In this document: positions 1-32,000 of the stretch, piece by piece
How the letters are laid out: every line of letters starts with the position of its first letter
How positions within the stretch are numbered: position 1 is the stretch's first letter
Translations under genes and position numbers: made by a program
Notes under the pieces: generated by a model
Told to the model about the DNA's origin: nothing
Database searches by the model: none
What the model saw: only the letters and a program-made list of their open reading frames with translations
Assembly: GCA_038889235.1 (NCBI GenBank)
Contig: JAWAHN010000001.1
Span: forward strand, 944,499-976,498
Length of the DNA: 32,000 bases
Direction: 5' to 3'
Origin: Candidatus Jordarchaeales archaeon
GTDB lineage: Archaea > Asgardarchaeota > Jordiarchaeia > Jordiarchaeales > Freyrarchaeaceae

Positions 1-634
1 TTTGGGAGAGGAAGAGCTTGTATTCCCGCCTTACACCGCCGCTGAGCTTAGAGACATTCTTTGGCAGAGGGCCCAGCTTGCCTTTAGGGAGGATGCTCTC
101 GACGGTCCGGGTGTCATAAACTTGTGTGCTGCTATTGCCGCCAAGGAGCATGGGGACGCTCGCCGTGCCTTGGACCTTTTGAGGGTTGCAGGGGAGATAG
201 CTGAACGTGAAGGGGCCGCAAAGGTCACAGAGGAGCACGTGAGGGCTGCTCAACGTGTCATAGAGCGCGACCACCTAACAGAGGCGTTGAGGACTTTACC
301 CATGCACTCTAAGCTCGTGCTTTACACTATTTTTGAACTGACTAGGCAGGGTAAGGGCAAGGCTAGGACGGGGGACATTTACAATTATTATTCGAGCATT
401 TGCAAGCGCTCTAACATTGAGCCTTTAACTCAGAGGAGGGTTAGTAGCCTGATAAACGAGCTCGACATGTTAGGGGTTATTGTGGCGCACCTTAAAAGCA
501 GGGGACGTCATGGTCTGTCGAAAGAGGTAAGACTTAACGTTCCAGTTGGTCAAGTCAAACAGGTCTTGGAGGAAGACCCCCTCATAAAGAGGCTTGCGTC
601 GCTGGGTGATTTATCTTCTTTTCTTCAAGCTTAG
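1..634 (+). CDS. cdc6: Orc1/Cdc6 replication initiator, C-terminal part (AAA+ lid and winged helix); 5' truncated by window edge
   Basis: Translation contains FPPYTAAELRDIL, HGDARRALDLLRVAGEIAE and winged-helix LTQRRVSSLINELDMLG. Stop overlaps the convergent DP1 stop. Confidence 0.95.
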   Translation, partial: LGEEELVFPPYTAAELRDILWQRAQLAFREDALDGPGVINLCAAIAAKEHGDARRALDLLRVAGEIAEREGAAKVTEEHVRAAQRVIERDHLTEALRTLPMHSKLVLYTIFELTRQGKGKARTGDIYNYYSSICKRSNIEPLTQRRVSSLINELDMLGVIVAHLKSRGRHGLSKEVRLNVPVGQVKQVLEEDPLIKRLASLGDLSSFLQA

Positions 635-2166
635 TCGCCTGTAAAATCTAGCTGAGTTATTTTAAAGTCCTTGAGGTTTATTATGTAGGGCTTTCCGGGC
701 GTTGGAACTAGTCCCATTGATTTCTGGTAGTTTGTTTGCTCCTGGAAGGTGCCTGCGTTTATCACGGTTACTCCCCGATATACATCTTGTCCGTTTACAT
801 GAATGTGTCCGCAGTGTAGTATGTCGGGTACTCGTTCAATTACTAGGAGGTCTAGTGGTTCGGGAGCTATAGGCGTTGATCCGTAGATTGGTGCTAAGTG
901 TCTCCCTCTGAGAAGTTCGATCATGGCTTTCTCCGGGTGGTGCTGGTCTAGGGACAATGCTGTTATCACGTCGTTTAACGAGTCTCCGTGGAAACACAGT
1001 ACCTCGACACCATGTATTTTAAAGTGTGCTGGGTCTCCAAGCATTTCAACTCCTATTTCGTAAAGCGGTTCGCCGTACTCTTTTGGTATTGCCGGCTGGG
1101 GGAGTGCTTGTCTCGTCGCGTCGTGTCCGCCTGGTATAGCTATTATCTTCACGTGGTCCGGTACGTTTTCGAGGTATTTTGCTGCCATCTTGTACTGTGA
1201 ATAAAGTTCCCTGACGACGAGTTCTTCTTCCTGATCCGGGTAGACTCCCACACCATCGACTATGTCGCCGCCAATCACCAAATATTTGACTTGTCTGGCG
1301 AGAGCTCTGCTTTTCTCGTCACCTCTCTTCCCCTGCAGCCACTCCAGGAATCTTAAGAAGGGTTTTTCCATGAATTTCTTGCTGCCAAAGTGCGTGTCCG
1401 AGATGAAAACTGCTATCACAGGGTCTGCTGCCCTCCTAGGGGTGTGGTCAAAGGGTATGTCCGGCCAAAGTACGTTGTCTGCTACGACATACGATCCGTT
1501 GCTCTTACCTTCGACACAAATCACCTGGTCTAGCATCAAGTTTCGCACTTTTTCTGCCAAACTGCTTGGAACTAGGACACTTACTGCTCCTTCATCATCC
1601 TCTAGCTCTATTACCATGGAACGGTTGCGCGTCTTTGAAATCTCTTTGACTATTCCTATTATTCTGACATCCCTGCCGCTCTTTCCAACCTCGCTAGTCT
1701 TGCACGCTCCTTTAATGTCGCCTCTTTTCAGAAGGAGGTTGCTAAGGCGCATAAACCTGTCTCTGAAATAGCTGACGAAGTCGTCTAGGGTCCCACCGGA
1801 TCCTATAATGTGTGTTGGGTCCATCAGAACTTCGAATTCTTCATCTACATCTTTGGCTGTCACTGTTGGCTCTGGCTTTAGAGTTGGCTCTGGTTTTGAA
1901 ACCGGTTGTGGTGTTGGTTCCTTATTGATTTTCTCGGCTTTGGCCGTCTTCGGCGCAGTTTCCTTACCGGTAGGCGTTATGAGTTTCTTCACGTCGTCTT
2001 CTGTTAGAACAAGTGTTCCAGTCATCTGCTTAACTCTGCTTATTACAGAAGACGCTAAGTCCGAGTTGAGCGTCAATAAAATTTTTAACGCCCCAGGTGT
2101 GATCTGCACTCCTGCCTCTAATAGTTCTTTAACTGTTTTCTTCGCAGCCTGCAATGTGCTCGTCAA
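631..2166 (-). CDS. polD1: DNA polymerase D small (proofreading exonuclease) subunit DP1
   Basis: OB-fold region followed by calcineurin-like phosphoesterase motifs SDTHFGS, GDIVDG, PGGHD (usually GNHD), HGDS, HLAP, GHIH and C-terminal GTFQEQT..Q. Adjacent to cdc6. Confidence 0.95.
   Translation of the reverse strand: MTSTLQAAKKTVKELLEAGVQITPGALKILLTLNSDLASSVISRVKQMTGTLVLTEDDVKKLITPTGKETAPKTAKAEKINKEPTPQPVSKPEPTLKPEPTVTAKDVDEEFEVLMDPTHIIGSGGTLDDFVSYFRDRFMRLSNLLLKRGDIKGACKTSEVGKSGRDVRIIGIVKEISKTRNRSMVIELEDDEGAVSVLVPSSLAEKVRNLMLDQVICVEGKSNGSYVVADNVLWPDIPFDHTPRRAADPVIAVFISDTHFGSKKFMEKPFLRFLEWLQGKRGDEKSRALARQVKYLVIGGDIVDGVGVYPDQEEELVVRELYSQYKMAAKYLENVPDHVKIIAIPGGHDATRQALPQPAIPKEYGEPLYEIGVEMLGDPAHFKIHGVEVLCFHGDSLNDVITALSLDQHHPEKAMIELLRGRHLAPIYGSTPIAPEPLDLLVIERVPDILHCGHIHVNGQDVYRGVTVINAGTFQEQTNYQKSMGLVPTPGKPYIINLKDFKITQLDFTGD
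1865..1897 (-). repeat. Two-copy 18-nt-period tandem repeat encoding KPEPT(L/V) in the Pro-rich DP1 linker
   Basis: + strand gttggctctggcttt (1865-1879) and gttggctctggtttt (1883-1897). Confidence 0.7.
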
Positions 2167-2424
2167 AGCCCCCGCCCAGCTTAACCTCCTAGATCGGCGT
2201 GCTATAAATCTTTGTATATTCCTTCCCAGAATGGGAGACTTTCATTCCAACGCAGCGTATGTACTTTGTTTATGACTTTGGTCTATTCTCCTTGTTTTTA
2301 GATGGTTTGAAAATATTGTTTGACATTTGTGGGTCGCATAAAAAATATATAATGTCTGTAAGTATGATGTTTTCGAATAGAACTATTGAATGATGTGTGG
2401 AACTCGGTAAAGGGGGTTCAGTGT

Positions 2425-3405
2425 GTGTCTAAGATAGAGATTAGGAAGCTTCAGAAAACTGGGGGAAGCACGTTTCTTTTAAGTCTTCCCAAAGATTGGA
2501 TTAAGCGCATGGGTTTAAAGCAGGGGGATCTTGTAGCAGTAATAGAAAGAGGTGATGGCTCCCTTCTTGTCGACCCACGTTACTCTGAAAGGGAAAGAGT
2601 TAAGGTGGCTGTCATTGACATAGAATCAAGCCCAGATTTCACGAGAGAAATAACTGCTAACTTTCTTTATGGTTACGACGTTATGAGGATTCGTTCGAAG
2701 AATGGAATCACACCAGAGCAAAGGGAAGCAATTAAGCGCTCGCTTCAGCAGCTTGTCGGTGTTGAGATAGTGGAGGAGAGCGCCAAAGAAATCACTTTAC
2801 AGTGCTTGCTATCTCCTTCGGCTCTTTCGTTGAAGAAGACTATAAAGAGGACTTATCTAATCGCTGCTAGAATGCAAGAGGATGCTGTCACTGCGATAAA
2901 AGACAAGGATCTCGATTTGGCTGAGAGCGTTGTAGTGAGAGACGAAGACATAGACAGACTTTACTTTCTAATGGTTAGGCAACTTCGCTCAGCGATAATG
3001 GAACCGAATTTAGCGGAAAGAATGGGAATCAGCCCAATAGAGTGCTTGGACTATCGCGTTGCAGTTAAGAGCATAGAATCCATGGCGGACTACTCTGTTA
3101 AGATAGCAGAACAAGTTCACCTTATGCTTAACGTTAATGTGTCAGACAAAGTGATTGAAAGCATTTTAAAGATAAATCGCATAGCACACGAAATGCACTC
3201 TAACGCTATAGAGGCGCTCGTTAGGAAGGATGGTGTGCTCGCTGCCAAAACCATTGCGATGAAGCCCCAACGCAACCAAGCTGTAGAAGAGGCATATAAG
3301 ATTCTTGCAGGCGAACCTGTCGAGGTTTCTATTCCCCTCAGTACAGTAATAGATATGTTAGACCGCATCTCTGAGTGCGGCGTCGACATAGCGGACTTAG
3401 CATAA
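2425..3405 (+). CDS. phoU: AbrB/MazE-type DNA-binding domain plus PhoU domains (archaeal phosphate uptake regulator family)
   Basis: N-terminal RKLQKTGGSTFLLSLPKDW, LYGYD, PhoU repeats DEDIDRLYFL and ERISECGVDIA-like DRISECGVDIA. GTG at 2425 follows purine-rich AGGGGGT (ORF track starts at 2386). Confidence 0.85.
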   Translation: MSKIEIRKLQKTGGSTFLLSLPKDWIKRMGLKQGDLVAVIERGDGSLLVDPRYSERERVKVAVIDIESSPDFTREITANFLYGYDVMRIRSKNGITPEQREAIKRSLQQLVGVEIVEESAKEITLQCLLSPSALSLKKTIKRTYLIAARMQEDAVTAIKDKDLDLAESVVVRDEDIDRLYFLMVRQLRSAIMEPNLAERMGISPIECLDYRVAVKSIESMADYSVKIAEQVHLMLNVNVSDKVIESILKINRIAHEMHSNAIEALVRKDGVLAAKTIAMKPQRNQAVEEAYKILAGEPVEVSIPLSTVIDMLDRISECGVDIADLA

Positions 3406-3458
3406 TTAACCCTTCCTTCTCAGACAAGCATTTTCACGCGAAAAAGGAGGGAAACATT

Positions 3459-4322
3459 ATGAAATCTATTGATGAAATGGCTCGTGAAATACAGTCGCGC
3501 TTTAAAATAGTTGGCAGACTGGAAGAATTGAAAAAAGCGTTAGCGGCCAAACTAGCATCACGCCACATTCTAATAGAAGGAGAAGTGGGTGTTGGAAAGA
3601 CAACTCTAGCTGATGCCATTGCCAAGTATTTCAACCAGCCTATGTACCGTGTCGATGGGGACGAGAGATACACTGAGGCCAAACTAACAGGGTGGTTTGA
3701 TCCTCCAGCAGTGATGAAATATGGGTATACAAAGGACGCCTTCATCCCAGGGCCTCTAACTCTCGCAATGCTCGAAGGAGGAATCCTCTTCATAAACGAG
3801 ATAAACAGGTTGAGTGAATCTACGCAGAACGTTCTTCTCCCTGTTATGGACGAGGGCAGACTTGGAATACCAAAAATCGGTGAGATCACAGCGAAAGACG
3901 GCTTCCTAATTATAGCAACACAGAACCCGCTCGAGCACGTCGGCGTGACAGCTCTAAGTGAAGCATTGAGAGATAGGTTCTGCTGGATACGCATTGACTA
4001 CCAAAGCGAGGAGGAAGAAAGAGAAATAGTGGCGCTTAGATCCGGCTGCTCTAACCCCGACATAATAAGGCTGGCAGTAAAGATAGTGAGAGCGACACGC
4101 ACCCACGAAGACCTCCGAAGGGGCGCATCAGTTAGAGGCGCAATCGACATGGCACGCATAATCTCGCGGTTTGACGATGGACAAATAAAATCAAAGGATC
4201 TTTGGGTCCAAGTCGCAATAATGGCTCTGGGCACACGCGTAGAGCTAGAAGACGGCTCTGGCAGAACAGTCGAGGAGGTAATAAAAGAGATAGTTGAAGA
4301 ATGCTTCGAGGATTTTCATTAA
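3459..4322 (+). CDS. MoxR-family AAA+ ATPase
   Basis: Walker A GEVGVGKT, Walker B-like ILFINEINR, IATQNP, ALRDRF, GASVRGAID. ATG 3459 follows AGGAGG. Followed by a VWA gene. Confidence 0.9.
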   Translation: MKSIDEMAREIQSRFKIVGRLEELKKALAAKLASRHILIEGEVGVGKTTLADAIAKYFNQPMYRVDGDERYTEAKLTGWFDPPAVMKYGYTKDAFIPGPLTLAMLEGGILFINEINRLSESTQNVLLPVMDEGRLGIPKIGEITAKDGFLIIATQNPLEHVGVTALSEALRDRFCWIRIDYQSEEEEREIVALRSGCSNPDIIRLAVKIVRATRTHEDLRRGASVRGAIDMARIISRFDDGQIKSKDLWVQVAIMALGTRVELEDGSGRTVEEVIKEIVEECFEDFH

Positions 4323-5392
4323 AAGAGGAGGTTAAAACCTCCGATGAACAAACGCGGGTGAACCCCTTCTCGGAATACGATCTCCTCATAGAGGAAATTT
4401 CTCTAGGCGTAGCTCCTCCATACGTATACGCTGAACTCGCAAAAAACCTCGATTACGCTTCCACAAGGAAGGCGGCAGAGCTTGCTTTAAAATACGGCAA
4501 CCTTTCCGCCATAAAGGGCCTTTCAAGAGTGAACCCTGTGGCTGTCTCTGACGCCCTCTCCTGCCCTGATGCCGCTCTCTTAATCGCTAGGCGTTTATCC
4601 CGCGGTGACGTTCAAAGTCCCGTGGAGCTTTACGCTTTATTGCGCGGGAACCTTAATCGCAAATACCGACAAATCTTCCGGAGACTAGCTAAGATCGCCA
4701 TAATCAAGACTTCACTTAGAATAAGTGGGCGCGGACTCAGAGGCCCCTTAAGGAGAAGGGTTCCTTACTATCCGGGGCTATCCGAATTCGACGACGAGCT
4801 AATGATAGAATCTTTCATCGAGAAAGGATACCTTTCATACGAGGACATAGTTGGACTGGAACCCCGATCTCTGGCAAAATCAGGCGTGTTGATCTTTGAC
4901 TCCAGTGGGAGCATGACTGAAGAAAAGCTCTTTAACGCAGCGCTTTCCACAGCGGTTCTAGCCTACAACATGCGAAATGAAGACTACGCAGTCATAGGGT
5001 TCGGTACGCGCGCCTTTACAATAAAAAGAATTGGTGAACGAAAAAGCATAGACAAAGTGGTGGAAGAAATATTGGACATAAGTTCTATAGGGTACTCGAA
5101 CATAAATGACGCTCTATCTGTCGGTTTGAAAGAACTGTCCAAAGTAAAGCACAGGGGGAGGCGGTGGGGTGTCCTAATAACCGACGGCGAATGGAATGTA
5201 GGAGGGGACCCGCTACCAATAGCAGCCAAATTCCCAACTTTACATGTCATAGCGACACCAAGCAAAGGAAAGATAGCAGAGCATGGACTAAAGACGTGCC
5301 GGGAGTTGGCTAAGGCAGGTAGAGGCCGTTTCATGGTCGTGAAAAGCTTTTCAGAGATCCCTCGCTTACTCGCAAAACTTCTTCTTTCCTAA
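4301..5392 (+). CDS. VWA (von Willebrand factor A) domain protein, likely MoxR partner; start uncertain (ATG 4301 or GTG 4358)
   Basis: MIDAS motif DSSGS, later YSNI and LITDG. Typical MoxR-VWA gene pair. Confidence 0.85.
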   Translation: MLRGFSLKEEVKTSDEQTRVNPFSEYDLLIEEISLGVAPPYVYAELAKNLDYASTRKAAELALKYGNLSAIKGLSRVNPVAVSDALSCPDAALLIARRLSRGDVQSPVELYALLRGNLNRKYRQIFRRLAKIAIIKTSLRISGRGLRGPLRRRVPYYPGLSEFDDELMIESFIEKGYLSYEDIVGLEPRSLAKSGVLIFDSSGSMTEEKLFNAALSTAVLAYNMRNEDYAVIGFGTRAFTIKRIGERKSIDKVVEEILDISSIGYSNINDALSVGLKELSKVKHRGRRWGVLITDGEWNVGGDPLPIAAKFPTLHVIATPSKGKIAEHGLKTCRELAKAGRGRFMVVKSFSEIPRLLAKLLLS

Positions 5393-6294
5393 CCTTTCTT
5401 CCACATTTCTGACGCGAACCTCCAAAACTCTTCTGCCATCGCAGCTAGCGGCCTCCTCTTATCTCTAACTAAGTACAACATGCGCTCGGCCTTCCACCCC
5501 TCCACCTCTATAATTTTGACGAGCCCCGCAGCCTCAGCTTTCCTAGCTGCTGTTTCTGACATTATTGTTATGCCAAGTCCTGCCGACACTGCATTTACCA
5601 CCGCCTCAGTGCTTCCTACTTCTAGTGAGATCTTCAACTTGCCAGGGGGAACCCTCCGCAGTGTAAGGGCCTTCTCCGCTTCAGCACGCGTACCTGAAGT
5701 CTTACTTCTGAAGACGAAAGGATATTTTAAGCAGTCTTCTAAGGTGACTTTCTCCTTCCTCACAAGCTCATGCCCAACAGGACATACGAAAACTAGTTTT
5801 TCTTTCCCTATGGGTACTACATCAAACTCGTTAGTACTTCTATCGAAAAGGCTACCCACAGCTGCTAGATCAACTTCTCCCTCAAGCAACTTCTTCAAAG
5901 CCTCACTGCTGTCCATCACTTCTATCTCAAAGCTAACCTTAGGTCTTACCTCCTTGAAGCGGGCCACCAGCCATGGAAGGATATGTTCCCCGGGAATAGT
6001 GCTTGCTGCAACCTTTATTTTCCCCTCTTTCTCCCTTGCCATCCACGTCAATTCCCTCTTAGCTTCCTCAACGATACTAAGTATCTTTTTCGCCTTCTCC
6101 AGTAAAATTTCTCCTTCCTTAGTTAACCTCACGGTCCTTTTGCTTCTATCAAAGAGAACCGCACCAAAAAACTTCTCAAGTGCCGCTATATGGTTACTTA
6201 CAGTAGCCTGCGTGACCCCTAGCTCCCTAGCAGCCCTTAAAAATCCTCCCTTCTCTACGACTTCAATAAATGTTCTAAGATATTCTATCTTCAT
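5389..6294 (-). CDS. LysR-family transcriptional regulator
   Basis: HTH F.RAARELGVTQATVSNHIAALEKFFGAVLFDR and substrate-binding domain with AASTIPGEHILP. Start set to the MKIEYLRTF ATG. Confidence 0.92.
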   Translation of the reverse strand: MKIEYLRTFIEVVEKGGFLRAARELGVTQATVSNHIAALEKFFGAVLFDRSKRTVRLTKEGEILLEKAKKILSIVEEAKRELTWMAREKEGKIKVAASTIPGEHILPWLVARFKEVRPKVSFEIEVMDSSEALKKLLEGEVDLAAVGSLFDRSTNEFDVVPIGKEKLVFVCPVGHELVRKEKVTLEDCLKYPFVFRSKTSGTRAEAEKALTLRRVPPGKLKISLEVGSTEAVVNAVSAGLGITIMSETAARKAEAAGLVKIIEVEGWKAERMLYLVRDKRRPLAAMAEEFWRFASEMWKKG

Positions 6295-6497
6295 TTTGTA
6301 CGCCCTCTCGATTCCCCAAACCATCCCTAAAAATTTTTGACCAATACGCTAAATTCAGGTAATATTTTGAATATCATAACTCTTTCTTTTTAATAATTTT
6401 TACGCAAATTTCGGAATAATCTTAACGAGCAAGAAAATCAAAAGTAAAATGATTGGAAGTATTTGGTGCGGGGGGTGGGATTTGAACCCACGAACGC

Positions 6498-6513
6498 GTG
6501 CGCCCATACTGGT
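6498..6513 (-). other. tRNA intron 3 (16 nt, variable arm)
   Basis: ACCAGTATGGGCGCAC. Helix GCGT/GCGC, bulges AG|A and AC|G, inner stem CCA/TGG. Confidence 0.8.
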
Positions 6514-6543
6514 CTACGCGATGGGCTCCTGAGGCCCACCCCT

Positions 6544-6559
6544 ATGGTCATCCACGCCT
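6544..6559 (-). other. tRNA intron 2 (16 nt, position 21/22)
   Basis: AGGCGTGGATGACCAT. Helix GGTC/GACC, bulges AA|A and AT|A. Confidence 0.75.
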
Positions 6560-6564
6560 TTGAC

Positions 6565-6582
6565 TTTGCCTGCAGGACGCAT
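6565..6582 (-). other. tRNA intron 1 (18 nt, position 18/19)
   Basis: ATGCGTCCTGCAGGCAAA. Helix AGCC/GGCA (3 of 4 paired), bulges AG|A and AA|G, inner stem TGC/GCA. Confidence 0.8.
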
Positions 6583-6620
6583 CTGGCTTGGGTACCCCCG
6601 CCCAACAATCAAAATTCCAT

Positions 6621-8024
6621 TCATTTGGGTCTATTCGTGCAAACATTTTCCACTATATACTCTGCAATCTGCTCGGCTTTTTGTTTAAGTTTTTCTGTTA
6701 TGTACCCTTTAATAAATGCTTCTTCGAGCGCGTTCTTGTCTATGATTCTTAGAGTTCCGTCAGGAAGCTGCACAACGTCAATTTCTAGGTCCACATATCT
6801 TATTTTTCCAGGGTAAATTTCTATTGGGGTGTTTATGTTGTGAAATGCGCCCTTGAACTCCCCGTTTTTAGAGTAATATTCTGTTCTGAAGAACCACTCG
6901 CCTACCCTAACTCTAGTTATGCCGTAATCTCCTTCCTCTTTCGGAACGTTCAGTCCGTCATAATATCCCCCCTCAGTGAAGCTTCTCTTTACAACTATCT
7001 CCTGATCGTCCTTGTTTTGCAGTATTTTTCCGTGAAGAAACAATACTTTACCGTCAAGTTTTATGTGCTCAAAGCGCACTTTGCTCCCGTTTTTTAAAGA
7101 ATCGCTGATAGTCATTTTTTGAAGCGTTTCTTTGATCTCACTTCGCAGCTCTGGATGCTTTGAAATAAGATTTTCAGCAAAATCGACTAGAAGTGCAACA
7201 TCGCTCCCCAGTGACTTGTAGAAGTGGTGCCCGTCTATTGTTGGCGTAACGCTCCCTCTTATTTCGTCCAGTTGTTTTTTTGCGCTTGCGGGGAACTCAG
7301 CGATAACGGTTTCGTCGCCTTCCCTAATAAGTGTCGGCTCGTCTACGTTCTCTGAAAGAGAAATTATTTTCTTCAATTCTTCCCCTATTTCTTCTACTTC
7401 TTTTGTAATAAGTGAAAGGTCCGCTTTCCCCGCCGCCGTCCTGAAGATTATGCCTACCCCAGCAGGTTTCATTTTGTTACCAATCCGGTAGAGCACATTG
7501 CGTATATCTCTATCTTTAATTTTATTGCTCACCCCTACATGTCCACTGGAAGTCAGCACCACGTACTTTCCAGCAATAGCTATCTCCCCAGTCGCCTGTG
7601 GTCGCGGATCCACTTCACATATCCTTAGAAGCTGTATTTCCCCTTCTTCTTTACAGCTCCCCTTCACAGGAAGCTTCAGACATCCTATATCAGCGATTGC
7701 TCTATCTCCACGCTTACCAATTATGCGGCCAACATAGATGGCGTTTAAGTTGACTTTAGCTTTACGGATAATGACGTCTTCTAATTCCTCTCTAATTATG
7801 TTGACGACCCTTTCCAAGGGTTTTTTCTCACCTGTTATGACCACTCCCTGCCTGTTCTTTGTGTCGAAAACTTCTACATCTGGAGGTTCCATTGTCCTCT
7901 CGATTTTCAGCCTTTCAGCCAACACCGATGAACTTTGGGTGATCGATAAGCCATGTTTTAGGAAAAGCTTAGAGAGCGCCGTAGTATAGATTCCTCTAAC
8001 TCTAACCTGAATTTTTTCTTCCAA
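6621..8024 (-). CDS. fau-1: FAU-1-like RNA-binding protein / ribonuclease (RNase E/G-like N-terminus plus DUF402 C-terminus)
   Basis: N-terminal VRVRGIYTTAL, GHHFYK, C-terminal YHNINTP-like FHNINTPIEIYP..IRYVDLEIDVV. TTG 8024 follows GAGGTG. Confidence 0.85.
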   Translation of the reverse strand: MEEKIQVRVRGIYTTALSKLFLKHGLSITQSSSVLAERLKIERTMEPPDVEVFDTKNRQGVVITGEKKPLERVVNIIREELEDVIIRKAKVNLNAIYVGRIIGKRGDRAIADIGCLKLPVKGSCKEEGEIQLLRICEVDPRPQATGEIAIAGKYVVLTSSGHVGVSNKIKDRDIRNVLYRIGNKMKPAGVGIIFRTAAGKADLSLITKEVEEIGEELKKIISLSENVDEPTLIREGDETVIAEFPASAKKQLDEIRGSVTPTIDGHHFYKSLGSDVALLVDFAENLISKHPELRSEIKETLQKMTISDSLKNGSKVRFEHIKLDGKVLFLHGKILQNKDDQEIVVKRSFTEGGYYDGLNVPKEEGDYGITRVRVGEWFFRTEYYSKNGEFKGAFHNINTPIEIYPGKIRYVDLEIDVVQLPDGTLRIIDKNALEEAFIKGYITEKLKQKAEQIAEYIVENVCTNRPK

Positions 8025-8129
8025 TGCAAAACACCTCTTATCACGTCGTCTTAAAAGAAAAGAAGGTAACACCGGGGATAATTGCTTGATTAAACCAGCT
8101 AAGGTTCTTTTCTTTTCGTTATCCTTCAC

Positions 8130-8393
8130 TTACTCATCTCTTATTGTTTCCAGAATGGACACCGCGCTCCATATCTTTGTCCTACTGTGTAGAGGGCAAT
8201 TTGGATCTTGAGACGCCTCCTCAAGTATAGATATCGCGTTTGATGCTTTAACTGCGGGCGTGTACTTAGGTTCTTTAAGTGCTTCTATTGCCTCGTTTGC
8301 TGCTCTTCTAATGTTCCTTGGAGTAGTCGTATCCTCGGATATTTGTTTCAAGATAGCTATTGCCTGATTCATTTTTTCAAGGGCGTTGCTCAA
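8130..8393 (-). CDS. UPF0147 family protein
   Basis: ISEDTTTPRNIRRAA and DPNCPLHSRTKIWSAVSILE. TTG start after AAGGGGG. Confidence 0.88.
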   Translation of the reverse strand: MSNALEKMNQAIAILKQISEDTTTPRNIRRAANEAIEALKEPKYTPAVKASNAISILEEASQDPNCPLHSRTKIWSAVSILETIRDE

Positions 8394-8586
8394 GATAAGC
8401 CCCCCTTGAAATCGATGCATGTTTTAATTCCTAGTTGGGTGTGTTTTTAAAGGCTTTTTACTCTCATATTACCGAGCCAAGCTTTTTTACCTTACGCTTT
8501 CAGATAACTGTTGAACGCTTTATCCCTAAAAACATTTATTTTCATACATCTACTTAAGGTCAATACGTAGATTAATATCTTGTTCG

Positions 8587-8937
8587 GTGAACCCTTTGGA
8601 GTCTGAAAATTTACAGAAAATGGTTGACATGTTAAGGCGAGGGGCCACGCTCCTCTCTAAAGCTTGCCCTGCCTGCAGCTCCCCCTTGTTTAAGATAGGC
8701 GGGAAAATATGGTGTCCGACTTGTGAGAAGCAAGTTGTTGTTGTTAAAGAGGGGGAGCCTCTGCCGTCGGAGTTGAGCAGCCTGCTACTTTCAAGTCTAG
8801 CTAACACGATTTACGAGAAGCTCAGAGAGGTTGAAGGTCGCATTAAGGGAGCTGAAGATGTAGGCGAGCTGCAGGAGGCATTAAGGCTTGCAGTAGGCTT
8901 GCTAGAGGTTTTGGAAAGAATAAAGCGGTTAACATGA
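8587..8937 (+). CDS. UPF0148 / autoantigen-p27-like Zn-ribbon protein
   Basis: MLRRGATLLSKACPACSSPLF....IWCPTC. Divergent from UPF0147. Confidence 0.8.
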   Translation: MNPLESENLQKMVDMLRRGATLLSKACPACSSPLFKIGGKIWCPTCEKQVVVVKEGEPLPSELSSLLLSSLANTIYEKLREVEGRIKGAEDVGELQEALRLAVGLLEVLERIKRLT

Positions 8938-11196
8938 GTCCTCTCCACGGTACTCTGCGCGGAGAACTTCTTTTATCTTCTTAGCTTTCCTCTCTCCTAT
9001 GCCTTGGACGCTCATAAGCTCCTTTTCGTCGGCGGTATAAACGCGCTCCACGCTTTTAAATTTTTGAAGCAGTCTCTTAGCTAGAATGTAGTCTATGCCT
9101 GGCAAGGCAGCTACAATGTGTTCCTGCAACTCTTTTAATGTTGCAGGCTTCTTAACACCTATCCGTATTCCTTTCCTTCCCTCTTCTTTCTCCCTTCGTG
9201 CAATAGTCTTTATCACTTCAGCTGTCTCCTTGGCGTTTTGAGTCCAAAAGATAGGTATCTTAAAGTCAAGTGCTATGCTCACTAGTGCTCCTCTAATCGC
9301 TTCAGGGTTTACCCCTCTTCGCTCATACAAATTTCCTCCTTCTATTATTAACAGGGGTGACTCGTACGTTCTCGAGAGCTCGACTAGTTGCTTAAACAAT
9401 CGCTGGTCTATGATCGACTGAACGAAGTCAGCATCAGTCTTACGCTCTACACCGACCCTCTCCGAAATAACGTAGTCTCCCACGTCTAGCTTTGTCAGGA
9501 CAACTTCGACACCAAGCCTAGCTAGTTCCTGAACGACAGCGTTCCCTCCTTCCCTAACATCTGCGTATACAATCAACTTGTCTCCTCTCGGAATATACTC
9601 CTCCAGGCTAACTTGTTGGTTGACTCCTCTTCCGCCTTCTACATTAACTCTCTTTTTCTCCAAGCTCTTTATGATTCCGCGCATGTTCTCCTCCTTCCAC
9701 TTAACCGACCAATAATATTTCTCGTCCATGGTTCCCTTAGTGATAAGGAAGACCACTTTACCTGGCCTCCTTCTTCCCGTTCTTCCTTTTCTCTGTACGA
9801 ACCTCACCGCACTAGGGGTAATATCGTAGAAGACCACTAAATCGCACTCGCTGACATCAACGCCTTCTTCAGCCACACTGGTGGCAACCAGCACTTTGAA
9901 CTCCCCCCTCCTAAATTTTTCAATTACTTCCGCTTGCTGTTTTTGGGTAAGCCCCGAAGATCCCCCCCTCTTACCCTGACCAATTATTTTATCAGCGCTA
10001 ATTTCGTTCTCGCGGAGAGCTTTTAATAACTCGTTAACAGTACTTCTAAACTGCGTGAACACGATAACCCTAGACTCGGGCTTTCTACAAAGCTGGCTTC
10101 TAATTATGTTGATAAGAGCTCCTCTCTTGGGGTGTGTTACTCCGCGGGAAATCATGTTTTCCGTTTCTTTCTCAACAGAAAGAACTAAGGGGTCCTCGAG
10201 AATGTTTCTTAAACCCTTACCCCCCCTTAGCAGCGCCCTCTCCCTTAGTTGTTCAAAGTATTTTTTAAAAGCCTCAAGTCCTTGTGTTTCCAATATTTCG
10301 AGGGCGTGGGCGAGCCTTATAGCTCCGGAAACCGCTACCAAGCACGCGTAATCTTTTTCGTCCTTATTCTCTTTTCTCAAAAGGGTGCTTTGAATCTCTA
10401 TAAGTTCTTTTCTAGTCCATCTTTTCTTTCTCGCATTAACATAGCCTGCATCTTTTAAAACACTTAGATTTTTTCTAATAACCTCCTCCAACTTCTCCTT
10501 TATACGCAAAAACTCTTCCGGAAGCTTCACTTCGACCCATTCTACTTCAATCGTCTTAACGTAGGGTGCTACGTCGGGGCTTCTCTCCGTTCGCGCCTCC
10601 ACTTGCTTTATACCTAAAACCCTACAAATTTCTAATAATTTTTCTTTCTGAGACCCGGGAGATGCTGTGAGTCCTAATATAAGCGGCTTCCTTGCTCTTC
10701 TCATATATTCCTCAGCTATGAACGTGTAGGGGTAATCTCCCACGGCTCTATGTGCCTCATCGAAAACTAATAGAACCCAGTCTAGGCAGTTTACACGTCC
10801 TGCTATCAAATCATTCCTAACAACTTGTGGAGTTGCTAAGACAACTTTCGCCTCCAACCATATCCTTTCTCTCTCCCCTGGCGCGTTTTCCCCGGTGCAT
10901 ACCCTTATCTCATTTTCGGGTATATTCAGAGCTTTCTTGAAGGTCTCTGCGTGTTGGATGACAAGAGGCCTTGTAGGTGCTAAAACGACGACCTTCCCCC
11001 ATTCATACATCAACAGCCTTTCCGCCGCCACCATTATTGCAATAATCGTTTTACCTAATCCGGTCGGAAGCACCACTAGCGTGTTCCCTTTCAAAGCTTT
11101 AGAAACTATGTTCCTCTGATATTCCCTAAGCTCAATGCTTCCTTCCTTAATAAGAGGGTGTACCAGCATCCCTGGCCCGCTCAAAGGTCTACTCAT
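8929..11196 (-). CDS. hef: Hef: FANCM-like SF2 helicase fused to ERCC4/XPF nuclease and HhH
   Basis: REYQ, LPTGLGKT, DEAHR, QRKGRTGR, then GDYVI..VERK, RLFKQL and C-terminal HhH pair. Confidence 0.95.
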   Translation of the reverse strand: MSRPLSGPGMLVHPLIKEGSIELREYQRNIVSKALKGNTLVVLPTGLGKTIIAIMVAAERLLMYEWGKVVVLAPTRPLVIQHAETFKKALNIPENEIRVCTGENAPGERERIWLEAKVVLATPQVVRNDLIAGRVNCLDWVLLVFDEAHRAVGDYPYTFIAEEYMRRARKPLILGLTASPGSQKEKLLEICRVLGIKQVEARTERSPDVAPYVKTIEVEWVEVKLPEEFLRIKEKLEEVIRKNLSVLKDAGYVNARKKRWTRKELIEIQSTLLRKENKDEKDYACLVAVSGAIRLAHALEILETQGLEAFKKYFEQLRERALLRGGKGLRNILEDPLVLSVEKETENMISRGVTHPKRGALINIIRSQLCRKPESRVIVFTQFRSTVNELLKALRENEISADKIIGQGKRGGSSGLTQKQQAEVIEKFRRGEFKVLVATSVAEEGVDVSECDLVVFYDITPSAVRFVQRKGRTGRRRPGKVVFLITKGTMDEKYYWSVKWKEENMRGIIKSLEKKRVNVEGGRGVNQQVSLEEYIPRGDKLIVYADVREGGNAVVQELARLGVEVVLTKLDVGDYVISERVGVERKTDADFVQSIIDQRLFKQLVELSRTYESPLLIIEGGNLYERRGVNPEAIRGALVSIALDFKIPIFWTQNAKETAEVIKTIARREKEEGRKGIRIGVKKPATLKELQEHIVAALPGIDYILAKRLLQKFKSVERVYTADEKELMSVQGIGERKAKKIKEVLRAEYRGEDSC

Positions 11197-11364
11197 CTGT
11201 CCCCCACCAGGCTCCTAAAAGTATCTTCCAGTGTTCAACGTTATTTTCCCTAAAACATCTACGTGCTTTCCCAGTCATATCTAGTTATAAATCTGCGTCG
11301 CTTCATTAAAACTAATCGATCCCCCCTAAAAGTGCTAAACCCGTTTATCCTCCTGGGTGGAATC

Positions 11365-11721
11365 ATGGAGTTAACTGCAATAAGTCAAGGTCGTGAATGC
11401 TTTTCAGGTATCCAGTGTGAATTGTACGAACTAACTGTCCCCGGAGACCTAGTAGGCAAACTGGTCATTGATGGTGCTGCGAGAATTGTAGGGATAGTGC
11501 GAAGTGTTAAGCTCACGTTACCCCCCGCAAAAATCGAGATAGTGGTTAAAGGGCTCGACGTTGAATTCTCGGTGGATGTTTCTAATGTTAGTGCTGTTGG
11601 TGGTGTTGTTCAATTAAAATCTATTGCCAAGGAAGCCGAACCATTGGAAATAAGAGACGCCCAAAGGTTGAGGAAAGAGCTTATAGAAGAAATACGGGCA
11701 ATGATCTCAAACATATCCTAA
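11365..11721 (+). CDS. Small PRC-barrel-like protein with C-terminal helix
   Basis: DLVGKLVID...IVGIV and V..VSAVGGVVQLK match the PRC-barrel pattern from memory. ATG 11365 follows GGGTGG. Confidence 0.55.
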   Translation: MELTAISQGRECFSGIQCELYELTVPGDLVGKLVIDGAARIVGIVRSVKLTLPPAKIEIVVKGLDVEFSVDVSNVSAVGGVVQLKSIAKEAEPLEIRDAQRLRKELIEEIRAMISNIS

Positions 11722-13643
11722 GCCCCACTTTCCCTGACGGACGGACTTTCGTTGGCGTAGATCGCAGTGCACCTGACATCCATACACTTAGAACAATGAA
11801 TGCACCTGTCTTCTAGAATCCACGCCATCCCCCAGTTAATCAGGATAGCTTGTCTCTTACAAGTTGAAACGCACTCACCACAACCCACACACCTTAACGC
11901 CTTCACCATAACTTGAGAAATGTAACGCTTCATTTTTCTAGCAGCTTCTTCTGAAGAACTATAAGCAGCAAACTCACCGTTTGCACGAACACGTACCCCT
12001 CCTTCTTTACACACTACGACGACCTCCCCTCCTTCCACGCTGGCCTCTCCTACAATGTTAGCGATGTTTTTAAGTCGGTCGATAGGCGCTGGAAGGTTAA
12101 AATGCCCGTAAATTGCAGCTCTCCCCTCCTCCTTTTCTTCCCGGTCTACGTGGCATGTGATTTTTCTTCCTCCAGCTGGCCTCTCTACGGGGATCTTTAC
12201 CCCTAGTTGTTCAGCTAAGTCCATGTAGCCTTTAGGCAGCTTCTTCCACCTCCAGAAACCATACCGCACCCATTCTTCAGGGTATCCATAACGTTTCCTC
12301 CACTCCTCAAGCACGCCTACTAGCATGTTATAGAGCTCACCATGTTTCTCCTTAAGTATCTCTATCTCGTAGAGCTTGCTTGCTGGACAAGTCCAACAGC
12401 CTATCCTGTTGAACCCTTCCTCGTATAAGGGATTGTACGCGACCCCTTCCCTGAAAATATAGAGCCAAACGTGTAGCGCCGTCCAGTTCTTTATGGGGTA
12501 TGCCGCTATTTGCCCAGGAACCCACGGGTTAATGCTAATTTTAGGCTCCTTGTACCTGGCTTCAGACTCGTAACTTCTCTGTCCAATGAACGTGAGACAC
12601 CCTTCAGGAAAATTCTCTTTAATCAGCCTCGTCATGGGTCCCAGCTTTATTCCCTTGCAGCAGTGACGGTAATCTCTTCCTGGAGGGCCAAACTCCTCTA
12701 CAAGCTTCCAAAAAACTTCTTTGTCAACTTTTTCTTCTAGGAGATCAAGTCCAAGCTCTCTAACTAATCTCTCCGTATAAGCTACGGTTTCAGGAAATTC
12801 GACACCCGTGTCGACAAATAAAACCTTGAAGTTTTCCCCCAACGCTTTCCTAACGAGTAGGAGAGTAGCCAGTGAATCTTTTCCTCCCGAAAACGCCACG
12901 GTAACCGGTCTCTTATAAGTCCTGGCTACGTTTCTTATGAAGCGTATTGCTTTTTCCTCAAACTTGTTTAAAACTTCCTCATTGGCTTTAACAGCGTCAC
13001 TCCACGTTCCCTTACTCGTTTCCGCCACTTCTGGTGCAATACCTCTCTCCCTTATCTTTACCGCCAACCCCCTTTCTCGAGTTAGCATTTCTCTACCCGA
13101 CTTCTTCGCCACTCCAACAGCGAAAACGCACCCGTCTGGATCGACGACGACTACGTTATCTCCAACTTTAATCTCGGGGTCGCAATCTAAAACTCCGGGG
13201 CCGAGGAGATTAGCGCTTCCTCGCAGTATACTTTCAGCTGCCTTCTTGTCGGAACAAACCCATTTGCTTCCTCCTTGCTGAAATATTATGCGTCCTCCAG
13301 CCAATCTGGGCAAGAATTCCCAGTCGAATTTAAAGACGTTAAACCTTAAGGCTCCGAGGATGCTTCCACCTACTATTATTTCATCCATTTGGTCCAAGTA
13401 GGGTACCTTATTGAGCACTACACATCCGTTGCATTTTAAGTCAACTCCAAATTGGCTCTTCACCGTTCTCCGCAAAACTTCTATCTCCCTTCTAAAGGCG
13501 GGCCTAACGTCACCAGGAGGGGAAATATCAATACTCGCTCCCCTTTCTCCACATGTCGAACATTTGTCATCCAATAGCGGAACGTCACAATTCATGCACC
13601 AGGACAATTTAACTACTCCTAAGTAGACCCCCAACGCAGCCAC
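11718..13643 (-). CDS. PAPS-reductase-family protein with N-terminal Zn finger and PUA domain and C-terminal 4Fe-4S ferredoxin
   Basis: CxxC..CxxC N-terminus, PUA region, PP-loop SGGKDS, CC, RIGCWTCP, C-terminal CVGCGECVSTC and CIHCSKC. Confidence 0.85.
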   Translation of the reverse strand: MAALGVYLGVVKLSWCMNCDVPLLDDKCSTCGERGASIDISPPGDVRPAFRREIEVLRRTVKSQFGVDLKCNGCVVLNKVPYLDQMDEIIVGGSILGALRFNVFKFDWEFLPRLAGGRIIFQQGGSKWVCSDKKAAESILRGSANLLGPGVLDCDPEIKVGDNVVVVDPDGCVFAVGVAKKSGREMLTRERGLAVKIRERGIAPEVAETSKGTWSDAVKANEEVLNKFEEKAIRFIRNVARTYKRPVTVAFSGGKDSLATLLLVRKALGENFKVLFVDTGVEFPETVAYTERLVRELGLDLLEEKVDKEVFWKLVEEFGPPGRDYRHCCKGIKLGPMTRLIKENFPEGCLTFIGQRSYESEARYKEPKISINPWVPGQIAAYPIKNWTALHVWLYIFREGVAYNPLYEEGFNRIGCWTCPASKLYEIEILKEKHGELYNMLVGVLEEWRKRYGYPEEWVRYGFWRWKKLPKGYMDLAEQLGVKIPVERPAGGRKITCHVDREEKEEGRAAIYGHFNLPAPIDRLKNIANIVGEASVEGGEVVVVCKEGGVRVRANGEFAAYSSSEEAARKMKRYISQVMVKALRCVGCGECVSTCKRQAILINWGMAWILEDRCIHCSKCMDVRCTAIYANESPSVRESGA

Positions 13644-13726
13644 CCAAATTAGTGTTGAAAATTCCAGCAGTCCCTTAGCTGAATGGTGGAAGAAAAAGTG
13701 TGGAATTGTAAAAATTAAATAATTCT

Positions 13727-14140
13727 TTACTTTTCAAGCTCTTTCTCTATTAGTTCAGCGTAATCCTCTGCGCTCAGTAAGTTTTCTTTTTCCTCGTCGA
13801 GGTTGGAGGCCTCGATTACAACCATCCAACCCTCACCATACGGATCACTGTTAATCATTTCTGGCGAGTCCTCTAATGCATTGTTAACCTCTATAATTGT
13901 ACCACTAACTGGTGCATAAATCTCTGCTACCGCCTTAACCGACTCGATGGTTCCAAGTTCATCTCCTTGGCTTACTTTGTCACCAACCTCGGGCAACTCC
14001 ACGTAAACTATCTCTTTCAGCTGTTTTTGAGCGTAGTCCGTAATGCCTACACGCACCTTTCCGTTTTCTATCTTAGCCCATTGATGTGTTTCACTGTAAA
14101 GCAGGTTGTCCGGTACTAAAACGTCGCCTACTTTAACCAT
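13727..14140 (-). CDS. gcvH: Glycine cleavage system H (lipoyl-carrier) protein
   Basis: HQWAK, GITDYAQ, IESVKAVAEIYAPVSG (lipoyl Lys), INSDPYGEGW. AGGAGG SD. Confidence 0.95.
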   Translation of the reverse strand: MVKVGDVLVPDNLLYSETHQWAKIENGKVRVGITDYAQKQLKEIVYVELPEVGDKVSQGDELGTIESVKAVAEIYAPVSGTIIEVNNALEDSPEMINSDPYGEGWMVVIEASNLDEEKENLLSAEDYAELIEKELEK

Positions 14141-14335
14141 GTGTTTTCCTCCTAAAATCCTTTCAATAGTTCCTCAAGGAAGTTGCTTCATAAAGCTTTC
14201 GTTTTACAATCCCATTAAATCTCTGAGACCTTTCACTCCTTAAGAAAAACTAAACCGTTTTAGTCGTCTTATAGGGGAAGAGCATTTAAGCCGTCTTTGT
14301 ATCTAACTTTTTGGAGACTTAGAAGGAGGGCTATT

Positions 14336-14836
14336 TTGCCGTACCCCTTCAAACTTGTCGGCGTCTCTGGAACTTTTGATAAACTTCACAAAGGACACAA
14401 AGTCTTATTACTCAAGGCTCTAGAGGTAGGCGAGCGGGTGATCGTCGGCTTAACGTCCGACGAAATGTGCTCTAAGAAGCTTTTTTCGGAAAAAATTGAT
14501 CCTTTCGAGGTAAGGCGCGCAAATCTAGAACGTTTTTTCGAGGAGAACGGCTCCCTTTCTAGGGTTGAAATCATCACGCTTAATGATCCTTACGGACCAG
14601 CCATAGAGGACTCTGGGCTAGAAGCTATAGTCGCAGGCGAAGACGTAGCTTGGCGTGTTGAGGAGATAAACCGTATTCGTGAGAGAAAGGGACTCCCCCC
14701 TCTGAAACTTATAGTAGTAGAATTGGTGAAAGCGTGTGATGGTGAGCGTATAAGCAGCACTAGAATAAGAAAAGGAGAAATAGATAGAGAAGGCCGCCTT
14801 TTAAGTACCAAGACCGTTTCTGAAGCAGAAAGGTGA
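14336..14836 (+). CDS. coaD: Phosphopantetheine adenylyltransferase (archaeal cytidylyltransferase type)
   Basis: GTFDKLHKGH, GLTSD, LNDPYGPA, ISSTRIRKGEID. TTG 14336 follows AGGAGG. Confidence 0.88.
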   Translation: MPYPFKLVGVSGTFDKLHKGHKVLLLKALEVGERVIVGLTSDEMCSKKLFSEKIDPFEVRRANLERFFEENGSLSRVEIITLNDPYGPAIEDSGLEAIVAGEDVAWRVEEINRIRERKGLPPLKLIVVELVKACDGERISSTRIRKGEIDREGRLLSTKTVSEAER

Positions 14837-14941
14837 GGCGTCTTTTCGGGATTAATTTCCACAATTTTTTTATCGCATCCTCCCTTCTAAGTCTCCTTGA
14901 AGGCGTCGTGCAGTGACCGCTGAAAAGAGGAGGGTTGATGG

Positions 14942-16477
14942 TTGTCTCTCTTGTCTAGAGAACTTCGAGAGGTCGAATTCAAGGTCCTCCACTTTCTGGC
15001 TAAACGTGGAGCAAGGACGACGATCAAAGACATAATTGCAGGAACAGGTGTTGAATATGCTGCACTTGTAAAATCTTTAGCCTGGCTTGAGGATAAGGGT
15101 CTGGTCTCTGTCGAGTCAACAACAGTGGAATATGTGTCCTTAACAGATGAAGGTAAGCATTACGCTCTCTCTGGGCTCCCGGAAAGGGTCCTCCTGAACT
15201 TCCTTGTAAGTAAAGGTGGTGAAGCAACTCTGAAAGATGTTTTGGATGCAAACATTCTACCTACTCACATCGTTAATGTCGCTATCGGGTGGGCGCGACG
15301 CAAGGGGTGGATCACTATCTCCAAGTCAGAAGTAAGTGATGAAACGGTTATCAAAGCTTTACCCCCCTCGCCTGTAAGGGGCGAAGACGAGCGTCTTTTA
15401 GAATTCTTAAGGGAGAAAGGCAGAGTAAAACGTTCAGACATACCTAAAGAACTTGACTCCGCTGTGGACACGCTTTACAAGCGCAACCTGCTCGAGAAGG
15501 GCGTCGAAAGTGAGGTTTTTGCTCAAATAACAAGTGAGGGTATCAAAGTTTTGGAAAGCGGTGTTGAGGTCGATGAAGGAATAAGTCTGCTGACCCCGGA
15601 TCTTATAAGGACGCAAGCTTGGAAAACTGTTAAGTTGAAAAGGTTTAACGTCGAAGCCCCGGTGAAACCTGCTTATCCGGGAAAAGTACACCCATTAATT
15701 CAGTTAATCAACGAGATAAGAGAAATCTTCCTAAATATGGGGTTCGAAGAGATCAGAGGCCCCCTTGTGGAATCTGCTTTTTGGAACTTTGATGCCTTGT
15801 TCACACCCCAGGATCACCCGGCTCGTGAGATGCATGATACTTTCTACCTTAAGACCCCCTCCACTGCTAAACTGCCGGACGAAGACCTAGTTTACAAAGT
15901 AGCAAAAACTCATGAGAACGGTTGGGAAACCGGTTCAAGGGGGTGGAGGTATTCCTGGAACGCTGAACTGGCTCAACGTGCTATTCTAAGAACGCACACG
16001 ACAGCAACTACTATACGCTATCTTGCTGAACACAGGACTTATCCCGCGAGAGTTTTCTCCGTGGACAGAGTTTACAGGAACGAGAGAGTTGATTATAAGC
16101 ACCTCGCAGAATTCCACCAAATAGAGGGGATAATCGTCGACAAGAACGCGACACTAAGAGACCTCATGGGCGTACTGAGGGAATTCTACTGGAAGCTCGG
16201 CTTCAAGAAAGTTCAATTCTGGCCAAGCTTCTTCCCATACACTGAGCCATCAATCCAATCCACGGTCTACGTGGAAGAGTACAAGTCTTGGGTGGAGCTT
16301 TGCGGTGCAGGAATATTTAGGCCTGAAGTAACAGTTCCTCTTGGAGTTAAAGTCCCCGTTTTAGCCTGGGGCGGAGGTTTTGAAAGGATCGCTATGATTA
16401 GACTAGGACTAGACGACATAAGGGACCTATATAGGAACTCATTGAAGTGGTTAAGGCAAACCCCGTCGATGCTCTAA
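14942..16477 (+). CDS. pheS: Phenylalanyl-tRNA synthetase alpha subunit
   Basis: FWNFDALFTPQDHPAR, RTHTT, YRNE, FPYTEPS, GAGIFRPEV. Confidence 0.97.
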   Translation: MSLLSRELREVEFKVLHFLAKRGARTTIKDIIAGTGVEYAALVKSLAWLEDKGLVSVESTTVEYVSLTDEGKHYALSGLPERVLLNFLVSKGGEATLKDVLDANILPTHIVNVAIGWARRKGWITISKSEVSDETVIKALPPSPVRGEDERLLEFLREKGRVKRSDIPKELDSAVDTLYKRNLLEKGVESEVFAQITSEGIKVLESGVEVDEGISLLTPDLIRTQAWKTVKLKRFNVEAPVKPAYPGKVHPLIQLINEIREIFLNMGFEEIRGPLVESAFWNFDALFTPQDHPAREMHDTFYLKTPSTAKLPDEDLVYKVAKTHENGWETGSRGWRYSWNAELAQRAILRTHTTATTIRYLAEHRTYPARVFSVDRVYRNERVDYKHLAEFHQIEGIIVDKNATLRDLMGVLREFYWKLGFKKVQFWPSFFPYTEPSIQSTVYVEEYKSWVELCGAGIFRPEVTVPLGVKVPVLAWGGGFERIAMIRLGLDDIRDLYRNSLKWLRQTPSML

Positions 16478-16492
16478 AGGGAGGTATGTCCT

Positions 16493-18157
16493 GTGCCCAC
16501 TCTTGTGCTTAAAGTAAAAAGGATGAGCGAGCTTCTCGGGCGCGAGGTTACCGCTAAAGAGCTTGAGCAGATTGTTCCTTGGCTCGGAGTGGACATAGAG
16601 TCCGTCGGCAGCGACTATGTTAAAATAGAGTATAACCCAAACAGGCCAGACTTCTCGAGCCAGGAAGGTGTCGCTAGGGCTTTAAGGGGTTTCATGGAAA
16701 TAGAGACAGGTCTTCCCAATTACGCTGTTAATCCTGGCTCTACAGTCTTAAAAGTTGATCCGTCTGTTCTTCCAGTAAGGCGCTGGATAGTTTCTGGGAT
16801 TGTTCGTGGGCTCAAGCTAGATGAAGAACGCATTAGCGAAATTATAGAAATGGAAGAAGCGCTTGACTGGGCTATAGGCAGAAACAGGGCGATATCGTCC
16901 ATAGGGCTCCACAATCTTGATGCGGTTAAGCCCCCCTTCAAGTACCACGCGGTACATCCTGACGAAATTCGTTTTGTCCCGTTAGACATGGACACAGAAT
17001 TGTCACTTAGAGAAATACTAAAAATTCATCCAAAGGGAATAGCATATCGCCATATTCTGGAAGGTGCTGAGCGTTACCCTATAATCACTGACCGTGATGG
17101 TAACGTCCTTTCATTCCCCCCCATCATAAATGGGGTCCTAACGCGCGTCACAGAAAACACAAAGAACCTCTTTATAGAAATAACTGGTACGCGCTTGGAT
17201 GCTGTCTCTGCAGCTCTAAACATTTTCATGACGTCACTTGCAGAGATGGGTGGCCGTCTAGAGTCCGTAAGGGTTGAGTATCCCGACAGAGTGCTAGTCA
17301 CCCCAGATCTTTCTCCTTCAAGATGGAAGTTGAACCTCAAAAATGCAAACAAGCTTTTAGGGTTAAAGTTGAAGCCTGAAGAAGCAGCCAGGTGTTTAGA
17401 AAAAATGCGTCTAGGTGTAGAGTGTATAGGCGAGGAGCTTTCAGTGCTTGTTCCTGCCTATCGTTACGACATAATGCATGAAGTTGACTTGATAGAGGAG
17501 ATTGCCATAGGCTACGGCTACTTTAACCTAGAACCAACACTTCCAGGCACGGCTTCTATAGCCGTAGAAAATCCTGTTCAGAAAATCGCAAACAAAGTAC
17601 GGATGATAATGATTGGTTTTGGCTTCATAGAAGTAGTTAACTTCACACTGGCCAACTACAAGGAGCACTTCGAATACATGTTGCTTGAAGGCAACCCAGT
17701 CAGAATTCTTAATCCTGTAAGCGCTGAGTACAATATACTACGTTCATCGCTCCTTCCCTGTCTCTTAAAAGTGTTCGCTAACAACAGACATGAGCTCTTT
17801 CCGCAGAAAATTTTCGAAATAGGAGACGTTATCGTGTTAGACGAAACCGCTGAAACGGGAGCCAAGCGCATGTTGCACCTCGCTGGGGCGATAACACACA
17901 GTGAAGCCAATTTCACGGAAATCAAATCTGTGGCTGAAGGCATGCTTAGGGAAATAGGCGTCCGCAACTATCTATTCACCGCCGTGGACCATCCCAGCTT
18001 CATCCCTGGAAGATGCGCCGAAGTGAAGATAGAAGGGCGTCCTATAGGAGTTGTCGGGGAAATTCATCCAAAAGTATTAAATAACTTTGAACTTGAATAT
18101 CCTGTAGCTGCATTTGAATATGACCTGCAATTCCTATTAGAGCGTGATAGACCATGA
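16493..18157 (+). CDS. pheT: Phenylalanyl-tRNA synthetase beta subunit
   Basis: NPNRPD, SFPPIING, PAYRYDIMHEVDLIEEIAIGYG, NPVSAEY, GEIHPKVL. Confidence 0.97.
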   Translation: MPTLVLKVKRMSELLGREVTAKELEQIVPWLGVDIESVGSDYVKIEYNPNRPDFSSQEGVARALRGFMEIETGLPNYAVNPGSTVLKVDPSVLPVRRWIVSGIVRGLKLDEERISEIIEMEEALDWAIGRNRAISSIGLHNLDAVKPPFKYHAVHPDEIRFVPLDMDTELSLREILKIHPKGIAYRHILEGAERYPIITDRDGNVLSFPPIINGVLTRVTENTKNLFIEITGTRLDAVSAALNIFMTSLAEMGGRLESVRVEYPDRVLVTPDLSPSRWKLNLKNANKLLGLKLKPEEAARCLEKMRLGVECIGEELSVLVPAYRYDIMHEVDLIEEIAIGYGYFNLEPTLPGTASIAVENPVQKIANKVRMIMIGFGFIEVVNFTLANYKEHFEYMLLEGNPVRILNPVSAEYNILRSSLLPCLLKVFANNRHELFPQKIFEIGDVIVLDETAETGAKRMLHLAGAITHSEANFTEIKSVAEGMLREIGVRNYLFTAVDHPSFIPGRCAEVKIEGRPIGVVGEIHPKVLNNFELEYPVAAFEYDLQFLLERDRP

Positions 18158-18699
18158 GTAGCAAAGCGGTTCTGGTAATCGATATGCTGAAAGACTTCAT
18201 AGAAAAGGGGGCAGTTCTAGAAGTTCCAAAGGGACGTGAAATTATCCCAAACATAAAACGCTTAACAGACGAAGCAAGAAAGAGAGGAGTTCTAGTTATC
18301 TATGTTTGTGACAGCCACGATCCAAAGGACCCTGAGTTCTCAAAATGGCCGCCTCACGCTGTCGAAGGAACGAAAGGTGCGGAGGTTGTCGATCAGCTCA
18401 AACCGAAAGACGGCGATATCGTGGTTAGGAAGCTCAAATACGATGGATTCCTCGGAACCGCTCTAGACCTAGTGCTCAGGAGCAGAAAAATAGATTCACT
18501 GATAGTAACTGGTGTTTTGACAAACATCTGCGTACTATACACCGCATCAACAGCATCAATGTTGGGATATAACGTAACTGTCGTACGTGACTGTGTTGCG
18601 TCAACAAGCGACAAAGAGCACGAATGGGCCCTCCACCACATGGGGGACGTAATCGGGATAAAAATCGCCAGCCTCGAAGAAGTACTTGCTTCCCTTTGA
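18154..18699 (+). CDS. Isochorismatase / nicotinamidase-like cysteine hydrolase
   Basis: VIDML, WPPHAV.GT.GAE, KxxY, GVLTNICV catalytic Cys. ATGA overlap with pheT. Confidence 0.88.
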   Translation: MSSKAVLVIDMLKDFIEKGAVLEVPKGREIIPNIKRLTDEARKRGVLVIYVCDSHDPKDPEFSKWPPHAVEGTKGAEVVDQLKPKDGDIVVRKLKYDGFLGTALDLVLRSRKIDSLIVTGVLTNICVLYTASTASMLGYNVTVVRDCVASTSDKEHEWALHHMGDVIGIKIASLEEVLASL

Positions 18700-18826
18700 A
18701 AATTACGAAAAATTGGCTCTCTTCTTTTCACACCCCATTCTTTTCCGGGGCTTAATTAAAGATTTTTCCATATTTTTATAAGAAATATCGCAAAATATAT
18801 CAAAATATTATTCATTCTCTTTAAAA

Positions 18827-18841
18827 CGAAAAATTTTTATT
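18827..18841 (+). promoter_or_regulatory. Putative BRE-TATA promoter for the structured element at about 18864
   Basis: CGAAAAA-TTTTTATT lies about 23-25 nt upstream of the first stem nucleotide, the expected archaeal spacing. Confidence 0.5.
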
Positions 18842-18860
18842 GAGAATCCCTCCTATTCAT

Positions 18861-18984
18861 GGTGAAAGGGTGGGTTGGACGGCGCAATAACCCCGGCTAC
18901 TTTTGTCCCCCCATAATCTTTTATCCCCCCTCCCCCTCACGCCCAATTAAACCGGGGTTGTAAAGTCTCCGACCCACCCTTCCC
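18861..18984 (+). ncRNA. Candidate structured non-coding RNA of unknown class
   Basis: GC-rich island in AT-rich intergenic DNA. Stem 18866-18879/18968-18981 (14 bp), stem 18887-18896/18952-18961 (10 bp), 55-nt pyrimidine-rich loop. Confidence 0.5.
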
Positions 18985-19060
18985 AAAAACATTTACATGG
19001 TTCTTTTCTCTTCTCTTTTTATTGGAGAAGAACAAAACTGAGGACTGGAGATGAGTTTTT

Positions 19061-20213
19061 ATGTGGCGTGTTGTTCGCCCAGACTCGATTAACGTGTGGA
19101 ACGATGAACAAGTCTTAAATAGGCTCAAACGTTACTACGAGGTTTTTAACGGCAGAAAGTTCGCTAAAATGATTATTGCAAGTAGGGTGGAAGTTGACGA
19201 CGACCTTGAAGCTCCCACAAAGAAGCTTTGGGATCAACATAGAAAGGCTAGTGGAGTTTTTCGCCGCCTCCTTAAAGAAATAGACCAGGGCGACACGAAA
19301 TTAAATAACTTAGACACTCCCAAGACGTCTTACCTAGATTTAAAGGTGGAGCTTGCAAAGCGAATATTAACAAACTGCCATTTTTGTGAAAGAAGATGTG
19401 GTGTAAATAGGCTGGCGGGGGAGCGGGGCTTTTGCCAGCTTGATGCTAAAGCATATGTATCGTCAGCCTTCCTTCACCTCGGGGAAGAAGCTCCCTTGGT
19501 TCCTTCGGGCACAAACGCCAGAGGCCCCCTCTGGTGGTGCAATCTTTTTTAACATGTGCACTTTCAGGTGCGTCTTCTGCCAAAATCACGACATTTCAAC
19601 TGTAATAGATGGCGTCGAAGTCGATGGAGAAAAACTGGCTAGTTTAGCACGCCATTTAAAGAGGGAGGGGGCCCGAAACATAAACTATGTCGGCGGAGAC
19701 CCGACGCCATCGTCATACGTAATTCTTGATGCTATAAGAATTCTTGCACGTACAGGGACAAACATTGTTCAGCTATGGAACTCCAATTTCTACTGTAGCA
19801 AGGAGTTGATGACGCTGCTTTTCGACGTCATAGACTTCTGGCTTCCAGACTTCAAGTATGGCAACGATAATTGTGCAGAAACACTTTCAAAAGTTAGGAA
19901 GTACTTTGACGTAGTGTCTAGAAATCATAAGCTCGCATATGATGAAACCGTCGTAGAGGGTAGCTCGGGAATGATAATACGTCACCTAGTAATGCCTGGG
20001 CACATAGATTGTTGCACAAAGCCTATTCTAGAATGGATCGCTAAAAATACTCCATTAGCCCTTGTTAATGTAATGGCACAGTACCATCCCGACTATCTTG
20101 TTCCAAGGAGTCCTGAATACAAGGACATAAACCGTAGGGTAACCGCCAGGGAAATGAAGGAAGCCTATGATTACGCTGACGCACTAGGCCTATTGTGGAG
20201 GCCAGTTAGCTAA
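19061..20213 (+). CDS. pflX: PflX-like radical SAM protein, spliced: join(19061..19514,19543..20213), 374 aa
   Basis: CHFCERRCGVNR..G..GFC, HLGEEAPLVPSGT|IFF, CTFRCVFC, VGGDPTP, WNSNFY, DFKYGND, IIRHLVMPGH, NVMAQYHP. The two track ORFs join in frame after removing 28 nt. Confidence 0.88.
19515..19542 (+). other. BHB intron in mRNA (28 nt)
   Basis: Central helix GCAC/GTGC, bulges AA|A and AA|T, 9-bp inner hairpin, outer pairs G-C and G-U. Confidence 0.88.
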
Positions 20214-20241
20214 TGGCCATGCCTTTTAACCTTTCCCTTGC

Positions 20242-21273
20242 TCACCACCACTTCGTCTCCCTGCACTCACCTATTACCGGTATTCTTTCACCGCAACGCG
20301 GGCATTTTCCGTCTTTCAAGTTGCACTTAAGCACCGTGAAACCGTATCTTCTGATCACTCTTTCACCACAACTTGGACACAGTGTGTCTTCTCCCTCTCC
20401 CGGGATATTTCCCATGTAGACGTAGTGCAGTCCCTCTTTCATTGCTATCTCCCGTGCCCTGGCTACTGTCGAGGGCGGAGTTGGAGGAAGATCTGTTAAC
20501 TTATAGTGGGGGAAGAATCTGGAAAAATGGACGGGTACATCGTCTCCAACATTTTCCTTAACCCACCTTGCAAACTCTCTAAACTCCTCCTCGCTGTCAT
20601 TCAGTGTAGGTATTATCAGGTATGTTAGCTCCACGTGTATTTTCTCCTCCTTCATGACTAGGATGGCGTCTAGTACTGGCTTAACCCCTGGCGCTTTACA
20701 AATTTTCTTGTAAAATTCATCTCTCATCGATTTGACATCAACGTTAGCGGCATCTATGTACGGCGCAATATTCCTCAAGGGTTCCTCCATTATGTAGCCA
20801 TTAGTCACAAGCACGTTCATTATTCCTCTCTCATGTGCAAGCTTCGCCACGTCAAAAACAAATTCGTACCAAATAAATGGTTCATTGTACGTGTACGCTA
20901 TAGATCTGCTTCCGCTCCTCTCAGTACGCTTAACTATCTCTTCCGGCGAAAAATCCCTAGTTAGACCGCTTTCAATAGAAACCTGCGAAATCTGCCAGTT
21001 CTGACAGTTTTGACAATGCAGGTTACAACCTACCGTTGAGATAGAGAATATGTTGCTTCCAGGGTAAAAATGGAAGAGTGGCTTCTTTTCTATTGGGTCT
21101 ACGGCCATTGAAGAAACCGCACCATAAACCAGCGTGAACAACTTTCCTCCCCTATTTTCGCGGACACCGCAGCCCCCTCGTTTGCCCTCTCTAATAACAC
21201 AATTGTGGGGGCATAAACGACAAACTACTGTTCCATCGTCTTTAGGCTCGTAGAATAATGCTTCCTTTATCAT
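20242..21273 (-). CDS. amrS: AmmeMemoRadiSam-system radical SAM enzyme
   Basis: CRLCPHNC...G.CGVREN, DPIEKKPLFHFYPG, GCNLHCQNCQN, YTYNEP, FSRFFPHY, C-terminal CPSC/CPRC. Start after GGTGA. Confidence 0.88.
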   Translation of the reverse strand: MIKEALFYEPKDDGTVVCRLCPHNCVIREGKRGGCGVRENRGGKLFTLVYGAVSSMAVDPIEKKPLFHFYPGSNIFSISTVGCNLHCQNCQNWQISQVSIESGLTRDFSPEEIVKRTERSGSRSIAYTYNEPFIWYEFVFDVAKLAHERGIMNVLVTNGYIMEEPLRNIAPYIDAANVDVKSMRDEFYKKICKAPGVKPVLDAILVMKEEKIHVELTYLIIPTLNDSEEEFREFARWVKENVGDDVPVHFSRFFPHYKLTDLPPTPPSTVARAREIAMKEGLHYVYMGNIPGEGEDTLCPSCGERVIRRYGFTVLKCNLKDGKCPRCGERIPVIGECRETKWW

Positions 21274-21423
21274 TGAGGTCACCTTCTCCGCTTCACTTAT
21301 GTTTGGAACAACAATGCACTCTAAGAAAATAATTATCCTTTGAAAGGAGAAATCTCTTTTGGAATAAAACATTTTTATTAAGAGGAATTTTTAGTCTCCC
21401 AAAAGGAGAGGAAGGGGATTCAT

Positions 21424-22314
21424 TTGGGAACAACGAACGATACCGTGCTTGTTGCAGGGTCGGCTTCCCAACTGCTAGCAGTCAGAATAGCGCGCGCTCT
21501 TAAAGTGGAATTAGTACCTATGGCGTCTAAAACTTTTCCAGACGGAGAACTTTACTTACGATTTCTCTCACCTCTCAATGGACGAAGAGTAATAATCGTC
21601 CAGTCAACTCCACCCCCCCAGAACTCAAATCTTCTCGAGCTCTTCTTCCTCATCAACGCTGCAGTAGAGAAAGGTGCAGACGAAATCATTGCCGTGGTCC
21701 CATATTTGGCATACGCCCGGCAGGATAAAGAGTTCCTCCCCGGAGAAGCAGTAAGCGGGCGCTACATATGCCGTATGTTAAAGAACTGCGGTGCAGATAT
21801 AGTTATAACAGTCAACATACACAGCAGAAGCATATTCGAAGGAATTGATTTGCCTTTTATAGACCTAGACGCATTCCCCTTAATAGCCGAGTACTTTGAG
21901 AAGACTCCTCTAAAGGACCCCTTAGTCCTAGCCCCTGACAAAGGAGCAGTAGAGGAAGGGTCGCTCATTGCAGAGAAGTTGGGCTGTTCTTTCGCCTTCT
22001 TGGAAAAGGAGAGGGACAGGTATACTGGAGAAATAGTCACTGCAGAAAAGCAGATGGGTCTTAAAGGACGCGACGTGCTTATAGTTGATGATATCATAAG
22101 TACTGGTGGAACTATGGCTAACGCCGTCTCCATAGCTGTTAAACAGGGAGCGCGAAACGTTTACGTGGCCTGTGTTCATCCGCTGCTCGTTGGTGAAGCG
22201 CGTCTCAAGATTCTAAACGCTGGGGCGAGGGAAATAATCGGGACAGATAGTGTCCCAAGTGATGTAAGCATAATTTCTTTAGCACCATTAATCGTTGGTG
22301 CGTTAAAACGTTGA
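21424..22314 (+). CDS. prs: Ribose-phosphate pyrophosphokinase
   Basis: FPDGE, PYLAYARQDK, APDKGA, VDDIISTGGT, CVHPLL. Confidence 0.95.
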   Translation: MGTTNDTVLVAGSASQLLAVRIARALKVELVPMASKTFPDGELYLRFLSPLNGRRVIIVQSTPPPQNSNLLELFFLINAAVEKGADEIIAVVPYLAYARQDKEFLPGEAVSGRYICRMLKNCGADIVITVNIHSRSIFEGIDLPFIDLDAFPLIAEYFEKTPLKDPLVLAPDKGAVEEGSLIAEKLGCSFAFLEKERDRYTGEIVTAEKQMGLKGRDVLIVDDIISTGGTMANAVSIAVKQGARNVYVACVHPLLVGEARLKILNAGAREIIGTDSVPSDVSIISLAPLIVGALKR

Positions 22315-23339
22315 AGACCCGTTTCTTCTTCCTTCTATCAGGAGAAAACGAGAAATTGTCTCAGGGAGAGCTCAAGGCTATCTTAGAGGCTAGCGGCCTC
22401 CCGTTCAGCTTTTCAGCGTCGGGTCGAGTTGCCATAGTTGAAACAGACTATCGCGTTGCCCAGCTAATTCTAGAACGCTCTGCTATGTGCCATTACGGCT
22501 GCTTGCTTGTTGCAGAATCGCCCCCCTCGCTTAACCTATTATTCGACGCTCTTTCATCGTCCCCAATCAATTCCATAGTTTCACCCACTGACTCCTTCGC
22601 GGTTAGGGCGAAGCCCGTCAATCCACTCCCTTACGAAGTTGACACAATGCTTCTAGAAAGAACACTAGGTGAATTTGTGAAGAAGATGACAGATGCGCGG
22701 GTCAATCTGAAAAACCCGAATAAACTCTTAGTTTGTCTTTTAACTGAAAAAGAATTTCTTTTTGGGTTATGCATTGGGCGCTCAGCTAGAAAAAGTTTTA
22801 GACTCCGTCCCACCCGTTATAGGCCATTCATGACTTCTTCGTCTATGTCTCCCTTCACTGCGAGAACTATGGTTAACTTGGCAAGGGCGTTAAGTGGCCA
22901 CATACTTCTAGATCCTTTTTGTGGTAGTGGAAGTATACTTATAGAGGCAGCGTTAATTGGATGTCGGGTTGTAGGAGGAGACATAGACCCTAGAATGGTT
23001 CGCGGTGCAAAGGCAAACTTCAATTACTACCAAATAGATGGCGATTTGCTAATAGGTGACGCTCGTTACCTCCCGTTCTCAAGCGTTGACAGAGTTGTAA
23101 CAGATCCGCCTTATGGTCGTGCCGCGTCAACGAAAGGCGTGCCACTCGATGTTCTCCTCCAGCACTTCTTGTCGTCTATGAGCAGTGTTCTTAAAAAGGG
23201 AGGCTGGTTATGCATGGCATGCCCCTCGAACGTAAACGTAGAACGCTATATGGATGTCCACGATTTTAAAATAGTGGAAACATATCAAGTGCGTGTTCAC
23301 GGAGGTCTCACAAGAAAAATAGTTGTTTCGAAGAGGTGA
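22311..23339 (+). CDS. trm11: THUMP-domain tRNA G10 N2-methyltransferase (Trm11/TrmG10 family)
   Basis: THUMP-like N-terminus, LDPFCGSGSILIEA, TDPPYGR, VHGGLTR. Confidence 0.85.
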   Translation: MKTRFFFLLSGENEKLSQGELKAILEASGLPFSFSASGRVAIVETDYRVAQLILERSAMCHYGCLLVAESPPSLNLLFDALSSSPINSIVSPTDSFAVRAKPVNPLPYEVDTMLLERTLGEFVKKMTDARVNLKNPNKLLVCLLTEKEFLFGLCIGRSARKSFRLRPTRYRPFMTSSSMSPFTARTMVNLARALSGHILLDPFCGSGSILIEAALIGCRVVGGDIDPRMVRGAKANFNYYQIDGDLLIGDARYLPFSSVDRVVTDPPYGRAASTKGVPLDVLLQHFLSSMSSVLKKGGWLCMACPSNVNVERYMDVHDFKIVETYQVRVHGGLTRKIVVSKR

Positions 23340-24323
23340 ATGTCCGCTTTGACACTGAAGATCGTTTTCCTAGGAACATCCGGCAGCATACCAACCTCTC
23401 AAAGAAACCTTCCTGCCGTGGCCGTCTGCCTCGATAGGGAAATCCTTCTTTTCGACTGCGCTGAAGGCACCCAGAGGCAAATGTTCATGGCTGGGTTAAG
23501 CATAAGCCGTATTTCGAAAATATTCATATCGCACTTGCACGGAGACCATGTAATGGGCCTGCCAGGAATAATTCAAACGCTCTCTCTCATGGAAAGAGAG
23601 ACACCATTAGACATATACGGACCCCTAGGCCTTTCCAATCTTATAAATTCTCTCGCAGAAAATCTCGCATTTTCCCCGTCTTTTGATATCAACGTTCACC
23701 AGGTTTCTCCAGGAAATCTTTTCGAGTCCTCCAAATATGTTGTTAAATGCGCGCAGGTTGATCACGGATCAATAGACGCTTACGCATATGCATTTGAAGA
23801 GAAACCAAAACCTGGAAAGTTCCACCCCGAAAAAGCAGTAATGTTAGGTGTACCCATGGGTCCTCTCTGGAAGCAACTTCAAATGGGAAAACCTGTAACG
23901 CTTGAAAACGGCCGCGTGGTGGTTCCAGAAGAAGTTGTAGAGCCTTCGAAACCAGGAAGGAAGATAGTTTACTCTGGAGATACCGCCCCCTGTCAGGCAC
24001 TCCTCGAACTAAGCAGCTTTGCTGATGTTCTGATCCACGAAAGCACCTTTGATCACACGCTCGAGAGCAAAGCCAATGAAACAAAACACTCGACAAGCGT
24101 GCAGGCAGCAATGATAGCTCGTGAGGCAAAAGTTAACCTTCTAGTTCTAACGCACATCAGTTCAAGGTATACGGACACAAGCCTACTACTCCAACAAGCA
24201 AAAGAAATTTTTCCGAACACTATAGTTGCCCAAGATTTCATGGAAGTGCTTATTGACTCAAAAGGTACTGTCAAAGTCTCTCTAATCTCCGCTCAAACGA
24301 AAACCCTACAAAACACTATATAA
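23340..24323 (+). CDS. rnz: Ribonuclease Z
   Basis: FLGTSG, SHLHGDH, exosite GVPMGPLW..LQ.G, YSGDT, HEST, HST, LTHISSRY. Confidence 0.95.
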   Translation: MSALTLKIVFLGTSGSIPTSQRNLPAVAVCLDREILLFDCAEGTQRQMFMAGLSISRISKIFISHLHGDHVMGLPGIIQTLSLMERETPLDIYGPLGLSNLINSLAENLAFSPSFDINVHQVSPGNLFESSKYVVKCAQVDHGSIDAYAYAFEEKPKPGKFHPEKAVMLGVPMGPLWKQLQMGKPVTLENGRVVVPEEVVEPSKPGRKIVYSGDTAPCQALLELSSFADVLIHESTFDHTLESKANETKHSTSVQAAMIAREAKVNLLVLTHISSRYTDTSLLLQQAKEIFPNTIVAQDFMEVLIDSKGTVKVSLISAQTKTLQNTI

Positions 24324-24354
24324 CGAGCAGCTCGCTTCATGTTACTGAGATGGC

Positions 24355-24783
24355 TTACGCATCTGAGGGTGGTGCTGTCTCTTGTGGTTTTCCATCTATT
24401 GTGGGTGGGCAAAGCCACTCAACTAACTCGTTTATTTTGTTACTTATTATCGTCACTTTTATTGCTCCCATCGGCGACTCCCTTTCTGGGGCACAAAAGT
24501 GAAGTTTACCCACGTACGCCGCTTGTTTGTTTAGGTAAAATGTCAGCTCGTTTTCTCTAATATTCCTCTTTAGAACCCCCCTTGCCGCCTCCACTATGTA
24601 TTGTTCACGCAATTTTTCATATATCTGTCGCAAGCTATCTATACCTTCAGCCTCACCCACCAGTCTTTCTTCATCCCCTTCTTTATAGGTCTGGTAATCA
24701 ACGTTTAGAATGTTTTTTAATGCCCTAATCACTTTATCTGGGTCTTCTGTCGGTTTTAAAGGCGTTTCCACCCTTATTTTCAT
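24355..24783 (-). CDS. UPF0201 (DUF54) RNA-binding-fold protein
   Basis: PLKPTEDPDKVIRALKNI and LNKQAAYVGK. Confidence 0.85.
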   Translation of the reverse strand: MKIRVETPLKPTEDPDKVIRALKNILNVDYQTYKEGDEERLVGEAEGIDSLRQIYEKLREQYIVEAARGVLKRNIRENELTFYLNKQAAYVGKLHFCAPERESPMGAIKVTIISNKINELVEWLCPPTIDGKPQETAPPSDA

Positions 24784-25324
24784 CCATTATCCTCCTAAGA
24801 AGTTCTCTAATCCTCATCTTGAACTCTTCAATGTCCCCCTCATTAACTATCATGTAGTCCGCTAATGCTAAAGCAGCTCCCAAGCCAACTCGCAGCTCTC
24901 TCTCGTCTCTCTCAACGAAGTGCTCTATACTTTTTGGGTCGTCTTCCCTTCCCCTCGAAGTCAACCTCTTTAAACGGGTTTTTGGTGAAGCATGAACACC
25001 TATTAACCTAAAGTCCGGGTAGTTTTCTCTAAATGTCTTAATTTCGGCTAAACTTCTTACTCCTTCTACAACTACTATTTCGTTTTTCTCCGCGTTTATT
25101 TTCGGTATACATCTCCTTGCAATAGCGTCCTCCCCCTCTTCTTCTCTGATTTTAATCATGAGCATGCCTATGTTTTCTGGGGAGGGAGGGATCCCCCTCT
25201 TCCTTGCAACCTCACGTATAACATCTCCCATAGAGACTACCGGTATTCCCTCGCTTCTCGCTACCTCTGCTGCAACACTCTTTCCACTTCCAGGCATGCC
25301 TACTATGCCAATGACCTTCTTCAA
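24734..25324 (-). CDS. UPF0200 NMP-kinase-like P-loop protein (often annotated dephospho-CoA kinase-like)
   Basis: GMPGSGKS, MGDVIRE, VEGVRS..E, RGREDD, RDEREL.VG. TTG start after GGGTGGGAG. Confidence 0.82.
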   Translation of the reverse strand: MKKVIGIVGMPGSGKSVAAEVARSEGIPVVSMGDVIREVARKRGIPPSPENIGMLMIKIREEEGEDAIARRCIPKINAEKNEIVVVEGVRSLAEIKTFRENYPDFRLIGVHASPKTRLKRLTSRGREDDPKSIEHFVERDERELRVGLGAALALADYMIVNEGDIEEFKMRIRELLRRIMDENKGGNAFKTDRRPR

Positions 25325-25355
25325 ATCTCCCACCCGGAGGAGTGCCCGAGCCTGA

Positions 25356-26498
25356 CTATATAAAAAGATATTCAGCACCTCCAGTTTTGCTCCGGGTTTT
25401 GAAAATTTCGCTCAAAACTTCTTCTATCAATTGCTGGTCTATTTTGTCTGCATTTTTTATGATTGCCCTATGGAACGCAGTTTTAAGCAATTTCTCCTTT
25501 AAATCTCTTCCAGAGAACCCTTCAGTTATAGAGGCTATTTTGTCGAAGTCACACTCAACTTTGAGGGGAATCTTCTTGGCGTACATCTCGAGAATCTGCC
25601 TTCTTTCCTCTAGCGATGGCAGCGTGAACTCGATTTCCTCCTCAAACCTGTTTCTAAGGGCCAAATCTAATAGCATTAAGTTGTTTGTGGCCCCGATGCA
25701 CACAACACCCGGTGTAAGCTCCAGCTTATCCATCTCTGCCAGGAGGGCGTTAACCACCTCAGTGACGTCGCCCCTTACACTTTGAAACCTTCTATCGAGC
25801 CCTATAGCATCTATCTCGTCTAAATATACGACACTTGGGGCTGCCTCTCTCGCTCTCCTGAAAAGCCTACTTATTTTACTCGCCGCATCACCTACGTGGG
25901 TGCCTATGAGTTCAGGCGATTTAACGAAGAAAAACTCTGCTCCAGCCTCATTAGCCAGTGCTTGTGCCGTCATCGTTTTTCCCGTTCCTGGAGGACCATA
26001 AAAGAGAATGATTCTAGGCGCCCAGTCACCAAAAGCTTCTGGGCTTTCTAAGTACTTTTTTATGATCATGCACTTTTCTTTAGCCCTTTGTTGTCCGACA
26101 ACATCCGCGAGTGTAATCTTGGGAAACCGCGTAGAGGGGCGTCTTTCCGCTTTCTTAATTACTTTAAATACAGTTTTATTGGTAATTTGCCCCTCACTAG
26201 GTGTCATGTCGACTATCTTGAAAGCGAAGTCTGGAAAAAGGGACCTATCAAAAAGCAGATCTCCCTTTTTGACGTATAATCCATCCCATTGTTCTCTGGC
26301 ATACGCTTGGAATACCTCAGGATTATCCACAGTCAATATAGTCTCTTTGTCCTCTCCTATTTCCCTTAAAGGGTATCCTAAAGGTTCAAGTTCTACTAGT
26401 ACTGCCTGTTTTATTCTCTCTTTGCTTTTCTTATGCTTTTTTAGACTTTTGTAGTATACTTTTTCCTTTTCTAATTCCTCATTAACCAAGTACTTCAC
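25356..26498 (-). CDS. Single-ring AAA ATPase (archaeal predicted-ATPase type with N-terminal EQW..LFD domain)
   Basis: GPPGTGKT, YLDEIDAI, GATN, RNRFEEEIEF, GFSGRD. GTG start overlaps the dnaG TGA. Confidence 0.88.
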   Translation of the reverse strand: MKYLVNEELEKEKVYYKSLKKHKKSKERIKQAVLVELEPLGYPLREIGEDKETILTVDNPEVFQAYAREQWDGLYVKKGDLLFDRSLFPDFAFKIVDMTPSEGQITNKTVFKVIKKAERRPSTRFPKITLADVVGQQRAKEKCMIIKKYLESPEAFGDWAPRIILFYGPPGTGKTMTAQALANEAGAEFFFVKSPELIGTHVGDAASKISRLFRRAREAAPSVVYLDEIDAIGLDRRFQSVRGDVTEVVNALLAEMDKLELTPGVVCIGATNNLMLLDLALRNRFEEEIEFTLPSLEERRQILEMYAKKIPLKVECDFDKIASITEGFSGRDLKEKLLKTAFHRAIIKNADKIDQQLIEEVLSEIFKTRSKTGGAEYLFI

Positions 26499-27722
26499 CC
26501 TTCTTGCTCCATCATTATTTCATTGAATTCCATCACTTTGAGCTCTGCCGGCCTTTTGACCACATTTTCCTGGCGAACCCCAACAATCCACCTAGCACCC
26601 TTTTCTTGCGAAATGTCAATAAGTCTCTGCGTAACTATCCCGTCGAGAACTATGCCCCCGATTTTCTCATTAATGTTTCGAAGGTAATCTGCTAGCTCCG
26701 ATACTTCGACTTCTGCTACCATGTTAAGGTTCTCTCCAAGTATCCTTGCCTTACCAGTGTTGAAAATTGCTTTCGAGTGCTCAATCACTTCCTGCGGAAC
26801 CCTGCTCACTTTCTTAACAACTTGTTGTACTTTCTTTTCTTCACGTTTCTTCATTTGCTCTTGCTCGACTATTTGCTCGACGGGTACCTTGTTGTTCAAT
26901 GCTTTCACTATCTCTTTGAAAGTAAGGTCTTCGACCTCACGGCCAGGGGGTGCTCTAGCAATATAATCTATGTCCGCGACCTGCAGTAACTCTTTCAAAA
27001 TTAAGTCGCCGCCTCTGTCTCCATCCAGAAAAGCTGTTACTACTTTTTTCTTACTCAGCTCGATTATCGTTTTCGGGATGCTGGTTCCCTCTACCGCTAT
27101 GACGTTCTTGAAGCCGTGTTTTAACATATTAAGCACGTCAGCTCTACCTTCAACTATGATGATTTCGTCTGACGAGTCTATTTCTGGGCCTGCGGGCAGC
27201 CCTTCTTTTCCATATTTGCATATCTCCGCCGTTCTTACCGCTTCAAGGACCTTGTTGACTATCTGTTCTGTCTCTGGGGAAACCTCCTCCGGCCACCTTC
27301 TTAGAATTTCAACGGCCCGCTCAATAATCCTCTTTCGTTTACTTTCTCTAACATCCTCTATAGATTCAAATGTCACTTTAGCGCTGCATGGCCCTATTCT
27401 GTCAATAGTTTCGAGTGCCGCTGCAAGGATGGCTGTCTCAACTTTATCAAGACTTGAAGGAACAATTATCTCCCCTATAGCTTTACCTCCATGATACTCA
27501 AGTTCTGCCTTTATACGCCCTATTCTCCCCGTGCGTTGAAGCTCTCTTAGATCCATGTCAGATCCGAGAAGCCCCTCCAATTTGCCTACGTGAGCCGCGA
27601 CCGGCTCCACGTAATTGGCCGAATATTGCTCCTATGACATCGGGCTTCTCGACAACACCATTTACCTCTATTTTTGCTTTTATAATGTATTTTATCGTGC
27701 CGATATCATTTCGATCAGCCAT
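26495..27722 (-). CDS. dnaG: Archaeal DnaG (TOPRIM primase-like, exosome-associated), spliced: join(27722..27615,27580..26495), 397 aa
   Basis: Exon 1 [36 protein letters not shown] follows SD GGAGGTGA. Exon 2 [23 protein letters not shown]...IVEGRADV...FLDGDRGG. The two parts are in different frames. Confidence 0.92.
27581..27614 (-). other. BHB-like intron in dnaG mRNA (34 nt)
   Basis: TTACGTGGAGCCGGTCGCGGCTCACGTAGGCAAA. Helix GGCC/GGCA, bulges AA|T and AA|T, 11-bp inner hairpin. Confidence 0.85.
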
Positions 27723-27729
27723 ATAAATA

Positions 27730-27737
27730 TCACCTCC
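27730..27737 (-). promoter_or_regulatory. Shine-Dalgarno sequence of dnaG exon 1
   Basis: GGAGGTGA, 7 nt upstream of ATG 27722. Confidence 0.8.
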
Positions 27738-27839
27738 AATCTAATCAATAAAGTGGAAGCGGGAGGGCTTAACATCGAACTGATAAGTAAGTGTTGAAGA
27801 ACACATTAATCCTCCAAATTTCCGGTTTTTGATTAGTTT

Positions 27840-28238
27840 TTAGAGTTCTTCAAACAAGCTCTCCGTTTTAAAGTACATTTTGGCAAAGCCCTCCACGCAT
27901 GGTGTTATGTACGTTCTCAGCCTCCTTATTTTCTCTCTAAAGTAAGTTGTTAAATTGCTGGCGTCTATCATATAAGATAAGATTGTCGCTGCTAGTCTTT
28001 CTCCCTCTTTATCGAAGTCGGTCAGAATTATAACTTCTCTACCTCTGTTTCTCTCGACTATTTCGTGTATTTTTACACCCGAGATTGTTATTATTGGGCC
28101 TCTAAATCCTATCTTCCTCAGACTGTCTCTATCTTTTTTACCCTCAACTATAAGTGTAACTCCTCTCTCTGAGTATTCTTTTATCTCGTCCAAGATTTCT
28201 TTGAACATTTCTAAAGGGTCATTTTGGGTCAAGGCCAC
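27840..28238 (-). CDS. Small TOPRIM-domain protein (primase-related / RNase M5-like)
   Basis: IVEGKKD..SL and ILTDFDKEGE TOPRIM motifs. Confidence 0.85.
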   Translation of the reverse strand: MALTQNDPLEMFKEILDEIKEYSERGVTLIVEGKKDRDSLRKIGFRGPIITISGVKIHEIVERNRGREVIILTDFDKEGERLAATILSYMIDASNLTTYFREKIRRLRTYITPCVEGFAKMYFKTESLFEEL

Positions 28239-28507
28239 CTTCTCCTGCTTCCTAGGTTGTATTTGTTAAGAGGTAAATGTTGCTGTCTTTTTACATTTTT
28301 GAAGAATATTTTTCTCGAATCGATTATTAAATATAGCGTTCTGAAATTAACCCGTGTCTGGAGTCACACGCTCATCCAGTACTGATAAAAAAAAGCAAAT
28401 ATTTACCTTTTTATTTTTCTAATTCTGACAGTGTCCAGAGCAGTTGACAGGTGGTGTGAGGTATTACTTGGAATGAAGAAAACCGAGGCAAGCGTGCGAT
28501 TCTTTGC

Positions 28508-29647
28508 ATGTTGAAAACTAACCCTCACGATCACGTGCTCTTCAAAATATACTTGAATGAGCTTGAAAAGCTAGCGGTTAGTGCTGGTTTCCAGGTAGTT
28601 GAAAAAATTGTTCAGACAAGGATTAAGCCAAAGACCAATTTTCTAATTGGCCGTGGAAAAGTTAACGAACTTAAAGACCTTATTAAAGAAAAAAACATTG
28701 ATTACGTTATCTTTTACAACTCCCTTTCTAGTAAGCAGAAGCTTTCCCTCTCGATGGAACTAGGATGCACAGTCATTGACCGGTACGAGCTTACCCTCAT
28801 AATTTTTGAGAAATCTGCACAGGACAATGTTTCAAAGCTACAGATAGAGTACGCTTGGCTTCAAAAGCTCGCACCGTATTTCAAGCTTGAAGCGGCACTT
28901 AAATACCGTGGTGAACACCCCTTCTTCCGTTCTATGGGCGAATACGCGTTCCAAAGGAAAATTAACGCAATTAAGAAGAGAGAGAAGAATATTAGGATGT
29001 CCATCGAGAAACTTGTCTGGGAGCGTCTTCGGCAGATAGAAGAGCGCAAAAAGCTCGGCATACCAACAATAGTTTTGACAGGCATGTATAACGCTGGAAA
29101 AACAGCGCTTTTTAATGCTATTTGTGGGTGCAATAAACCTGTCTCTGACGCACCTTTCACAACTCTCTCAAGTAAGTATTGGTTGAGTGAGGTTGAATCG
29201 CAAAAAATGTTCTTCGTGGACACTATAGGGTTCGTCATTGACTTAGACCCCTTAATCATAGATTCATTTAAGATAAACCTGCTTGACTTGAAATACGCTG
29301 ATCTAGTGGTGCTCTTGTTAGCTTTAGATGACCCGCCAGAAATTATTAAACTCAAATTTAAGGAATCCCTAAAAATACTTAGCAGTATCGGCGTTGAAAG
29401 AAGTCGAATTGTCATAGCACTAAGTAAAGCAGACTTACTTGACGAAGAAAAACGTGAAGCGCTATCCTCACTTCTAACCCCAGCTTTAGATGGGTTCGCG
29501 TGGTGCTTTGTTTCAGCTAAAAAGAAAGAATATTCTTCGTTGCTCTCTATAATAACGAGGAAGCTTCAAGAACTCAGCGCATCGAAAGGTGGTCTTCACC
29601 AGCCGACTCAATATGTGCCTCCAATATCCACACCAAACCCCTCGTAA
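28508..29647 (+). CDS. hflX: HflX-family GTPase, divergent; true start may lie upstream (about 28463-28468)
   Basis: ELEKLAVSAG, IGRGKV, VIDRYELTLIIF, G1 GMYNAGKT, G2 FTT, G3 DTIG, G4 SKAD. Confidence 0.85.
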   Translation: MLKTNPHDHVLFKIYLNELEKLAVSAGFQVVEKIVQTRIKPKTNFLIGRGKVNELKDLIKEKNIDYVIFYNSLSSKQKLSLSMELGCTVIDRYELTLIIFEKSAQDNVSKLQIEYAWLQKLAPYFKLEAALKYRGEHPFFRSMGEYAFQRKINAIKKREKNIRMSIEKLVWERLRQIEERKKLGIPTIVLTGMYNAGKTALFNAICGCNKPVSDAPFTTLSSKYWLSEVESQKMFFVDTIGFVIDLDPLIIDSFKINLLDLKYADLVVLLLALDDPPEIIKLKFKESLKILSSIGVERSRIVIALSKADLLDEEKREALSSLLTPALDGFAWCFVSAKKKEYSSLLSIITRKLQELSASKGGLHQPTQYVPPISTPNPS

Positions 29648-29763
29648 ATTATAAATTCAATTTTAAAAGACTCTTTAACGAACCCTGGGTTGCTAAATAC
29701 CACATATTCGGAGCCATTGACTCCGCCTATCTCACTCTAACCCCGTTTACGAGGTGAATAAAT

Positions 29764-31404
29764 TTGAGCAAAGAATCTTTCCGGCATTGGGTTGATGACA
29801 TTGTAACTGGCTTGCTTAGTTATTGGGGTGACATTAATCATTACGTTTGCAACTGCGGTCTATCCGTTTCAGGACTGCAACACATAGGAAGGCTAAGGGG
29901 CGAAATAATTCTCACCAATACCGTAAAAGAGGAGTTAAAGCGTAAAGGGTATGAAGCGAAGCACTCTCTTGTCCTATACACCCAAGATCAATGGAAAGGT
30001 AAGGAGTCCCAGCTCCAAGTTTTTCAGGACAGAGAGTTTGCAAAATCTTTAGTTGGGAGACGCCTGGTTGATGTTCCAGACCCTCAGGAATGTCATGAAA
30101 ATTGGGTTAAACACTTCTGGGAGCCTTTCGGTAACTATCTAGATGAGTTTGCAATTGAAGTAGAAGTGGTGTCTACAACAGAACTTTACAAGAAAGATGA
30201 ACTAAAGTCGCTTGTCAAAGAAGTCTTCCTAAGACCTGACGAGATAAGAAAACTAGTCAACAAGTACAGAGGGCGTAAACCATACCCTGAAGGGTGGATA
30301 CCTTTCGAAGCCCTCTGCAATAAGTGCAAAGTCATAGGCGGTCATCGCATTCTGAATTTCGACCTCGCATCCTACCGCGTCGAGTACGAATGCAGCAACT
30401 GTGGGGACCGCGGCTGGTCTAGGATAGAAGATGGAAAACTTAATTGGAGAGTTGAGTGGGCGGCTTTATGGGTTGCTTTAAACGTTAACTTTGAGCCTTA
30501 TGGAAAAGACCACGCGACGCCCGGTGGCTCAAGAGATAGCTGTGTCGAGATAGTTCAAAAGTTCTTCAATAAACGACCTCCTTACGGCACACCTTACGAA
30601 TGGGTCGCCCTAGCTTATGCTGGAAAGGAGATCGGAGATATGGGGTCCAGTGACTTCATGGGAATTACCCCTGAAGACTGGCTTCTAATAGCCGAACCAG
30701 AGGTGTTGAGATACCTTTGCCTGAAAAATAAGCCTATGCGCAGAATGGTTATAGATCCGACAAAGGTTCCCGAGTACTCTGACATATACGACCACGCAGA
30801 GCGCGTCTTCTACGGGCTTGAAGAGGTCGAACAGGAGAAAGAAAAGTTCGAAATCATAAGAAGCTATGAGCTATCCCAATTACGGCCTCCACCGGAAGAG
30901 ATCCCCCTCCAACTCAAATACGGTCATGCTGTAACGCTCGTCCAAGTGCTCCCTGAAGGTTTCTCCCTCCAGAGTGCCATTAAACGGCTTAGGAGTACTG
31001 GGCTGATAAAGAGGGATCAGCTCAGTGAGTTAGATATCAAAAGAATCGAGAGCCGCCTAAGAAGAGCGAAAAACTGGGTTGCAAAATACGCCCCAGAACA
31101 CCTAAAAATCCAAATACTCAAAACTTTACCCCCAGAAATCAAAGAGTCCCTTTCTGTCGAGCAGAAAAATGCACTAAAAACCCTATCCCGCCTGCTCTCC
31201 TCGAGAACACTATTCACAGAAGAAGAATTAGAAAAAGAGCTTTACCAAATAGCCAAAGAAGAAAGCGGTTTGGGCTCTCGCGTATTTTTCAAAACGATAT
31301 ACCGGGTGTTACTCGGTAAGGATCAAGGGCCAAGACTTGCTCCATTCCTCTTGCTCTTAGAGAGAAAATGGGTCATCGACAGACTTGAAGAAGCTGCAAG
31401 TTAA
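29764..31404 (+). CDS. lysS: Class I lysyl-tRNA synthetase
   Basis: SVSGLQHIG, CNKC/CSNC Zn knuckles, KLNWRVEW, GKDH, GPRL. TTG start after GAGGTGA. Confidence 0.95.
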   Translation: MSKESFRHWVDDIVTGLLSYWGDINHYVCNCGLSVSGLQHIGRLRGEIILTNTVKEELKRKGYEAKHSLVLYTQDQWKGKESQLQVFQDREFAKSLVGRRLVDVPDPQECHENWVKHFWEPFGNYLDEFAIEVEVVSTTELYKKDELKSLVKEVFLRPDEIRKLVNKYRGRKPYPEGWIPFEALCNKCKVIGGHRILNFDLASYRVEYECSNCGDRGWSRIEDGKLNWRVEWAALWVALNVNFEPYGKDHATPGGSRDSCVEIVQKFFNKRPPYGTPYEWVALAYAGKEIGDMGSSDFMGITPEDWLLIAEPEVLRYLCLKNKPMRRMVIDPTKVPEYSDIYDHAERVFYGLEEVEQEKEKFEIIRSYELSQLRPPPEEIPLQLKYGHAVTLVQVLPEGFSLQSAIKRLRSTGLIKRDQLSELDIKRIESRLRRAKNWVAKYAPEHLKIQILKTLPPEIKESLSVEQKNALKTLSRLLSSRTLFTEEELEKELYQIAKEESGLGSRVFFKTIYRVLLGKDQGPRLAPFLLLLERKWVIDRLEEAAS

Positions 31405-31452
31405 CAAAACACCGCTTCCCGTTTCAAACCTACCATCCGGGAGGCTCAGCGC

Positions 31453-32000
31453 ATGTTAGGTAAGATCAAAAAACTCGTAACCTCCCTCTTCAACCCCTTA
31501 GCTCTTTTTCTGATTCGGTTAGGTATAACTCCAAACTATATTACAATTTTAGGGCTCTTTTTGTCTGCCTTATCCGCCATTTTCATTCTAGGAGGACACT
31601 TGGACGTGTTGTTCCACATAAGTGAATCCACTCGATTGGTCACTGCAGCCGTCCTACTACTCTTCTCTGGTTTTTGCGATCTACTCGACGGACTGGTTGC
31701 TAGACTGGGGAGCATGGAGACTCCTTTTGGCGGTTTCTTTGACTCGGTTTTAGACAGGTACTCTGAAGTCTTTTTTATAACCGCACTAATTTGTGCAGGA
31801 TACTGCTCAATTCTATGGGGACTGCTGGCACTGTCAGGATCCCTGCTTGTAAGCTATGCGAGGGCTAAATGTGAAGTTGCAGGACTACCTGGAGTTGGAG
31901 TGGGGATAGCTGAACGACCAGAAAGATTGCTAATACTTGGTGGCGCCACATTTATGCAAGGCTTTTTTTATCCGGGCAAACTCGCTTTTGCCCCATATAT
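31453..32000 (+). CDS. CDP-alcohol phosphatidyltransferase (archaetidyl-inositol/-glycerol phosphate synthase type); 3' truncated, absent from ORF track
   Basis: My translation from ATG 31453: ITPNYIT..., CDLLDGLVAR, FGGFFDSVLDRYSE, SYARAK, GIAERPER. Confidence 0.9.
   Translation, partial: MLGKIKKLVTSLFNPLALFLIRLGITPNYITILGLFLSALSAIFILGGHLDVLFHISESTRLVTAAVLLLFSGFCDLLDGLVARLGSMETPFGGFFDSVLDRYSEVFFITALICAGYCSILWGLLALSGSLLVSYARAKCEVAGLPGVGVGIAERPERLLILGGATFMQGFFYPGKLAFAPY

Follow-up and report, generated by a model that had tools for sequence, protein, structure and literature searches.

In a stretch of 32,000 nucleotides from a Candidatus Jordarchaeales genome, hereafter the window, one tRNA gene and two protein genes are interrupted by short inserts. 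This raises the question whether these inserts are introns that are spliced out, not only from a tRNA but also from mRNAs, and whether further genes of this archaeon are affected. A preliminary description of the window had listed five introns in three genes, and all five were recovered at the positions, and with the lengths and bulges, given there; the 4-nt helices and the 3-nt bulges starting with A were likewise confirmed in every insert. Judging from the sequence, we consider it very probable (roughly 0.88) that the inserts represent archaeal bulge-helix-bulge (BHB) introns removed by EndA and RtcB.

A tRNA gene and two protein genes with short inserts

The tRNA-Leu(CAG) gene is located on the minus strand (6464-6601) and is 138 nt long. 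It contains an 18-nt intron 1 in the D-loop (6565-6582; helix AGCC/GGCA, bulges AGA/AAG), a 16-nt intron 2 at the border of D-loop and D-stem (6544-6559; helix GGTC/GACC, bulges AAA/ATA) and a 16-nt intron 3 in the variable arm (6498-6513; helix GCGT/GCGC, bulges AGA/ACG), all on the minus strand. The central helix of intron 1 comprises 3 bp and one mismatch, and is accompanied by an inner helix of 4 bp; the inner helix of intron 3 has 3 bp, and that of intron 2 is absent, making this intron one of the bulge-helix-loop type. Excision of intron 1 restores the class II D-loop sequence GCCAGGTCAAA, and excision of all three inserts gives an 88-nt tRNA-Leu(CAG) with an encoded CCA, for which ARAGORN reports a class II cloverleaf with a long variable arm, the anticodon CAG and the discriminator A. 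The unspliced gene was called neither by ARAGORN nor by Rfam at the gathering threshold. A weak match to the tmRNA clan lies within the gene at 6464-6564. Since the first G of the GGTC of intron 2 is the exon base upstream of intron 1, the full 4-bp helix can form only after removal of intron 1. Maturation of this tRNA would need three cuts, with intron 1 probably being removed before intron 2.

The first interrupted protein gene encodes a PflX-like radical SAM protein on the plus strand. Exon 1 (19061-19514), delimited by the ORF list and the junction alignment, ends with EEAPLVPSGT and the first base of an Ile codon. Exon 2 (19543-20213) starts with (I)FFNMCTFRCVFCQN and carries the Pfam domains Radical_SAM and Fer4_12. 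The intervening 28 nt (19515-19542), placed by fold and orthologue alignment, have a central helix of GCAC (19509-19512) with GTGC (19537-19540), the bulges AAA (19513-19515) and AAT (19541-19543), an inner helix of 9 bp and an outer exon-exon helix of just 2 bp. The BHB shape is present in the minimum-energy fold (z = -2.97), and none of 200 shuffled sequences was as stable. Removal of the insert yields a 374-residue protein with the junction PSGT/IFFNMC, which aligns with uninterrupted orthologues without a gap within 15 residues of the junction. Each of the 10 further genomes from this order that were searched and had a readable locus carries an intron at the same codon, with lengths among these relatives of 28, 28, 28, 28, 27, 31 and 31 nt; the 27-nt intron is in frame and contains a TGA. 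Outside the order, at least eight relatives whose sequence could be read have an unbroken PSGTIFF. In the alignment of these introns 85.7% of the cells were paired, as compared to 33-58% when the partner was slid, and four pairs of the helices were altered on both sides versus 1.8 in shuffles (a value of four being reached in 7 of 500).

The second protein gene is dnaG on the minus strand, in which a 34-nt insert (27581-27614), supported by fold, orthologue alignment and relatives, separates an exon 1 of 36 codons (27615-27722), encoding an N-terminus conserved in all relatives, from an exon 2 (26495-27580) with a Pfam Toprim domain and a gapless junction alignment with orthologues. The central helix of GGCC (27617-27620) with GGCA (27583-27586) consists of 3 bp and one G.A mismatch, both bulges are AAT, the inner helix has at least 7 bp (z = -3.07), and there is no outer exon-exon helix after the AAT bulge. 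Without the insert, a 397-residue DnaG with the junction GAIFGQ/LEGLLG is encoded, again with no gap relative to uninterrupted orthologues within 15 residues. Introns at this same GQ codon occur in three families of the phylum (f1, f4 and f9), with lengths of 34, 31, 31, 32, 32, 31 and 40 nt, and the family f12 has an intron at a second site, 9 nt further downstream. These introns were compared in a register-based table, which replaced a MAFFT alignment across families that was structurally meaningless. A Gly wobble base (GGC/GGT/GGA) occupies the third position of the exon helix, the intron partner covaries with it (G/A/T), and one relative (G004) has a perfect central helix GGTC/GACC. In a search for loci related to the DnaG of the window, the matches were mostly labelled DPANN or Methanosarcinales, at 41-63% identity.

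Both mRNA introns thus have 3n+1 lengths and lie in conserved motifs, as had been described. Splicing of the two messages would be obligatory, because the unspliced message meets a stop a few codons downstream. Another gene appeared to be split as well, as judged by an ORF pair (24734-25378 and 24355-24783) that overlaps by 50 nt in different frames. This candidate was rejected, since the ORFs belong to distinct genes, one of them P-loop kinase-like and the other coding for a PF01877 RNA-binding protein from an ATG of its own.

Probable splicing signals and splicing enzymes

A cut after the second base of each bulge produces exactly the junction that is needed in all five inserts of the window, and it likewise yields functional products for 13 other genes of the genome; EndA cleavage between bulge bases 2 and 3 has been published (PMC2738675). 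In both mRNAs the weak or absent outer exon-exon helix makes the motif a relaxed one and not a strict hBHBh', and the three tRNA motifs are relaxed as well. Among relatives, it is structure rather than sequence that is conserved in the radical SAM and dnaG introns.

The host is an Asgard archaeon of the Jord/Freyarchaeia lineage, represented by a draft genome of 2.14 Mb with roughly 2,100 genes (8 contigs, 95% complete, 3.3% contamination). Its phylum-level relatives include the Asgard genomes of Ca. Odinarchaeum LCB_4 and Atabeyarchaeia-1, which bears out the earlier view that the host falls outside the Crenarchaeota. Two EndA genes are encoded. The alpha subunit, whose nearest match is the catalytic subunit 3p1z_B of Aeropyrum pernix (E = 4e-47), has the Tyr-His-Lys residues and aligns through the crenarchaeal broad-specificity loop of A. 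pernix, and the beta-like paralogue lacks the His. An RtcB ligase gene is also present (600 bits). The EndA architecture, a point singled out for checking in the preliminary description, is accordingly (alpha-beta)2 with a crenarchaeal-type broad-specificity loop. Such enzymes have been published for Asgard archaea, and they reportedly accept relaxed BHB forms (PMC5829648).

We propose that in the folded transcript the 4 exon bases immediately preceding the 5' splice site are paired with the 4 intron bases immediately preceding the 3' site, which would leave one 3-nt bulge on each strand. The (alpha-beta)2 EndA would then cut after the second base of each bulge, upon which RtcB would ligate the exons and probably circularise the intron. 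Cleavage and ligation of this kind would act on the radical SAM and dnaG mRNAs.

Probable introns elsewhere in the genome and in other Asgard archaea

A homology-anchored census was performed, in which junctions were taken from Odin or Atabeyarchaeia orthologues and the intron length was predicted from the alignment; the Atabeyarchaeia-1 reference comprised 1.2 of 2.8 Mb. This gave 15 mRNA introns in the host genome, the two of the window and 13 in further protein genes, in line with the expectation that more introns would be hidden as frameshifts or in-frame insertions: of the 13, nine shift the frame and four are in frame with a stop codon. For all 15, the alignment across the junction has no nearby gap (apart from a single gap in one case) and a BHB of the predicted length is available. 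The interrupted genes include those for aEF-2, Cbf5, Kae1, L44e, GatE, PCMT, a hydrogenase/Nuo subunit, PEP synthase and a Rab-like GTPase. When 7 or more pairs were required in the inner or the outer helix, 7 of the 15 junctions matched, compared to 0.41 expected at random genome positions. It should be noted that a looser motif test at the census junctions was not significant (9 of 15 versus 39% at control lengths, p = 0.08). Among wrong-length controls at true junctions, 39% matched owing to contamination from the real hairpin in shifted registers, and random genome positions were used in their place. Ranking of splice candidates by local alignment score was likewise abandoned for orthologue-predicted lengths, as it favoured over-long deletions.

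The genome-wide motif scan that had been suggested as a check gave no such signal. Scans for BHB motifs and ORF fusions were run at several stringencies, with filters on coding potential, junction closure, bulges starting with A and constrained folding energies, and in none of them did the true frame give more candidates than the wrong-frame controls. On each strand a relaxed BHB is encountered about every 7 nt, and every one of the several hundred junctions between same-strand genes provides chance matches; being so common by chance, the motif alone does not allow the total number of introns to be estimated. Furthermore, a convincing BHB was absent from about eight other junctions at which the frame switches in this genome, indicating that not every broken frame is an intron. 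The preliminary description was correct in anticipating many more introns, but the density that it extrapolated from the window, two per about 30 genes or 6%, does not hold: 15 introns are demonstrable in roughly 2,100 genes, or about 1%, and the window is a local hot spot for mRNA introns.

Introns of the same type were found in two curated complete genomes, namely in kae1, the radical SAM gene and gcvP of Ca. Odinarchaeum LCB_4, which was closed with PCR and Nanopore, and in the genes for PCMT, a class I aaRS and SHMT of Atabeyarchaeia-1, which was validated with long reads. Some of these sites are shared with the host. Their presence in the host, the Odinarchaeia and the Atabeyarchaeia makes BHB mRNA introns look like a phylum-wide Asgard habit, most developed where tRNA introns are crowded. 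Tentatively, and at somewhat less than even odds, we extend this to the view that EndA-dependent mRNA splicing may be an ordinary and phylum-wide part of Asgard gene expression, involving tens of protein genes in each genome, among them core genes of replication, translation and RNA modification, at sites shared between classes (kae1, PCMT, cbf5) and in one instance with Crenarchaeota (the Asp codon of cbf5).

Alternative explanations

It might be argued that the RNA stays uncut and that the ribosome reads through the inserts, be it through programmed frameshifting or through a translational bypass like that of phage T4 gene 60. Both mRNA inserts of the window indeed resemble recoding sites in having a 3n+1 length, a stable hairpin and an old-frame stop afterwards. 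However, such a site would be expected to maintain a fixed, conserved frame shift, whereas the insert lengths of relatives cross mod-3 classes (27, 28 and 31 nt in the radical SAM gene; 31, 32, 34 and 40 nt in dnaG). Four introns of the host genome are moreover in frame with stop codons, no matched take-off and landing codons were seen, and the conserved parts are the 4-bp exon-intron helix and the two bulges, which constitute the EndA signal common to the tRNA introns of the same genome. Recoding is therefore exceedingly improbable, and we judge equally improbable that the genes are pseudogenes or that the inserts are artefacts of assembly or binning. In favour of the latter, this is a draft metagenome-assembled genome in which several frame breaks lack a BHB, but the inserts recur at the same codons in genomes that were assembled independently and represent several genera and families, between flanking exons that are 60-87% identical at the protein level, and they are also present in the closed genomes of Odin LCB_4 and Atabeyarchaeia-1. 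In addition, single-copy essential genes are affected (dnaG, aEF-2, L44e, kae1 and cbf5). The recurrence at the same codon, the different mod-3 lengths and the covariation of the helices together argue against pseudogenes, assembly errors and ribosomal frameshifting.

Lastly, the inserts could be small mobile DNA hairpins that are tolerated without splicing because the two halves of each protein are made separately from internal starts. Potential starts do exist, namely a GTG at 27610 in the downstream dnaG frame and a TTG at 19440 in the second frame of the radical SAM gene, and the ends of the dnaG intron form a near-direct repeat, GGCCAATT and GGCAAATT. Against this, the breaks lie inside the tight motifs GQ/TEG, GT/IFF ahead of CxxxCxxC, GHV/DF of aEF-2 and the catalytic Asp codon of cbf5, where split proteins are unlikely to fold, and dnaG exon 1 would supply just 36 residues. 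The exon-intron helix is also kept by selection, including compensation for a synonymous exon change, which is sensible only at the RNA level. We consider this possibility very unlikely, and favour removal of BHB introns by EndA and RtcB.

Implications

To our knowledge, textbooks list essentially one spliced protein-coding gene in Archaea, cbf5, and in the literature that we searched BHB introns in protein genes have been published only for this gene. One 2.1-Mb Asgard genome would now hold at least 15 putatively spliced protein genes, including dnaG, aEF-2, kae1, a ribosomal protein gene and a Rab-like GTPase gene, and related classes carry their own sets of intron-bearing genes. Standard gene callers will list such genes as frameshifted, truncated or missing, and for the closest relatives of eukaryotes this distorts estimates of completeness, reconstructions of metabolism and the marker sets used in phylogenomics. 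In a prokaryote whose transcription and translation are coupled, many mRNAs would need to be spliced before they are read, which bears on how intron-bearing genes could be tolerated before the nucleus. If the phylum-wide reading were true, the archaeal ancestors of eukaryotes would already have coped with mRNA splicing that was obligatory and not coupled to translation, and such splicing could have gated the expression of essential genes. The introns also provide a natural substrate set with which the broad specificity of (alpha-beta)2 EndA can be studied.

Comparison with known systems

The closest precedent is the intron of the crenarchaeal cbf5 pre-mRNA in Desulfurococcales and Sulfolobales (Watanabe 2002; Yoshinari 2006; Yokobori 2009; PMC2738675). 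As in the present case, it is short (16-44 nt), ORF-free and located in coding sequence, and its often relaxed BHB is the substrate of a hetero-oligomeric EndA, which cleaves between bulge bases 2 and 3. The host cbf5 itself has an intron of 29 nt that splits the catalytic Asp codon after its first letter, which is exactly the crenarchaeal site (PMC2738675). The two situations differ in that crenarchaea have one spliced gene per genome, whereas at least 15 genes would be spliced here, the others being absent from the literature searched; that the host is an Asgard archaeon and not a crenarchaeon; and that crenarchaeal splicing was demonstrated by cDNA, whereas here it is deduced from sequence.

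Multi-intron tRNA genes are known from Thermoproteales (Sugahara 2008), and crowded tRNA introns have been published for Freyarchaeia and Atabeyarchaeia in papers that do not mention protein-coding genes (PMC11291895; bioRxiv 10.64898/2026.10.13.758758). The tRNA-Leu gene of the window resembles these genes in that its three short introns, two of them in the D-arm and one in the variable arm, occupy non-canonical sites and in that standard callers miss the gene, and its lineage is the published intron-rich one. The tRNA part is a further example of this pattern and nothing essentially different. The earlier proposal of an undescribed system applies to the mRNA side alone; crowded tRNA introns in this lineage were already published and the mechanism has its precedent in cbf5.

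The EndA of Haloferax volcanii is a homodimer of narrow specificity, in contrast to the broad-specificity (alpha-beta)2 type of the host. Work on EndA substrates in this species reportedly revealed that one mRNA has a BHB in its 5' untranslated region. PMC7714728 describes a systematic search for H. volcanii EndA substrates outside tRNA and rRNA. RtcB and HAC1/XBP1 are mentioned in PMC8718801 and PMC5829648. The splicing of HAC1/XBP1 in eukaryotes and that proposed here both involve removal of a short intron without a spliceosome, two cuts in stem-loops, ligation and a changed reading frame. In the eukaryotic system IRE1 cuts one regulated target, the exons of which are joined by RtcB in animals. 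The Asgard introns would depend on another nuclease and another recognition motif, and they would be removed from many targets.

Predicted introns in a radical SAM gene and in dnaG

In a PflX-like radical SAM gene (19061-20213, plus strand), the reading frame changes at ...EEAPLVPSGT / IFFNMCTFRCVFCQN, where an insert of 28 nt (19515-19542) presents the textbook bulge-helix-bulge (BHB) motif GCAC / AAA / 9-bp hairpin / GTGC / AAT. Folding gave this motif as the structure of minimum energy (z = -2.97; none of 200 shuffles was equally stable). In dnaG (27722-26495, minus strand) the first exon comprises 36 codons and ends with GAIFGQ, and the protein continues with LEGLLG after an insert of 34 nt (27581-27614) that has the form GGCC / AAT / hairpin of at least 7 bp / GGCA / AAT; its central helix includes a single G.A mismatch, and the fold z-score is -3.07. 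Because the outer exon-exon helices are weak (2 bp in the radical SAM gene and 0 bp in dnaG), both motifs represent relaxed forms of the BHB. According to the published rule (PMC2738675), the tRNA-splicing endonuclease EndA cleaves a bulge between its residues 2 and 3, and application of this rule resulted in predicted proteins of 374 (radical SAM) and 397 residues (dnaG), which are 55-65% identical to uninterrupted orthologues and align with them without gaps within 15 residues of the junction.

The radical SAM insert was found at the identical codon in each of the 10 additional genomes from the host's order (families f1 and f2) with a readable locus, whereas at least eight relatives outside the order, namely those with readable sequence, have an unbroken PSGTIFF. 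The insert lengths in relatives were 28, 28, 28, 28, 27, 31 and 31 nt, and the 27-nt insert, which is in frame, contains a TGA codon. For dnaG, an insert is present at GQ| in three families (f1, f4 and f9; 34, 31, 31, 32, 32, 31 and 40 nt) and 9 nt further downstream in family f12, and it is absent from family f2 and many other families compared. The lengths thus cross mod-3 classes, which rules out that the two frames are joined by a fixed ribosomal frameshift without splicing. An assembly error or recent pseudogene formation is likewise ruled out, since the same inserts recur in independently assembled genomes.

In the alignment of the radical SAM inserts, 85.7% of the cells were paired, as compared to 33-58% when the partners were slid, and two-sided changes were observed in 4 pairs versus 1.8 in shuffles, with 7 of 500 shuffles reaching 4. 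In dnaG, the wobble position of a Gly codon (GGC, GGT or GGA) coincides with base 3 on the exon side of the central helix, and the opposite intron base tracks it (G, A or T, respectively). Such compensation of a synonymous exon change by the intron is difficult to account for unless selection acts on an RNA helix.

The ends of the dnaG intron (27577-27620, minus strand) also form a 7-of-8 direct repeat, GGCCAATT and GGCAAATT, which is weaker in relatives (e.g. GGTCAAGT / GACCAATT in genome G004). Separately, DnaG matches fall into two pieces meeting near residue 240-260 in many relatives (the related locus L072 and genomes G005-G008, G010, G011, G013, G015, G020-G022, G024, G025 and G030), and some of the second pieces contain TAA or TAG. 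Judged from these matches, this could be a second, stop-bearing dnaG intron or merely a diverged linker.

A tRNA-Leu gene with three predicted introns

Neither ARAGORN nor Rfam at the gathering threshold detected a tRNA in the 32 kb, and a permissive Rfam search gave a single weak tmRNA-clan match at 6464-6564 on the minus strand. Closer examination of 6464-6601 (minus strand, 138 nt) revealed a perfect 7-bp acceptor stem, a T-arm and an encoded CCA. This gene contains three inserts, each with a 4-nt exon/intron helix and 3-nt bulges: intron 1 (6565-6582, 18 nt, bulges AGA/AAG), intron 2 (6544-6559, 16 nt, AAA/ATA) and intron 3 (6498-6513, 16 nt, AGA/ACG). Upon removal of all three, ARAGORN called an 88-nt class II tRNA-Leu(CAG). 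Together with the folds and junction alignments for the two protein genes, this confirmed the lengths, positions and bulges of the five inserts as they had been reported in the preliminary description.

Intron 2 lacks an inner helix and is therefore of the bulge-helix-loop type. The first G of its central helix GGTC/GACC is the exon base upstream of intron 1, and in the primary transcript just 3 bp of this helix are possible (6544-6582, minus strand). This dependence on a base from beyond intron 1 suggests that splicing may be ordered, with intron 1 being removed before intron 2.

In the genome as a whole, only 12 loci in this 95% complete assembly reached the Rfam tRNA threshold, and a crude search for tRNA 3' halves showed that 12 of 19 tRNA genes are longer than 92 nt.

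Census of predicted mRNA introns in the genome

In genome-wide motif scans combined with ORF fusion, true-frame fusions never exceeded wrong-frame controls. The outcome of this narrow test, which the preliminary description had named as grounds for refutation, was negative. By themselves, such scans are uninformative on pervasiveness, because relaxed BHB motifs are so common and same-strand gene junctions so numerous. A motif-free census was therefore also made, for which the open frames from the complete genome of Ca. Odinarchaeum LCB_4 (Odin) and from the first 1.2 Mb of Atabeyarchaeia-1 were compared with this genome in search of one protein in two frames with extra bases between them, or of one frame across a stop-bearing insertion. 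This yielded 15 introns in total, in agreement with the earlier proposal that further introns are hidden as frameshifts or in-frame insertions, and each orthologue-predicted length carries a BHB.

Besides dnaG (34 nt) and the radical SAM gene (28 nt) in the window, the interrupted genes encode aEF-2 (29 nt, in GHV|DF), a hydrogenase/Nuo 49k-30k subunit (59 nt, in CGICSNA|H), GatE (31 nt), PCMT (31 nt, in SAP|HM), Cbf5 (29 nt, at 835887-835915 of contig C1, outside the window), L44e (29 nt), an AIR-synthase/SelD-like protein (31 nt), Kae1 (14 nt, in GPG|LG) and an unnamed 437-residue family (29 nt). In-frame introns with a stop inside were found in the genes for PEP synthase/PPDK (18 nt), a Rab-like GTPase (30 nt) and a GlcD-like FAD oxidase (27 nt), and in one unnamed gene (33 nt). 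All 15 predicted spliced products align across the junction with no gap nearby, except for a single gap in the radical SAM gene. When 7 or more pairs were required in the inner or the outer helix, 7 of the 15 junctions scored, versus 0.41 expected from random genome positions.

The reference genomes cover perhaps half of the genes and, by extrapolation, the true number of mRNA introns is probably 25-40. This corresponds to about 1-2% of the genes genome-wide, which is well below the 6% that the window had suggested.

About eight further frame-switch junctions relative to orthologues had no convincing BHB at the predicted length (among them C1:304.8k, C1:645.3k, C1:884.1k, C2:115.6k, C2:385k, C2:395k and C3:434k, where C1 to C3 are contigs). 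These may represent genuine frameshifts, genes in decay, errors of sequencing or a different recoding device. One multi-copy family (about 400 residues), of which Atabeyarchaeia-1 has many paralogues, is frame-shifted without a BHB at the same relative place in two copies (C3:178.2-179.2k and C2:427.2-428.3k), a pattern reminiscent of a mobile-element gene whose frameshift is programmed or fixed. Clusters of short protein matches that hop between frames were seen with both references at C1:894-897k and C2:21.2-21.6k, and most likely reflect conserved RNA genes (rRNA) read as protein rather than coding sequence. Lastly, 24355-25378 (minus strand) was rejected as a split gene, as it consists of two ordinary genes for a P-loop kinase-like protein (214 residues) and a PF01877 RNA-binding protein (142 residues) that overlap by 50 nt in different frames.

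Predicted introns in other Asgard genomes

The reciprocal comparison, in which protein genes of the two closed reference genomes were examined for BHB introns, showed that Odin carries introns in kae1 (28 nt, at about 795.5k, at the same GPG|LG site), the radical SAM gene (29 nt, about 852.8k, at a different site, CAY|CQN), gcvP (29 nt, about 827.3k) and one further gene (34 nt). In Atabeyarchaeia-1, introns were found in the genes for PCMT (28 nt, about 305.6k, at the same SAP|HM site), a class I aaRS (31 nt, about 443.9k) and SHMT (38 nt, about 654.0k), and cbf5 is split. Families f1, f2 and f13, and probably f16, have the latter gene split in the region of the cbf5 intron described above. 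Among the relatives, the aEF-2 intron was limited to three genomes of this genus and one f2 genome. The pattern is patchy, some sites being common to lineages and many being lineage-specific.

Host and splicing enzymes

Genes for the PolD small subunit, a long Hef-type helicase-nuclease and a class I LysRS are also present in the window. From the relatives at the level of the phylum, we infer that the host is an Asgard archaeon of the Jord/Freyarchaeia lineage, in line with the earlier placement outside the crenarchaeal orders. A check of the EndA architecture revealed two genes. For the 196-residue product (contig C1, in the 1056k range), the closest match is 3p1z_B (E = 4e-47), which is the catalytic alpha subunit of the (alpha-beta)2 enzyme from Aeropyrum pernix; Tyr-His-Lys is retained, and the alignment includes the crenarchaeal-specific loop. 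The 195-residue product (contig C3, in the 444k range) has no such His and resembles a structural beta subunit. The ligase RtcB is present as well (600 bits). Altogether, these observations support the known EndA/RtcB pathway as the mechanism of the splicing predicted here from sequence. The interpretation given in the preliminary description is supported, with the exception of its density estimate and of its proposal of a regulatory role, which is conjectural.

Comparison with known systems

An (alpha-beta)2 EndA with a crenarchaeal-type loop has been published for Asgard archaea (PMC5829648), and crowded tRNA introns have been documented in Frey- and Atabeyarchaeia (PMC11291895; bioRxiv 10.64898/2026.10.13.758758). 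For Freyarchaeum and Atabeyarchaeia-1, metatranscriptomes from wetland are also reported in PMC11291895. Protein-gene introns are mentioned neither in these two tRNA-intron papers nor in the Jordarchaeia and Odinarchaeum genome papers and, in the literature searched (PMC2738675 and its citations), BHB introns in coding sequences are documented for cbf5 only. What is new is that this predicted EndA/RtcB splicing extends to many protein genes in the archaea most closely related to eukaryotes. The patchy pattern of these mRNA introns is similar to that of the Asgard tRNA introns in the 2026 preprint (bioRxiv 10.64898/2026.10.13.758758), and the cbf5 intron, which interrupts the catalytic Asp codon (GTL|DP) after its first letter, occupies exactly the position of the crenarchaeal cbf5 introns (PMC2738675).

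What the first reader, a model, noticed from the sequence alone, without database searches (positions are those of the whole stretch)
6464..6601. tRNA-Leu(CAG) with three introns, none at the canonical 37/38 site
Seen: a 138-nt gene resolves to a canonical 88-nt Leu tRNA only after removing inserts at 18/19 (18 nt), 21/22 (16 nt) and in the variable-arm loop (16 nt). Each has relaxed BHB/BHL geometry. Established: multi-intron tRNAs are characteristic of Thermoproteales such as Thermofilum and Pyrobaculum, and relaxed motifs need broad-specificity EndA types. Inference: notable in a PolD-encoding archaeon and likely missed or called a pseudogene by standard tRNA finders.
Basis: partly seen in the sequence, partly recalled or inferred. 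Interest (0 to 1): 0.75.

Follow-up and report, generated by a model that had tools for sequence, protein, structure and literature searches.

The report
Three-intron leucine tRNA gene
This is a real, conserved leucine tRNA gene cut into four pieces by three tiny introns at unusual positions; that is normal for its lineage (Jordarchaeia-type Asgard archaea), where heavily interrupted tRNA genes have been described since 2024.

Summary
On the minus strand, window 6601..6464 holds a 138-nt gene. Removing inserts of 18, 16 and 16 nt (D-loop 18/19, D-loop/stem 21/22, variable-arm loop) gives an 88-nt tRNA-Leu(CAG) that ARAGORN accepts. ARAGORN and the Rfam tRNA model both miss the unspliced gene.

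Three same-genus genomes carry the ortholog with the same junctions:
- Exons are 80-87/88 identical, with three compensatory pair swaps in the anticodon stem.
- Inserts diverge in sequence and length but keep the 4-bp central helix of the bulge-helix-bulge motif.
- Two congeners carry a fourth, T-loop intron.

Shuffled controls almost never yield a cloverleaf. The genome encodes a two-subunit EndA, whose catalytic subunit keeps the broad-specificity loop lysine, and RtcB. It is the only Leu(CAG) gene I found.

About 2.3 introns per tRNA gene are needed genome-wide. Earlier scan notes, which had already recorded tRNA-type introns elsewhere in this genome, call it Candidatus Jordarchaeum. An ESCRT-II domain and seven Ras-type GTPases support an Asgard origin.

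Heavily interrupted tRNA genes in this group are already reported (PMC11291895; bioRxiv 10.64898/2026.10.13.758758, up to five per gene). So this is a sound new member of a known kind. No RNA evidence of splicing was obtained.

The parts
6464..6601 (-). Whole tRNA-Leu(CAG) gene: 138 nt, four exons, three introns, CCA encoded
   Evidence: Orthologs in three congeners.
6583..6601 (-). Exon 1 (mature nt 1-18): acceptor 5' strand, U8, D-stem 5' strand, D-loop up to G18
   Evidence: Invariant in the four orthologs.
6565..6582 (-). Intron 1, 18 nt, at 18/19. The central helix is 3 of 4 pairs here (A.A mismatch) and 4 of 4 in the congeners. The inner helix has 3-4 bp. Bulges are AG|A and AA|G.
6560..6564 (-). 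Exon 2, a 5-nt micro-exon GUCAA (G19 to A21)
   Evidence: Invariant.
6544..6559 (-). Intron 2, 16 nt, at 21/22. Its central helix GGUC/GACC includes G18, so it is 4 of 4 pairs only after intron 1 is removed and 3 of 4 before. The inner part is essentially a loop (BHL-like). The same product results if the cut is slid up to 3 nt 3'-ward, but only this register gives the helix.
6514..6543 (-). Exon 3 (30 nt): D-stem 3' strand, nt 26, anticodon arm, and variable-arm 5' strand with the GUAG loop
   Evidence: Three compensatory pair swaps in the anticodon stem against the congeners.
6529..6531 (-). Anticodon CAG
6498..6513 (-). Intron 3, 16 nt, in the variable-arm loop just 3' of GUAG. The central helix is 4 of 4 pairs (one G.U) and the inner helix has 3 bp. 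Bulges are AG|A and AC|G.
6464..6497 (-). Exon 4 (34 nt): variable-arm 3' strand, T-arm, acceptor 3' strand, A73, and CCA at 6464-6466

Best explanation
Window 6601..6464 (minus strand) is the single-copy, functional gene for tRNA-Leu(CAG) of an Asgard archaeon of the Jordarchaeia type. It is transcribed as a precursor of at least 138 nt that carries three short EndA-type introns, at 18/19, at 21/22 and in the variable-arm loop. The genome's two-subunit (alpha-beta)2-type splicing endonuclease cuts inside the 3-nt bulges that flank each 4-bp central helix, and RtcB joins the exons. Introns 1 and 3 can be recognised in the primary transcript. Intron 2 uses G18 and G19-C20a as the exon strand of its central helix. 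G18 and G19 sit in the bulges of intron 1's motif, so intron 2 is probably removed after intron 1. The product is an 88-nt class II tRNA with the CCA already encoded. Shown here: the gene anatomy, its conservation, the motif geometry and the presence of the enzymes. Inferred: the cleavage itself, its order, and ligation.
For: The spliced sequence is a canonical Leu(CAG) tRNA. Among 300 shuffled controls, two gave any cloverleaf and none reached the observed score. Three same-genus genomes carry the gene with identical exon junctions and an 88-nt product.

Exons are 80-87/88 identical. Intron identity ranges from 42 to 100%, and intron lengths vary: 17-18, 15-17 and 15-19 nt.

On the four-way alignment, 99.3% of cells pair in the proposed cloverleaf plus BHB helices, against 40-48% when the partner is slid. 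There are three double-sided compensatory changes in the anticodon stem and six one-sided compatible changes in BHB helices.

The variable arm after splicing has the same form as that of the un-interrupted Leu(UAA) paralog. All five Leu isoacceptors are present once each, and no second CAG gene was found.

There are two EndA paralogs. One has the Tyr/His/Lys triad, and its closest solved relative is the A. pernix catalytic subunit (E 4e-47). The loop aligns so that Lys44 is kept. The other paralog lacks the His. The role of that loop and lysine in cutting non-canonical and BHL introns is documented in PMC3241643. RtcB is present.

The same architecture is the rule in this genome: 28 genes needed about 65 introns. 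It is also the rule in the published lineage.
Against: There is no RNA-level evidence. The one reads/contigs test covered only the 3' exon, which is shared with other Leu tRNAs, plus a contig from a relative, and it showed no spliced junction. The outer exon-exon helix is 0-1 bp for all three introns, so none is a strict hBHBh' motif. Intron 1 has only 3 of 4 central pairs in this genome. MFE folding does not reproduce the motifs, but it also fails on the mature tRNA, so it is uninformative. tRNAscan-SE and SPLITSX could not be run.
Confidence: 0.9

Rival explanations
1. The variable-arm insert is not removed. The gene would then have two introns and yield a tRNA with an unusually long, 30-nt variable arm.
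For: The exon strand CGCGU can also pair with ACGCG, which spans the 3' splice site. That would extend the variable stem to 5 bp (sequence). My cloverleaf check constrains the variable region only loosely, so several alternative cuts there pass it.
Against: The insert has a 4 of 4 central helix plus a 2-3-bp inner helix in all four species. Among species it changes by G.U/G-C switches and by full pair replacements in the inner helix. Its length varies from 15 to 19 nt. After removal, the arm has the N-NNN-GUAG-NNN form of the uninterrupted Leu(UAA) and Leu(CAA) genes. Leu(GAG) carries an insert at the same place, and Leu(UAG) appears to by eye, although the solver placed its cut elsewhere.
Confidence: 0.04
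2. It is a decaying pseudogene or an unspliceable relic. CUG would then be read by tRNA-Leu(UAG) or by a copy that was not assembled.
For: The A.A mismatch in the central helix of intron 1 is specific to this genome. The assembly is 95% complete, so a missing copy cannot be excluded. There is no expression evidence.
Against: The exon sequence is under clear purifying selection across four species, with compensatory stem changes. All conserved tRNA positions are intact. No other CAG gene was found. Most tRNA genes of the genome look the same.
Confidence: 0.04
3. It is a chance carve-out: with three free deletions, a tRNA-like sequence can be made from many GC-rich stretches.
For: With 6-8 permitted introns, my solver did carve false cloverleaves out of unrelated loci that ARAGORN rejects.
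Against: With three or fewer introns, none of 300 shuffles reached the observed score. The acceptor and T-arm alone already give a 26-bit Rfam tRNA hit. Orthologs have the same junctions.
Confidence: 0.01

Closest known systems
Heavily interrupted tRNA genes of the Asgard families Freyrarchaeaceae, Jordiarchaeaceae and Atabeyarchaeaceae (Valentin-Alvarado et al. 2024, PMC11291895; bioRxiv 10.64898/2026.10.13.758758)
   Same: The lineage appears to be the same. Both show multiple short non-canonical introns per gene, a D-arm concentration, failure of standard annotators, a two-paralog EndA, and species-level gain and loss. My rough count of 2.3 introns per gene matches their 2.0-2.4, and they report up to five in one gene.
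   Different: Nothing differs in kind. I could not check whether this particular gene is listed in their supplementary tables, because they are not held. Points specific to this gene are the 5-nt micro-exon, the overlap of the two D-loop motifs, and the A.A mismatch in this genome.
Multi-intron tRNA genes of Thermoproteales (Sugahara et al. 2007, 2008; Fujishima et al. 2010, as cited in PMC4033280 and PMC8450103)
   Same: Up to three BHB or relaxed-BHB introns at non-canonical positions. Neighbouring introns must be removed in order. They depend on an (alpha-beta)2 EndA.
   Different: The phylum differs: Asgard, which encodes PolD, against Crenarchaeota. The burden is higher here, about 2.3 per gene against 0.84 on average and 1.54 in P. 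calidifontis. Congeners carry four introns in this same gene, above the maximum of three quoted for Thermoproteales.
Aeropyrum pernix (alpha-beta)2 splicing endonuclease with the Crenarchaea-specific loop (PDB 3P1Z, 3AJV; PMC3241643)
   Same: The catalytic paralog of this genome aligns end to end (E 4e-47). It has the loop and the Lys44 equivalent, and a second, His-less paralog is present.
   Different: The second paralog is closer to M. kandleri and M. jannaschii EndA than to crenarchaeal beta subunits. Assembly state and substrate range are untested.

Membership tests
Archaeal class II tRNA-Leu | Cloverleaf with 7-bp acceptor, 3-4-bp D-stem, G18G19, 5-bp anticodon stem, U33, purine 37 and a T-arm with UUCRA | tested here: met
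   Met after in-silico splicing: ARAGORN calls tRNA-Leu over 1-88, and my cloverleaf check agrees.
Archaeal class II tRNA-Leu | Leucine anticodon, long variable arm and discriminator A73 | tested here: met
   Anticodon CAG, a 14-nt variable region with a 3-bp stem and GUAG loop, and A73. The other four Leu genes of the genome have the same arm form.
Archaeal class II tRNA-Leu | Expressed, spliced and aminoacylated | tested here: inconclusive
   Laying the reads gave no informative coverage.
EndA-spliced (BHB-type) archaeal tRNA intron | A 4-bp central helix between exon nt -6..-3 and intron nt -6..-3 | tested here: met
   Intron 1 has 3 of 4 pairs in this genome and 4 of 4 in three congeners. 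Intron 2 has 4 of 4 after removal of intron 1. Intron 3 has 4 of 4.
EndA-spliced (BHB-type) archaeal tRNA intron | Two 3-nt bulges, each closed by a flanking helix (strict hBHBh') | tested here: not met
   The outer exon helix is 0-1 bp for all three introns. An inner helix is present for introns 1 and 3 and nearly absent for intron 2. These are therefore relaxed HBh'/BHL forms, not the strict motif.
EndA-spliced (BHB-type) archaeal tRNA intron | Cleaved by EndA at the predicted phosphodiesters | not testable with these tools
   This needs an in vitro cleavage assay or tRNA-seq.
(alpha-beta)2 broad-specificity EndA | Two distinct paralogs, one catalytic (Tyr/His/Lys) and one structural | tested here: met
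   G000 C1:1056164-1056754 (196 aa) has the triad. The paralog in L011, 1477-2061 on the minus strand (195 aa), lacks the His.
(alpha-beta)2 broad-specificity EndA | Specific loop with the conserved Lys (A. pernix K44) in the catalytic subunit | tested here: met
   In the alignment to 3P1Z_B, GQPLGIRKPK aligns with GQPLDVEKPR. The role of the lysine is described in PMC3241643.
(alpha-beta)2 broad-specificity EndA | Heterotetramer assembly and cleavage of BHL substrates | not tested
   No complex prediction or assay was done.

The most novel reading that the evidence does not exclude
The 5-nt micro-exon and the overlap of the two D-loop motifs impose a fixed splicing order, intron 1 before intron 2. 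G18 and G19 lie in the bulges of intron 1's motif, yet they form part of the central helix of intron 2's motif. The pre-tRNA would then pass through a defined intermediate. Together with the variable-arm intron, which sits next to the GUAG loop (a LeuRS identity element in haloarchaea, from my own knowledge), this would keep the precursor from being charged until all three cuts are made. That would amount to a built-in maturation checkpoint rather than neutral clutter.
Probability: 0.25. Interest if true: 0.4.

Novelty: new member of a known kind. Interest (0 to 1): 0.3.

Why it matters
It gives a cleanly resolved, comparatively supported example of a three-intron tRNA gene (four introns in sister species) in an Asgard archaeon, with exact junctions. 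Such examples are useful for correcting tRNA annotation in these genomes. ARAGORN finds 14 tRNA genes in this 2.1-Mb genome and Rfam finds 12, so codon-usage and completeness inferences based on tRNA counts would be wrong. It also provides a natural substrate series for testing the substrate range of Asgard EndA and the order of multi-intron splicing: the same gene with 3 or 4 introns, and a central helix of 3 of 4 or 4 of 4 pairs. It does not open a new question, because the phenomenon is already described for this lineage.

Tried and rejected
- **RNA evidence.** One metatranscriptome held as contigs and three held as raw reads were laid on 6420-6650. Two runs gave no reads. The others covered only the 3' exon, which is shared with other Leu tRNAs, plus a contig whose leader matches the G003 congener. 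The single 'joint' (6506 to 6578) joins the two stretches that G000 and that relative have in common, with unknown letters between. It is not a splice junction, so there is no verdict on expression or splicing.
- **Rfam weak hits.** The E-value search gave a 21.6-bit 'tmRNA' match and plastid UTR matches. They only reflect the tRNA-like acceptor and T-arm, so I rejected them.
- **MFE folding.** Folding of the precursors and intermediates fails even on the mature tRNA, so it is uninformative.
- **First taxon guess.** I first read the genome as Bathyarchaeia, because all named relatives of the neighbouring FAU-1-like protein were Bathyarchaeia at 36-38% identity. I dropped this after earlier scan notes and my own checks: seven full-length Ras-type GTPases, an ESCRT-II EAP30 domain above cut-off, and a gelsolin hit at threshold. 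The profilin search was void because its controls were silent. The protein atlas gave no usable taxon, and the encoding contigs gave no names.
- **First solver version.** It rewarded extra introns and carved false tRNAs with 6-8 'introns'. I replaced it with a parsimony scoring. Individual solutions in that survey are approximate, especially D-loops and class II arms.
- **Fewer introns.** My solver found no solution with fewer than three introns for this gene.

Full report
**What is there**

The gene lies on the minus strand, window 6601..6464, which is G000 C1:950962-951099. ARAGORN finds no tRNA anywhere in the 32-kb window. Rfam finds nothing at gathering score. A whole-genome run of the Rfam tRNA model gives a sub-threshold 26-bit hit on part of the gene, against a cut-off of 29.

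The inserts are precursor positions 20-37, 43-58 and 89-104, or window 6565-6582, 6544-6559 and 6498-6513. ARAGORN calls the product tRNA-Leu(CAG) over its whole length. It has G18G19 restored, a D-loop of the usual archaeal Leu form, a 5-bp anticodon stem, a 14-nt variable region, A73 and an encoded CCA.

**Is it more than chance?**

I wrote a solver that enumerates BHB-compatible deletions and scores the resulting cloverleaf. I then shuffled the interior 300 times, keeping the acceptor and T-arm. Two shuffles gave any cloverleaf with three or fewer introns, and none reached the observed score. When 6-8 deletions are allowed, the method does carve false tRNAs from unrelated loci, so the restriction to few introns matters.

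**Comparative evidence**

A search of 60 relatives found the ortholog in all three genomes of the same genus: L013:222-363:+, L014:1464-1619:- and L015:1464-1617:-. All give an 88-nt Leu(CAG) with the same junctions.

- Exons are 80-87/88 identical.
- Every exon difference specific to this genome lies in the anticodon-stem pairs 27:43, 28:42 and 31:39, and all three pairs are swapped compensatorily.
- The inserts differ in length (17-18, 15-17 and 15-19 nt) and are 42-100% identical.
- On the four-way alignment, the cloverleaf plus BHB helices pair in 99.3% of cells, against 40-48% with slid partners. There are three double-sided changes, six one-sided compatible changes in the intron helices, and one unpaired cell.

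Two congeners (G002, G003) carry a fourth, 19-nt intron in the T-loop at 58/59, with a 4 of 4 central helix. It is absent here and in G001.

The 18/19 intron is also present in Leu(GAG) of this genome and of a second genus of the family. With an exact-pattern search it was not found in six genomes of the sister family. Across 200 genomes of the phylum it gave one doubtful match outside the family, in G018.

**Motif geometry**

I used the register in which exon nt -6..-3 pair with intron nt -6..-3, and each cut lies between the second and third bulge nucleotide.

| Intron | Central helix | Inner helix | Bulges |
|---|---|---|---|
| 1 | 3 of 4 here (A.A); 4 of 4 in the congeners | 3-4 bp | AG\|A, AA\|G |
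| 2 | GGUC/GACC: 4 of 4 only once intron 1 is out, because its first pair uses G18; 3 of 4 before | almost none (BHL-like) | AA\|A, AU\|A |
| 3 | 4 of 4 | 3 bp | AG\|A, AC\|G |

G18 and G19 lie in the bulges of intron 1's motif, so the two D-loop motifs cannot form together. This implies ordered removal, which is already known for closely spaced archaeal tRNA introns (PMC8450103).

**Enzymes**

The genome has two EndA paralogs.

- One is 196 aa and has the Tyr/His/Lys triad. It is closest to the catalytic subunit of A. pernix EndA (3P1Z_B, E 4e-47). The alignment runs through the Crenarchaea-specific loop with the Lys44 equivalent kept. That loop and lysine confer cleavage of non-canonical and BHL introns (PMC3241643).
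- The other is 195 aa and lacks the His.

RtcB is present.

**Genome context**

ARAGORN finds 14 tRNAs in this 2.14-Mb, 95%-complete genome, and Rfam finds 12 above cut-off. My survey is limited to genes with an intact acceptor stem and T-stem. It resolved 28 genes whose spliced forms ARAGORN accepts, and they need about 65 introns under parsimony scoring. Several genes need four introns, for example tRNA-Phe(GAA) at C1:758710-758860. All five Leu isoacceptors are present once each. No second Leu(CAG) was found by BLAST, by the survey, or by a search for CAG anticodon arms.

**Which organism**

Named relatives of the neighbouring FAU-1-like protein were Bathyarchaeia, but only at 36-38% identity. 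Earlier notes of this scan call the genome Candidatus Jordarchaeum, an Asgard archaeon. I checked this indirectly:

- seven full-length Ras-family GTPases;
- an ESCRT-II EAP30 domain above cut-off that no control genome reaches;
- a gelsolin-domain hit at threshold;
- an intron load matching that published for the family.

I regard the assignment as likely but not proven here.

**What is known**

Reviews give three introns as the maximum for archaeal tRNA genes and name Thermoproteales as the intron-rich group (PMC4033280, PMC8450103). However, Valentin-Alvarado et al. 2024 report that 92-95% of tRNA genes in complete Atabeyarchaeia and Freyarchaeia genomes carry introns. Freyarchaeia is the group others call Jordarchaeia. 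The introns are often non-canonical, and more than half of the genes have several. A 2026 preprint reports 2.0-2.4 intervening sequences per gene in Freyrarchaeaceae and Jordiarchaeaceae, up to five in one gene, D-arm introns missed by tRNAscan-SE, repeated lineage-specific gains, and two EndA paralogs in most genomes. The present gene is a textbook instance of that description.

**RNA evidence**

The only test possible was inconclusive. Coverage was confined to the 3' exon shared with other Leu tRNAs, plus one contig from a G003-like relative.

**Verdict**

The observation and the mechanistic reading are correct and well supported by comparison. Splicing itself is inferred. The kind of feature is already described for this lineage, so novelty and interest are modest.

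Noticed in passing
L014:1464-1619 (minus) and L015:1464-1617 (minus): The orthologous Leu(CAG) genes of two congeners have four introns. The extra one is 19 nt, in the T-loop at 58/59, with a 4 of 4 central helix and a 3-4-bp inner helix. It is absent here and in G001, a clean presence/absence polymorphism within a genus. Reviews quote a maximum of three; the 2026 preprint reports up to five.
   Followed up: partly
G000 C1:758710-758860 (+), outside the window: tRNA-Phe(GAA) of this genome needs four introns (exons of 22, 8, 7, 22 and 17 nt) to give a canonical 73-nt tRNA. Met(CAU) at C1:907829-908038 and Ser(CGA) at C1:1018102-1018311 are 210 nt long and also need four or more.
   Followed up: partly
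whole genome G000: Only 14 tRNA genes (ARAGORN) or 12 (Rfam, at or above gathering score) are detected. My BHB-aware survey resolved 28 genes with about 65 introns, or 2.3 per gene. About 15 more expected tRNAs were not resolved, presumably because they have introns in the acceptor stem or T-stem, or no encoded CCA.
   Followed up: partly
G000 C6:391-468 (contig of 5.7 kb, 41.6% GC): The only intron-free tRNA found, Arg(CCG), sits on a small low-GC contig. It differs in sequence from the three-intron chromosomal Arg(CCG) at C1:487191-487347. This could be a mobile element, a virus or bin contamination.
   Followed up: no
window 6621-8129 (minus) and 8929-11196 (minus): The tRNA gene starts 19 nt after the stop of a FAU-1/RNase E-G-like gene (PF10150 + DUF402) on the same strand. 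A long-form Hef (helicase + ERCC4 + HhH) lies upstream. Two public assemblies break their contigs about 2 nt before the tRNA's 3' end (L042, L043), probably because the 3' exon is repeated among Leu genes.
   Followed up: no
G000 C1:729095-729221 (-), C1:727461-727600 (+); L023:1501-1624 (minus): Leu(GAG) has introns at 18/19 and 3' of the variable-arm GUAG, the same two sites as Leu(CAG). The 18/19 introns of both end in GGC(U/A)AA. A Leu(UAG) insert at the variable-arm site is my reading by eye; the solver placed that cut elsewhere. This suggests either inheritance from a common ancestor gene or copying between isoacceptors.
   Followed up: partly
window 6463-6816 (+): A 117-aa open frame runs antisense across the tRNA gene and the end of the FAU-1-like gene. 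It is almost certainly spurious, but a gene caller could pick it up in place of the missed tRNA.
   Followed up: no

Follow-up and report, generated by a model that had tools for sequence, protein, structure and literature searches.

Overlapping splice motifs around a 5-nt exon in the tRNA-Leu(CAG) gene of a Jordarchaeia genome and the predicted order of intron removal

The tRNA-Leu(CAG) gene of this Jordarchaeia MAG carries two D-loop introns on either side of an exon of five nucleotides. This layout raises the question of whether the two introns can be recognized independently of each other and, if they cannot, in which order they leave the precursor and how strict that order is. The first-pass annotation had answered that intron 1 must precede intron 2. 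Here we examine the gene within its window (the whole stretch of DNA that was analyzed, 32,000 nt), along with its orthologues, its sister Leu genes and the other tRNA genes of the genome.

Anatomy of the tRNA-Leu(CAG) gene

Neither ARAGORN nor Rfam returned a tRNA from the raw window. With three inserts deleted, ARAGORN recovers an 88-nt tRNA-Leu(CAG) with a normal cloverleaf, including G18G19, a T loop of sequence TTCAAAT and a long variable arm. The spliced sequence and the orthologues define a gene of 138 nt with three short introns at 6464–6601 of the minus strand, the strand on which all its parts are numbered below. A custom BHB-aware cloverleaf parser was given the gene ends/acceptor and T-arm anchors alone and could skip any segment of 11–75 nt compatible with a relaxed BHB rule. 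Its output was a single D-region solution, which contains introns 1 and 2, and alternative D-loop parses were discarded on this basis.

Exon 1 (6583–6601; GCGGGGGTACCCAAGCCAG) covers tRNA positions 1–18 and ends in AGCCAG, with G18 at 6583. Intron 1, 18 nt at position 18/19 (6565–6582; atgcgtcctgcaggcaaa), has an a at 6565 as its final base. Its central helix sets AGCC (6588–6585) against ggca (6570–6567), giving 3 bp and an A·A mismatch, its inner helix of 4 bp joins tgcg (6581–6578) to tgca (6574–6571), and its 3′ bulge is a-a-G19. In the relatives the intron strand of the central helix reads ggct and the helix has 4 bp. Window position 6567 is a here and t in all relatives, a change that breaks the A14–U pair of intron 1 in this genome only. 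The micro-exon GTCAA (6560–6564), assigned by ARAGORN on the spliced sequence and by the parser, supplies G19, U20, C20a, A20b and A21. Intron 2 follows, 16 nt at position 21/22 (6544–6559; aggcgtggatgaccat). The central helix of intron 2 pairs GTC (6564–6562), preceded by either G18 (6583) or the intronic a (6565), with gacc (6549–6546), and is accompanied by a 5′ bulge, A-A-a (6561–6559), and a 3′ bulge, a-t-A (6545–6543).

Exon 3 (6514–6543) begins with AGGGG at 6543 and holds the 3′ side of the D stem, the anticodon arm (CAG) and the start of the variable arm. The 16-nt intron 3 interrupts the variable arm (6498–6513), with a central helix GCGT/gcgc and an inner helix cca/tgg. Its boundary is less certain, with seven registers allowed by the parser; the junction, CGCGTAG on the 5′ side and GCGTTC on the 3′ side, is kept in orthologues. 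Exon 4 (6464–6497) comprises the end of the variable arm, the T arm, the 3′ acceptor strand, A73 and the encoded CCA (6466–6464), which is the 3′ terminus of the tRNA. Upstream, a 502-aa ORF (6621–8129, minus strand) ends 20 nt from the 5′ end of the tRNA gene; a GTATATAG box at about 6654–6647, within the end of this ORF, may be the tRNA promoter. A reading of 6582–6544 as one composite 39-nt intron was ruled out, as AGCC and gacc make two of four pairs and the product would be without G19 and the conserved GUCAA.

Leu(CAG) genes with both D-loop introns occur in four genomes of one genus only. These closely related orthologues are compared below as G000 (this genome), G001, G002 and JZ-1. 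Throughout the D region their exons do not differ, GTCAA included, and the separation of introns 1 and 2 by nothing but GTCAA (6564–6560), which the first-pass annotation had read from the sequence, is exact here and kept in the orthologues. We judge from the alignment that the intron arrangement is not a chance one, since the other three genomes of the genus keep the layout, with exons conserved and introns diverged. A pattern scan for the intron 1/GTCAA junction through public genomes and metagenomes returned, apart from Leu(GAG) genes, nothing beyond the four known orthologues of Leu(CAG), and thus added no genes to the covariation sample.

Several further observations concern the Leu genes of this group. 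The Leu(CAG) orthologues of G002 (L003) and G003 (L004) contain a fourth intron of ~17 nt in the T loop, between TTCAA and AT. Compared with Thermoproteales, whose tRNA genes have three introns at the maximum according to a 2014 review (PMC4033280), these two genes exceed the limit by one. In the same genus, tRNA-Leu(CAA) (L087, G002:C102) has zero introns, and the remaining four Leu isoacceptor genes have one to four each. A genome with the public title 'Thermoproteota archaeon' (G004; L031/L010) is placed in one family with the Jordarchaeum genomes and shares the Leu(GAG) 18/19 intron; the title probably misstates its taxonomy.

The central helix of intron 2

For intron 2, the first-pass annotation had drawn a GGTC/GACC helix that borrows its first base, G18, from exon 1, and had noted an A–C mismatch in the precursor form, AGTC/GACC. 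The base pairs of this genome agree on both counts. With G18 (6583) as the first base, GGTC/gacc has four pairs, and with a6565, aGTC/gacc has three pairs and an A·C mismatch. Across the four Leu(CAG) genes, the intron bases facing the first base and GTC are gacc, gatc, ggcc and ggct. When the first base is G18, four pairs, with G–C or G·U at this position, form in all four genomes. The last base of intron 1 is an a in every one of them, and in first position it gives an A·C mismatch in three and an A–U pair in JZ-1. The inner helix of intron 2 is 2 bp in the three relatives (g-c/c-g, g·u/c-g or g-c/u·g) and weakest in this genome, where one G·U pair is followed by a mismatch and the helix is nearly absent.

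An intron at position 21/22 is also present in Leu(UAA) of five genomes and Leu(UAG) of three. In these eight genes G18–G19 is uninterrupted, and the helices read GGTC/gact, GGTT/aact, GGTC/gacc, GGTC/ggcc or GGCC/ggct. The 18/19 intron, with helix AGCC/ggct and 3′ bulge a-a-G19, is common to Leu(CAG) and Leu(GAG). Only Leu(CAG) joins the 18/19 and 21/22 introns, and its 21/22 helix is the one split by intron 1. Intron 2 of the G002 Leu(CAG) gene and the D-loop intron of Leu(UAG) in this genome, both at 21/22, share the core ttaagt(g/t)ggcca, which suggests one intron family that spread between Leu genes.

The eight genes and the four Leu(CAG) orthologues together make a set of 12 with a 21/22 intron, in which G18 faces C or U without exception (12/12). 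Positions 20 and 20a covary with their intron partners. The compensatory pairs are GGTC/gact to GGTT/aact and GGTC/ggcc to GGCC/ggct; an exon C20a-to-U change is matched by an intron g-to-a change, and U20-to-C by a-to-g. This covariation, together with the invariable pyrimidine opposite G18, identifies the functional intron 2 helix as G18-G19-N20-N20a paired with four intron bases, in agreement with the first-pass annotation.

A competing register exists. Shifted by +1, GTCA/tgac also forms four pairs in this genome, and in the precursor a register of this type makes a perfect 4-bp helix both here and in G002. Once intron 1 is out, a 5-bp helix can form in this genome, so that the correct and the +1 registers are both possible. 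Cutting in the shifted register would lengthen the D arm by 2 nt, in the D loop, as had been pointed out in the first-pass annotation. It reaches four pairs in five of the 12 genes and is not conserved; on both grounds we discarded GTCA/tgac as the functional register.

Motif overlap and the predicted order of splicing

In the precursor, a6565 and G19 (6564) serve twice. They make up bases 2 and 3 of the intron 1 3′ bulge and at once open the intron 2 helix as its positions 1 and 2, and this two-base overlap makes the two motifs mutually exclusive on one molecule. A single endonuclease would be unable to hold both, and splicing is expected to proceed by one intron per round as a result of the overlap. 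Cutting of both introns before ligation would leave the GUCAA 5-mer with no partner other than excised intron RNA, and the 5-mer would be lost.

Local motif energies at 37 °C separate the two introns. The intron 1 motif has −5.8, −5.0, −6.7 and −6.7 kcal/mol in G000, G001, G002 and JZ-1, respectively, and the intron 2 motif in its precursor context −0.4, +0.2, +0.1 and −1.2 kcal/mol, a gap of ~5 kcal/mol between the motifs. With intron 1 removed, intron 2 reaches −4.4, −2.8, −3.9 and −1.2 kcal/mol, which amounts to a gain of 3–4 kcal/mol in three of the four orthologues and of zero in JZ-1. The dependency of intron 2 on the intron 1 splice concerns one of the four central pairs, the outermost. 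The whole precursor and the intermediates were folded with RNAfold, and base-pair probabilities were taken at 37 and at 65 °C. In these whole-molecule folds the intron 2 helix had a probability of at most 0.27 in every context and the orthologues were inconsistent; the folds are uninformative, and the thermodynamic case therefore rests on the local motifs. In Cyanidioschyzon merolae, BHB motifs of lower free energy are processed earlier, as described in section 6 of PMC3728597. By this rule, the energies given here predict that intron 1 goes first.

The course that we propose begins with intron 1, whose far more stable motif would probably be cut and ligated first. Its ligation would set G18 beside G19 and complete the 4-bp helix of intron 2. 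Ligation may be dispensable for this step, since a nicked helix could also present G18. We consider the order to be a strong kinetic preference and not an absolute requirement, in a lineage whose enzyme evidently takes 3-bp helices with an outer mismatch. Sequence and computed energies together thus indicate that intron 1 probably leaves first and that the overlap probably imposes the succession. Our main reading, to which we give a probability of about 0.55, is that Leu(CAG) contains overlapping 18/19 and 21/22 BHB introns that are spliced sequentially, with intron 1 preferred first and the order not absolute.

The splicing enzymes encoded in the genome are in keeping with such tolerance. There are two EndA paralogues of ~195 aa (G000:C1:1056164–1056754 and G000:C3:444282–444869), 33% identical, each with an N-terminal and a catalytic C-terminal domain; the second has V in place of the H of the DHAP motif of the first. 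This pair fits the (αβ)2 type of endonuclease, a type that cuts relaxed motifs according to PMC5829648 and section 7 of PMC4090602. RtcB is also encoded (score 600 bits).

The claim that intron 1 must precede intron 2 survives in part. Completion of the helix by the splice, with its energy gain in three of the four orthologues, stands; the obligation is not supported, given the A–U pair of the JZ-1 precursor and the outer mismatches tolerated elsewhere. In its strict form, correct cutting of intron 2 would await both excision of intron 1 and ligation of the exons, because the A·C mismatch would destroy the motif or divert cutting to the GTCA/tgac register. A precursor motif of about 0 kcal/mol in three of the four orthologues speaks for this, as do the perfect 4-bp wrong register in the precursors of this genome and G002, with its D loop longer by 2 nt, and the pyrimidine opposite G18, which is retained even in the four split Leu(CAG) genes. 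Against it, besides JZ-1, stands a series of introns with an imperfect outer pair. Intron 1 of the same gene has its outer A·A (A14·a) in AGCC/ggca with no upstream intron to repair it. The 32/33 intron of tRNA-Asp(GUC), the only Asp gene found by the parser, has CGGG/ccct with an outer C·U in all four genomes, and outer mismatches of the same class recur in introns of Arg(CCG) and Cys(GCA). In G002 tRNA-Met(CAU), where the intron partner is ccaa, the outer pair is mismatched in both contexts and is C·a after upstream splicing. Motifs with three of four pairs are common among Asgard tRNA introns, as reported in section 2.4 of a bioRxiv preprint (10.64898/2026.10.13.758758). We therefore regard a strictly obligatory order as unlikely.

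The same tolerance of outer mismatches could be carried to the opposite end, where a broad-specificity endonuclease takes either intron first with similar efficiency and the G18 pair is a relic of an intron that arose in genes with contiguous G18–G19. The 21/22 intron family does predate, or exist apart from, the 18/19 intron, and the intron 1 motif requires nothing 3′ of G19. But the two bases common to both motifs make simultaneous cutting impossible, ~5 kcal/mol lie between the motifs in the precursor, and a double cut before ligation would free a 5-mer that nothing holds, all of which leads us to rate the absence of a meaningful order as improbable. A gene that is decaying or non-functional in this genome, with an intron anatomy uninformative on processing, is hardly credible. 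The t-to-a change in intron 1, which breaks a pair kept by all relatives, and the weakest intron 2 inner helix of the four would agree with decay, and wobble pairing, by its general rules, would in principle allow Leu(UAG) to decode CUG. Yet the mature cloverleaf has no flaw and shows G18G19, U33, a T loop and an encoded CCA; across the four genomes the exons are identical or nearly so, and the changes by which the introns have diverged preserve pairing; and this is the sole Leu(CAG) gene found by the parser.

Five-nucleotide exons elsewhere and known splicing systems

The parser was also run across the genome. It returned 32 loci, of which five were dropped as dubious on account of their length, numerous alternative parses or an overlap with a real gene, leaving 27 tRNA genes with 61 introns. 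Genes with acceptor- or T-stem introns are not anchored by the parser, so this census is incomplete, and the requirement for at least three of four central pairs biases the helix tallies; the counts are indicative only. Within the 27 genes the internal exons measure, from the shortest, 5, 5, 5, 7, 7, 8 and 8 nt.

Two other genes share the 5-nt layout. In tRNA-Asp(GUC) (L090; G000:C1:741358–741516, plus strand), the exon TGTCA comprises U33–A37, holds the anticodon, and is flanked by introns of 16 nt (at 32/33) and 15 nt (at 37/38). G003 shows the identical layout, and the 37/38 intron is missing from G001 and G002. In the precursor the downstream helix reads aTGT/gcag, and the upstream splice turns it into CTGT/gcag. 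The tRNA-Met(CAU) gene (L091; G000:C1:907829–908038, plus strand) has four introns and a 5-nt D-loop exon, TGGAT; its downstream helix changes from aTGG/ccag to CTGG/ccag. Both genes thus have three pairs in the precursor and four with the upstream exon base joined, the precursor mismatch arising because the upstream intron ends in a. As 36 of the 61 introns end in aa, an outer mismatch is the default wherever exons are this short.

It is possible, though we advance it tentatively and with more doubt than confidence, that 5 nt marks a strict minimum for an internal exon flanked by BHB introns in these Asgard tRNA genes, at which the overlap forces a cut-ligate-cut-ligate succession. If this limit is real, the two-base overlap would ensure that the free 5-mer, which in tRNA-Asp carries the anticodon, is never released. 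Dependent motifs would then also account for part of the 'non-canonical' D-arm introns in the Asgard census. The recurrence of the layout in Leu(CAG), tRNA-Asp and tRNA-Met looks like an intron-packing rule in Asgard tRNA genes. Leu(CAG) offers a clean natural test substrate, in which one base pair decides whether the motif is complete, and the JZ-1 orthologue offers a natural control without the dependency.

Jordiarchaeia are described as having heavily interrupted tRNAs with D-arm introns missed by standard software (PMC11291895; 10.64898/2026.10.13.758758). The Asgard census preprint (10.64898/2026.10.13.758758) places 37–60% of introns at fully canonical boundaries in its section 2.4. Our gene resembles what is reported there for the same class, with roughly two introns or more in each tRNA gene, two EndA paralogues and many non-canonical boundaries. 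A term search of that preprint found no treatment of splicing order or motif overlap. If census scoring is done on the unspliced precursor, introns like intron 2 would be misclassified as relaxed.

The multi-intron pre-tRNAs of C. merolae, which include D-arm introns (Soma 2013, PMC3728597), are a second point of likeness. That organism is a eukaryotic alga, the motifs described there fold independently without overlap, and RT-PCR demonstrated the order there; the order given here is a prediction from sequence. The closest precedent is in Crenarchaeota. Some of their pre-tRNAs have nested introns in which motif dependency orders splicing, as set out in section 6 of PMC3728597 and section 7 of PMC3978253, and dependency-ordered tRNA splicing is therefore already known; the principle is not new here. 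As in the crenarchaeal cases (Sugahara 2007; Tocchini-Valentini 2009), several EndA-type introns occur in one pre-tRNA, three in this gene, and the motif of one intron would be completed by the removal of another, which would entail repeated, ordered cycles of cutting and ligation. In the crenarchaeal cases cited, however, the introns are described as nested, and the final motif is wholly unable to form earlier, whereas in this Asgard lineage the introns adjoin a 5-nt exon from either side, and just the outermost of four pairs depends on the prior splice.

Follow-up and report, generated by a model that had tools for sequence, protein, structure and literature searches.

In a genome of the Asgard class Jordarchaeia, a radical SAM gene is split over two reading frames by 28 nt, and this insert is very probably an mRNA intron of the bulge-helix-bulge (BHB) type that is removed by the tRNA splicing endonuclease EndA and sealed by the ligase RtcB. 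A first-pass annotation of the locus had proposed a real mRNA intron; the proposal gains sequence-based support from the occurrence of the insert at one site throughout the class, a covarying hairpin, selection on both gene halves, a split isoleucine codon, the presence of EndA and RtcB and splits in essential genes of the same genome.

The host gene

The window, i.e. the whole 32,000-nt stretch of DNA that was analysed, corresponds to positions 944499–976498 of contig C1 in a 2.14-Mb, eight-contig assembly with a completeness of 95 %. It holds the two halves of one gene, namely the ORF at 19061–19552 (163 aa) and the frame spanning 19545–20213. Residues 1–151 of the N-terminal half could be aligned across all orthologues, all of which begin with MWR or MWK. 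The C-terminal half matches the Pfam family Radical_SAM (PF04055; E value 1.4e-12, 48.6 bits against a cut-off of 29.5) and carries the cluster motif C-TFR-C-VF-C six codons past the joint. The gene is present in a single copy, and its closest named relative belongs to a 'Candidatus Jordarchaeia archaeon' MAG (87 % identity).

The gene had at first been described as a PflX-like radical SAM gene. The match to PF04055 bears out the second half of this description; the first half found no support, as all NCBIfam models scored below their cut-offs. When both halves and the uninterrupted orthologues were scored, the best models for glycyl-radical activase equivalogs (PFLA, NrdG2 and AmmeMemoSam_rS) returned 24–36 bits against cut-offs of 131–232, and a search of the PDB revealed no sequence relative of the radical SAM protein. 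Its sequence places the protein, which has an N-terminal Cys-rich extension, in the activase-like branch of radical SAM enzymes; 'PflX-like' serves as a label and nothing further.

Fold and predicted cut sites of the insert

The features of the locus are listed in Table 1. Re-reading the sequence confirmed every coordinate and letter that the first-pass annotation had given for 19505–19546, including a canonical BHB with a GCAC/GTGC helix, AAA and AAT bulges and a 9-bp hairpin, a geometry that the sequence has and on whose core the minimum free energy (MFE) fold agrees. The motif has the canonical hBHBh' form, with an inner helix h' of 9 bp and an outer helix h of only 2 bp. The bases of this outer helix are also under coding constraint and so carry little independent weight.

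Table 1. Features of the split radical SAM gene and its predicted intron (window coordinates)
Feature	Position	Strand	Description
Exon 1	19061..19514	+	151 codons plus A19514 (base 1 of the split Ile codon); N-terminal Cys-rich extension, ends ...APLVPSGT
28-nt BHB intron	19515..19542	+	Predicted fold, frame restoration and comparison of relatives
Exon 2	19543..20213	+	Bases 2 and 3 of the Ile codon, followed by FFNMCTFRCVFCQN...; CxxxCxxC and radical SAM core; stop 20211-20213
Outer helix h (exon-exon)	19507..19508 pairing with 19544..19545	+	G19507-U19545, G19508-C19544; read from the sequence
Central helix H, 4 bp	19509..19512 (exon 1, GCAC) / 19537..19540 (intron, GUGC)	+	MFE fold
5' bulge AAA	19513..19515	+	Predicted 5' cut A19514/A19515; restores the frame
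3' bulge AAU	19541..19543	+	Predicted 3' cut A19542/U19543
Inner helix h', 9-bp hairpin with CCC loop	19516..19536	+	CGCCAGAGG-CCC-CCTCTGGTG; one G-U pair

The MFE fold of 19495–19556 (−19.7 kcal/mol) yields the central helix, the AAA bulge and the 9-bp hairpin, and leaves the second bulge and both outer pairs unpaired. Compared with shuffles of the whole region, this fold is modest (z = −1.8; 11 of 200 shuffles equally good); for the hairpin interior (19516–19536), none of 2000 shuffles folded equally well. We also searched both strands of the 2.14-Mb genome for BHB motifs of this quality (an all Watson–Crick central helix, an inner helix of ≥9 bp and an outer helix of ≥2 bp), and the radical SAM site was the one occurrence.

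On account of a CAA repeat, four deletion registers (19512–39 to 19515–42) give an identical mRNA; the sequence alone therefore leaves the cut position unfixed. The rule that EndA cleaves each bulge after its second residue (PMC2738675) picks 19515–42, and this published rule is the same as the one invoked in the first-pass annotation, where a cut after the second bulge nucleotide had been described as EndA geometry. Our translation reproduced the product that had been predicted for removal of 19515–19542, GGC ACA ATC TTT TTT within a 374-aa ORF, and the stop after 163 aa that had been noted for the unspliced frame agrees with the ORF at 19061–19552.

In the mechanism that we propose, exon-1 GCAC can pair with intron GUGC in the transcript, flanked by the 3-nt bulges, the 9-bp hairpin and the short exon–exon helix. 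The splicing endonuclease would cleave each bulge between its second and third nucleotide and RtcB would ligate the exons, two steps that we infer from the established biochemistry of EndA and RtcB. The joint would then make an Ile codon, A|UC, and bring the CxxxCxxC motif in frame to give the full enzyme, the unspliced mRNA being capable of yielding the N-terminal fragment only.

Conservation of the insert in Jordarchaeia

The gene is present in 10 of the 11 genomes of the class, and searches with the C-terminal half as query revealed that in all 10 the open frame breaks just upstream of FF. The insert occupies the identical site in each of these 10 genomes and in five metagenome contigs, and tblastn with both halves placed the break at the same codon in every intron-bearing locus. 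Most other Asgard genomes encode a continuous frame of 370–430 aa. Both halves were present at 186 loci: 145 of these lack extra bases, 15 carry the Jordarchaeia-site insert, three belong to Odinarchaeum (see below), and the others differ by multiples of three. The same-phylum genomes include Atabeyarchaeia-1 (CP147779), and those of the sister family of the same order measure 3.5–3.8 Mb, one of them being closed. Long inserts in loci L106, L108 and G024 were considered as further introns; they preserve the frame, contain no stops and were classed as protein insertions.

The insert is 28 nt long in the genus, 27 nt in a sister genus and 31 nt in the Freyr-type genomes, which we take to be the Freyarchaeia/Freyrarchaeaceae of PMC11291895; metagenome contigs added forms of 32 and 34 nt. 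G(C/U)AC...GUGC, AA(A/U) and A(A/U)U bulges and a CGC...GCG hairpin base recur in all 10 distinct intron sequences; above this base, the hairpin varies in sequence and length. The central helix is identical in 15/15 loci save for one C-to-U change that still pairs as U-G. The outer pairs are kept in 5/5 sequences, as A-U and G-C in relatives versus G-C and G-U in the window. In nine of the 10 distinct introns (the exception being L011), the central helix, 3-nt bulge and hairpin form the MFE fold, and for the interior hairpins of all 10, no more than 8 in 2000 shuffles gave an equally good closed hairpin. At locus L008, the MFE structure of the isolated interior hairpin is unclosed at its base.

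Pairs were counted in five Jordarchaeaceae sequences only, as MAFFT could not register the Freyr-type hairpins, whose length differs and which contain an asymmetric 2-nt bulge. Among these five, pairing is kept in 96 % of cells versus 36–59 % when the 3′ partner is slid, and four hairpin pairs display compensatory double changes. The observed covariation was reached by 1–2 of 500 shuffles on four of five measures; on the fifth, further pair types, 125 of 500 did so and the data were undistinguished. The sequences are few and related, and the signal comes from the upper hairpin only, the first three inner pairs, like the central helix, being near-invariant; hence, we regard the covariation as supportive rather than conclusive on its own. 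An alignment of orthologues had been suggested in the first-pass annotation as a check on presence or absence and on compensatory stem changes, and it returned a class-wide insert with four double-changed pairs.

These data point to a single intron gain, probably before the split of Jordarchaeaceae and Freyrarchaeaceae, with retention since. Selection would hold the BHB core and the hairpin tip would drift.

The joint and selection on the two halves

Applying the BHB rule gives GGC ACA A|UC UU(U/C) UU(U/C), i.e. G-T-I-F-F, in every intron-bearing lineage, and the spliced product is colinear with the 145 uninterrupted orthologues with zero indels. Of these 145, 139 have Ile at the junction, encoded by ATA, ATC or ATT. 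In Jordarchaeia, exon 1 supplies the A of this codon and exon 2 the UC, and the Freyr-type DNA has no contiguous Ile codon at the site. Each of the three frame classes is represented among the insert lengths (27; 28, 31 and 34; 32 nt); the 27-nt form, although in frame, holds a TGA. The spliced junction peptide would read PSGTIFFNMC, the alternative read without splicing being PSGTNARGPLWWC....

Could the ribosome, rather than a nuclease, overcome the break? A programmed frameshift, or bypassing of the 27–34 nt hairpin reminiscent of the T4 gene 60 hop, would account for the stable hairpin right after the break and for the short CAA repeat that borders the insert on either side in the window, and the introns of cbf5 were themselves at first taken for frameshift sites (PMC2738675). 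With lengths in all three frame classes, however, no single frameshift works, and no matching take-off and landing codons are present. A hop in the Freyr-type loci would give G-T-F-F-F, without the conserved Ile, and the conserved parts of the insert are a 4-bp helix and two 3-nt bulges, the signature of EndA. Joining at the RNA level, at the bonds predicted by the BHB rule, alone recreates the conserved protein, which argues against frameshifting or hopping, and we consider recoding extremely unlikely.

Alternatively, the locus might be a split gene whose separate polypeptides (163 aa and ~220–257 aa) assemble after translation, the hairpin being incidental or intercistronic. The C-half frame in the window is indeed open for 46 codons upstream and contains TTG and ATG codons, and gene callers divide the Odinarchaeum orthologue into two genes (147 and 217 aa). 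In 9 of the 10 intron-bearing Jordarchaeia lineages, however, the stretch from the upstream stop to the C-terminal half is free of ATG, GTG and TTG, so that this half usually lacks a start of its own. Moreover, the break interrupts a conserved Ile codon, and the strand one codon further on is unbroken in 145 orthologues; two separate polypeptides would leave the conserved BHB geometry and the covarying hairpin unexplained. This makes a split gene very unlikely.

Both halves are stop-free in all intron-bearing loci, 13 of which are full length; in the other two, which are metagenome contigs, the N-terminal half is cut by the contig. Within the genus, dN/dS is 0.11 for the N-terminal half and 0.01–0.04 for the C-terminal half, at dS values of 1–3.8; against the window, dS is saturated. 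On these sequence comparisons, both halves are under strong purifying selection. A decaying pseudogene or an assembly artefact, in which the 28 nt would be a junk insertion or a misassembly, has in its favour that the sequence is MAG-derived and that locus G029, from another family, carries a 1-nt frameshift in a run of G (this break was considered as a further intron and rejected). Against it stand the presence of the insert in 15 independent assemblies, the low dN/dS of both halves (0.01–0.11, albeit at saturated dS), the lack of other lesions and the single copy of the gene, and decay or misassembly is hardly credible as the source of the insert.

A second probable intron in the Odinarchaeum orthologue

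Three genomes of another Asgard family, that of Odinarchaeum, carry a 29-nt insert inside the cluster motif of the same gene, between ...C-T-F-R-C-A-Y and C-Q-N and ~35 nt downstream of the Jordarchaeia site. This insert also has a canonical BHB, with a GCGU/ACGC central helix (GCGU/GCGU in one genome), AUA and A(A/C)U bulges and inner and outer helices of 7 and 2 bp, and the same cut rule restores CTFRCAYCQNYD. In CP091871.1 (GCA_001940665.2), which we take to be Odinarchaeum LCB_4, the orthologue lies at ~851.7–853.3 kb and is deposited as the two genes of 147 and 217 aa. The sampled lineages between Jordarchaeia and Odinarchaeum have neither intron; hence, two independent gains appear to be the simplest reading of the sequences.

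Splicing machinery and tRNA introns

The genome encodes two EndA paralogues (PF01974) and one intact RtcB (PF01139), all scoring above cut-offs. EndA-1, a protein of 196 aa encoded at C1:1056164–1056754, has the catalytic Tyr, His and Lys, and its best hits in the PDB are the catalytic chains of the heterotetrameric enzymes of Aeropyrum pernix (3p1z_B, E value 4e-47) and Pyrobaculum aerophilum (2zyz_B, 5e-39). EndA-2, of 195 aa and encoded at C3:444282–444869, is 33 % identical to EndA-1 and has Val at the position of the catalytic His. From their sequences, the enzyme is probably a heteromer of the catalytic subunit and the His-less paralogue, and heteromeric EndA is the type tied to cbf5 splicing and to relaxed motifs (PMC2738675).

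In this genome, which is 95 % complete, the tRNA genes detected by Aragorn number only 14; an intron was called in 10 of these, and one call (1333 nt) is implausible. These calls fit the ~2 introns per tRNA gene reported for Jordi- and Freyrarchaeaceae (bioRxiv 10.64898/2026.10.13.758758; PMC11291895). Neither of these two reports mentions introns in protein genes.

Other split protein genes in the genome

Three further genes, each in single copy, are split in the same genome. In EF-2, a 29-nt insert follows DTPGHV and has an ACGU/GCGU helix with AGA and AAA bulges; cutting by the BHB rule gives HV-D-FTGH, and the GTP_EFTU profile is covered from 1 to 80 by exon 1 and from 82 to 187 by exon 2. 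Splits of 14 nt at a BHB cut site were found in kae1 (TsaD 2–61 | 64–264) and in cbf5, where DKCLD lies in exon 1 and TruB_N (22–149) in exon 2. In both EF-2 and kae1, one Pfam domain runs on across the joint. As the organism needs EF-2, such inserts must be removed in vivo, and the splits in EF-2, kae1 and cbf5 thereby add greatly to the credibility of splicing in the radical SAM mRNA.

In a genome-wide scan, BHB motifs were combined with the merging of stop-free frames, which returned 1419 merges at the true cut versus 1405–1462 at shifted cuts; with a stricter motif, the figures were 54 versus 42–52. The scan recovered kae1, the radical SAM intron and, in its permissive form only, cbf5, and was non-discriminating because adjacent genes and open off-frames dominate. 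In a mirror-image control on the reversed sequence, motif counts were 1591 versus 1568 at moderate stringency, with a small excess only at high stringency (34 versus 23, 13 versus 7 and 11 versus 1), and the control is unsuited to a census. Given the lack of a clear excess in the scan and in this control, the motif alone is weak evidence, and the case for the introns rests on the comparative data.

We consider it likely that splicing by EndA and RtcB is obligatory for many Jordarchaeia mRNAs, including those of EF-2, kae1 and cbf5, and that introns have been gained repeatedly. If so, this Asgard lineage would be the first prokaryote in which core protein expression routinely depends on intron removal, raising the question of how splicing stays ahead of coupled translation.

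A real intron might also be removed conditionally, giving either a truncated N-terminal Fe-S fragment or the full enzyme. The analogy is with HAC1/XBP1, where a short frame-changing intron flanked by stem-loops undergoes non-spliceosomal splicing by IRE1 and a tRNA ligase (RtcB in animals). The retention of the entire Cys-rich N domain in the unspliced ORF and the position of two independent introns next to the catalytic cluster motif would suit such regulation. Housekeeping genes that are constitutive, EF-2 and kae1, nevertheless hold introns of the same kind, so that a special regulatory role is unneeded, and regulated splicing seems most improbable. HAC1/XBP1 splicing also differs in its endonuclease (IRE1) and motif and in being regulatory and cytoplasmic; no homology is implied.

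Relation to known archaeal introns

BHB splicing of an archaeal coding sequence was demonstrated for cbf5 in 2002, and a 2009 review knew of no other confirmed gene (PMC2738675), in agreement with the first-pass annotation, which had named cbf5 as the archaeal mRNA intron precedent. Our literature search found no publication on BHB introns in Asgard protein genes, and in the literature searched cbf5 is the sole confirmed archaeal case; against that literature, the earlier description of the radical SAM gene as a new host gene holds.

By its sequence features, the radical SAM intron very probably belongs with those of cbf5, extending this kind to another gene and another phylum. Like the introns of crenarchaeal cbf5 (Aeropyrum, Sulfolobales and Desulfurococcales; Watanabe 2002; Yoshinari 2006; Yokobori 2009, PMC2738675), it is a short intron within a coding sequence (16–44 nt in cbf5 versus 27–34 nt here), with the same BHB or BHB-like fold, the same cut in the bulges and a lineage-specific presence or absence. 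The cbf5 hosts combine a hetero-oligomeric EndA with numerous tRNA introns and are in this respect likened to the radical SAM host, for which a heteromeric EndA is predicted here. The two differ in the host protein, a pseudouridine synthase in Crenarchaeota versus a radical SAM enzyme in Asgard archaea, and in the motif, which is relaxed in most cbf5 introns and canonical hBHBh' in the radical SAM intron. Splicing of cbf5 has been shown by cDNA and in vitro cleavage, whereas that of the radical SAM mRNA is predicted. Unlike the cbf5 intron, the radical SAM intron is predicted to be one of many in the protein genes of its genome.

The tRNA BHB introns of Archaea, above all those of multi-intron tRNA genes (Jordi-, Freyr- and Atabeyarchaeia, PMC11291895, bioRxiv 10.64898/2026.10.13.758758; Thermoproteales), share the size class, the motif and presumably EndA and RtcB with the radical SAM intron, and their extreme load falls in the same lineage. 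In contrast to a tRNA, the radical SAM mRNA has no tRNA body to aid recognition; its exon-side helices are built from codons, and its intron would need to be removed before, or despite, translation.

The analysis adds a BHB intron of textbook quality in a different gene, predicted class-wide in the archaeal phylum nearest eukaryotes, together with splits of this kind in essential genes of the genome. If the splicing is confirmed at the RNA level, gene callers and pseudogene filters systematically mis-annotate such genomes, as in the deposition of the Odinarchaeum orthologue as two genes, and the in vivo substrates of EndA reach well past tRNA and rRNA. An Asgard lineage would also allow tests of how cells tolerate mRNA introns in the absence of a nucleus. 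The two insertions, independent and only ~35 nt apart, would provide a natural system for the study of BHB intron gain.

EndA has also been linked to mRNA elsewhere: work by Schwarz and colleagues in 2020 is said to have found it acting at a BHB site in the 5′ UTR of a Haloferax volcanii mRNA. That site likewise involves EndA on mRNA but reportedly lies outside the coding sequence, where no frame is restored.

Other observations at the locus

No Rfam family matched 18800–20400 on either strand at E values up to 1. At 28 nt, the insert is far below the size needed for a self-splicing intron. We also considered a repeated or mobile element, and a short-word BLASTn search against the genome matched only the locus itself. 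A terminator hairpin was likewise rejected: CTTTTTT follows the hairpin in the window but is CTTCTTC in relatives, and a terminator scan made no call. Finally, three other same-strand ORF pairs in the window (24355–25378, 6621–8420 and 2386–4322) were inspected as candidate split genes; they encode complete, separate Pfam domains and are ordinary neighbours.

A predicted second intron in the radical SAM gene and other interrupted orthologues

In the Odinarchaeum-type genomes, the orthologue of the radical SAM gene is predicted to carry a canonical bulge-helix-bulge (BHB) intron of 29 nt, which lies within the cluster-binding motif itself (CxxxC|xxC), ~35 nt downstream of the insert position in the Jordarchaeia. 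This would be an intron of independent origin. In the public annotation of CP091871.1, this orthologue is divided into a 147-aa and a 217-aa gene.

Other orthologues are broken or enlarged in different ways. An intron was rejected as the explanation for the break in an orthologue from another Asgard family (L201), which is a 1-nt frameshift in a run of G (AAC TGG G GTT GGT, within NxNWVGGDP) and represents either an assembly error or a genuine lesion. Three further orthologues (L106, L108 and L202) contain inserts of ~100 nt in the half encoding CxxxCxxC and the core; these are in frame and stop-free and were treated as protein insertions, though they may instead be BHB introns that happen to lack stops.

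Features considered in the window, its genome (G000) and related genomes
Feature	Location	Strand	Details
Odinarchaeum-type intron loci	L025-L027 (G022, G011, G032); L203, CP091871.1:851656-853309		29 nt
Broken orthologue (L201)	G029 C9:32800-35200		1-nt frameshift
Orthologues with ~100-nt inserts	L106, L108 (Caldivirga and Thermoproteota MAG); L202 (G024)		
Second radical SAM gene	Window 20242-21372	(-)	Above Pfam Radical_SAM cut-off
Stretch containing CTTTTTT	Window 19537-19550		
EF-2 insert (L116)	G000 C1:445935-445963	(-)	29 nt, BHB-like; outside window
kae1 mini-intron (L118)	G000 C1:846098-846111	(-)	14 nt, BHB geometry
cbf5 mini-intron (L114)	G000 C1:835917-835930	(+)	14 nt, BHB geometry
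Candidate BHB (L117)	G000 C1:1035681-1035712	(-)	32 nt, good quality; GUUC/GAAC helix, hairpin of at least 8 bp

Surroundings of the probable intron

The intron-bearing gene has as its tail-to-tail neighbour a second, uninterrupted radical SAM gene, putatively of the AmmeMemoRadiSam type; 28 nt separate the two stop codons. In this genome only, the intron hairpin is followed by CTTTTTT, resembling an oligo-T termination signal; the resemblance is probably incidental, judging from the CTTCTTC that relatives have at this position.

Interrupted genes elsewhere in the genome

The single-copy EF-2 gene is broken directly after DTPGHV, and the Pfam GTP_EFTU profile continues across the break (positions 1-80 in exon 1, 82-187 in exon 2). 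Likewise, the Pfam domain of kae1 runs on over the exon joint. The end of cbf5 exon 1 (…EPLLNEGGGE|S|VLPV) is apparently longer than the usual TruB motif, and this gene may therefore have other exact borders or one more intron.

Removal of the candidate L117 would merge open frames of 120 and 134 codons; a Pfam search returned no match for the upstream frame, and the downstream frame encodes hexapeptide-transferase repeats.

Aragorn found only 14 tRNA genes in the whole 95%-complete genome and called an intron in 10 of them, one call being an implausible 1333 nt. Evidently, interruptions put most of the tRNA genes beyond the reach of standard finders.

What the first reader, a model, noticed from the sequence alone, without database searches (positions are those of the whole stretch)
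27575..27622. Second mRNA intron interrupts the core gene dnaG
Seen: the conserved DnaG N-terminus ([22 protein letters not shown]) has a strong SD and ATG at 27722 but is in a different frame from the rest, which the ORF track starts at an internal GTG. Between them lie 34 nt forming TACGT(G)GAGCCG-GTCG-CGGCTC-ACGTA. It is flanked by GGCC+AAT and GGCA+AAT, a BHB with one G-A mismatch in the central helix and a weak outer helix. Cuts at AA|T on both sides give GGC CAA TTG GAG GGG (GQLEG) and 397 aa. Unspliced RNA stops at 27560-27558 after 54 aa. Caveat: homologues as I recall read GQTEG, so the junction residue would be Leu rather than Thr. The downstream AAA ATPase start overlaps the dnaG stop, so failed splicing could also be polar (inference).
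Basis: partly seen in the sequence, partly recalled or inferred. Interest (0 to 1): 0.92.

Follow-up and report, generated by a model that had tools for sequence, protein, structure and literature searches.

The report
tRNA-type intron splits Asgard dnaG
The only dnaG gene of this uncultured archaeon (probably Asgard, Jordarchaeia) is interrupted by a 34-base insert shaped like the introns archaea cut out of tRNAs. It most likely has to be spliced out of the mRNA before a full protein can be made, something published so far for only two archaeal mRNAs.

Summary
dnaG (minus strand) is read as exon 1 at 27722-27615 (36 aa), a 34-nt insert at 27614-27581, and exon 2 at 27580-26495 (361 aa). Removing the insert restores one 397-aa DnaG.

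The insert folds as a relaxed bulge-helix-bulge (BHB): GGCC/GGCA central helix with one G.A mismatch, AAU bulges and an 11-bp inner hairpin.

Evidence that it is a real splicing-endonuclease intron:
- dnaG is single-copy in the genome.
- Both exons are under strong purifying selection (dN/dS about 0.04).
- The genome encodes two EndA paralogues and RtcB.
- 72 split dnaG genes were analysed in four families of the same phylum. In 70, the canonical BHB cut register has 4/4 central-helix pairs and coincides with the frame-restoring junction. The two exceptions are this genome and its congener.
- The central helix covaries with the free third base of the Gly codon (C-G, A-U, U-A, G-C).
- Close relatives with a precisely intron-free gene also exist.

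I found no paper describing a dnaG intron. This scan had already noted dnaG BHB introns on other DNA (said there to be Lokiarchaeal and Hermodarchaeal genomes).

The parts
27730..27737 (-). Shine-Dalgarno-like GGAGGTGA, 7 nt upstream of the dnaG start
   Evidence: read
27615..27722 (-). dnaG exon 1: 36 codons, M..GAIFGQ, ending GGC CAA
   Evidence: matches NF003108 profile positions 1-29; dN/dS 0.04 against G003
27617..27620 (-). 5' strand of the BHB central helix (GGCC; Gly codon plus first base of the Gln codon), exonic
27614..27616 (-). 5' bulge AAU; predicted cut after the second A (between 27615 and 27614)
   Evidence: same register as the canonical BHBs of relatives
27581..27614 (-). 34-nt BHB intron
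27587..27613 (-). inner hairpin h' of the intron: 11 bp with one bulged G, loop GUCG
   Evidence: MFE and centroid agree
27583..27586 (-). 3' strand of the central helix (GGCA): three Watson-Crick pairs plus one G.A mismatch with GGCC
27580..27582 (-). 3' bulge AAU; predicted cut after the second A (between 27581 and 27580)
26495..27580 (-). dnaG exon 2: 361 codons plus stop, starting UUG GAG GGG (LEGLLG..), with the Toprim domain
   Evidence: dN/dS 0.04 against G003
27558..27560 (-). TGA that ends translation of unspliced mRNA after 54 aa
25356..26498 (-). downstream AAA+ ATPase (PRS2-type domains) whose GTG start overlaps the dnaG stop (GTGA)

Best explanation
The 34 nt at 27614-27581 are an archaeal bulge-helix-bulge intron inside the coding sequence of the genome's only dnaG.

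Proposed mechanism:
1. In the pre-mRNA, exon bases GGCC pair with intron bases GGCA (three pairs plus a G.A mismatch).
2. This central helix is flanked by two AAU bulges and an 11-bp intron hairpin.
3. The heteromeric splicing endonuclease (two EndA paralogues) cuts after the second bulge base on each strand.
4. RtcB ligates the exons.
5. The mature mRNA reads ..GGC CAA|UUG GAG.. and encodes a 397-aa DnaG with GAIFGQ-LEGLLG.
6. Unspliced mRNA yields only a 54-aa peptide.

Shown: the anatomy, single copy, selection on both exons, presence of the enzymes, and conservation and covariation of the same element in relatives.

Inferred: the cleavage, the ligation and their efficiency.
For: Anatomy and protein fit
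- The insert sits exactly between DnaG profile positions 27 and 28.
- The fold has z = -3.5 and a BHB layout.

Gene status
- Only one dnaG is found in the 95%-complete genome, and it is split.
- Two EndA paralogues are present. Read by eye, one has the Tyr/His/Lys motif positions and the other lacks the His.
- RtcB is present.
- Asgard EndA is reported as (alpha-beta)2 with the loop that gives broad substrate range (PMC5829648).
- The same insert, at 31 nt, is present in independent assemblies of a congener (G003) and a sister genus (G004).
- G004 has a perfect 4-bp helix GGUC/GACC. That is a compensatory C-G to U-A change, with the G.A mismatch replaced by G-C.
- G000 against G003: exon 1 dN 0.024, dS 0.615; exon 2 dN 0.098, dS 2.59.
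- The junction Leu codon differs synonymously between genomes (TTG, TTA).

Wider survey
- 72 split dnaG were analysed in four families. In 70 the canonical cut register has 4/4 helix pairs and gives the best or near-best protein.
- On 48 distinct site-A sequences, 96.7% of cells are paired against 9-54% when the partner is slid. The covariation score is 0.311 against 0.106 shuffled (0 of 500). The third helix pair shows CG, AU, UG, GU, GC and UA.
- Across sites A and B, insert lengths are 28-43 nt, mostly not multiples of 3 and often containing stops.
- Intron-free dnaG nested among intron-bearing relatives reads FGQTEGLL uninterrupted, which looks like precise loss.
Against:
- In this genome and G003 the central helix has only 3/4 pairs (G.A at its outer end). 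The outer helix is 4 weak pairs in a shifted register, so the motif is relaxed, not canonical.
- The junction residue is Leu where all other lineages examined have Thr.
- BHB-like shapes are common by chance, about 1e-3 per register.
- 5% of the genome is unassembled, so a second intact dnaG cannot be strictly excluded.
Confidence: 0.88

Rival explanations
1. The gene is a decaying pseudogene. A 34-nt insertion (or frameshift) has inactivated dnaG, and no full-length protein is made.
For: Read conventionally the gene is broken: stop after 54 aa. The junction residue Leu deviates from the family's Thr.
Against: - It is the only dnaG in the genome.
- Both exons show dN/dS about 0.04 in their own frames.
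- The insert persists in three diverged genomes, and its hairpin and helix are kept by compensatory changes.
- The same site is interrupted in dozens of other genomes.
Confidence: 0.03
2. Translational recoding. Ribosomes bypass (hop over) or frameshift across the structured 34 nt without any RNA splicing, as in phage T4 gene 60.
For: A stable hairpin directly follows the last exon-1 codon. In several relatives a stop codon follows the take-off point.
Against: - There are no matched take-off and landing codons. CAA would have to land on a codon that puts UUG GAG in frame, and the codon before UUG is AAA.
- What is conserved and covaries is the 4-bp helix and 3-nt bulge geometry specific to EndA substrates, not a bypass signal.
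- Lengths vary from 28 to 43 nt across sites A and B.
Confidence: 0.04
3. A genuinely split gene. A 54-aa N-terminal peptide and a separately initiated C-terminal protein (GTG 27610 or TTG 27580) assemble into DnaG.
For: ORF callers list a 371-aa ORF from GTG 27610.
Against: - No Shine-Dalgarno precedes GTG 27610.
- No start codon is conserved there in relatives. G004 has TTA at the junction, and family f9 has stops immediately before TEGLL with no nearby start.
- The break lies inside the most conserved contiguous motif, GAIFGQ/TEGLLG.
Confidence: 0.03
4. Assembly or sequencing artefact inserted the 34 nt.
For: The genome is a draft of 8 contigs.
Against: Homologous inserts with different sequences are present in independent assemblies G003 and G004, and in about 70 other genomes.
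Confidence: 0.01

Closest known systems
cbf5 pre-mRNA intron of Crenarchaeota (Aeropyrum, Sulfolobales, Desulfurococcales; Yokobori 2009, PMC2738675; reviewed in PMC10485636)
   Same: - A short intron inside a protein-coding sequence with a relaxed BHB at the exon-intron borders.
- The host has a hetero-oligomeric (alpha-beta)2 endonuclease.
- Patchy gain and loss among relatives.
- A housekeeping RNA-related gene.
   Different: - A different gene (dnaG) and a different phylum (Asgard).
- Here splicing is inferred only, whereas cbf5 splicing was shown by cDNA and in vitro cleavage.
HVO_1309 mRNA of Haloferax volcanii, cut by EndA (Schwarz 2020, PMC7714728; as summarised in PMC10485636)
   Same: An mRNA carrying a BHB that is a substrate of the archaeal splicing endonuclease.
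   Different: A euryarchaeon with an alpha2 enzyme and an unrelated gene. The evidence there is experimental.
Non-canonical and multiple BHB introns of tRNA genes in Jordiarchaeia/Freyarchaeia and Atabeyarchaeia (PMC11291895; bioRxiv 10.64898/2026.10.13.758758)
   Same: - The same lineage and presumably the same enzymes.
- The same size range and relaxed motifs.
- The same pattern of repeated gain and loss.
   Different: Those are in tRNA genes. Neither paper mentions introns in mRNAs or in dnaG.
IRE1/RtcB splicing of HAC1/XBP1 mRNA in eukaryotes (own knowledge; named in PMC13149111)
   Same: Spliceosome-independent removal of a short, frame-changing intron from an mRNA by a protein endonuclease followed by ligation. 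RtcB is the ligase in metazoa; yeast HAC1 uses Trl1.
   Different: A different endonuclease and a different recognition motif (twin stem-loops). It is a regulated stress response. No regulation is shown here.

Membership tests
Archaeal BHB (splicing-endonuclease) introns | Two 3-nt bulges on opposite strands separated by a 4-bp helix (hBHBh'), or an accepted relaxed form (HBh', hBH) | tested here: met
   Relaxed form: GGCC/GGCA gives 3 pairs plus G.A, with AAU and AAU bulges, an 11-bp h' and a weak h. The sister genus G004 has the strict 4-bp helix at the same site.
Archaeal BHB (splicing-endonuclease) introns | Cuts at the symmetric bulge positions (after the second bulge base) give exons that join into a functional product | tested here: met
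   AA|U and AA|U remove 34 nt and restore one 397-aa frame that is collinear with the DnaG profile.
Archaeal BHB (splicing-endonuclease) introns | The structure is maintained in evolution (covariation in the helices) | tested here: met
   48 distinct site-A sequences: 96.7% paired, 23 double-sided changes, 0 of 500 shuffles as high, and slid controls 9-54%.
Archaeal BHB (splicing-endonuclease) introns | The host encodes the splicing endonuclease EndA and the RNA ligase RtcB | tested here: met
   Two EndA paralogues at 111 and 77 bits; RtcB at 600 bits.
Archaeal BHB (splicing-endonuclease) introns | The intron is actually excised and the exons ligated in RNA | not testable with these tools
cbf5-type pre-mRNA introns (same host gene) | Located in the cbf5 / pseudouridine synthase gene | tested here: not met
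   The host gene is dnaG (NF003108, 464 bits). It is the same kind of intron but not the same intron family.
Archaeal DnaG (NF003108) | A full-length match to the equivalog model, including the N-terminal motif and the Toprim domain | tested here: met
   The N piece matches profile positions 1-29. The exon-2 piece scores 464 bits against a 300-bit cut-off, starting at profile position 28. The genome search places its stretches at profile 21-279 and 310-418.

The most novel reading that the evidence does not exclude
dnaG introns are one visible part of a dynamic population of endonuclease-spliced introns in Asgard protein-coding genes. These introns are gained, lost precisely, and even relocated within a gene.

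Within 35 nt of dnaG I see three intron sites:
- after Gly-Gln in families f1, f4 and f9;
- inside TEGL|LG in all of f12;
- at D-I|V in four f9 genomes.

The third-site intron is up to about 80% identical (24/30) to the first-site intron of the same family in three of those four genomes, but has a re-matched helix strand.

If this is real, BHB introns behave as mobile or sliding elements in mRNAs of the closest prokaryotic relatives of eukaryotes. These cells must then splice mRNAs before, or in competition with, coupled translation.
Probability: 0.3. Interest if true: 0.9.

Novelty: new member of a known kind. Interest (0 to 1): 0.7.

Why it matters
Published archaeal mRNAs known to be processed by the tRNA-splicing endonuclease number two: cbf5 and HVO_1309 (PMC10485636). 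A frame-breaking BHB intron in a universally conserved archaeal gene has three consequences.

- **Annotation.** Gene callers report a truncated or "frameshifted" DnaG in these lineages. About 55 of about 125 genomes of one large family, and all recovered members of two others, are affected.
- **Distribution.** It extends mRNA splicing of this type to Asgard archaea, whose tRNA genes are already known to be intron-crowded.
- **Mechanism.** It poses a concrete question. How does a cell with coupled transcription and translation avoid translating the unspliced message, and does it use this step to tie DnaG supply to RNA-processing capacity?

The natural covariation series also defines what the Asgard endonuclease tolerates (G.A mismatch, G.U pairs, no outer helix).

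Tried and rejected
- **Naming close relatives.** The search for related loci on genome contigs returned only distant DnaG (41-63% identity, MAGs labelled Nanoarchaeota, Woesearchaeota or Methanosarcinales). It gave no names for the window's lineage.
- **Taxonomy.** It therefore rests on earlier scan notes plus a circumstantial match of closed-genome sizes. The same-order genome of 3.6 Mb in 1 contig matches Freyarchaeum at 3.58 Mbp. The 2.8 Mb genomes in 1 contig match Atabeyarchaeum at 2.81 Mbp.
- **Rfam and ARAGORN.** They found nothing in the window.
- **Motif-only BHB scan.** It gives about 1,400 relaxed hits per strand and is useless without the protein constraint.
- **Alternative register in this genome.** AAUU/AAUU with cuts AC|G and GG|A scores 4/4 helix pairs. 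I rejected it because it breaks the 11-bp hairpin, has only 2 inner pairs, and turns the invariant Glu of TEG into Gln.
- **Translational bypass, split gene, pseudogene and artefact.** These are treated as rival explanations.
- **Cultured or closed Asgard genomes as a test bed.** The closed genomes of family f28 (4.3, 4.4 and 6.0 Mb) and two others have an intact dnaG. No obvious cultured organism carries this intron.

Full report
**1. What is in the sequence**

On the minus strand an ATG at 27722 follows GGAGGTGA. It opens a frame reading [36 protein letters not shown], which then runs on into [18 protein letters not shown] and stops at 27560-27558.

A second frame, listed from GTG 27610, continues ..[25 protein letters not shown].. 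for 371 aa to a TGA at 26495-26497. It carries a Toprim domain.

The NCBIfam equivalog for archaeal DnaG (NF003108) matches the first piece at profile positions 1-29. It matches the second piece from position 28 onward, at 464 bits against a cut-off of 300. The two pieces are therefore one DnaG interrupted between Gln36 and the next codon by 34 nt (27614-27581), which shifts the frame by +1.

The downstream AAA+ ATPase (PRS2-type domains) starts at a GTG that overlaps the dnaG stop (GTGA).

**2. Shape of the insert**

The MFE and centroid folds of 27640-27560 agree (-31 kcal/mol; shuffles -21.4 +/- 2.7; z = -3.5; 0 of 200 shuffles as stable). Written 5' to 3' the element is:

- GGCC (exon), then
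- AA|U, then
- UACGUG-G-AGCCG, loop GUCG, CGGCU-CACGUA, then
- GGCA, then
- AA|U, then
- UGGAG (exon).

This is the layout of an archaeal BHB: a central 4-position helix, two 3-nt bulges on opposite strands, and an inner helix h' of 11 bp.

The central helix has three Watson-Crick pairs and a G.A at its outer end. The MFE instead pairs that G with U in a 4-bp outer helix (U-A, U.G, C-G, G.U), which leaves a 4-nt 3' bulge. Either way the frame-restoring cut is one base before the outer helix.

Cutting after the second bulge base on both strands removes exactly 34 nt. It gives GGC CAA UUG GAG GGG and a 397-aa protein.

A register-specific relaxed BHB arises at about 1e-3 of arbitrary position pairs in this window. 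The fold alone proves little. What counts is its coincidence with the single junction that the protein demands.

**3. Is the gene alive?**

- The 95%-complete genome (2.14 Mb, 8 contigs) holds no other dnaG.
- The same split is present in a congener (G003, 31-nt insert) and in a sister genus (G004, 31-nt insert).
- Between G000 and G003, exon 1 has dN 0.024 and dS 0.615. Exon 2 has dN 0.098 and dS 2.59. Both ratios are about 0.04, each in its own frame.
- A decaying gene would not keep two frames clean on either side of a persistent insert.
- The junction codon is Leu in all three genomes (TTG, TTG, TTA). Other lineages have Thr, so this is a lineage-specific substitution rather than a mis-placed junction.

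**4. Machinery**

The genome encodes two EndA paralogues (111 and 77 bits to PF01974). By eye, one carries the Tyr, His and Lys positions of the catalytic motif (..VYEHGPGIDHAP..SVRKK..). The other lacks the His. That is what an (alpha-beta)2 enzyme looks like, but I did not test it formally.

Kaneta et al. report that Asgard archaea have (alpha-beta)2 EndA with the L1 loop associated with cleavage of relaxed BHBs (PMC5829648). RtcB is present at 600 bits.

**5. Relatives**

I searched 400 genomes of the same phylum with exon 1, and one large family (f9) separately. After fetching the regions, I located the junction in each locus by the best ungapped fit to the DnaG motif. I then asked whether the canonical BHB register fits there.

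Of 112 loci, 40 are intact and 72 are split. In 70 of the 72 split loci, the register with cuts after the second bulge base has 4/4 central-helix pairs and gives the best or near-best protein. The two exceptions are this genome and G003 (3/4).

| Site | Position | Where found | Insert length |
|---|---|---|---|
| A | after GGN CAR (Gly-Gln), the window's site | f1 (3 of 3 recovered), f4 (2 of 2), f9 | 29-43 nt |
| B | 13 nt downstream, inside TEGL\|LG | all 17 f12 loci | 28-29 nt |
| C | 22 nt upstream, D-I\|V | four f9 genomes | 30-31 nt |

On 48 distinct site-A sequences:

- The seven pairs I specified (four of H, three of h') are paired in 96.7% of cells. When the 3' partner is slid by 1-3 columns the figure is 9-54%.
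- The covariation score is 0.311 against 0.106 for shuffles (0 of 500 as high).
- The third helix pair joins the free third base of the Gly codon to an intron base. It shows CG 31, AU 7, UG 6, GU 2, GC 1 and UA 1.
- G004 supplies the U-A and also turns the window's G.A into G-C.

Site-A and site-B insert lengths are mostly not multiples of three. Many inserts, including the in-frame 30-nt site-C ones, contain in-frame stops.

**6. Presence and absence**

- The same-order family f2 (6 of 6) and most other families have an uninterrupted FGQTEGLLG.
- Within f9, about 55 rows are split, about 68 are intact and 3 are undecidable. Single genera are mixed.
- On a DnaG tree of 31 f9 genomes, the split state is clustered: 5 changes against 10.6 for shuffled labels (0 of 500). 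At least 4 changes are forced by well-supported branches. These include an intact pair nested inside a split clade.
- Precise, scar-free absence in close kin is what intron loss looks like. It also shows that the spliced reading equals the normal gene.

**7. Rivals**

- Pseudogene and artefact are excluded by sections 3 and 5.
- Translational bypassing lacks matched take-off and landing codons. It does not explain why the EndA-specific geometry covaries.
- A two-polypeptide gene lacks any conserved start for the second piece.
- None of these rivals is formally refuted without RNA or protein data. Together I give them about 0.1.

**8. Identity of the organism**

The genome search gives no names, and my one genome-contig scan returned only distant DnaG.

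Earlier notes of this scan call the genome Asgard, Jordarchaeales. The following is consistent with that. The same-order family contains a closed 3.6-Mb genome, and another family contains two closed 2.8-Mb genomes. These match the published Freyarchaeum (3.58 Mbp) and Atabeyarchaeum (2.81 Mbp) genomes (PMC11291895). I treat the assignment as probable.

Earlier notes also describe dnaG BHB introns of 37 nt in a Lokiarchaeon and of 28 nt in Hermodarchaeia. By size and site these correspond to my f9 and f12. I verified the sequences, not the names.

**9. Literature**

- A 2023 review lists cbf5 and HVO_1309 as the archaeal mRNAs spliced by the endonuclease and expects more (PMC10485636).
- The cbf5 case is documented in PMC2738675.
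- Two papers describe the intron-crowded tRNA genes of Jordiarchaeia/Freyarchaeia and Atabeyarchaeia. Neither mentions mRNA or dnaG introns.
- No paper in the searchable library combines dnaG with bulge-helix-bulge in this sense.
- The library lacks most subscription journals, so "unreported" means not found there.

**10. Verdict**

This is a real feature: very probably an endonuclease-spliced intron in the mRNA of a core gene. It is a new member (new host gene, new phylum) of a known kind. In this genome it is a relaxed variant. Splicing itself remains to be shown.

Noticed in passing
window 19515-19542 (+): A second BHB intron in this window. A radical-SAM (PflX-like) gene is split over two frames by 28 nt. 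It has a perfect central helix GCAC/GUGC, bulges AA|A and AA|U, and a 9-bp inner hairpin. Removal joins ..LVPSGT to IFFNMCTFRCVFCQ.. just before the CxxxCxxC motif.
   Followed up: partly
L023, L031, L107-L121 (family f12): All 17 recovered dnaG of family f12 carry a 28-29-nt canonical BHB intron at a different site, 13 nt downstream of the window's site (GCCU AC|A .. GGGY AA|U). Splicing gives GQTEGLLGEDLDL.
   Followed up: partly
L097, L098, L104, L105 (family f9: G213, G247, G285, G188): A third dnaG intron site (D-I|V, 22 nt upstream; 30-31 nt). The 30-nt inserts are in frame but contain a stop. In three of the four genomes the intron sequence is up to 24/30 identical to the site-A intron of the same family (scores 11-15.5 against a shuffled maximum of 8-9.5). 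The helix strand is re-matched to the new exon bases. This suggests intron relocation within the gene.
   Followed up: partly
family f9: Presence and absence of the intron is polymorphic inside single genera (about 55 split against about 68 intact). At least 4 state changes are needed on a DnaG tree of 31 genomes, and intact genes are nested in split clades (precise loss).
   Followed up: partly
G269: C40:2541-2654 and C91:4284-4397: One f9 genome bin holds both an intact dnaG and a split dnaG on different contigs. This may be two strains binned together or a duplication.
   Followed up: no
window 27840-28238 (-): A small stand-alone Toprim-domain ORF (132 aa) lies directly upstream of dnaG. 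A 132-133-aa Toprim frame also lies next to dnaG in family f3 genomes.
   Followed up: no
ARAGORN reported no tRNA in the whole window, as expected if the gene is heavily interrupted.
   Followed up: no
window 27580-27620 (-): The near-direct repeat at the intron ends (GGCCAAUU / GGCAAAUU) follows from a self-complementary central helix (GGCC pairs with GGCC-like) plus similar bulges. Relatives with GGAC/GUUC or GGUC/GACC helices have no such repeat. The repeat need not be an insertion footprint (see note e1-5423877).
   Followed up: partly

Follow-up and report, generated by a model that had tools for sequence, protein, structure and literature searches.

Introduction

The route by which endonuclease-type introns enter genes is an unsolved question. 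A documented case in a protein-coding gene is the bulge-helix-bulge (BHB) intron that interrupts the cbf5 pre-mRNA in Crenarchaeota (PMC2738675). For tRNA genes, the transposing introns of Thermoproteales are described as families recurring at several sites (Fujishima 2010, as summarized in bioRxiv 10.64898/2026.10.13.758758). The same preprint, a 2026 census of tRNA introns in Asgard archaea, describes the 'Jordiarchaeia' as intron-rich, with repeated gains at the same positions. The census tested three routes of arrival (copying, mobile elements, reverse transcription), detected none and left the arrival route open; junction repeats and helix symmetry were not among its tests. Meanwhile, a 2025 paper claims that direct repeats lie near the splice sites of all intron classes (PMC11782384). 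Its archaeal-type sample comprises only four or five introns (four archaeal ones and one of fungal nuclear origin), and its window was very permissive, admitting repeats anywhere within 40 bp of each border.

Jordarchaeia carry dozens of endonuclease-type introns in essential protein genes, some of which differ between species of one genus. Here we analyze such an intron in the DNA primase gene dnaG of a Candidatus Jordarchaeales archaeon (genome G000), located in a 32,000-nt stretch of contig JAWAHN010000001.1 (hereafter the window). Like the cbf5 intron of Crenarchaeota, the dnaG intron is short, of endonuclease type, frame-disrupting and bounded by a BHB in a protein-coding gene, and it has been gained or lost among relatives. 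It differs in its host gene, in its Asgard lineage and in belonging to a set of at least 18 in a single genome, and it is known here from DNA alone. In common with the transposing introns of Thermoproteales, it has a BHB at a non-canonical site and a gain limited by the need to form the motif with the exon. Those families recur, whereas the dnaG hairpin has no second copy in the genome. Related introns at different host sites, the mark of a transposing family, were not found for dnaG, and likeness was seen only at the same dnaG site, between the families f1 and f4. The Asgard census covers tRNA genes only, in the same intron-rich class as the host of the dnaG intron.

The ends of the dnaG intron also recall the target-site duplications of IS elements and MITEs, in which a short direct repeat brackets a segment with inverted-repeat ends. 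Unlike those, the dnaG repeat is functionally required, as it forms helix and bulges, and it is imperfect, single-copy and without transposase context. No exact duplicate of the empty allele was found at dnaG or at the EF-2 gene, and the hairpin is not multicopy.

Results

A 34-nt BHB intron in dnaG

On the minus strand of the window, dnaG is split by a 34-nt BHB intron (27614–27581). The elements of the locus are as follows, in window coordinates.

27615–27722, minus strand: dnaG exon 1, 36 codons, ATG at 27722, 3' end ...GCA ATA TTC GGC CAA; NF003108 match
27581–27614, minus strand: the 34-nt BHB intron, first bases TTACGTG, last bases GGCAAA, +1 frame shift; from fold and BHB enumeration
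26495–27580, minus strand: dnaG exon 2, starting TTG GAG GGG, stop codon included; NF003108 match of 464 bits
27617–27620, minus strand: central helix, exon-side strand, 4 bp, GGCC, made of the Gly codon GGC and the C of the Gln codon CAA
27614–27616, minus strand: 5' bulge AAT, predicted cut between 27615 and 27614; from fold and BHB enumeration, AAN consensus
27587–27613, minus strand: inner hairpin, 6 bp plus 1-nt bulge plus 5 bp, 4-nt loop; no second copy in the genome
27583–27586, minus strand: central helix, intron-side strand, GGCA, with three Watson-Crick pairs and one G.A mismatch
27580–27582, minus strand: 3' bulge AAT, predicted cut between 27581 and 27580, with T27580 the first base of exon 2

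Residues 11–36 of exon 1 match positions 1–26 of the NCBIfam profile NF003108 (DNA primase DnaG). The exon 2 frame, 361 codons long, matches positions 28–279 from its residue 2 onward, with the score given above. Because the exons abut in the profile, both frames belong to one dnaG gene, which is broken exactly between a Gln codon and the next codon. This Gln lies in the conserved motif GQ(T/L)EGLLG. The predicted splice product reads ...AIFGQ/LEGLLG... in frame, and its exons adjoin at profile positions 26, 27 and 28.

In the RNAfold prediction for 81 nt around the break, GCC pairs with GGC, and the two bulges are AAU (5' strand) and AAAU (3' strand). The fold has a dG of −31 kcal/mol and a z of −3.5, which none of 200 shuffles equaled. 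The closing 11-bp (6+5) hairpin lies inside, and a short exon-exon helix lies outside. This outer helix is weak, with four pairs including a G.U and a 4-nt bulge in the minimum-energy fold. We enumerated canonical BHB geometries, placing the cuts after the second nucleotide of each 3-nt bulge. The sole in-frame solution was GGCC AA/T ... GGCA AA/T, which gives the product FGQ-L-EGLLG. Its GGCC:GGCA helix is of the relaxed class (three Watson-Crick pairs plus G.A). The locus thus combines a four-pair central helix, two 3-nt bulges and at least one flanking helix, and EndA is encoded in the genome. We infer from the DNA that the transcript is spliced at the predicted junction; the tRNA-splicing endonuclease and a ligase would have to excise the intron from the mRNA. 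The 30-mer of the spliced junction was not found in a search of metagenome contigs.

Two separate EndA-family genes (PF01974) score above the cut-off in the genome, with 111 and 77 bits.

G000:C1:1056473–1056727: EndA-family gene, open frame of 205 aa
G000:C3:444309–444566: EndA-family gene, open frame of 195 aa

An arrangement with two EndA genes is reported for broad-specificity (alpha-beta)2 endonucleases (PMC5829648). The two genes found here are consistent with a heteromeric, broad-specificity (alpha-beta)2 splicing endonuclease.

The junction repeat and the geometry of the BHB

A sequence-only reading of the window had pointed to a near-perfect direct repeat at the ends of the dnaG intron. 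Our analysis confirms the repeat and its coordinates. On the minus strand, the 5' junction GGCCAATT (27620–27613) lines up in register with the 3' junction GGCAAATT (27586–27579), offset by the 34 nt of the intron, and 7/8 bases agree, position 4 being the exception (C vs A). The naive chance of a 7/8 match at a fixed register is P ~4e-4. When the null is built to respect this genome's BHB constraints, P(≥7/8) comes to ~0.02 per intron.

The repeat consists of the self-complementary GGCC, the bulges of AAN consensus and one further T match. Since GGCC is self-complementary, the strand that pairs with it must look alike, and the intron strand therefore resembles a copy of the exon GGCC. The earlier reading had also stated that duplicating GGCC-AAT around a hairpin yields the central helix and both bulges, and this geometry is right. 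When a self-complementary tetramer plus AAN is repeated directly on either side of a hairpin, the result is a BHB, and cleavage of the two copies at AA/N gives back the single-copy sequence. At dnaG, what selection maintains is the pairing of the helix and not the repeat itself.

A long tandem duplication was ruled out as the origin of the dnaG intron, of which the interior copies exon 2 for at most 6 nt. A pattern search of the genome, allowing up to three mismatches, detected no further copies of the 25-nt hairpin core.

Two other introns in the window serve for comparison. At intron 3 of a tRNA gene we found the weaker echo that had been proposed (GCGT-A / GCGC-A), and the radical SAM intron indeed lacks a repeat (GCAC/GTGC).

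19515–19542, plus strand: comparison intron in a radical SAM gene, 28 nt, GCAC AA/A ... GTGC AA/T; helix not self-symmetric

We notice that the tRNA gene, at 6500–6600 on the minus strand, is class II-like and broken by three mini-introns, the third with the helix GCGT:GCGC. This gene was undetected by ARAGORN and Rfam.

The dnaG site in Asgard relatives

An intron occupies the same dnaG site in the families f1 (G000, G003, G004), f4 (G012, G023) and f9 (G046, G068, G017). The genome G030 has a different intron, 11 nt downstream of the shared site. The shared site is without an intron in the sister family f2 and in about fifteen other families. Among eight filled sequences, the helix strands are GGCC:GGCA (twice), GGTC:GACC, GGCC:GGTT (twice), GGGC:GCCT and GGCC:GGCT (twice). 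The helix is complete, with four pairs and with compensatory changes, in G004, G012, G046 and G068. In the eight-sequence alignment, columns 21–24 pair with columns 63–66 in 93.8% of cells, and one helix pair has changed on both sides twice; none of 500 shuffles was as good, and no slid register came close. RNAalifold recovers the same central helix unaided.

The junction repeat is present exactly in those dnaG introns with the exon tetramer GGCC, and it is absent with GGTC or GGGC. Given this restriction and the covarying helix, it is the pairing that is conserved, and the helix is not a scar. With the site filled in three families and compensatory changes in the helix, the dnaG intron is evidently not a fresh insertion.

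The sequence-only reading had expected intron-less dnaG genes to show an ancestral GGCCAA site, and this was not borne out. At 21 Asgard dnaG loci the frame is open through the site, with an unbroken GQTEGLLG. The DNA was read for 15 of these alleles, which are distant ones; they follow GGN CAR ACN GAR, one having GGCCAG and none GGCCAATT.

The first codon of exon 2 (27578–27580) is Leu (TTG/TTA) in three f1 genomes and Thr (ACN) in all other Asgard dnaG genes examined, including those of f4 and f9. The first two bases of the intron are also TT in G000 and G003. In f4, the first bases of the intron nearly copy the exon 2 codons for Thr-Glu, and the repeat extends to 9/12. The 5' arm of the hairpin has 9/10 bases in common between f1 and f4, a likeness that points to common descent or to transfer and away from independent insertion. 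By parsimony over G000, G003 and G004, the ancestral f1 state is GGCC-AA-T on both sides, which is a perfect repeat. The dnaG gene of G045 was considered as a case of within-genus intron polymorphism and rejected; the gene merely ends at a contig end.

Symmetry of the central helix in the genome-wide set

The catalogue of introns was built motif-free. The ORFs of two intron-poor Asgard genomes were aligned to this genome by tblastn, and frame jumps or skips of 8–220 nt in the alignments were taken as candidates. The queries were the whole of G011 and the first 1.2 Mb of G031, so that the catalogue is partial. After curation, it holds 18 protein-gene introns with canonical geometry and a gap-free protein alignment over the junction, plus 2 structure-only ones. 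A de novo genome-wide BHB scan with an ORF-joining filter was rejected. Frame-shifted decoys passed it as often as the real geometry, and its A-bulge candidates were no commoner than T-bulge ones, so that structure alone is unable to find introns.

Intron lengths peak sharply at 29 nt (15 alignment events; 8/18 catalogued introns). The first base of the two bulges is A in 18/20 and 20/20 (38/40 overall), and for the second base the counts of A are 12/20 and 17/20. AAN is accordingly the bulge consensus common to almost all catalogued introns of the genome.

An excess of junction repeats and of palindromic helices had been proposed as a test of intron birth by duplication. On the 18 introns, the expectation held, to a modest degree, for the central helix but failed for the bulges and the flanks. 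In-register bulge identity amounted to 34 matches against 33.5 expected when junctions were permuted among introns (P 0.48); the AAN consensus explains all of it, which is why it is no higher than between unrelated introns. Over 12–13 flanking positions there were 58 matches against 61.3 expected (P 0.71), so that in general there is no extended duplication.

On the other hand, the central helix showed 38/72 self-matches against 24.6 (sd 4.9) expected (P 0.005), in one set of 18 introns that includes the dnaG index case. In this null, outer and inner base pairs of different introns were recombined, keeping the position-specific pair composition. The central helix is the only compared region with excess identity. 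Three introns (dnaG, aIF5B and leuD-like) reach at least 7/8 junction matches, dnaG included, against an expectation of 0.4 for 18 introns. Such an excess of helix symmetry is not what structural constraint by itself predicts, and it is a residual signal that needs an explanation.

Young and old introns

Intron ages were called by searching G000–G010 with G011 proteins, eleven genomes in all. A 29-nt EF-2 intron, ACGT AG/A ... GCGT AA/A (G000:C1:445935–445964), is found in three of the four genomes of genus g1 (G000, G001, G003). G002 of the same genus lacks it, as do G004 and five f2 genomes. The unoccupied site in G002, ACGTAG-ACTT, is the spliced junction sequence. Compared with this target (ACGTAGA), the 3' copy (GCGTAAA) differs at 2/7 positions. 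A second EF-2 intron of ~208 nt, CCGG AC/T ... ACGG AA/A, lies 7 nt upstream and occurs only in G005 (L182:1779–2068). We notice that the TPGHVDF region of EF-2 hence holds two different introns in different lineages, each just after a palindromic tetramer (ACGT, CCGG).

The aIF5B intron (GGCA/GGCT) is limited to genus g1, and its exon tetramer GGCA is only near-palindromic. Empty aIF5B alleles have GGG or GGA where filled ones have GGC. Each of the five f1 genomes has the leuD-like intron, and G006 does not. Three genomes have the helix CCGG:CCGG. In G000 it is CTGG:CTGG, and there the repeat reaches 12/13 bases, since the exon helix is mirrored by the inner one. A hydrogenase intron (CGCG:CGCG) was seen in G000 alone, the Ala codon of relatives being GCT or GCC. 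For aIF2-gamma, genus g1 has the intron and f2 lacks it, with an ambiguous case in G004 (genus g2), where the match is continuous with one in-frame TGA. The helix of this intron is fully asymmetric (TGGC:GCCA). The old introns of cbf5 (CACT:GGTG) and pcm (CGCC:GGCG) are common to f1 and f2.

The mean in-register helix identity is ~2.8/4 for young introns and ~1.4/4 for old ones, over 11 introns, a number too small for a test and with aIF2-gamma as an exception. Young introns tend toward palindromic tetramers, within these small numbers and few lineages. At the wobble base within the helix, filled alleles of dnaG, aIF5B and hydrogenase have GGC or GCG, and empty ones mostly have GGA, GGG, GCT or GCC. 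Judging from these alleles, codon choice is coupled to the presence of the intron in the three genes.

In the leuD-like intron (L168:1501–1542), the same C-to-T change stands on both strands of the central helix in G000. This may be either a parallel change or a copy correction between the half-sites.

Discussion

Origin of the repeat

We consider it probable that the dnaG junction repeat is mainly a by-product of the BHB shape that the splicing enzyme needs. A self-complementary tetramer plus AA supplies one ready half of such a BHB, which may explain why the dnaG site and others like it are used time and again. As a clue to the birth of the intron, the repeat is weak evidence. The sequence-only reading had gone further and proposed that introns are born when a hairpin inserts at a palindromic tetramer and duplicates ~7 bases (GGCCAAT), so that the intron is spliceable from birth and the 7/8 repeat is a decayed scar. 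For dnaG we regard this as unlikely. The idea keeps its geometry, which works under the BHB rules set out in the methods of bioRxiv 10.64898/2026.10.13.758758, and it keeps the helix symmetry, with the enrichment and the three high-scoring introns reported above. It is also favored by the perfect repeat reconstructed for the f1 ancestor, by the extended repeat in f4, and by the lineage-restricted introns of EF-2, aIF5B, the leuD-like gene and G005 EF-2 at palindromic or near-palindromic tetramers. Moreover, local duplication was not among the routes covered when the published tRNA census found no route of arrival. Against the proposal, neither the free third base of the bulges nor the flanking sequence has excess identity, and the hairpin has a copy number of one. 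The genus-level EF-2 intron, compared with an empty allele of the same genus, is already off its target at two of seven positions, and the young aIF2-gamma intron has no helix symmetry at all. Empty alleles of aIF5B (GGG/GGA), hydrogenase (GCT/GCC) and dnaG (GGA) differ at the wobble base and leave no palindrome at the unoccupied site. Since the dnaG site is filled in three families, any scar there would be old and reshaped. Extending the idea to other genes, we can only tentatively suggest that some Asgard protein-gene BHB introns were born by a local duplication of ~6–13 nt at a self-complementary tetramer plus AA, spliceable at once. If so, the two-fold symmetry of the BHB could, with similar reserve, be both the reason for this birth route and its fossil.

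The symmetry might instead reflect a preference for certain sites without any duplication, which seems to us improbable. Introns would then persist in, or re-enter, exon sites that are ideal half-BHBs, namely a GC-rich self-complementary tetramer plus AA. It is just as improbable, as part of the same account, that the exon wobble base and the intron 3' end co-adapt after arrival, the repeat being a convergence of half-sites under a two-fold symmetric enzyme. In line with this, the GQ/TEG site of dnaG is used in three families, with the extra intron of G030 close by, and the two EF-2 introns 7 nt apart both sit at palindromic tetramers. The same tRNA positions are likewise used repeatedly (bioRxiv 10.64898/2026.10.13.758758). 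The wobble difference, with GGC or GCG in filled alleles where empty ones have GGA, GGG or GCT, fits site preference and duplication equally. However, preferences that act on each position independently are already built into the helix-shuffle null, and the lineages are small in number and not independent of each other. We know of no base-specific preference of EndA for the sequence of the helix. Coincidence would mean that one 7/8 match is simply to be expected among some twenty introns. The rate of ~0.02 per intron, or 0.4 among 18, and the choice of this case after it had been seen both lend it something. Yet 7/8 is attained by three introns and the excess of symmetry extends to the full set, and we think chance very unlikely indeed. 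By-product of structure stays our preferred reading of the dnaG repeat itself. This reading explains each component of the repeat, and the comparison among relatives shows selection on the pairing.

Under this preferred reading, direct repeats at BHB junctions are not to be taken as target-site duplications, and the useful rule would be that self-complementary tetramers plus AA are favored as intron sites. If the symmetry were a birth mark, it would reveal a simple DNA-level route to mRNA introns that work from the first day, in a prokaryote related to the eukaryotic ancestor.

Possible further interruptions in related genes

All cbf5 matches in f1 and f2 contain one in-frame TGA downstream of the known intron, which could be a recoded stop or an extra in-frame insert. 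In most f2 genomes (G005–G008, G010), the dnaG match is split near query residue 255, which suggests another interruption, in the C-terminal half of the gene, that is missing from f1.
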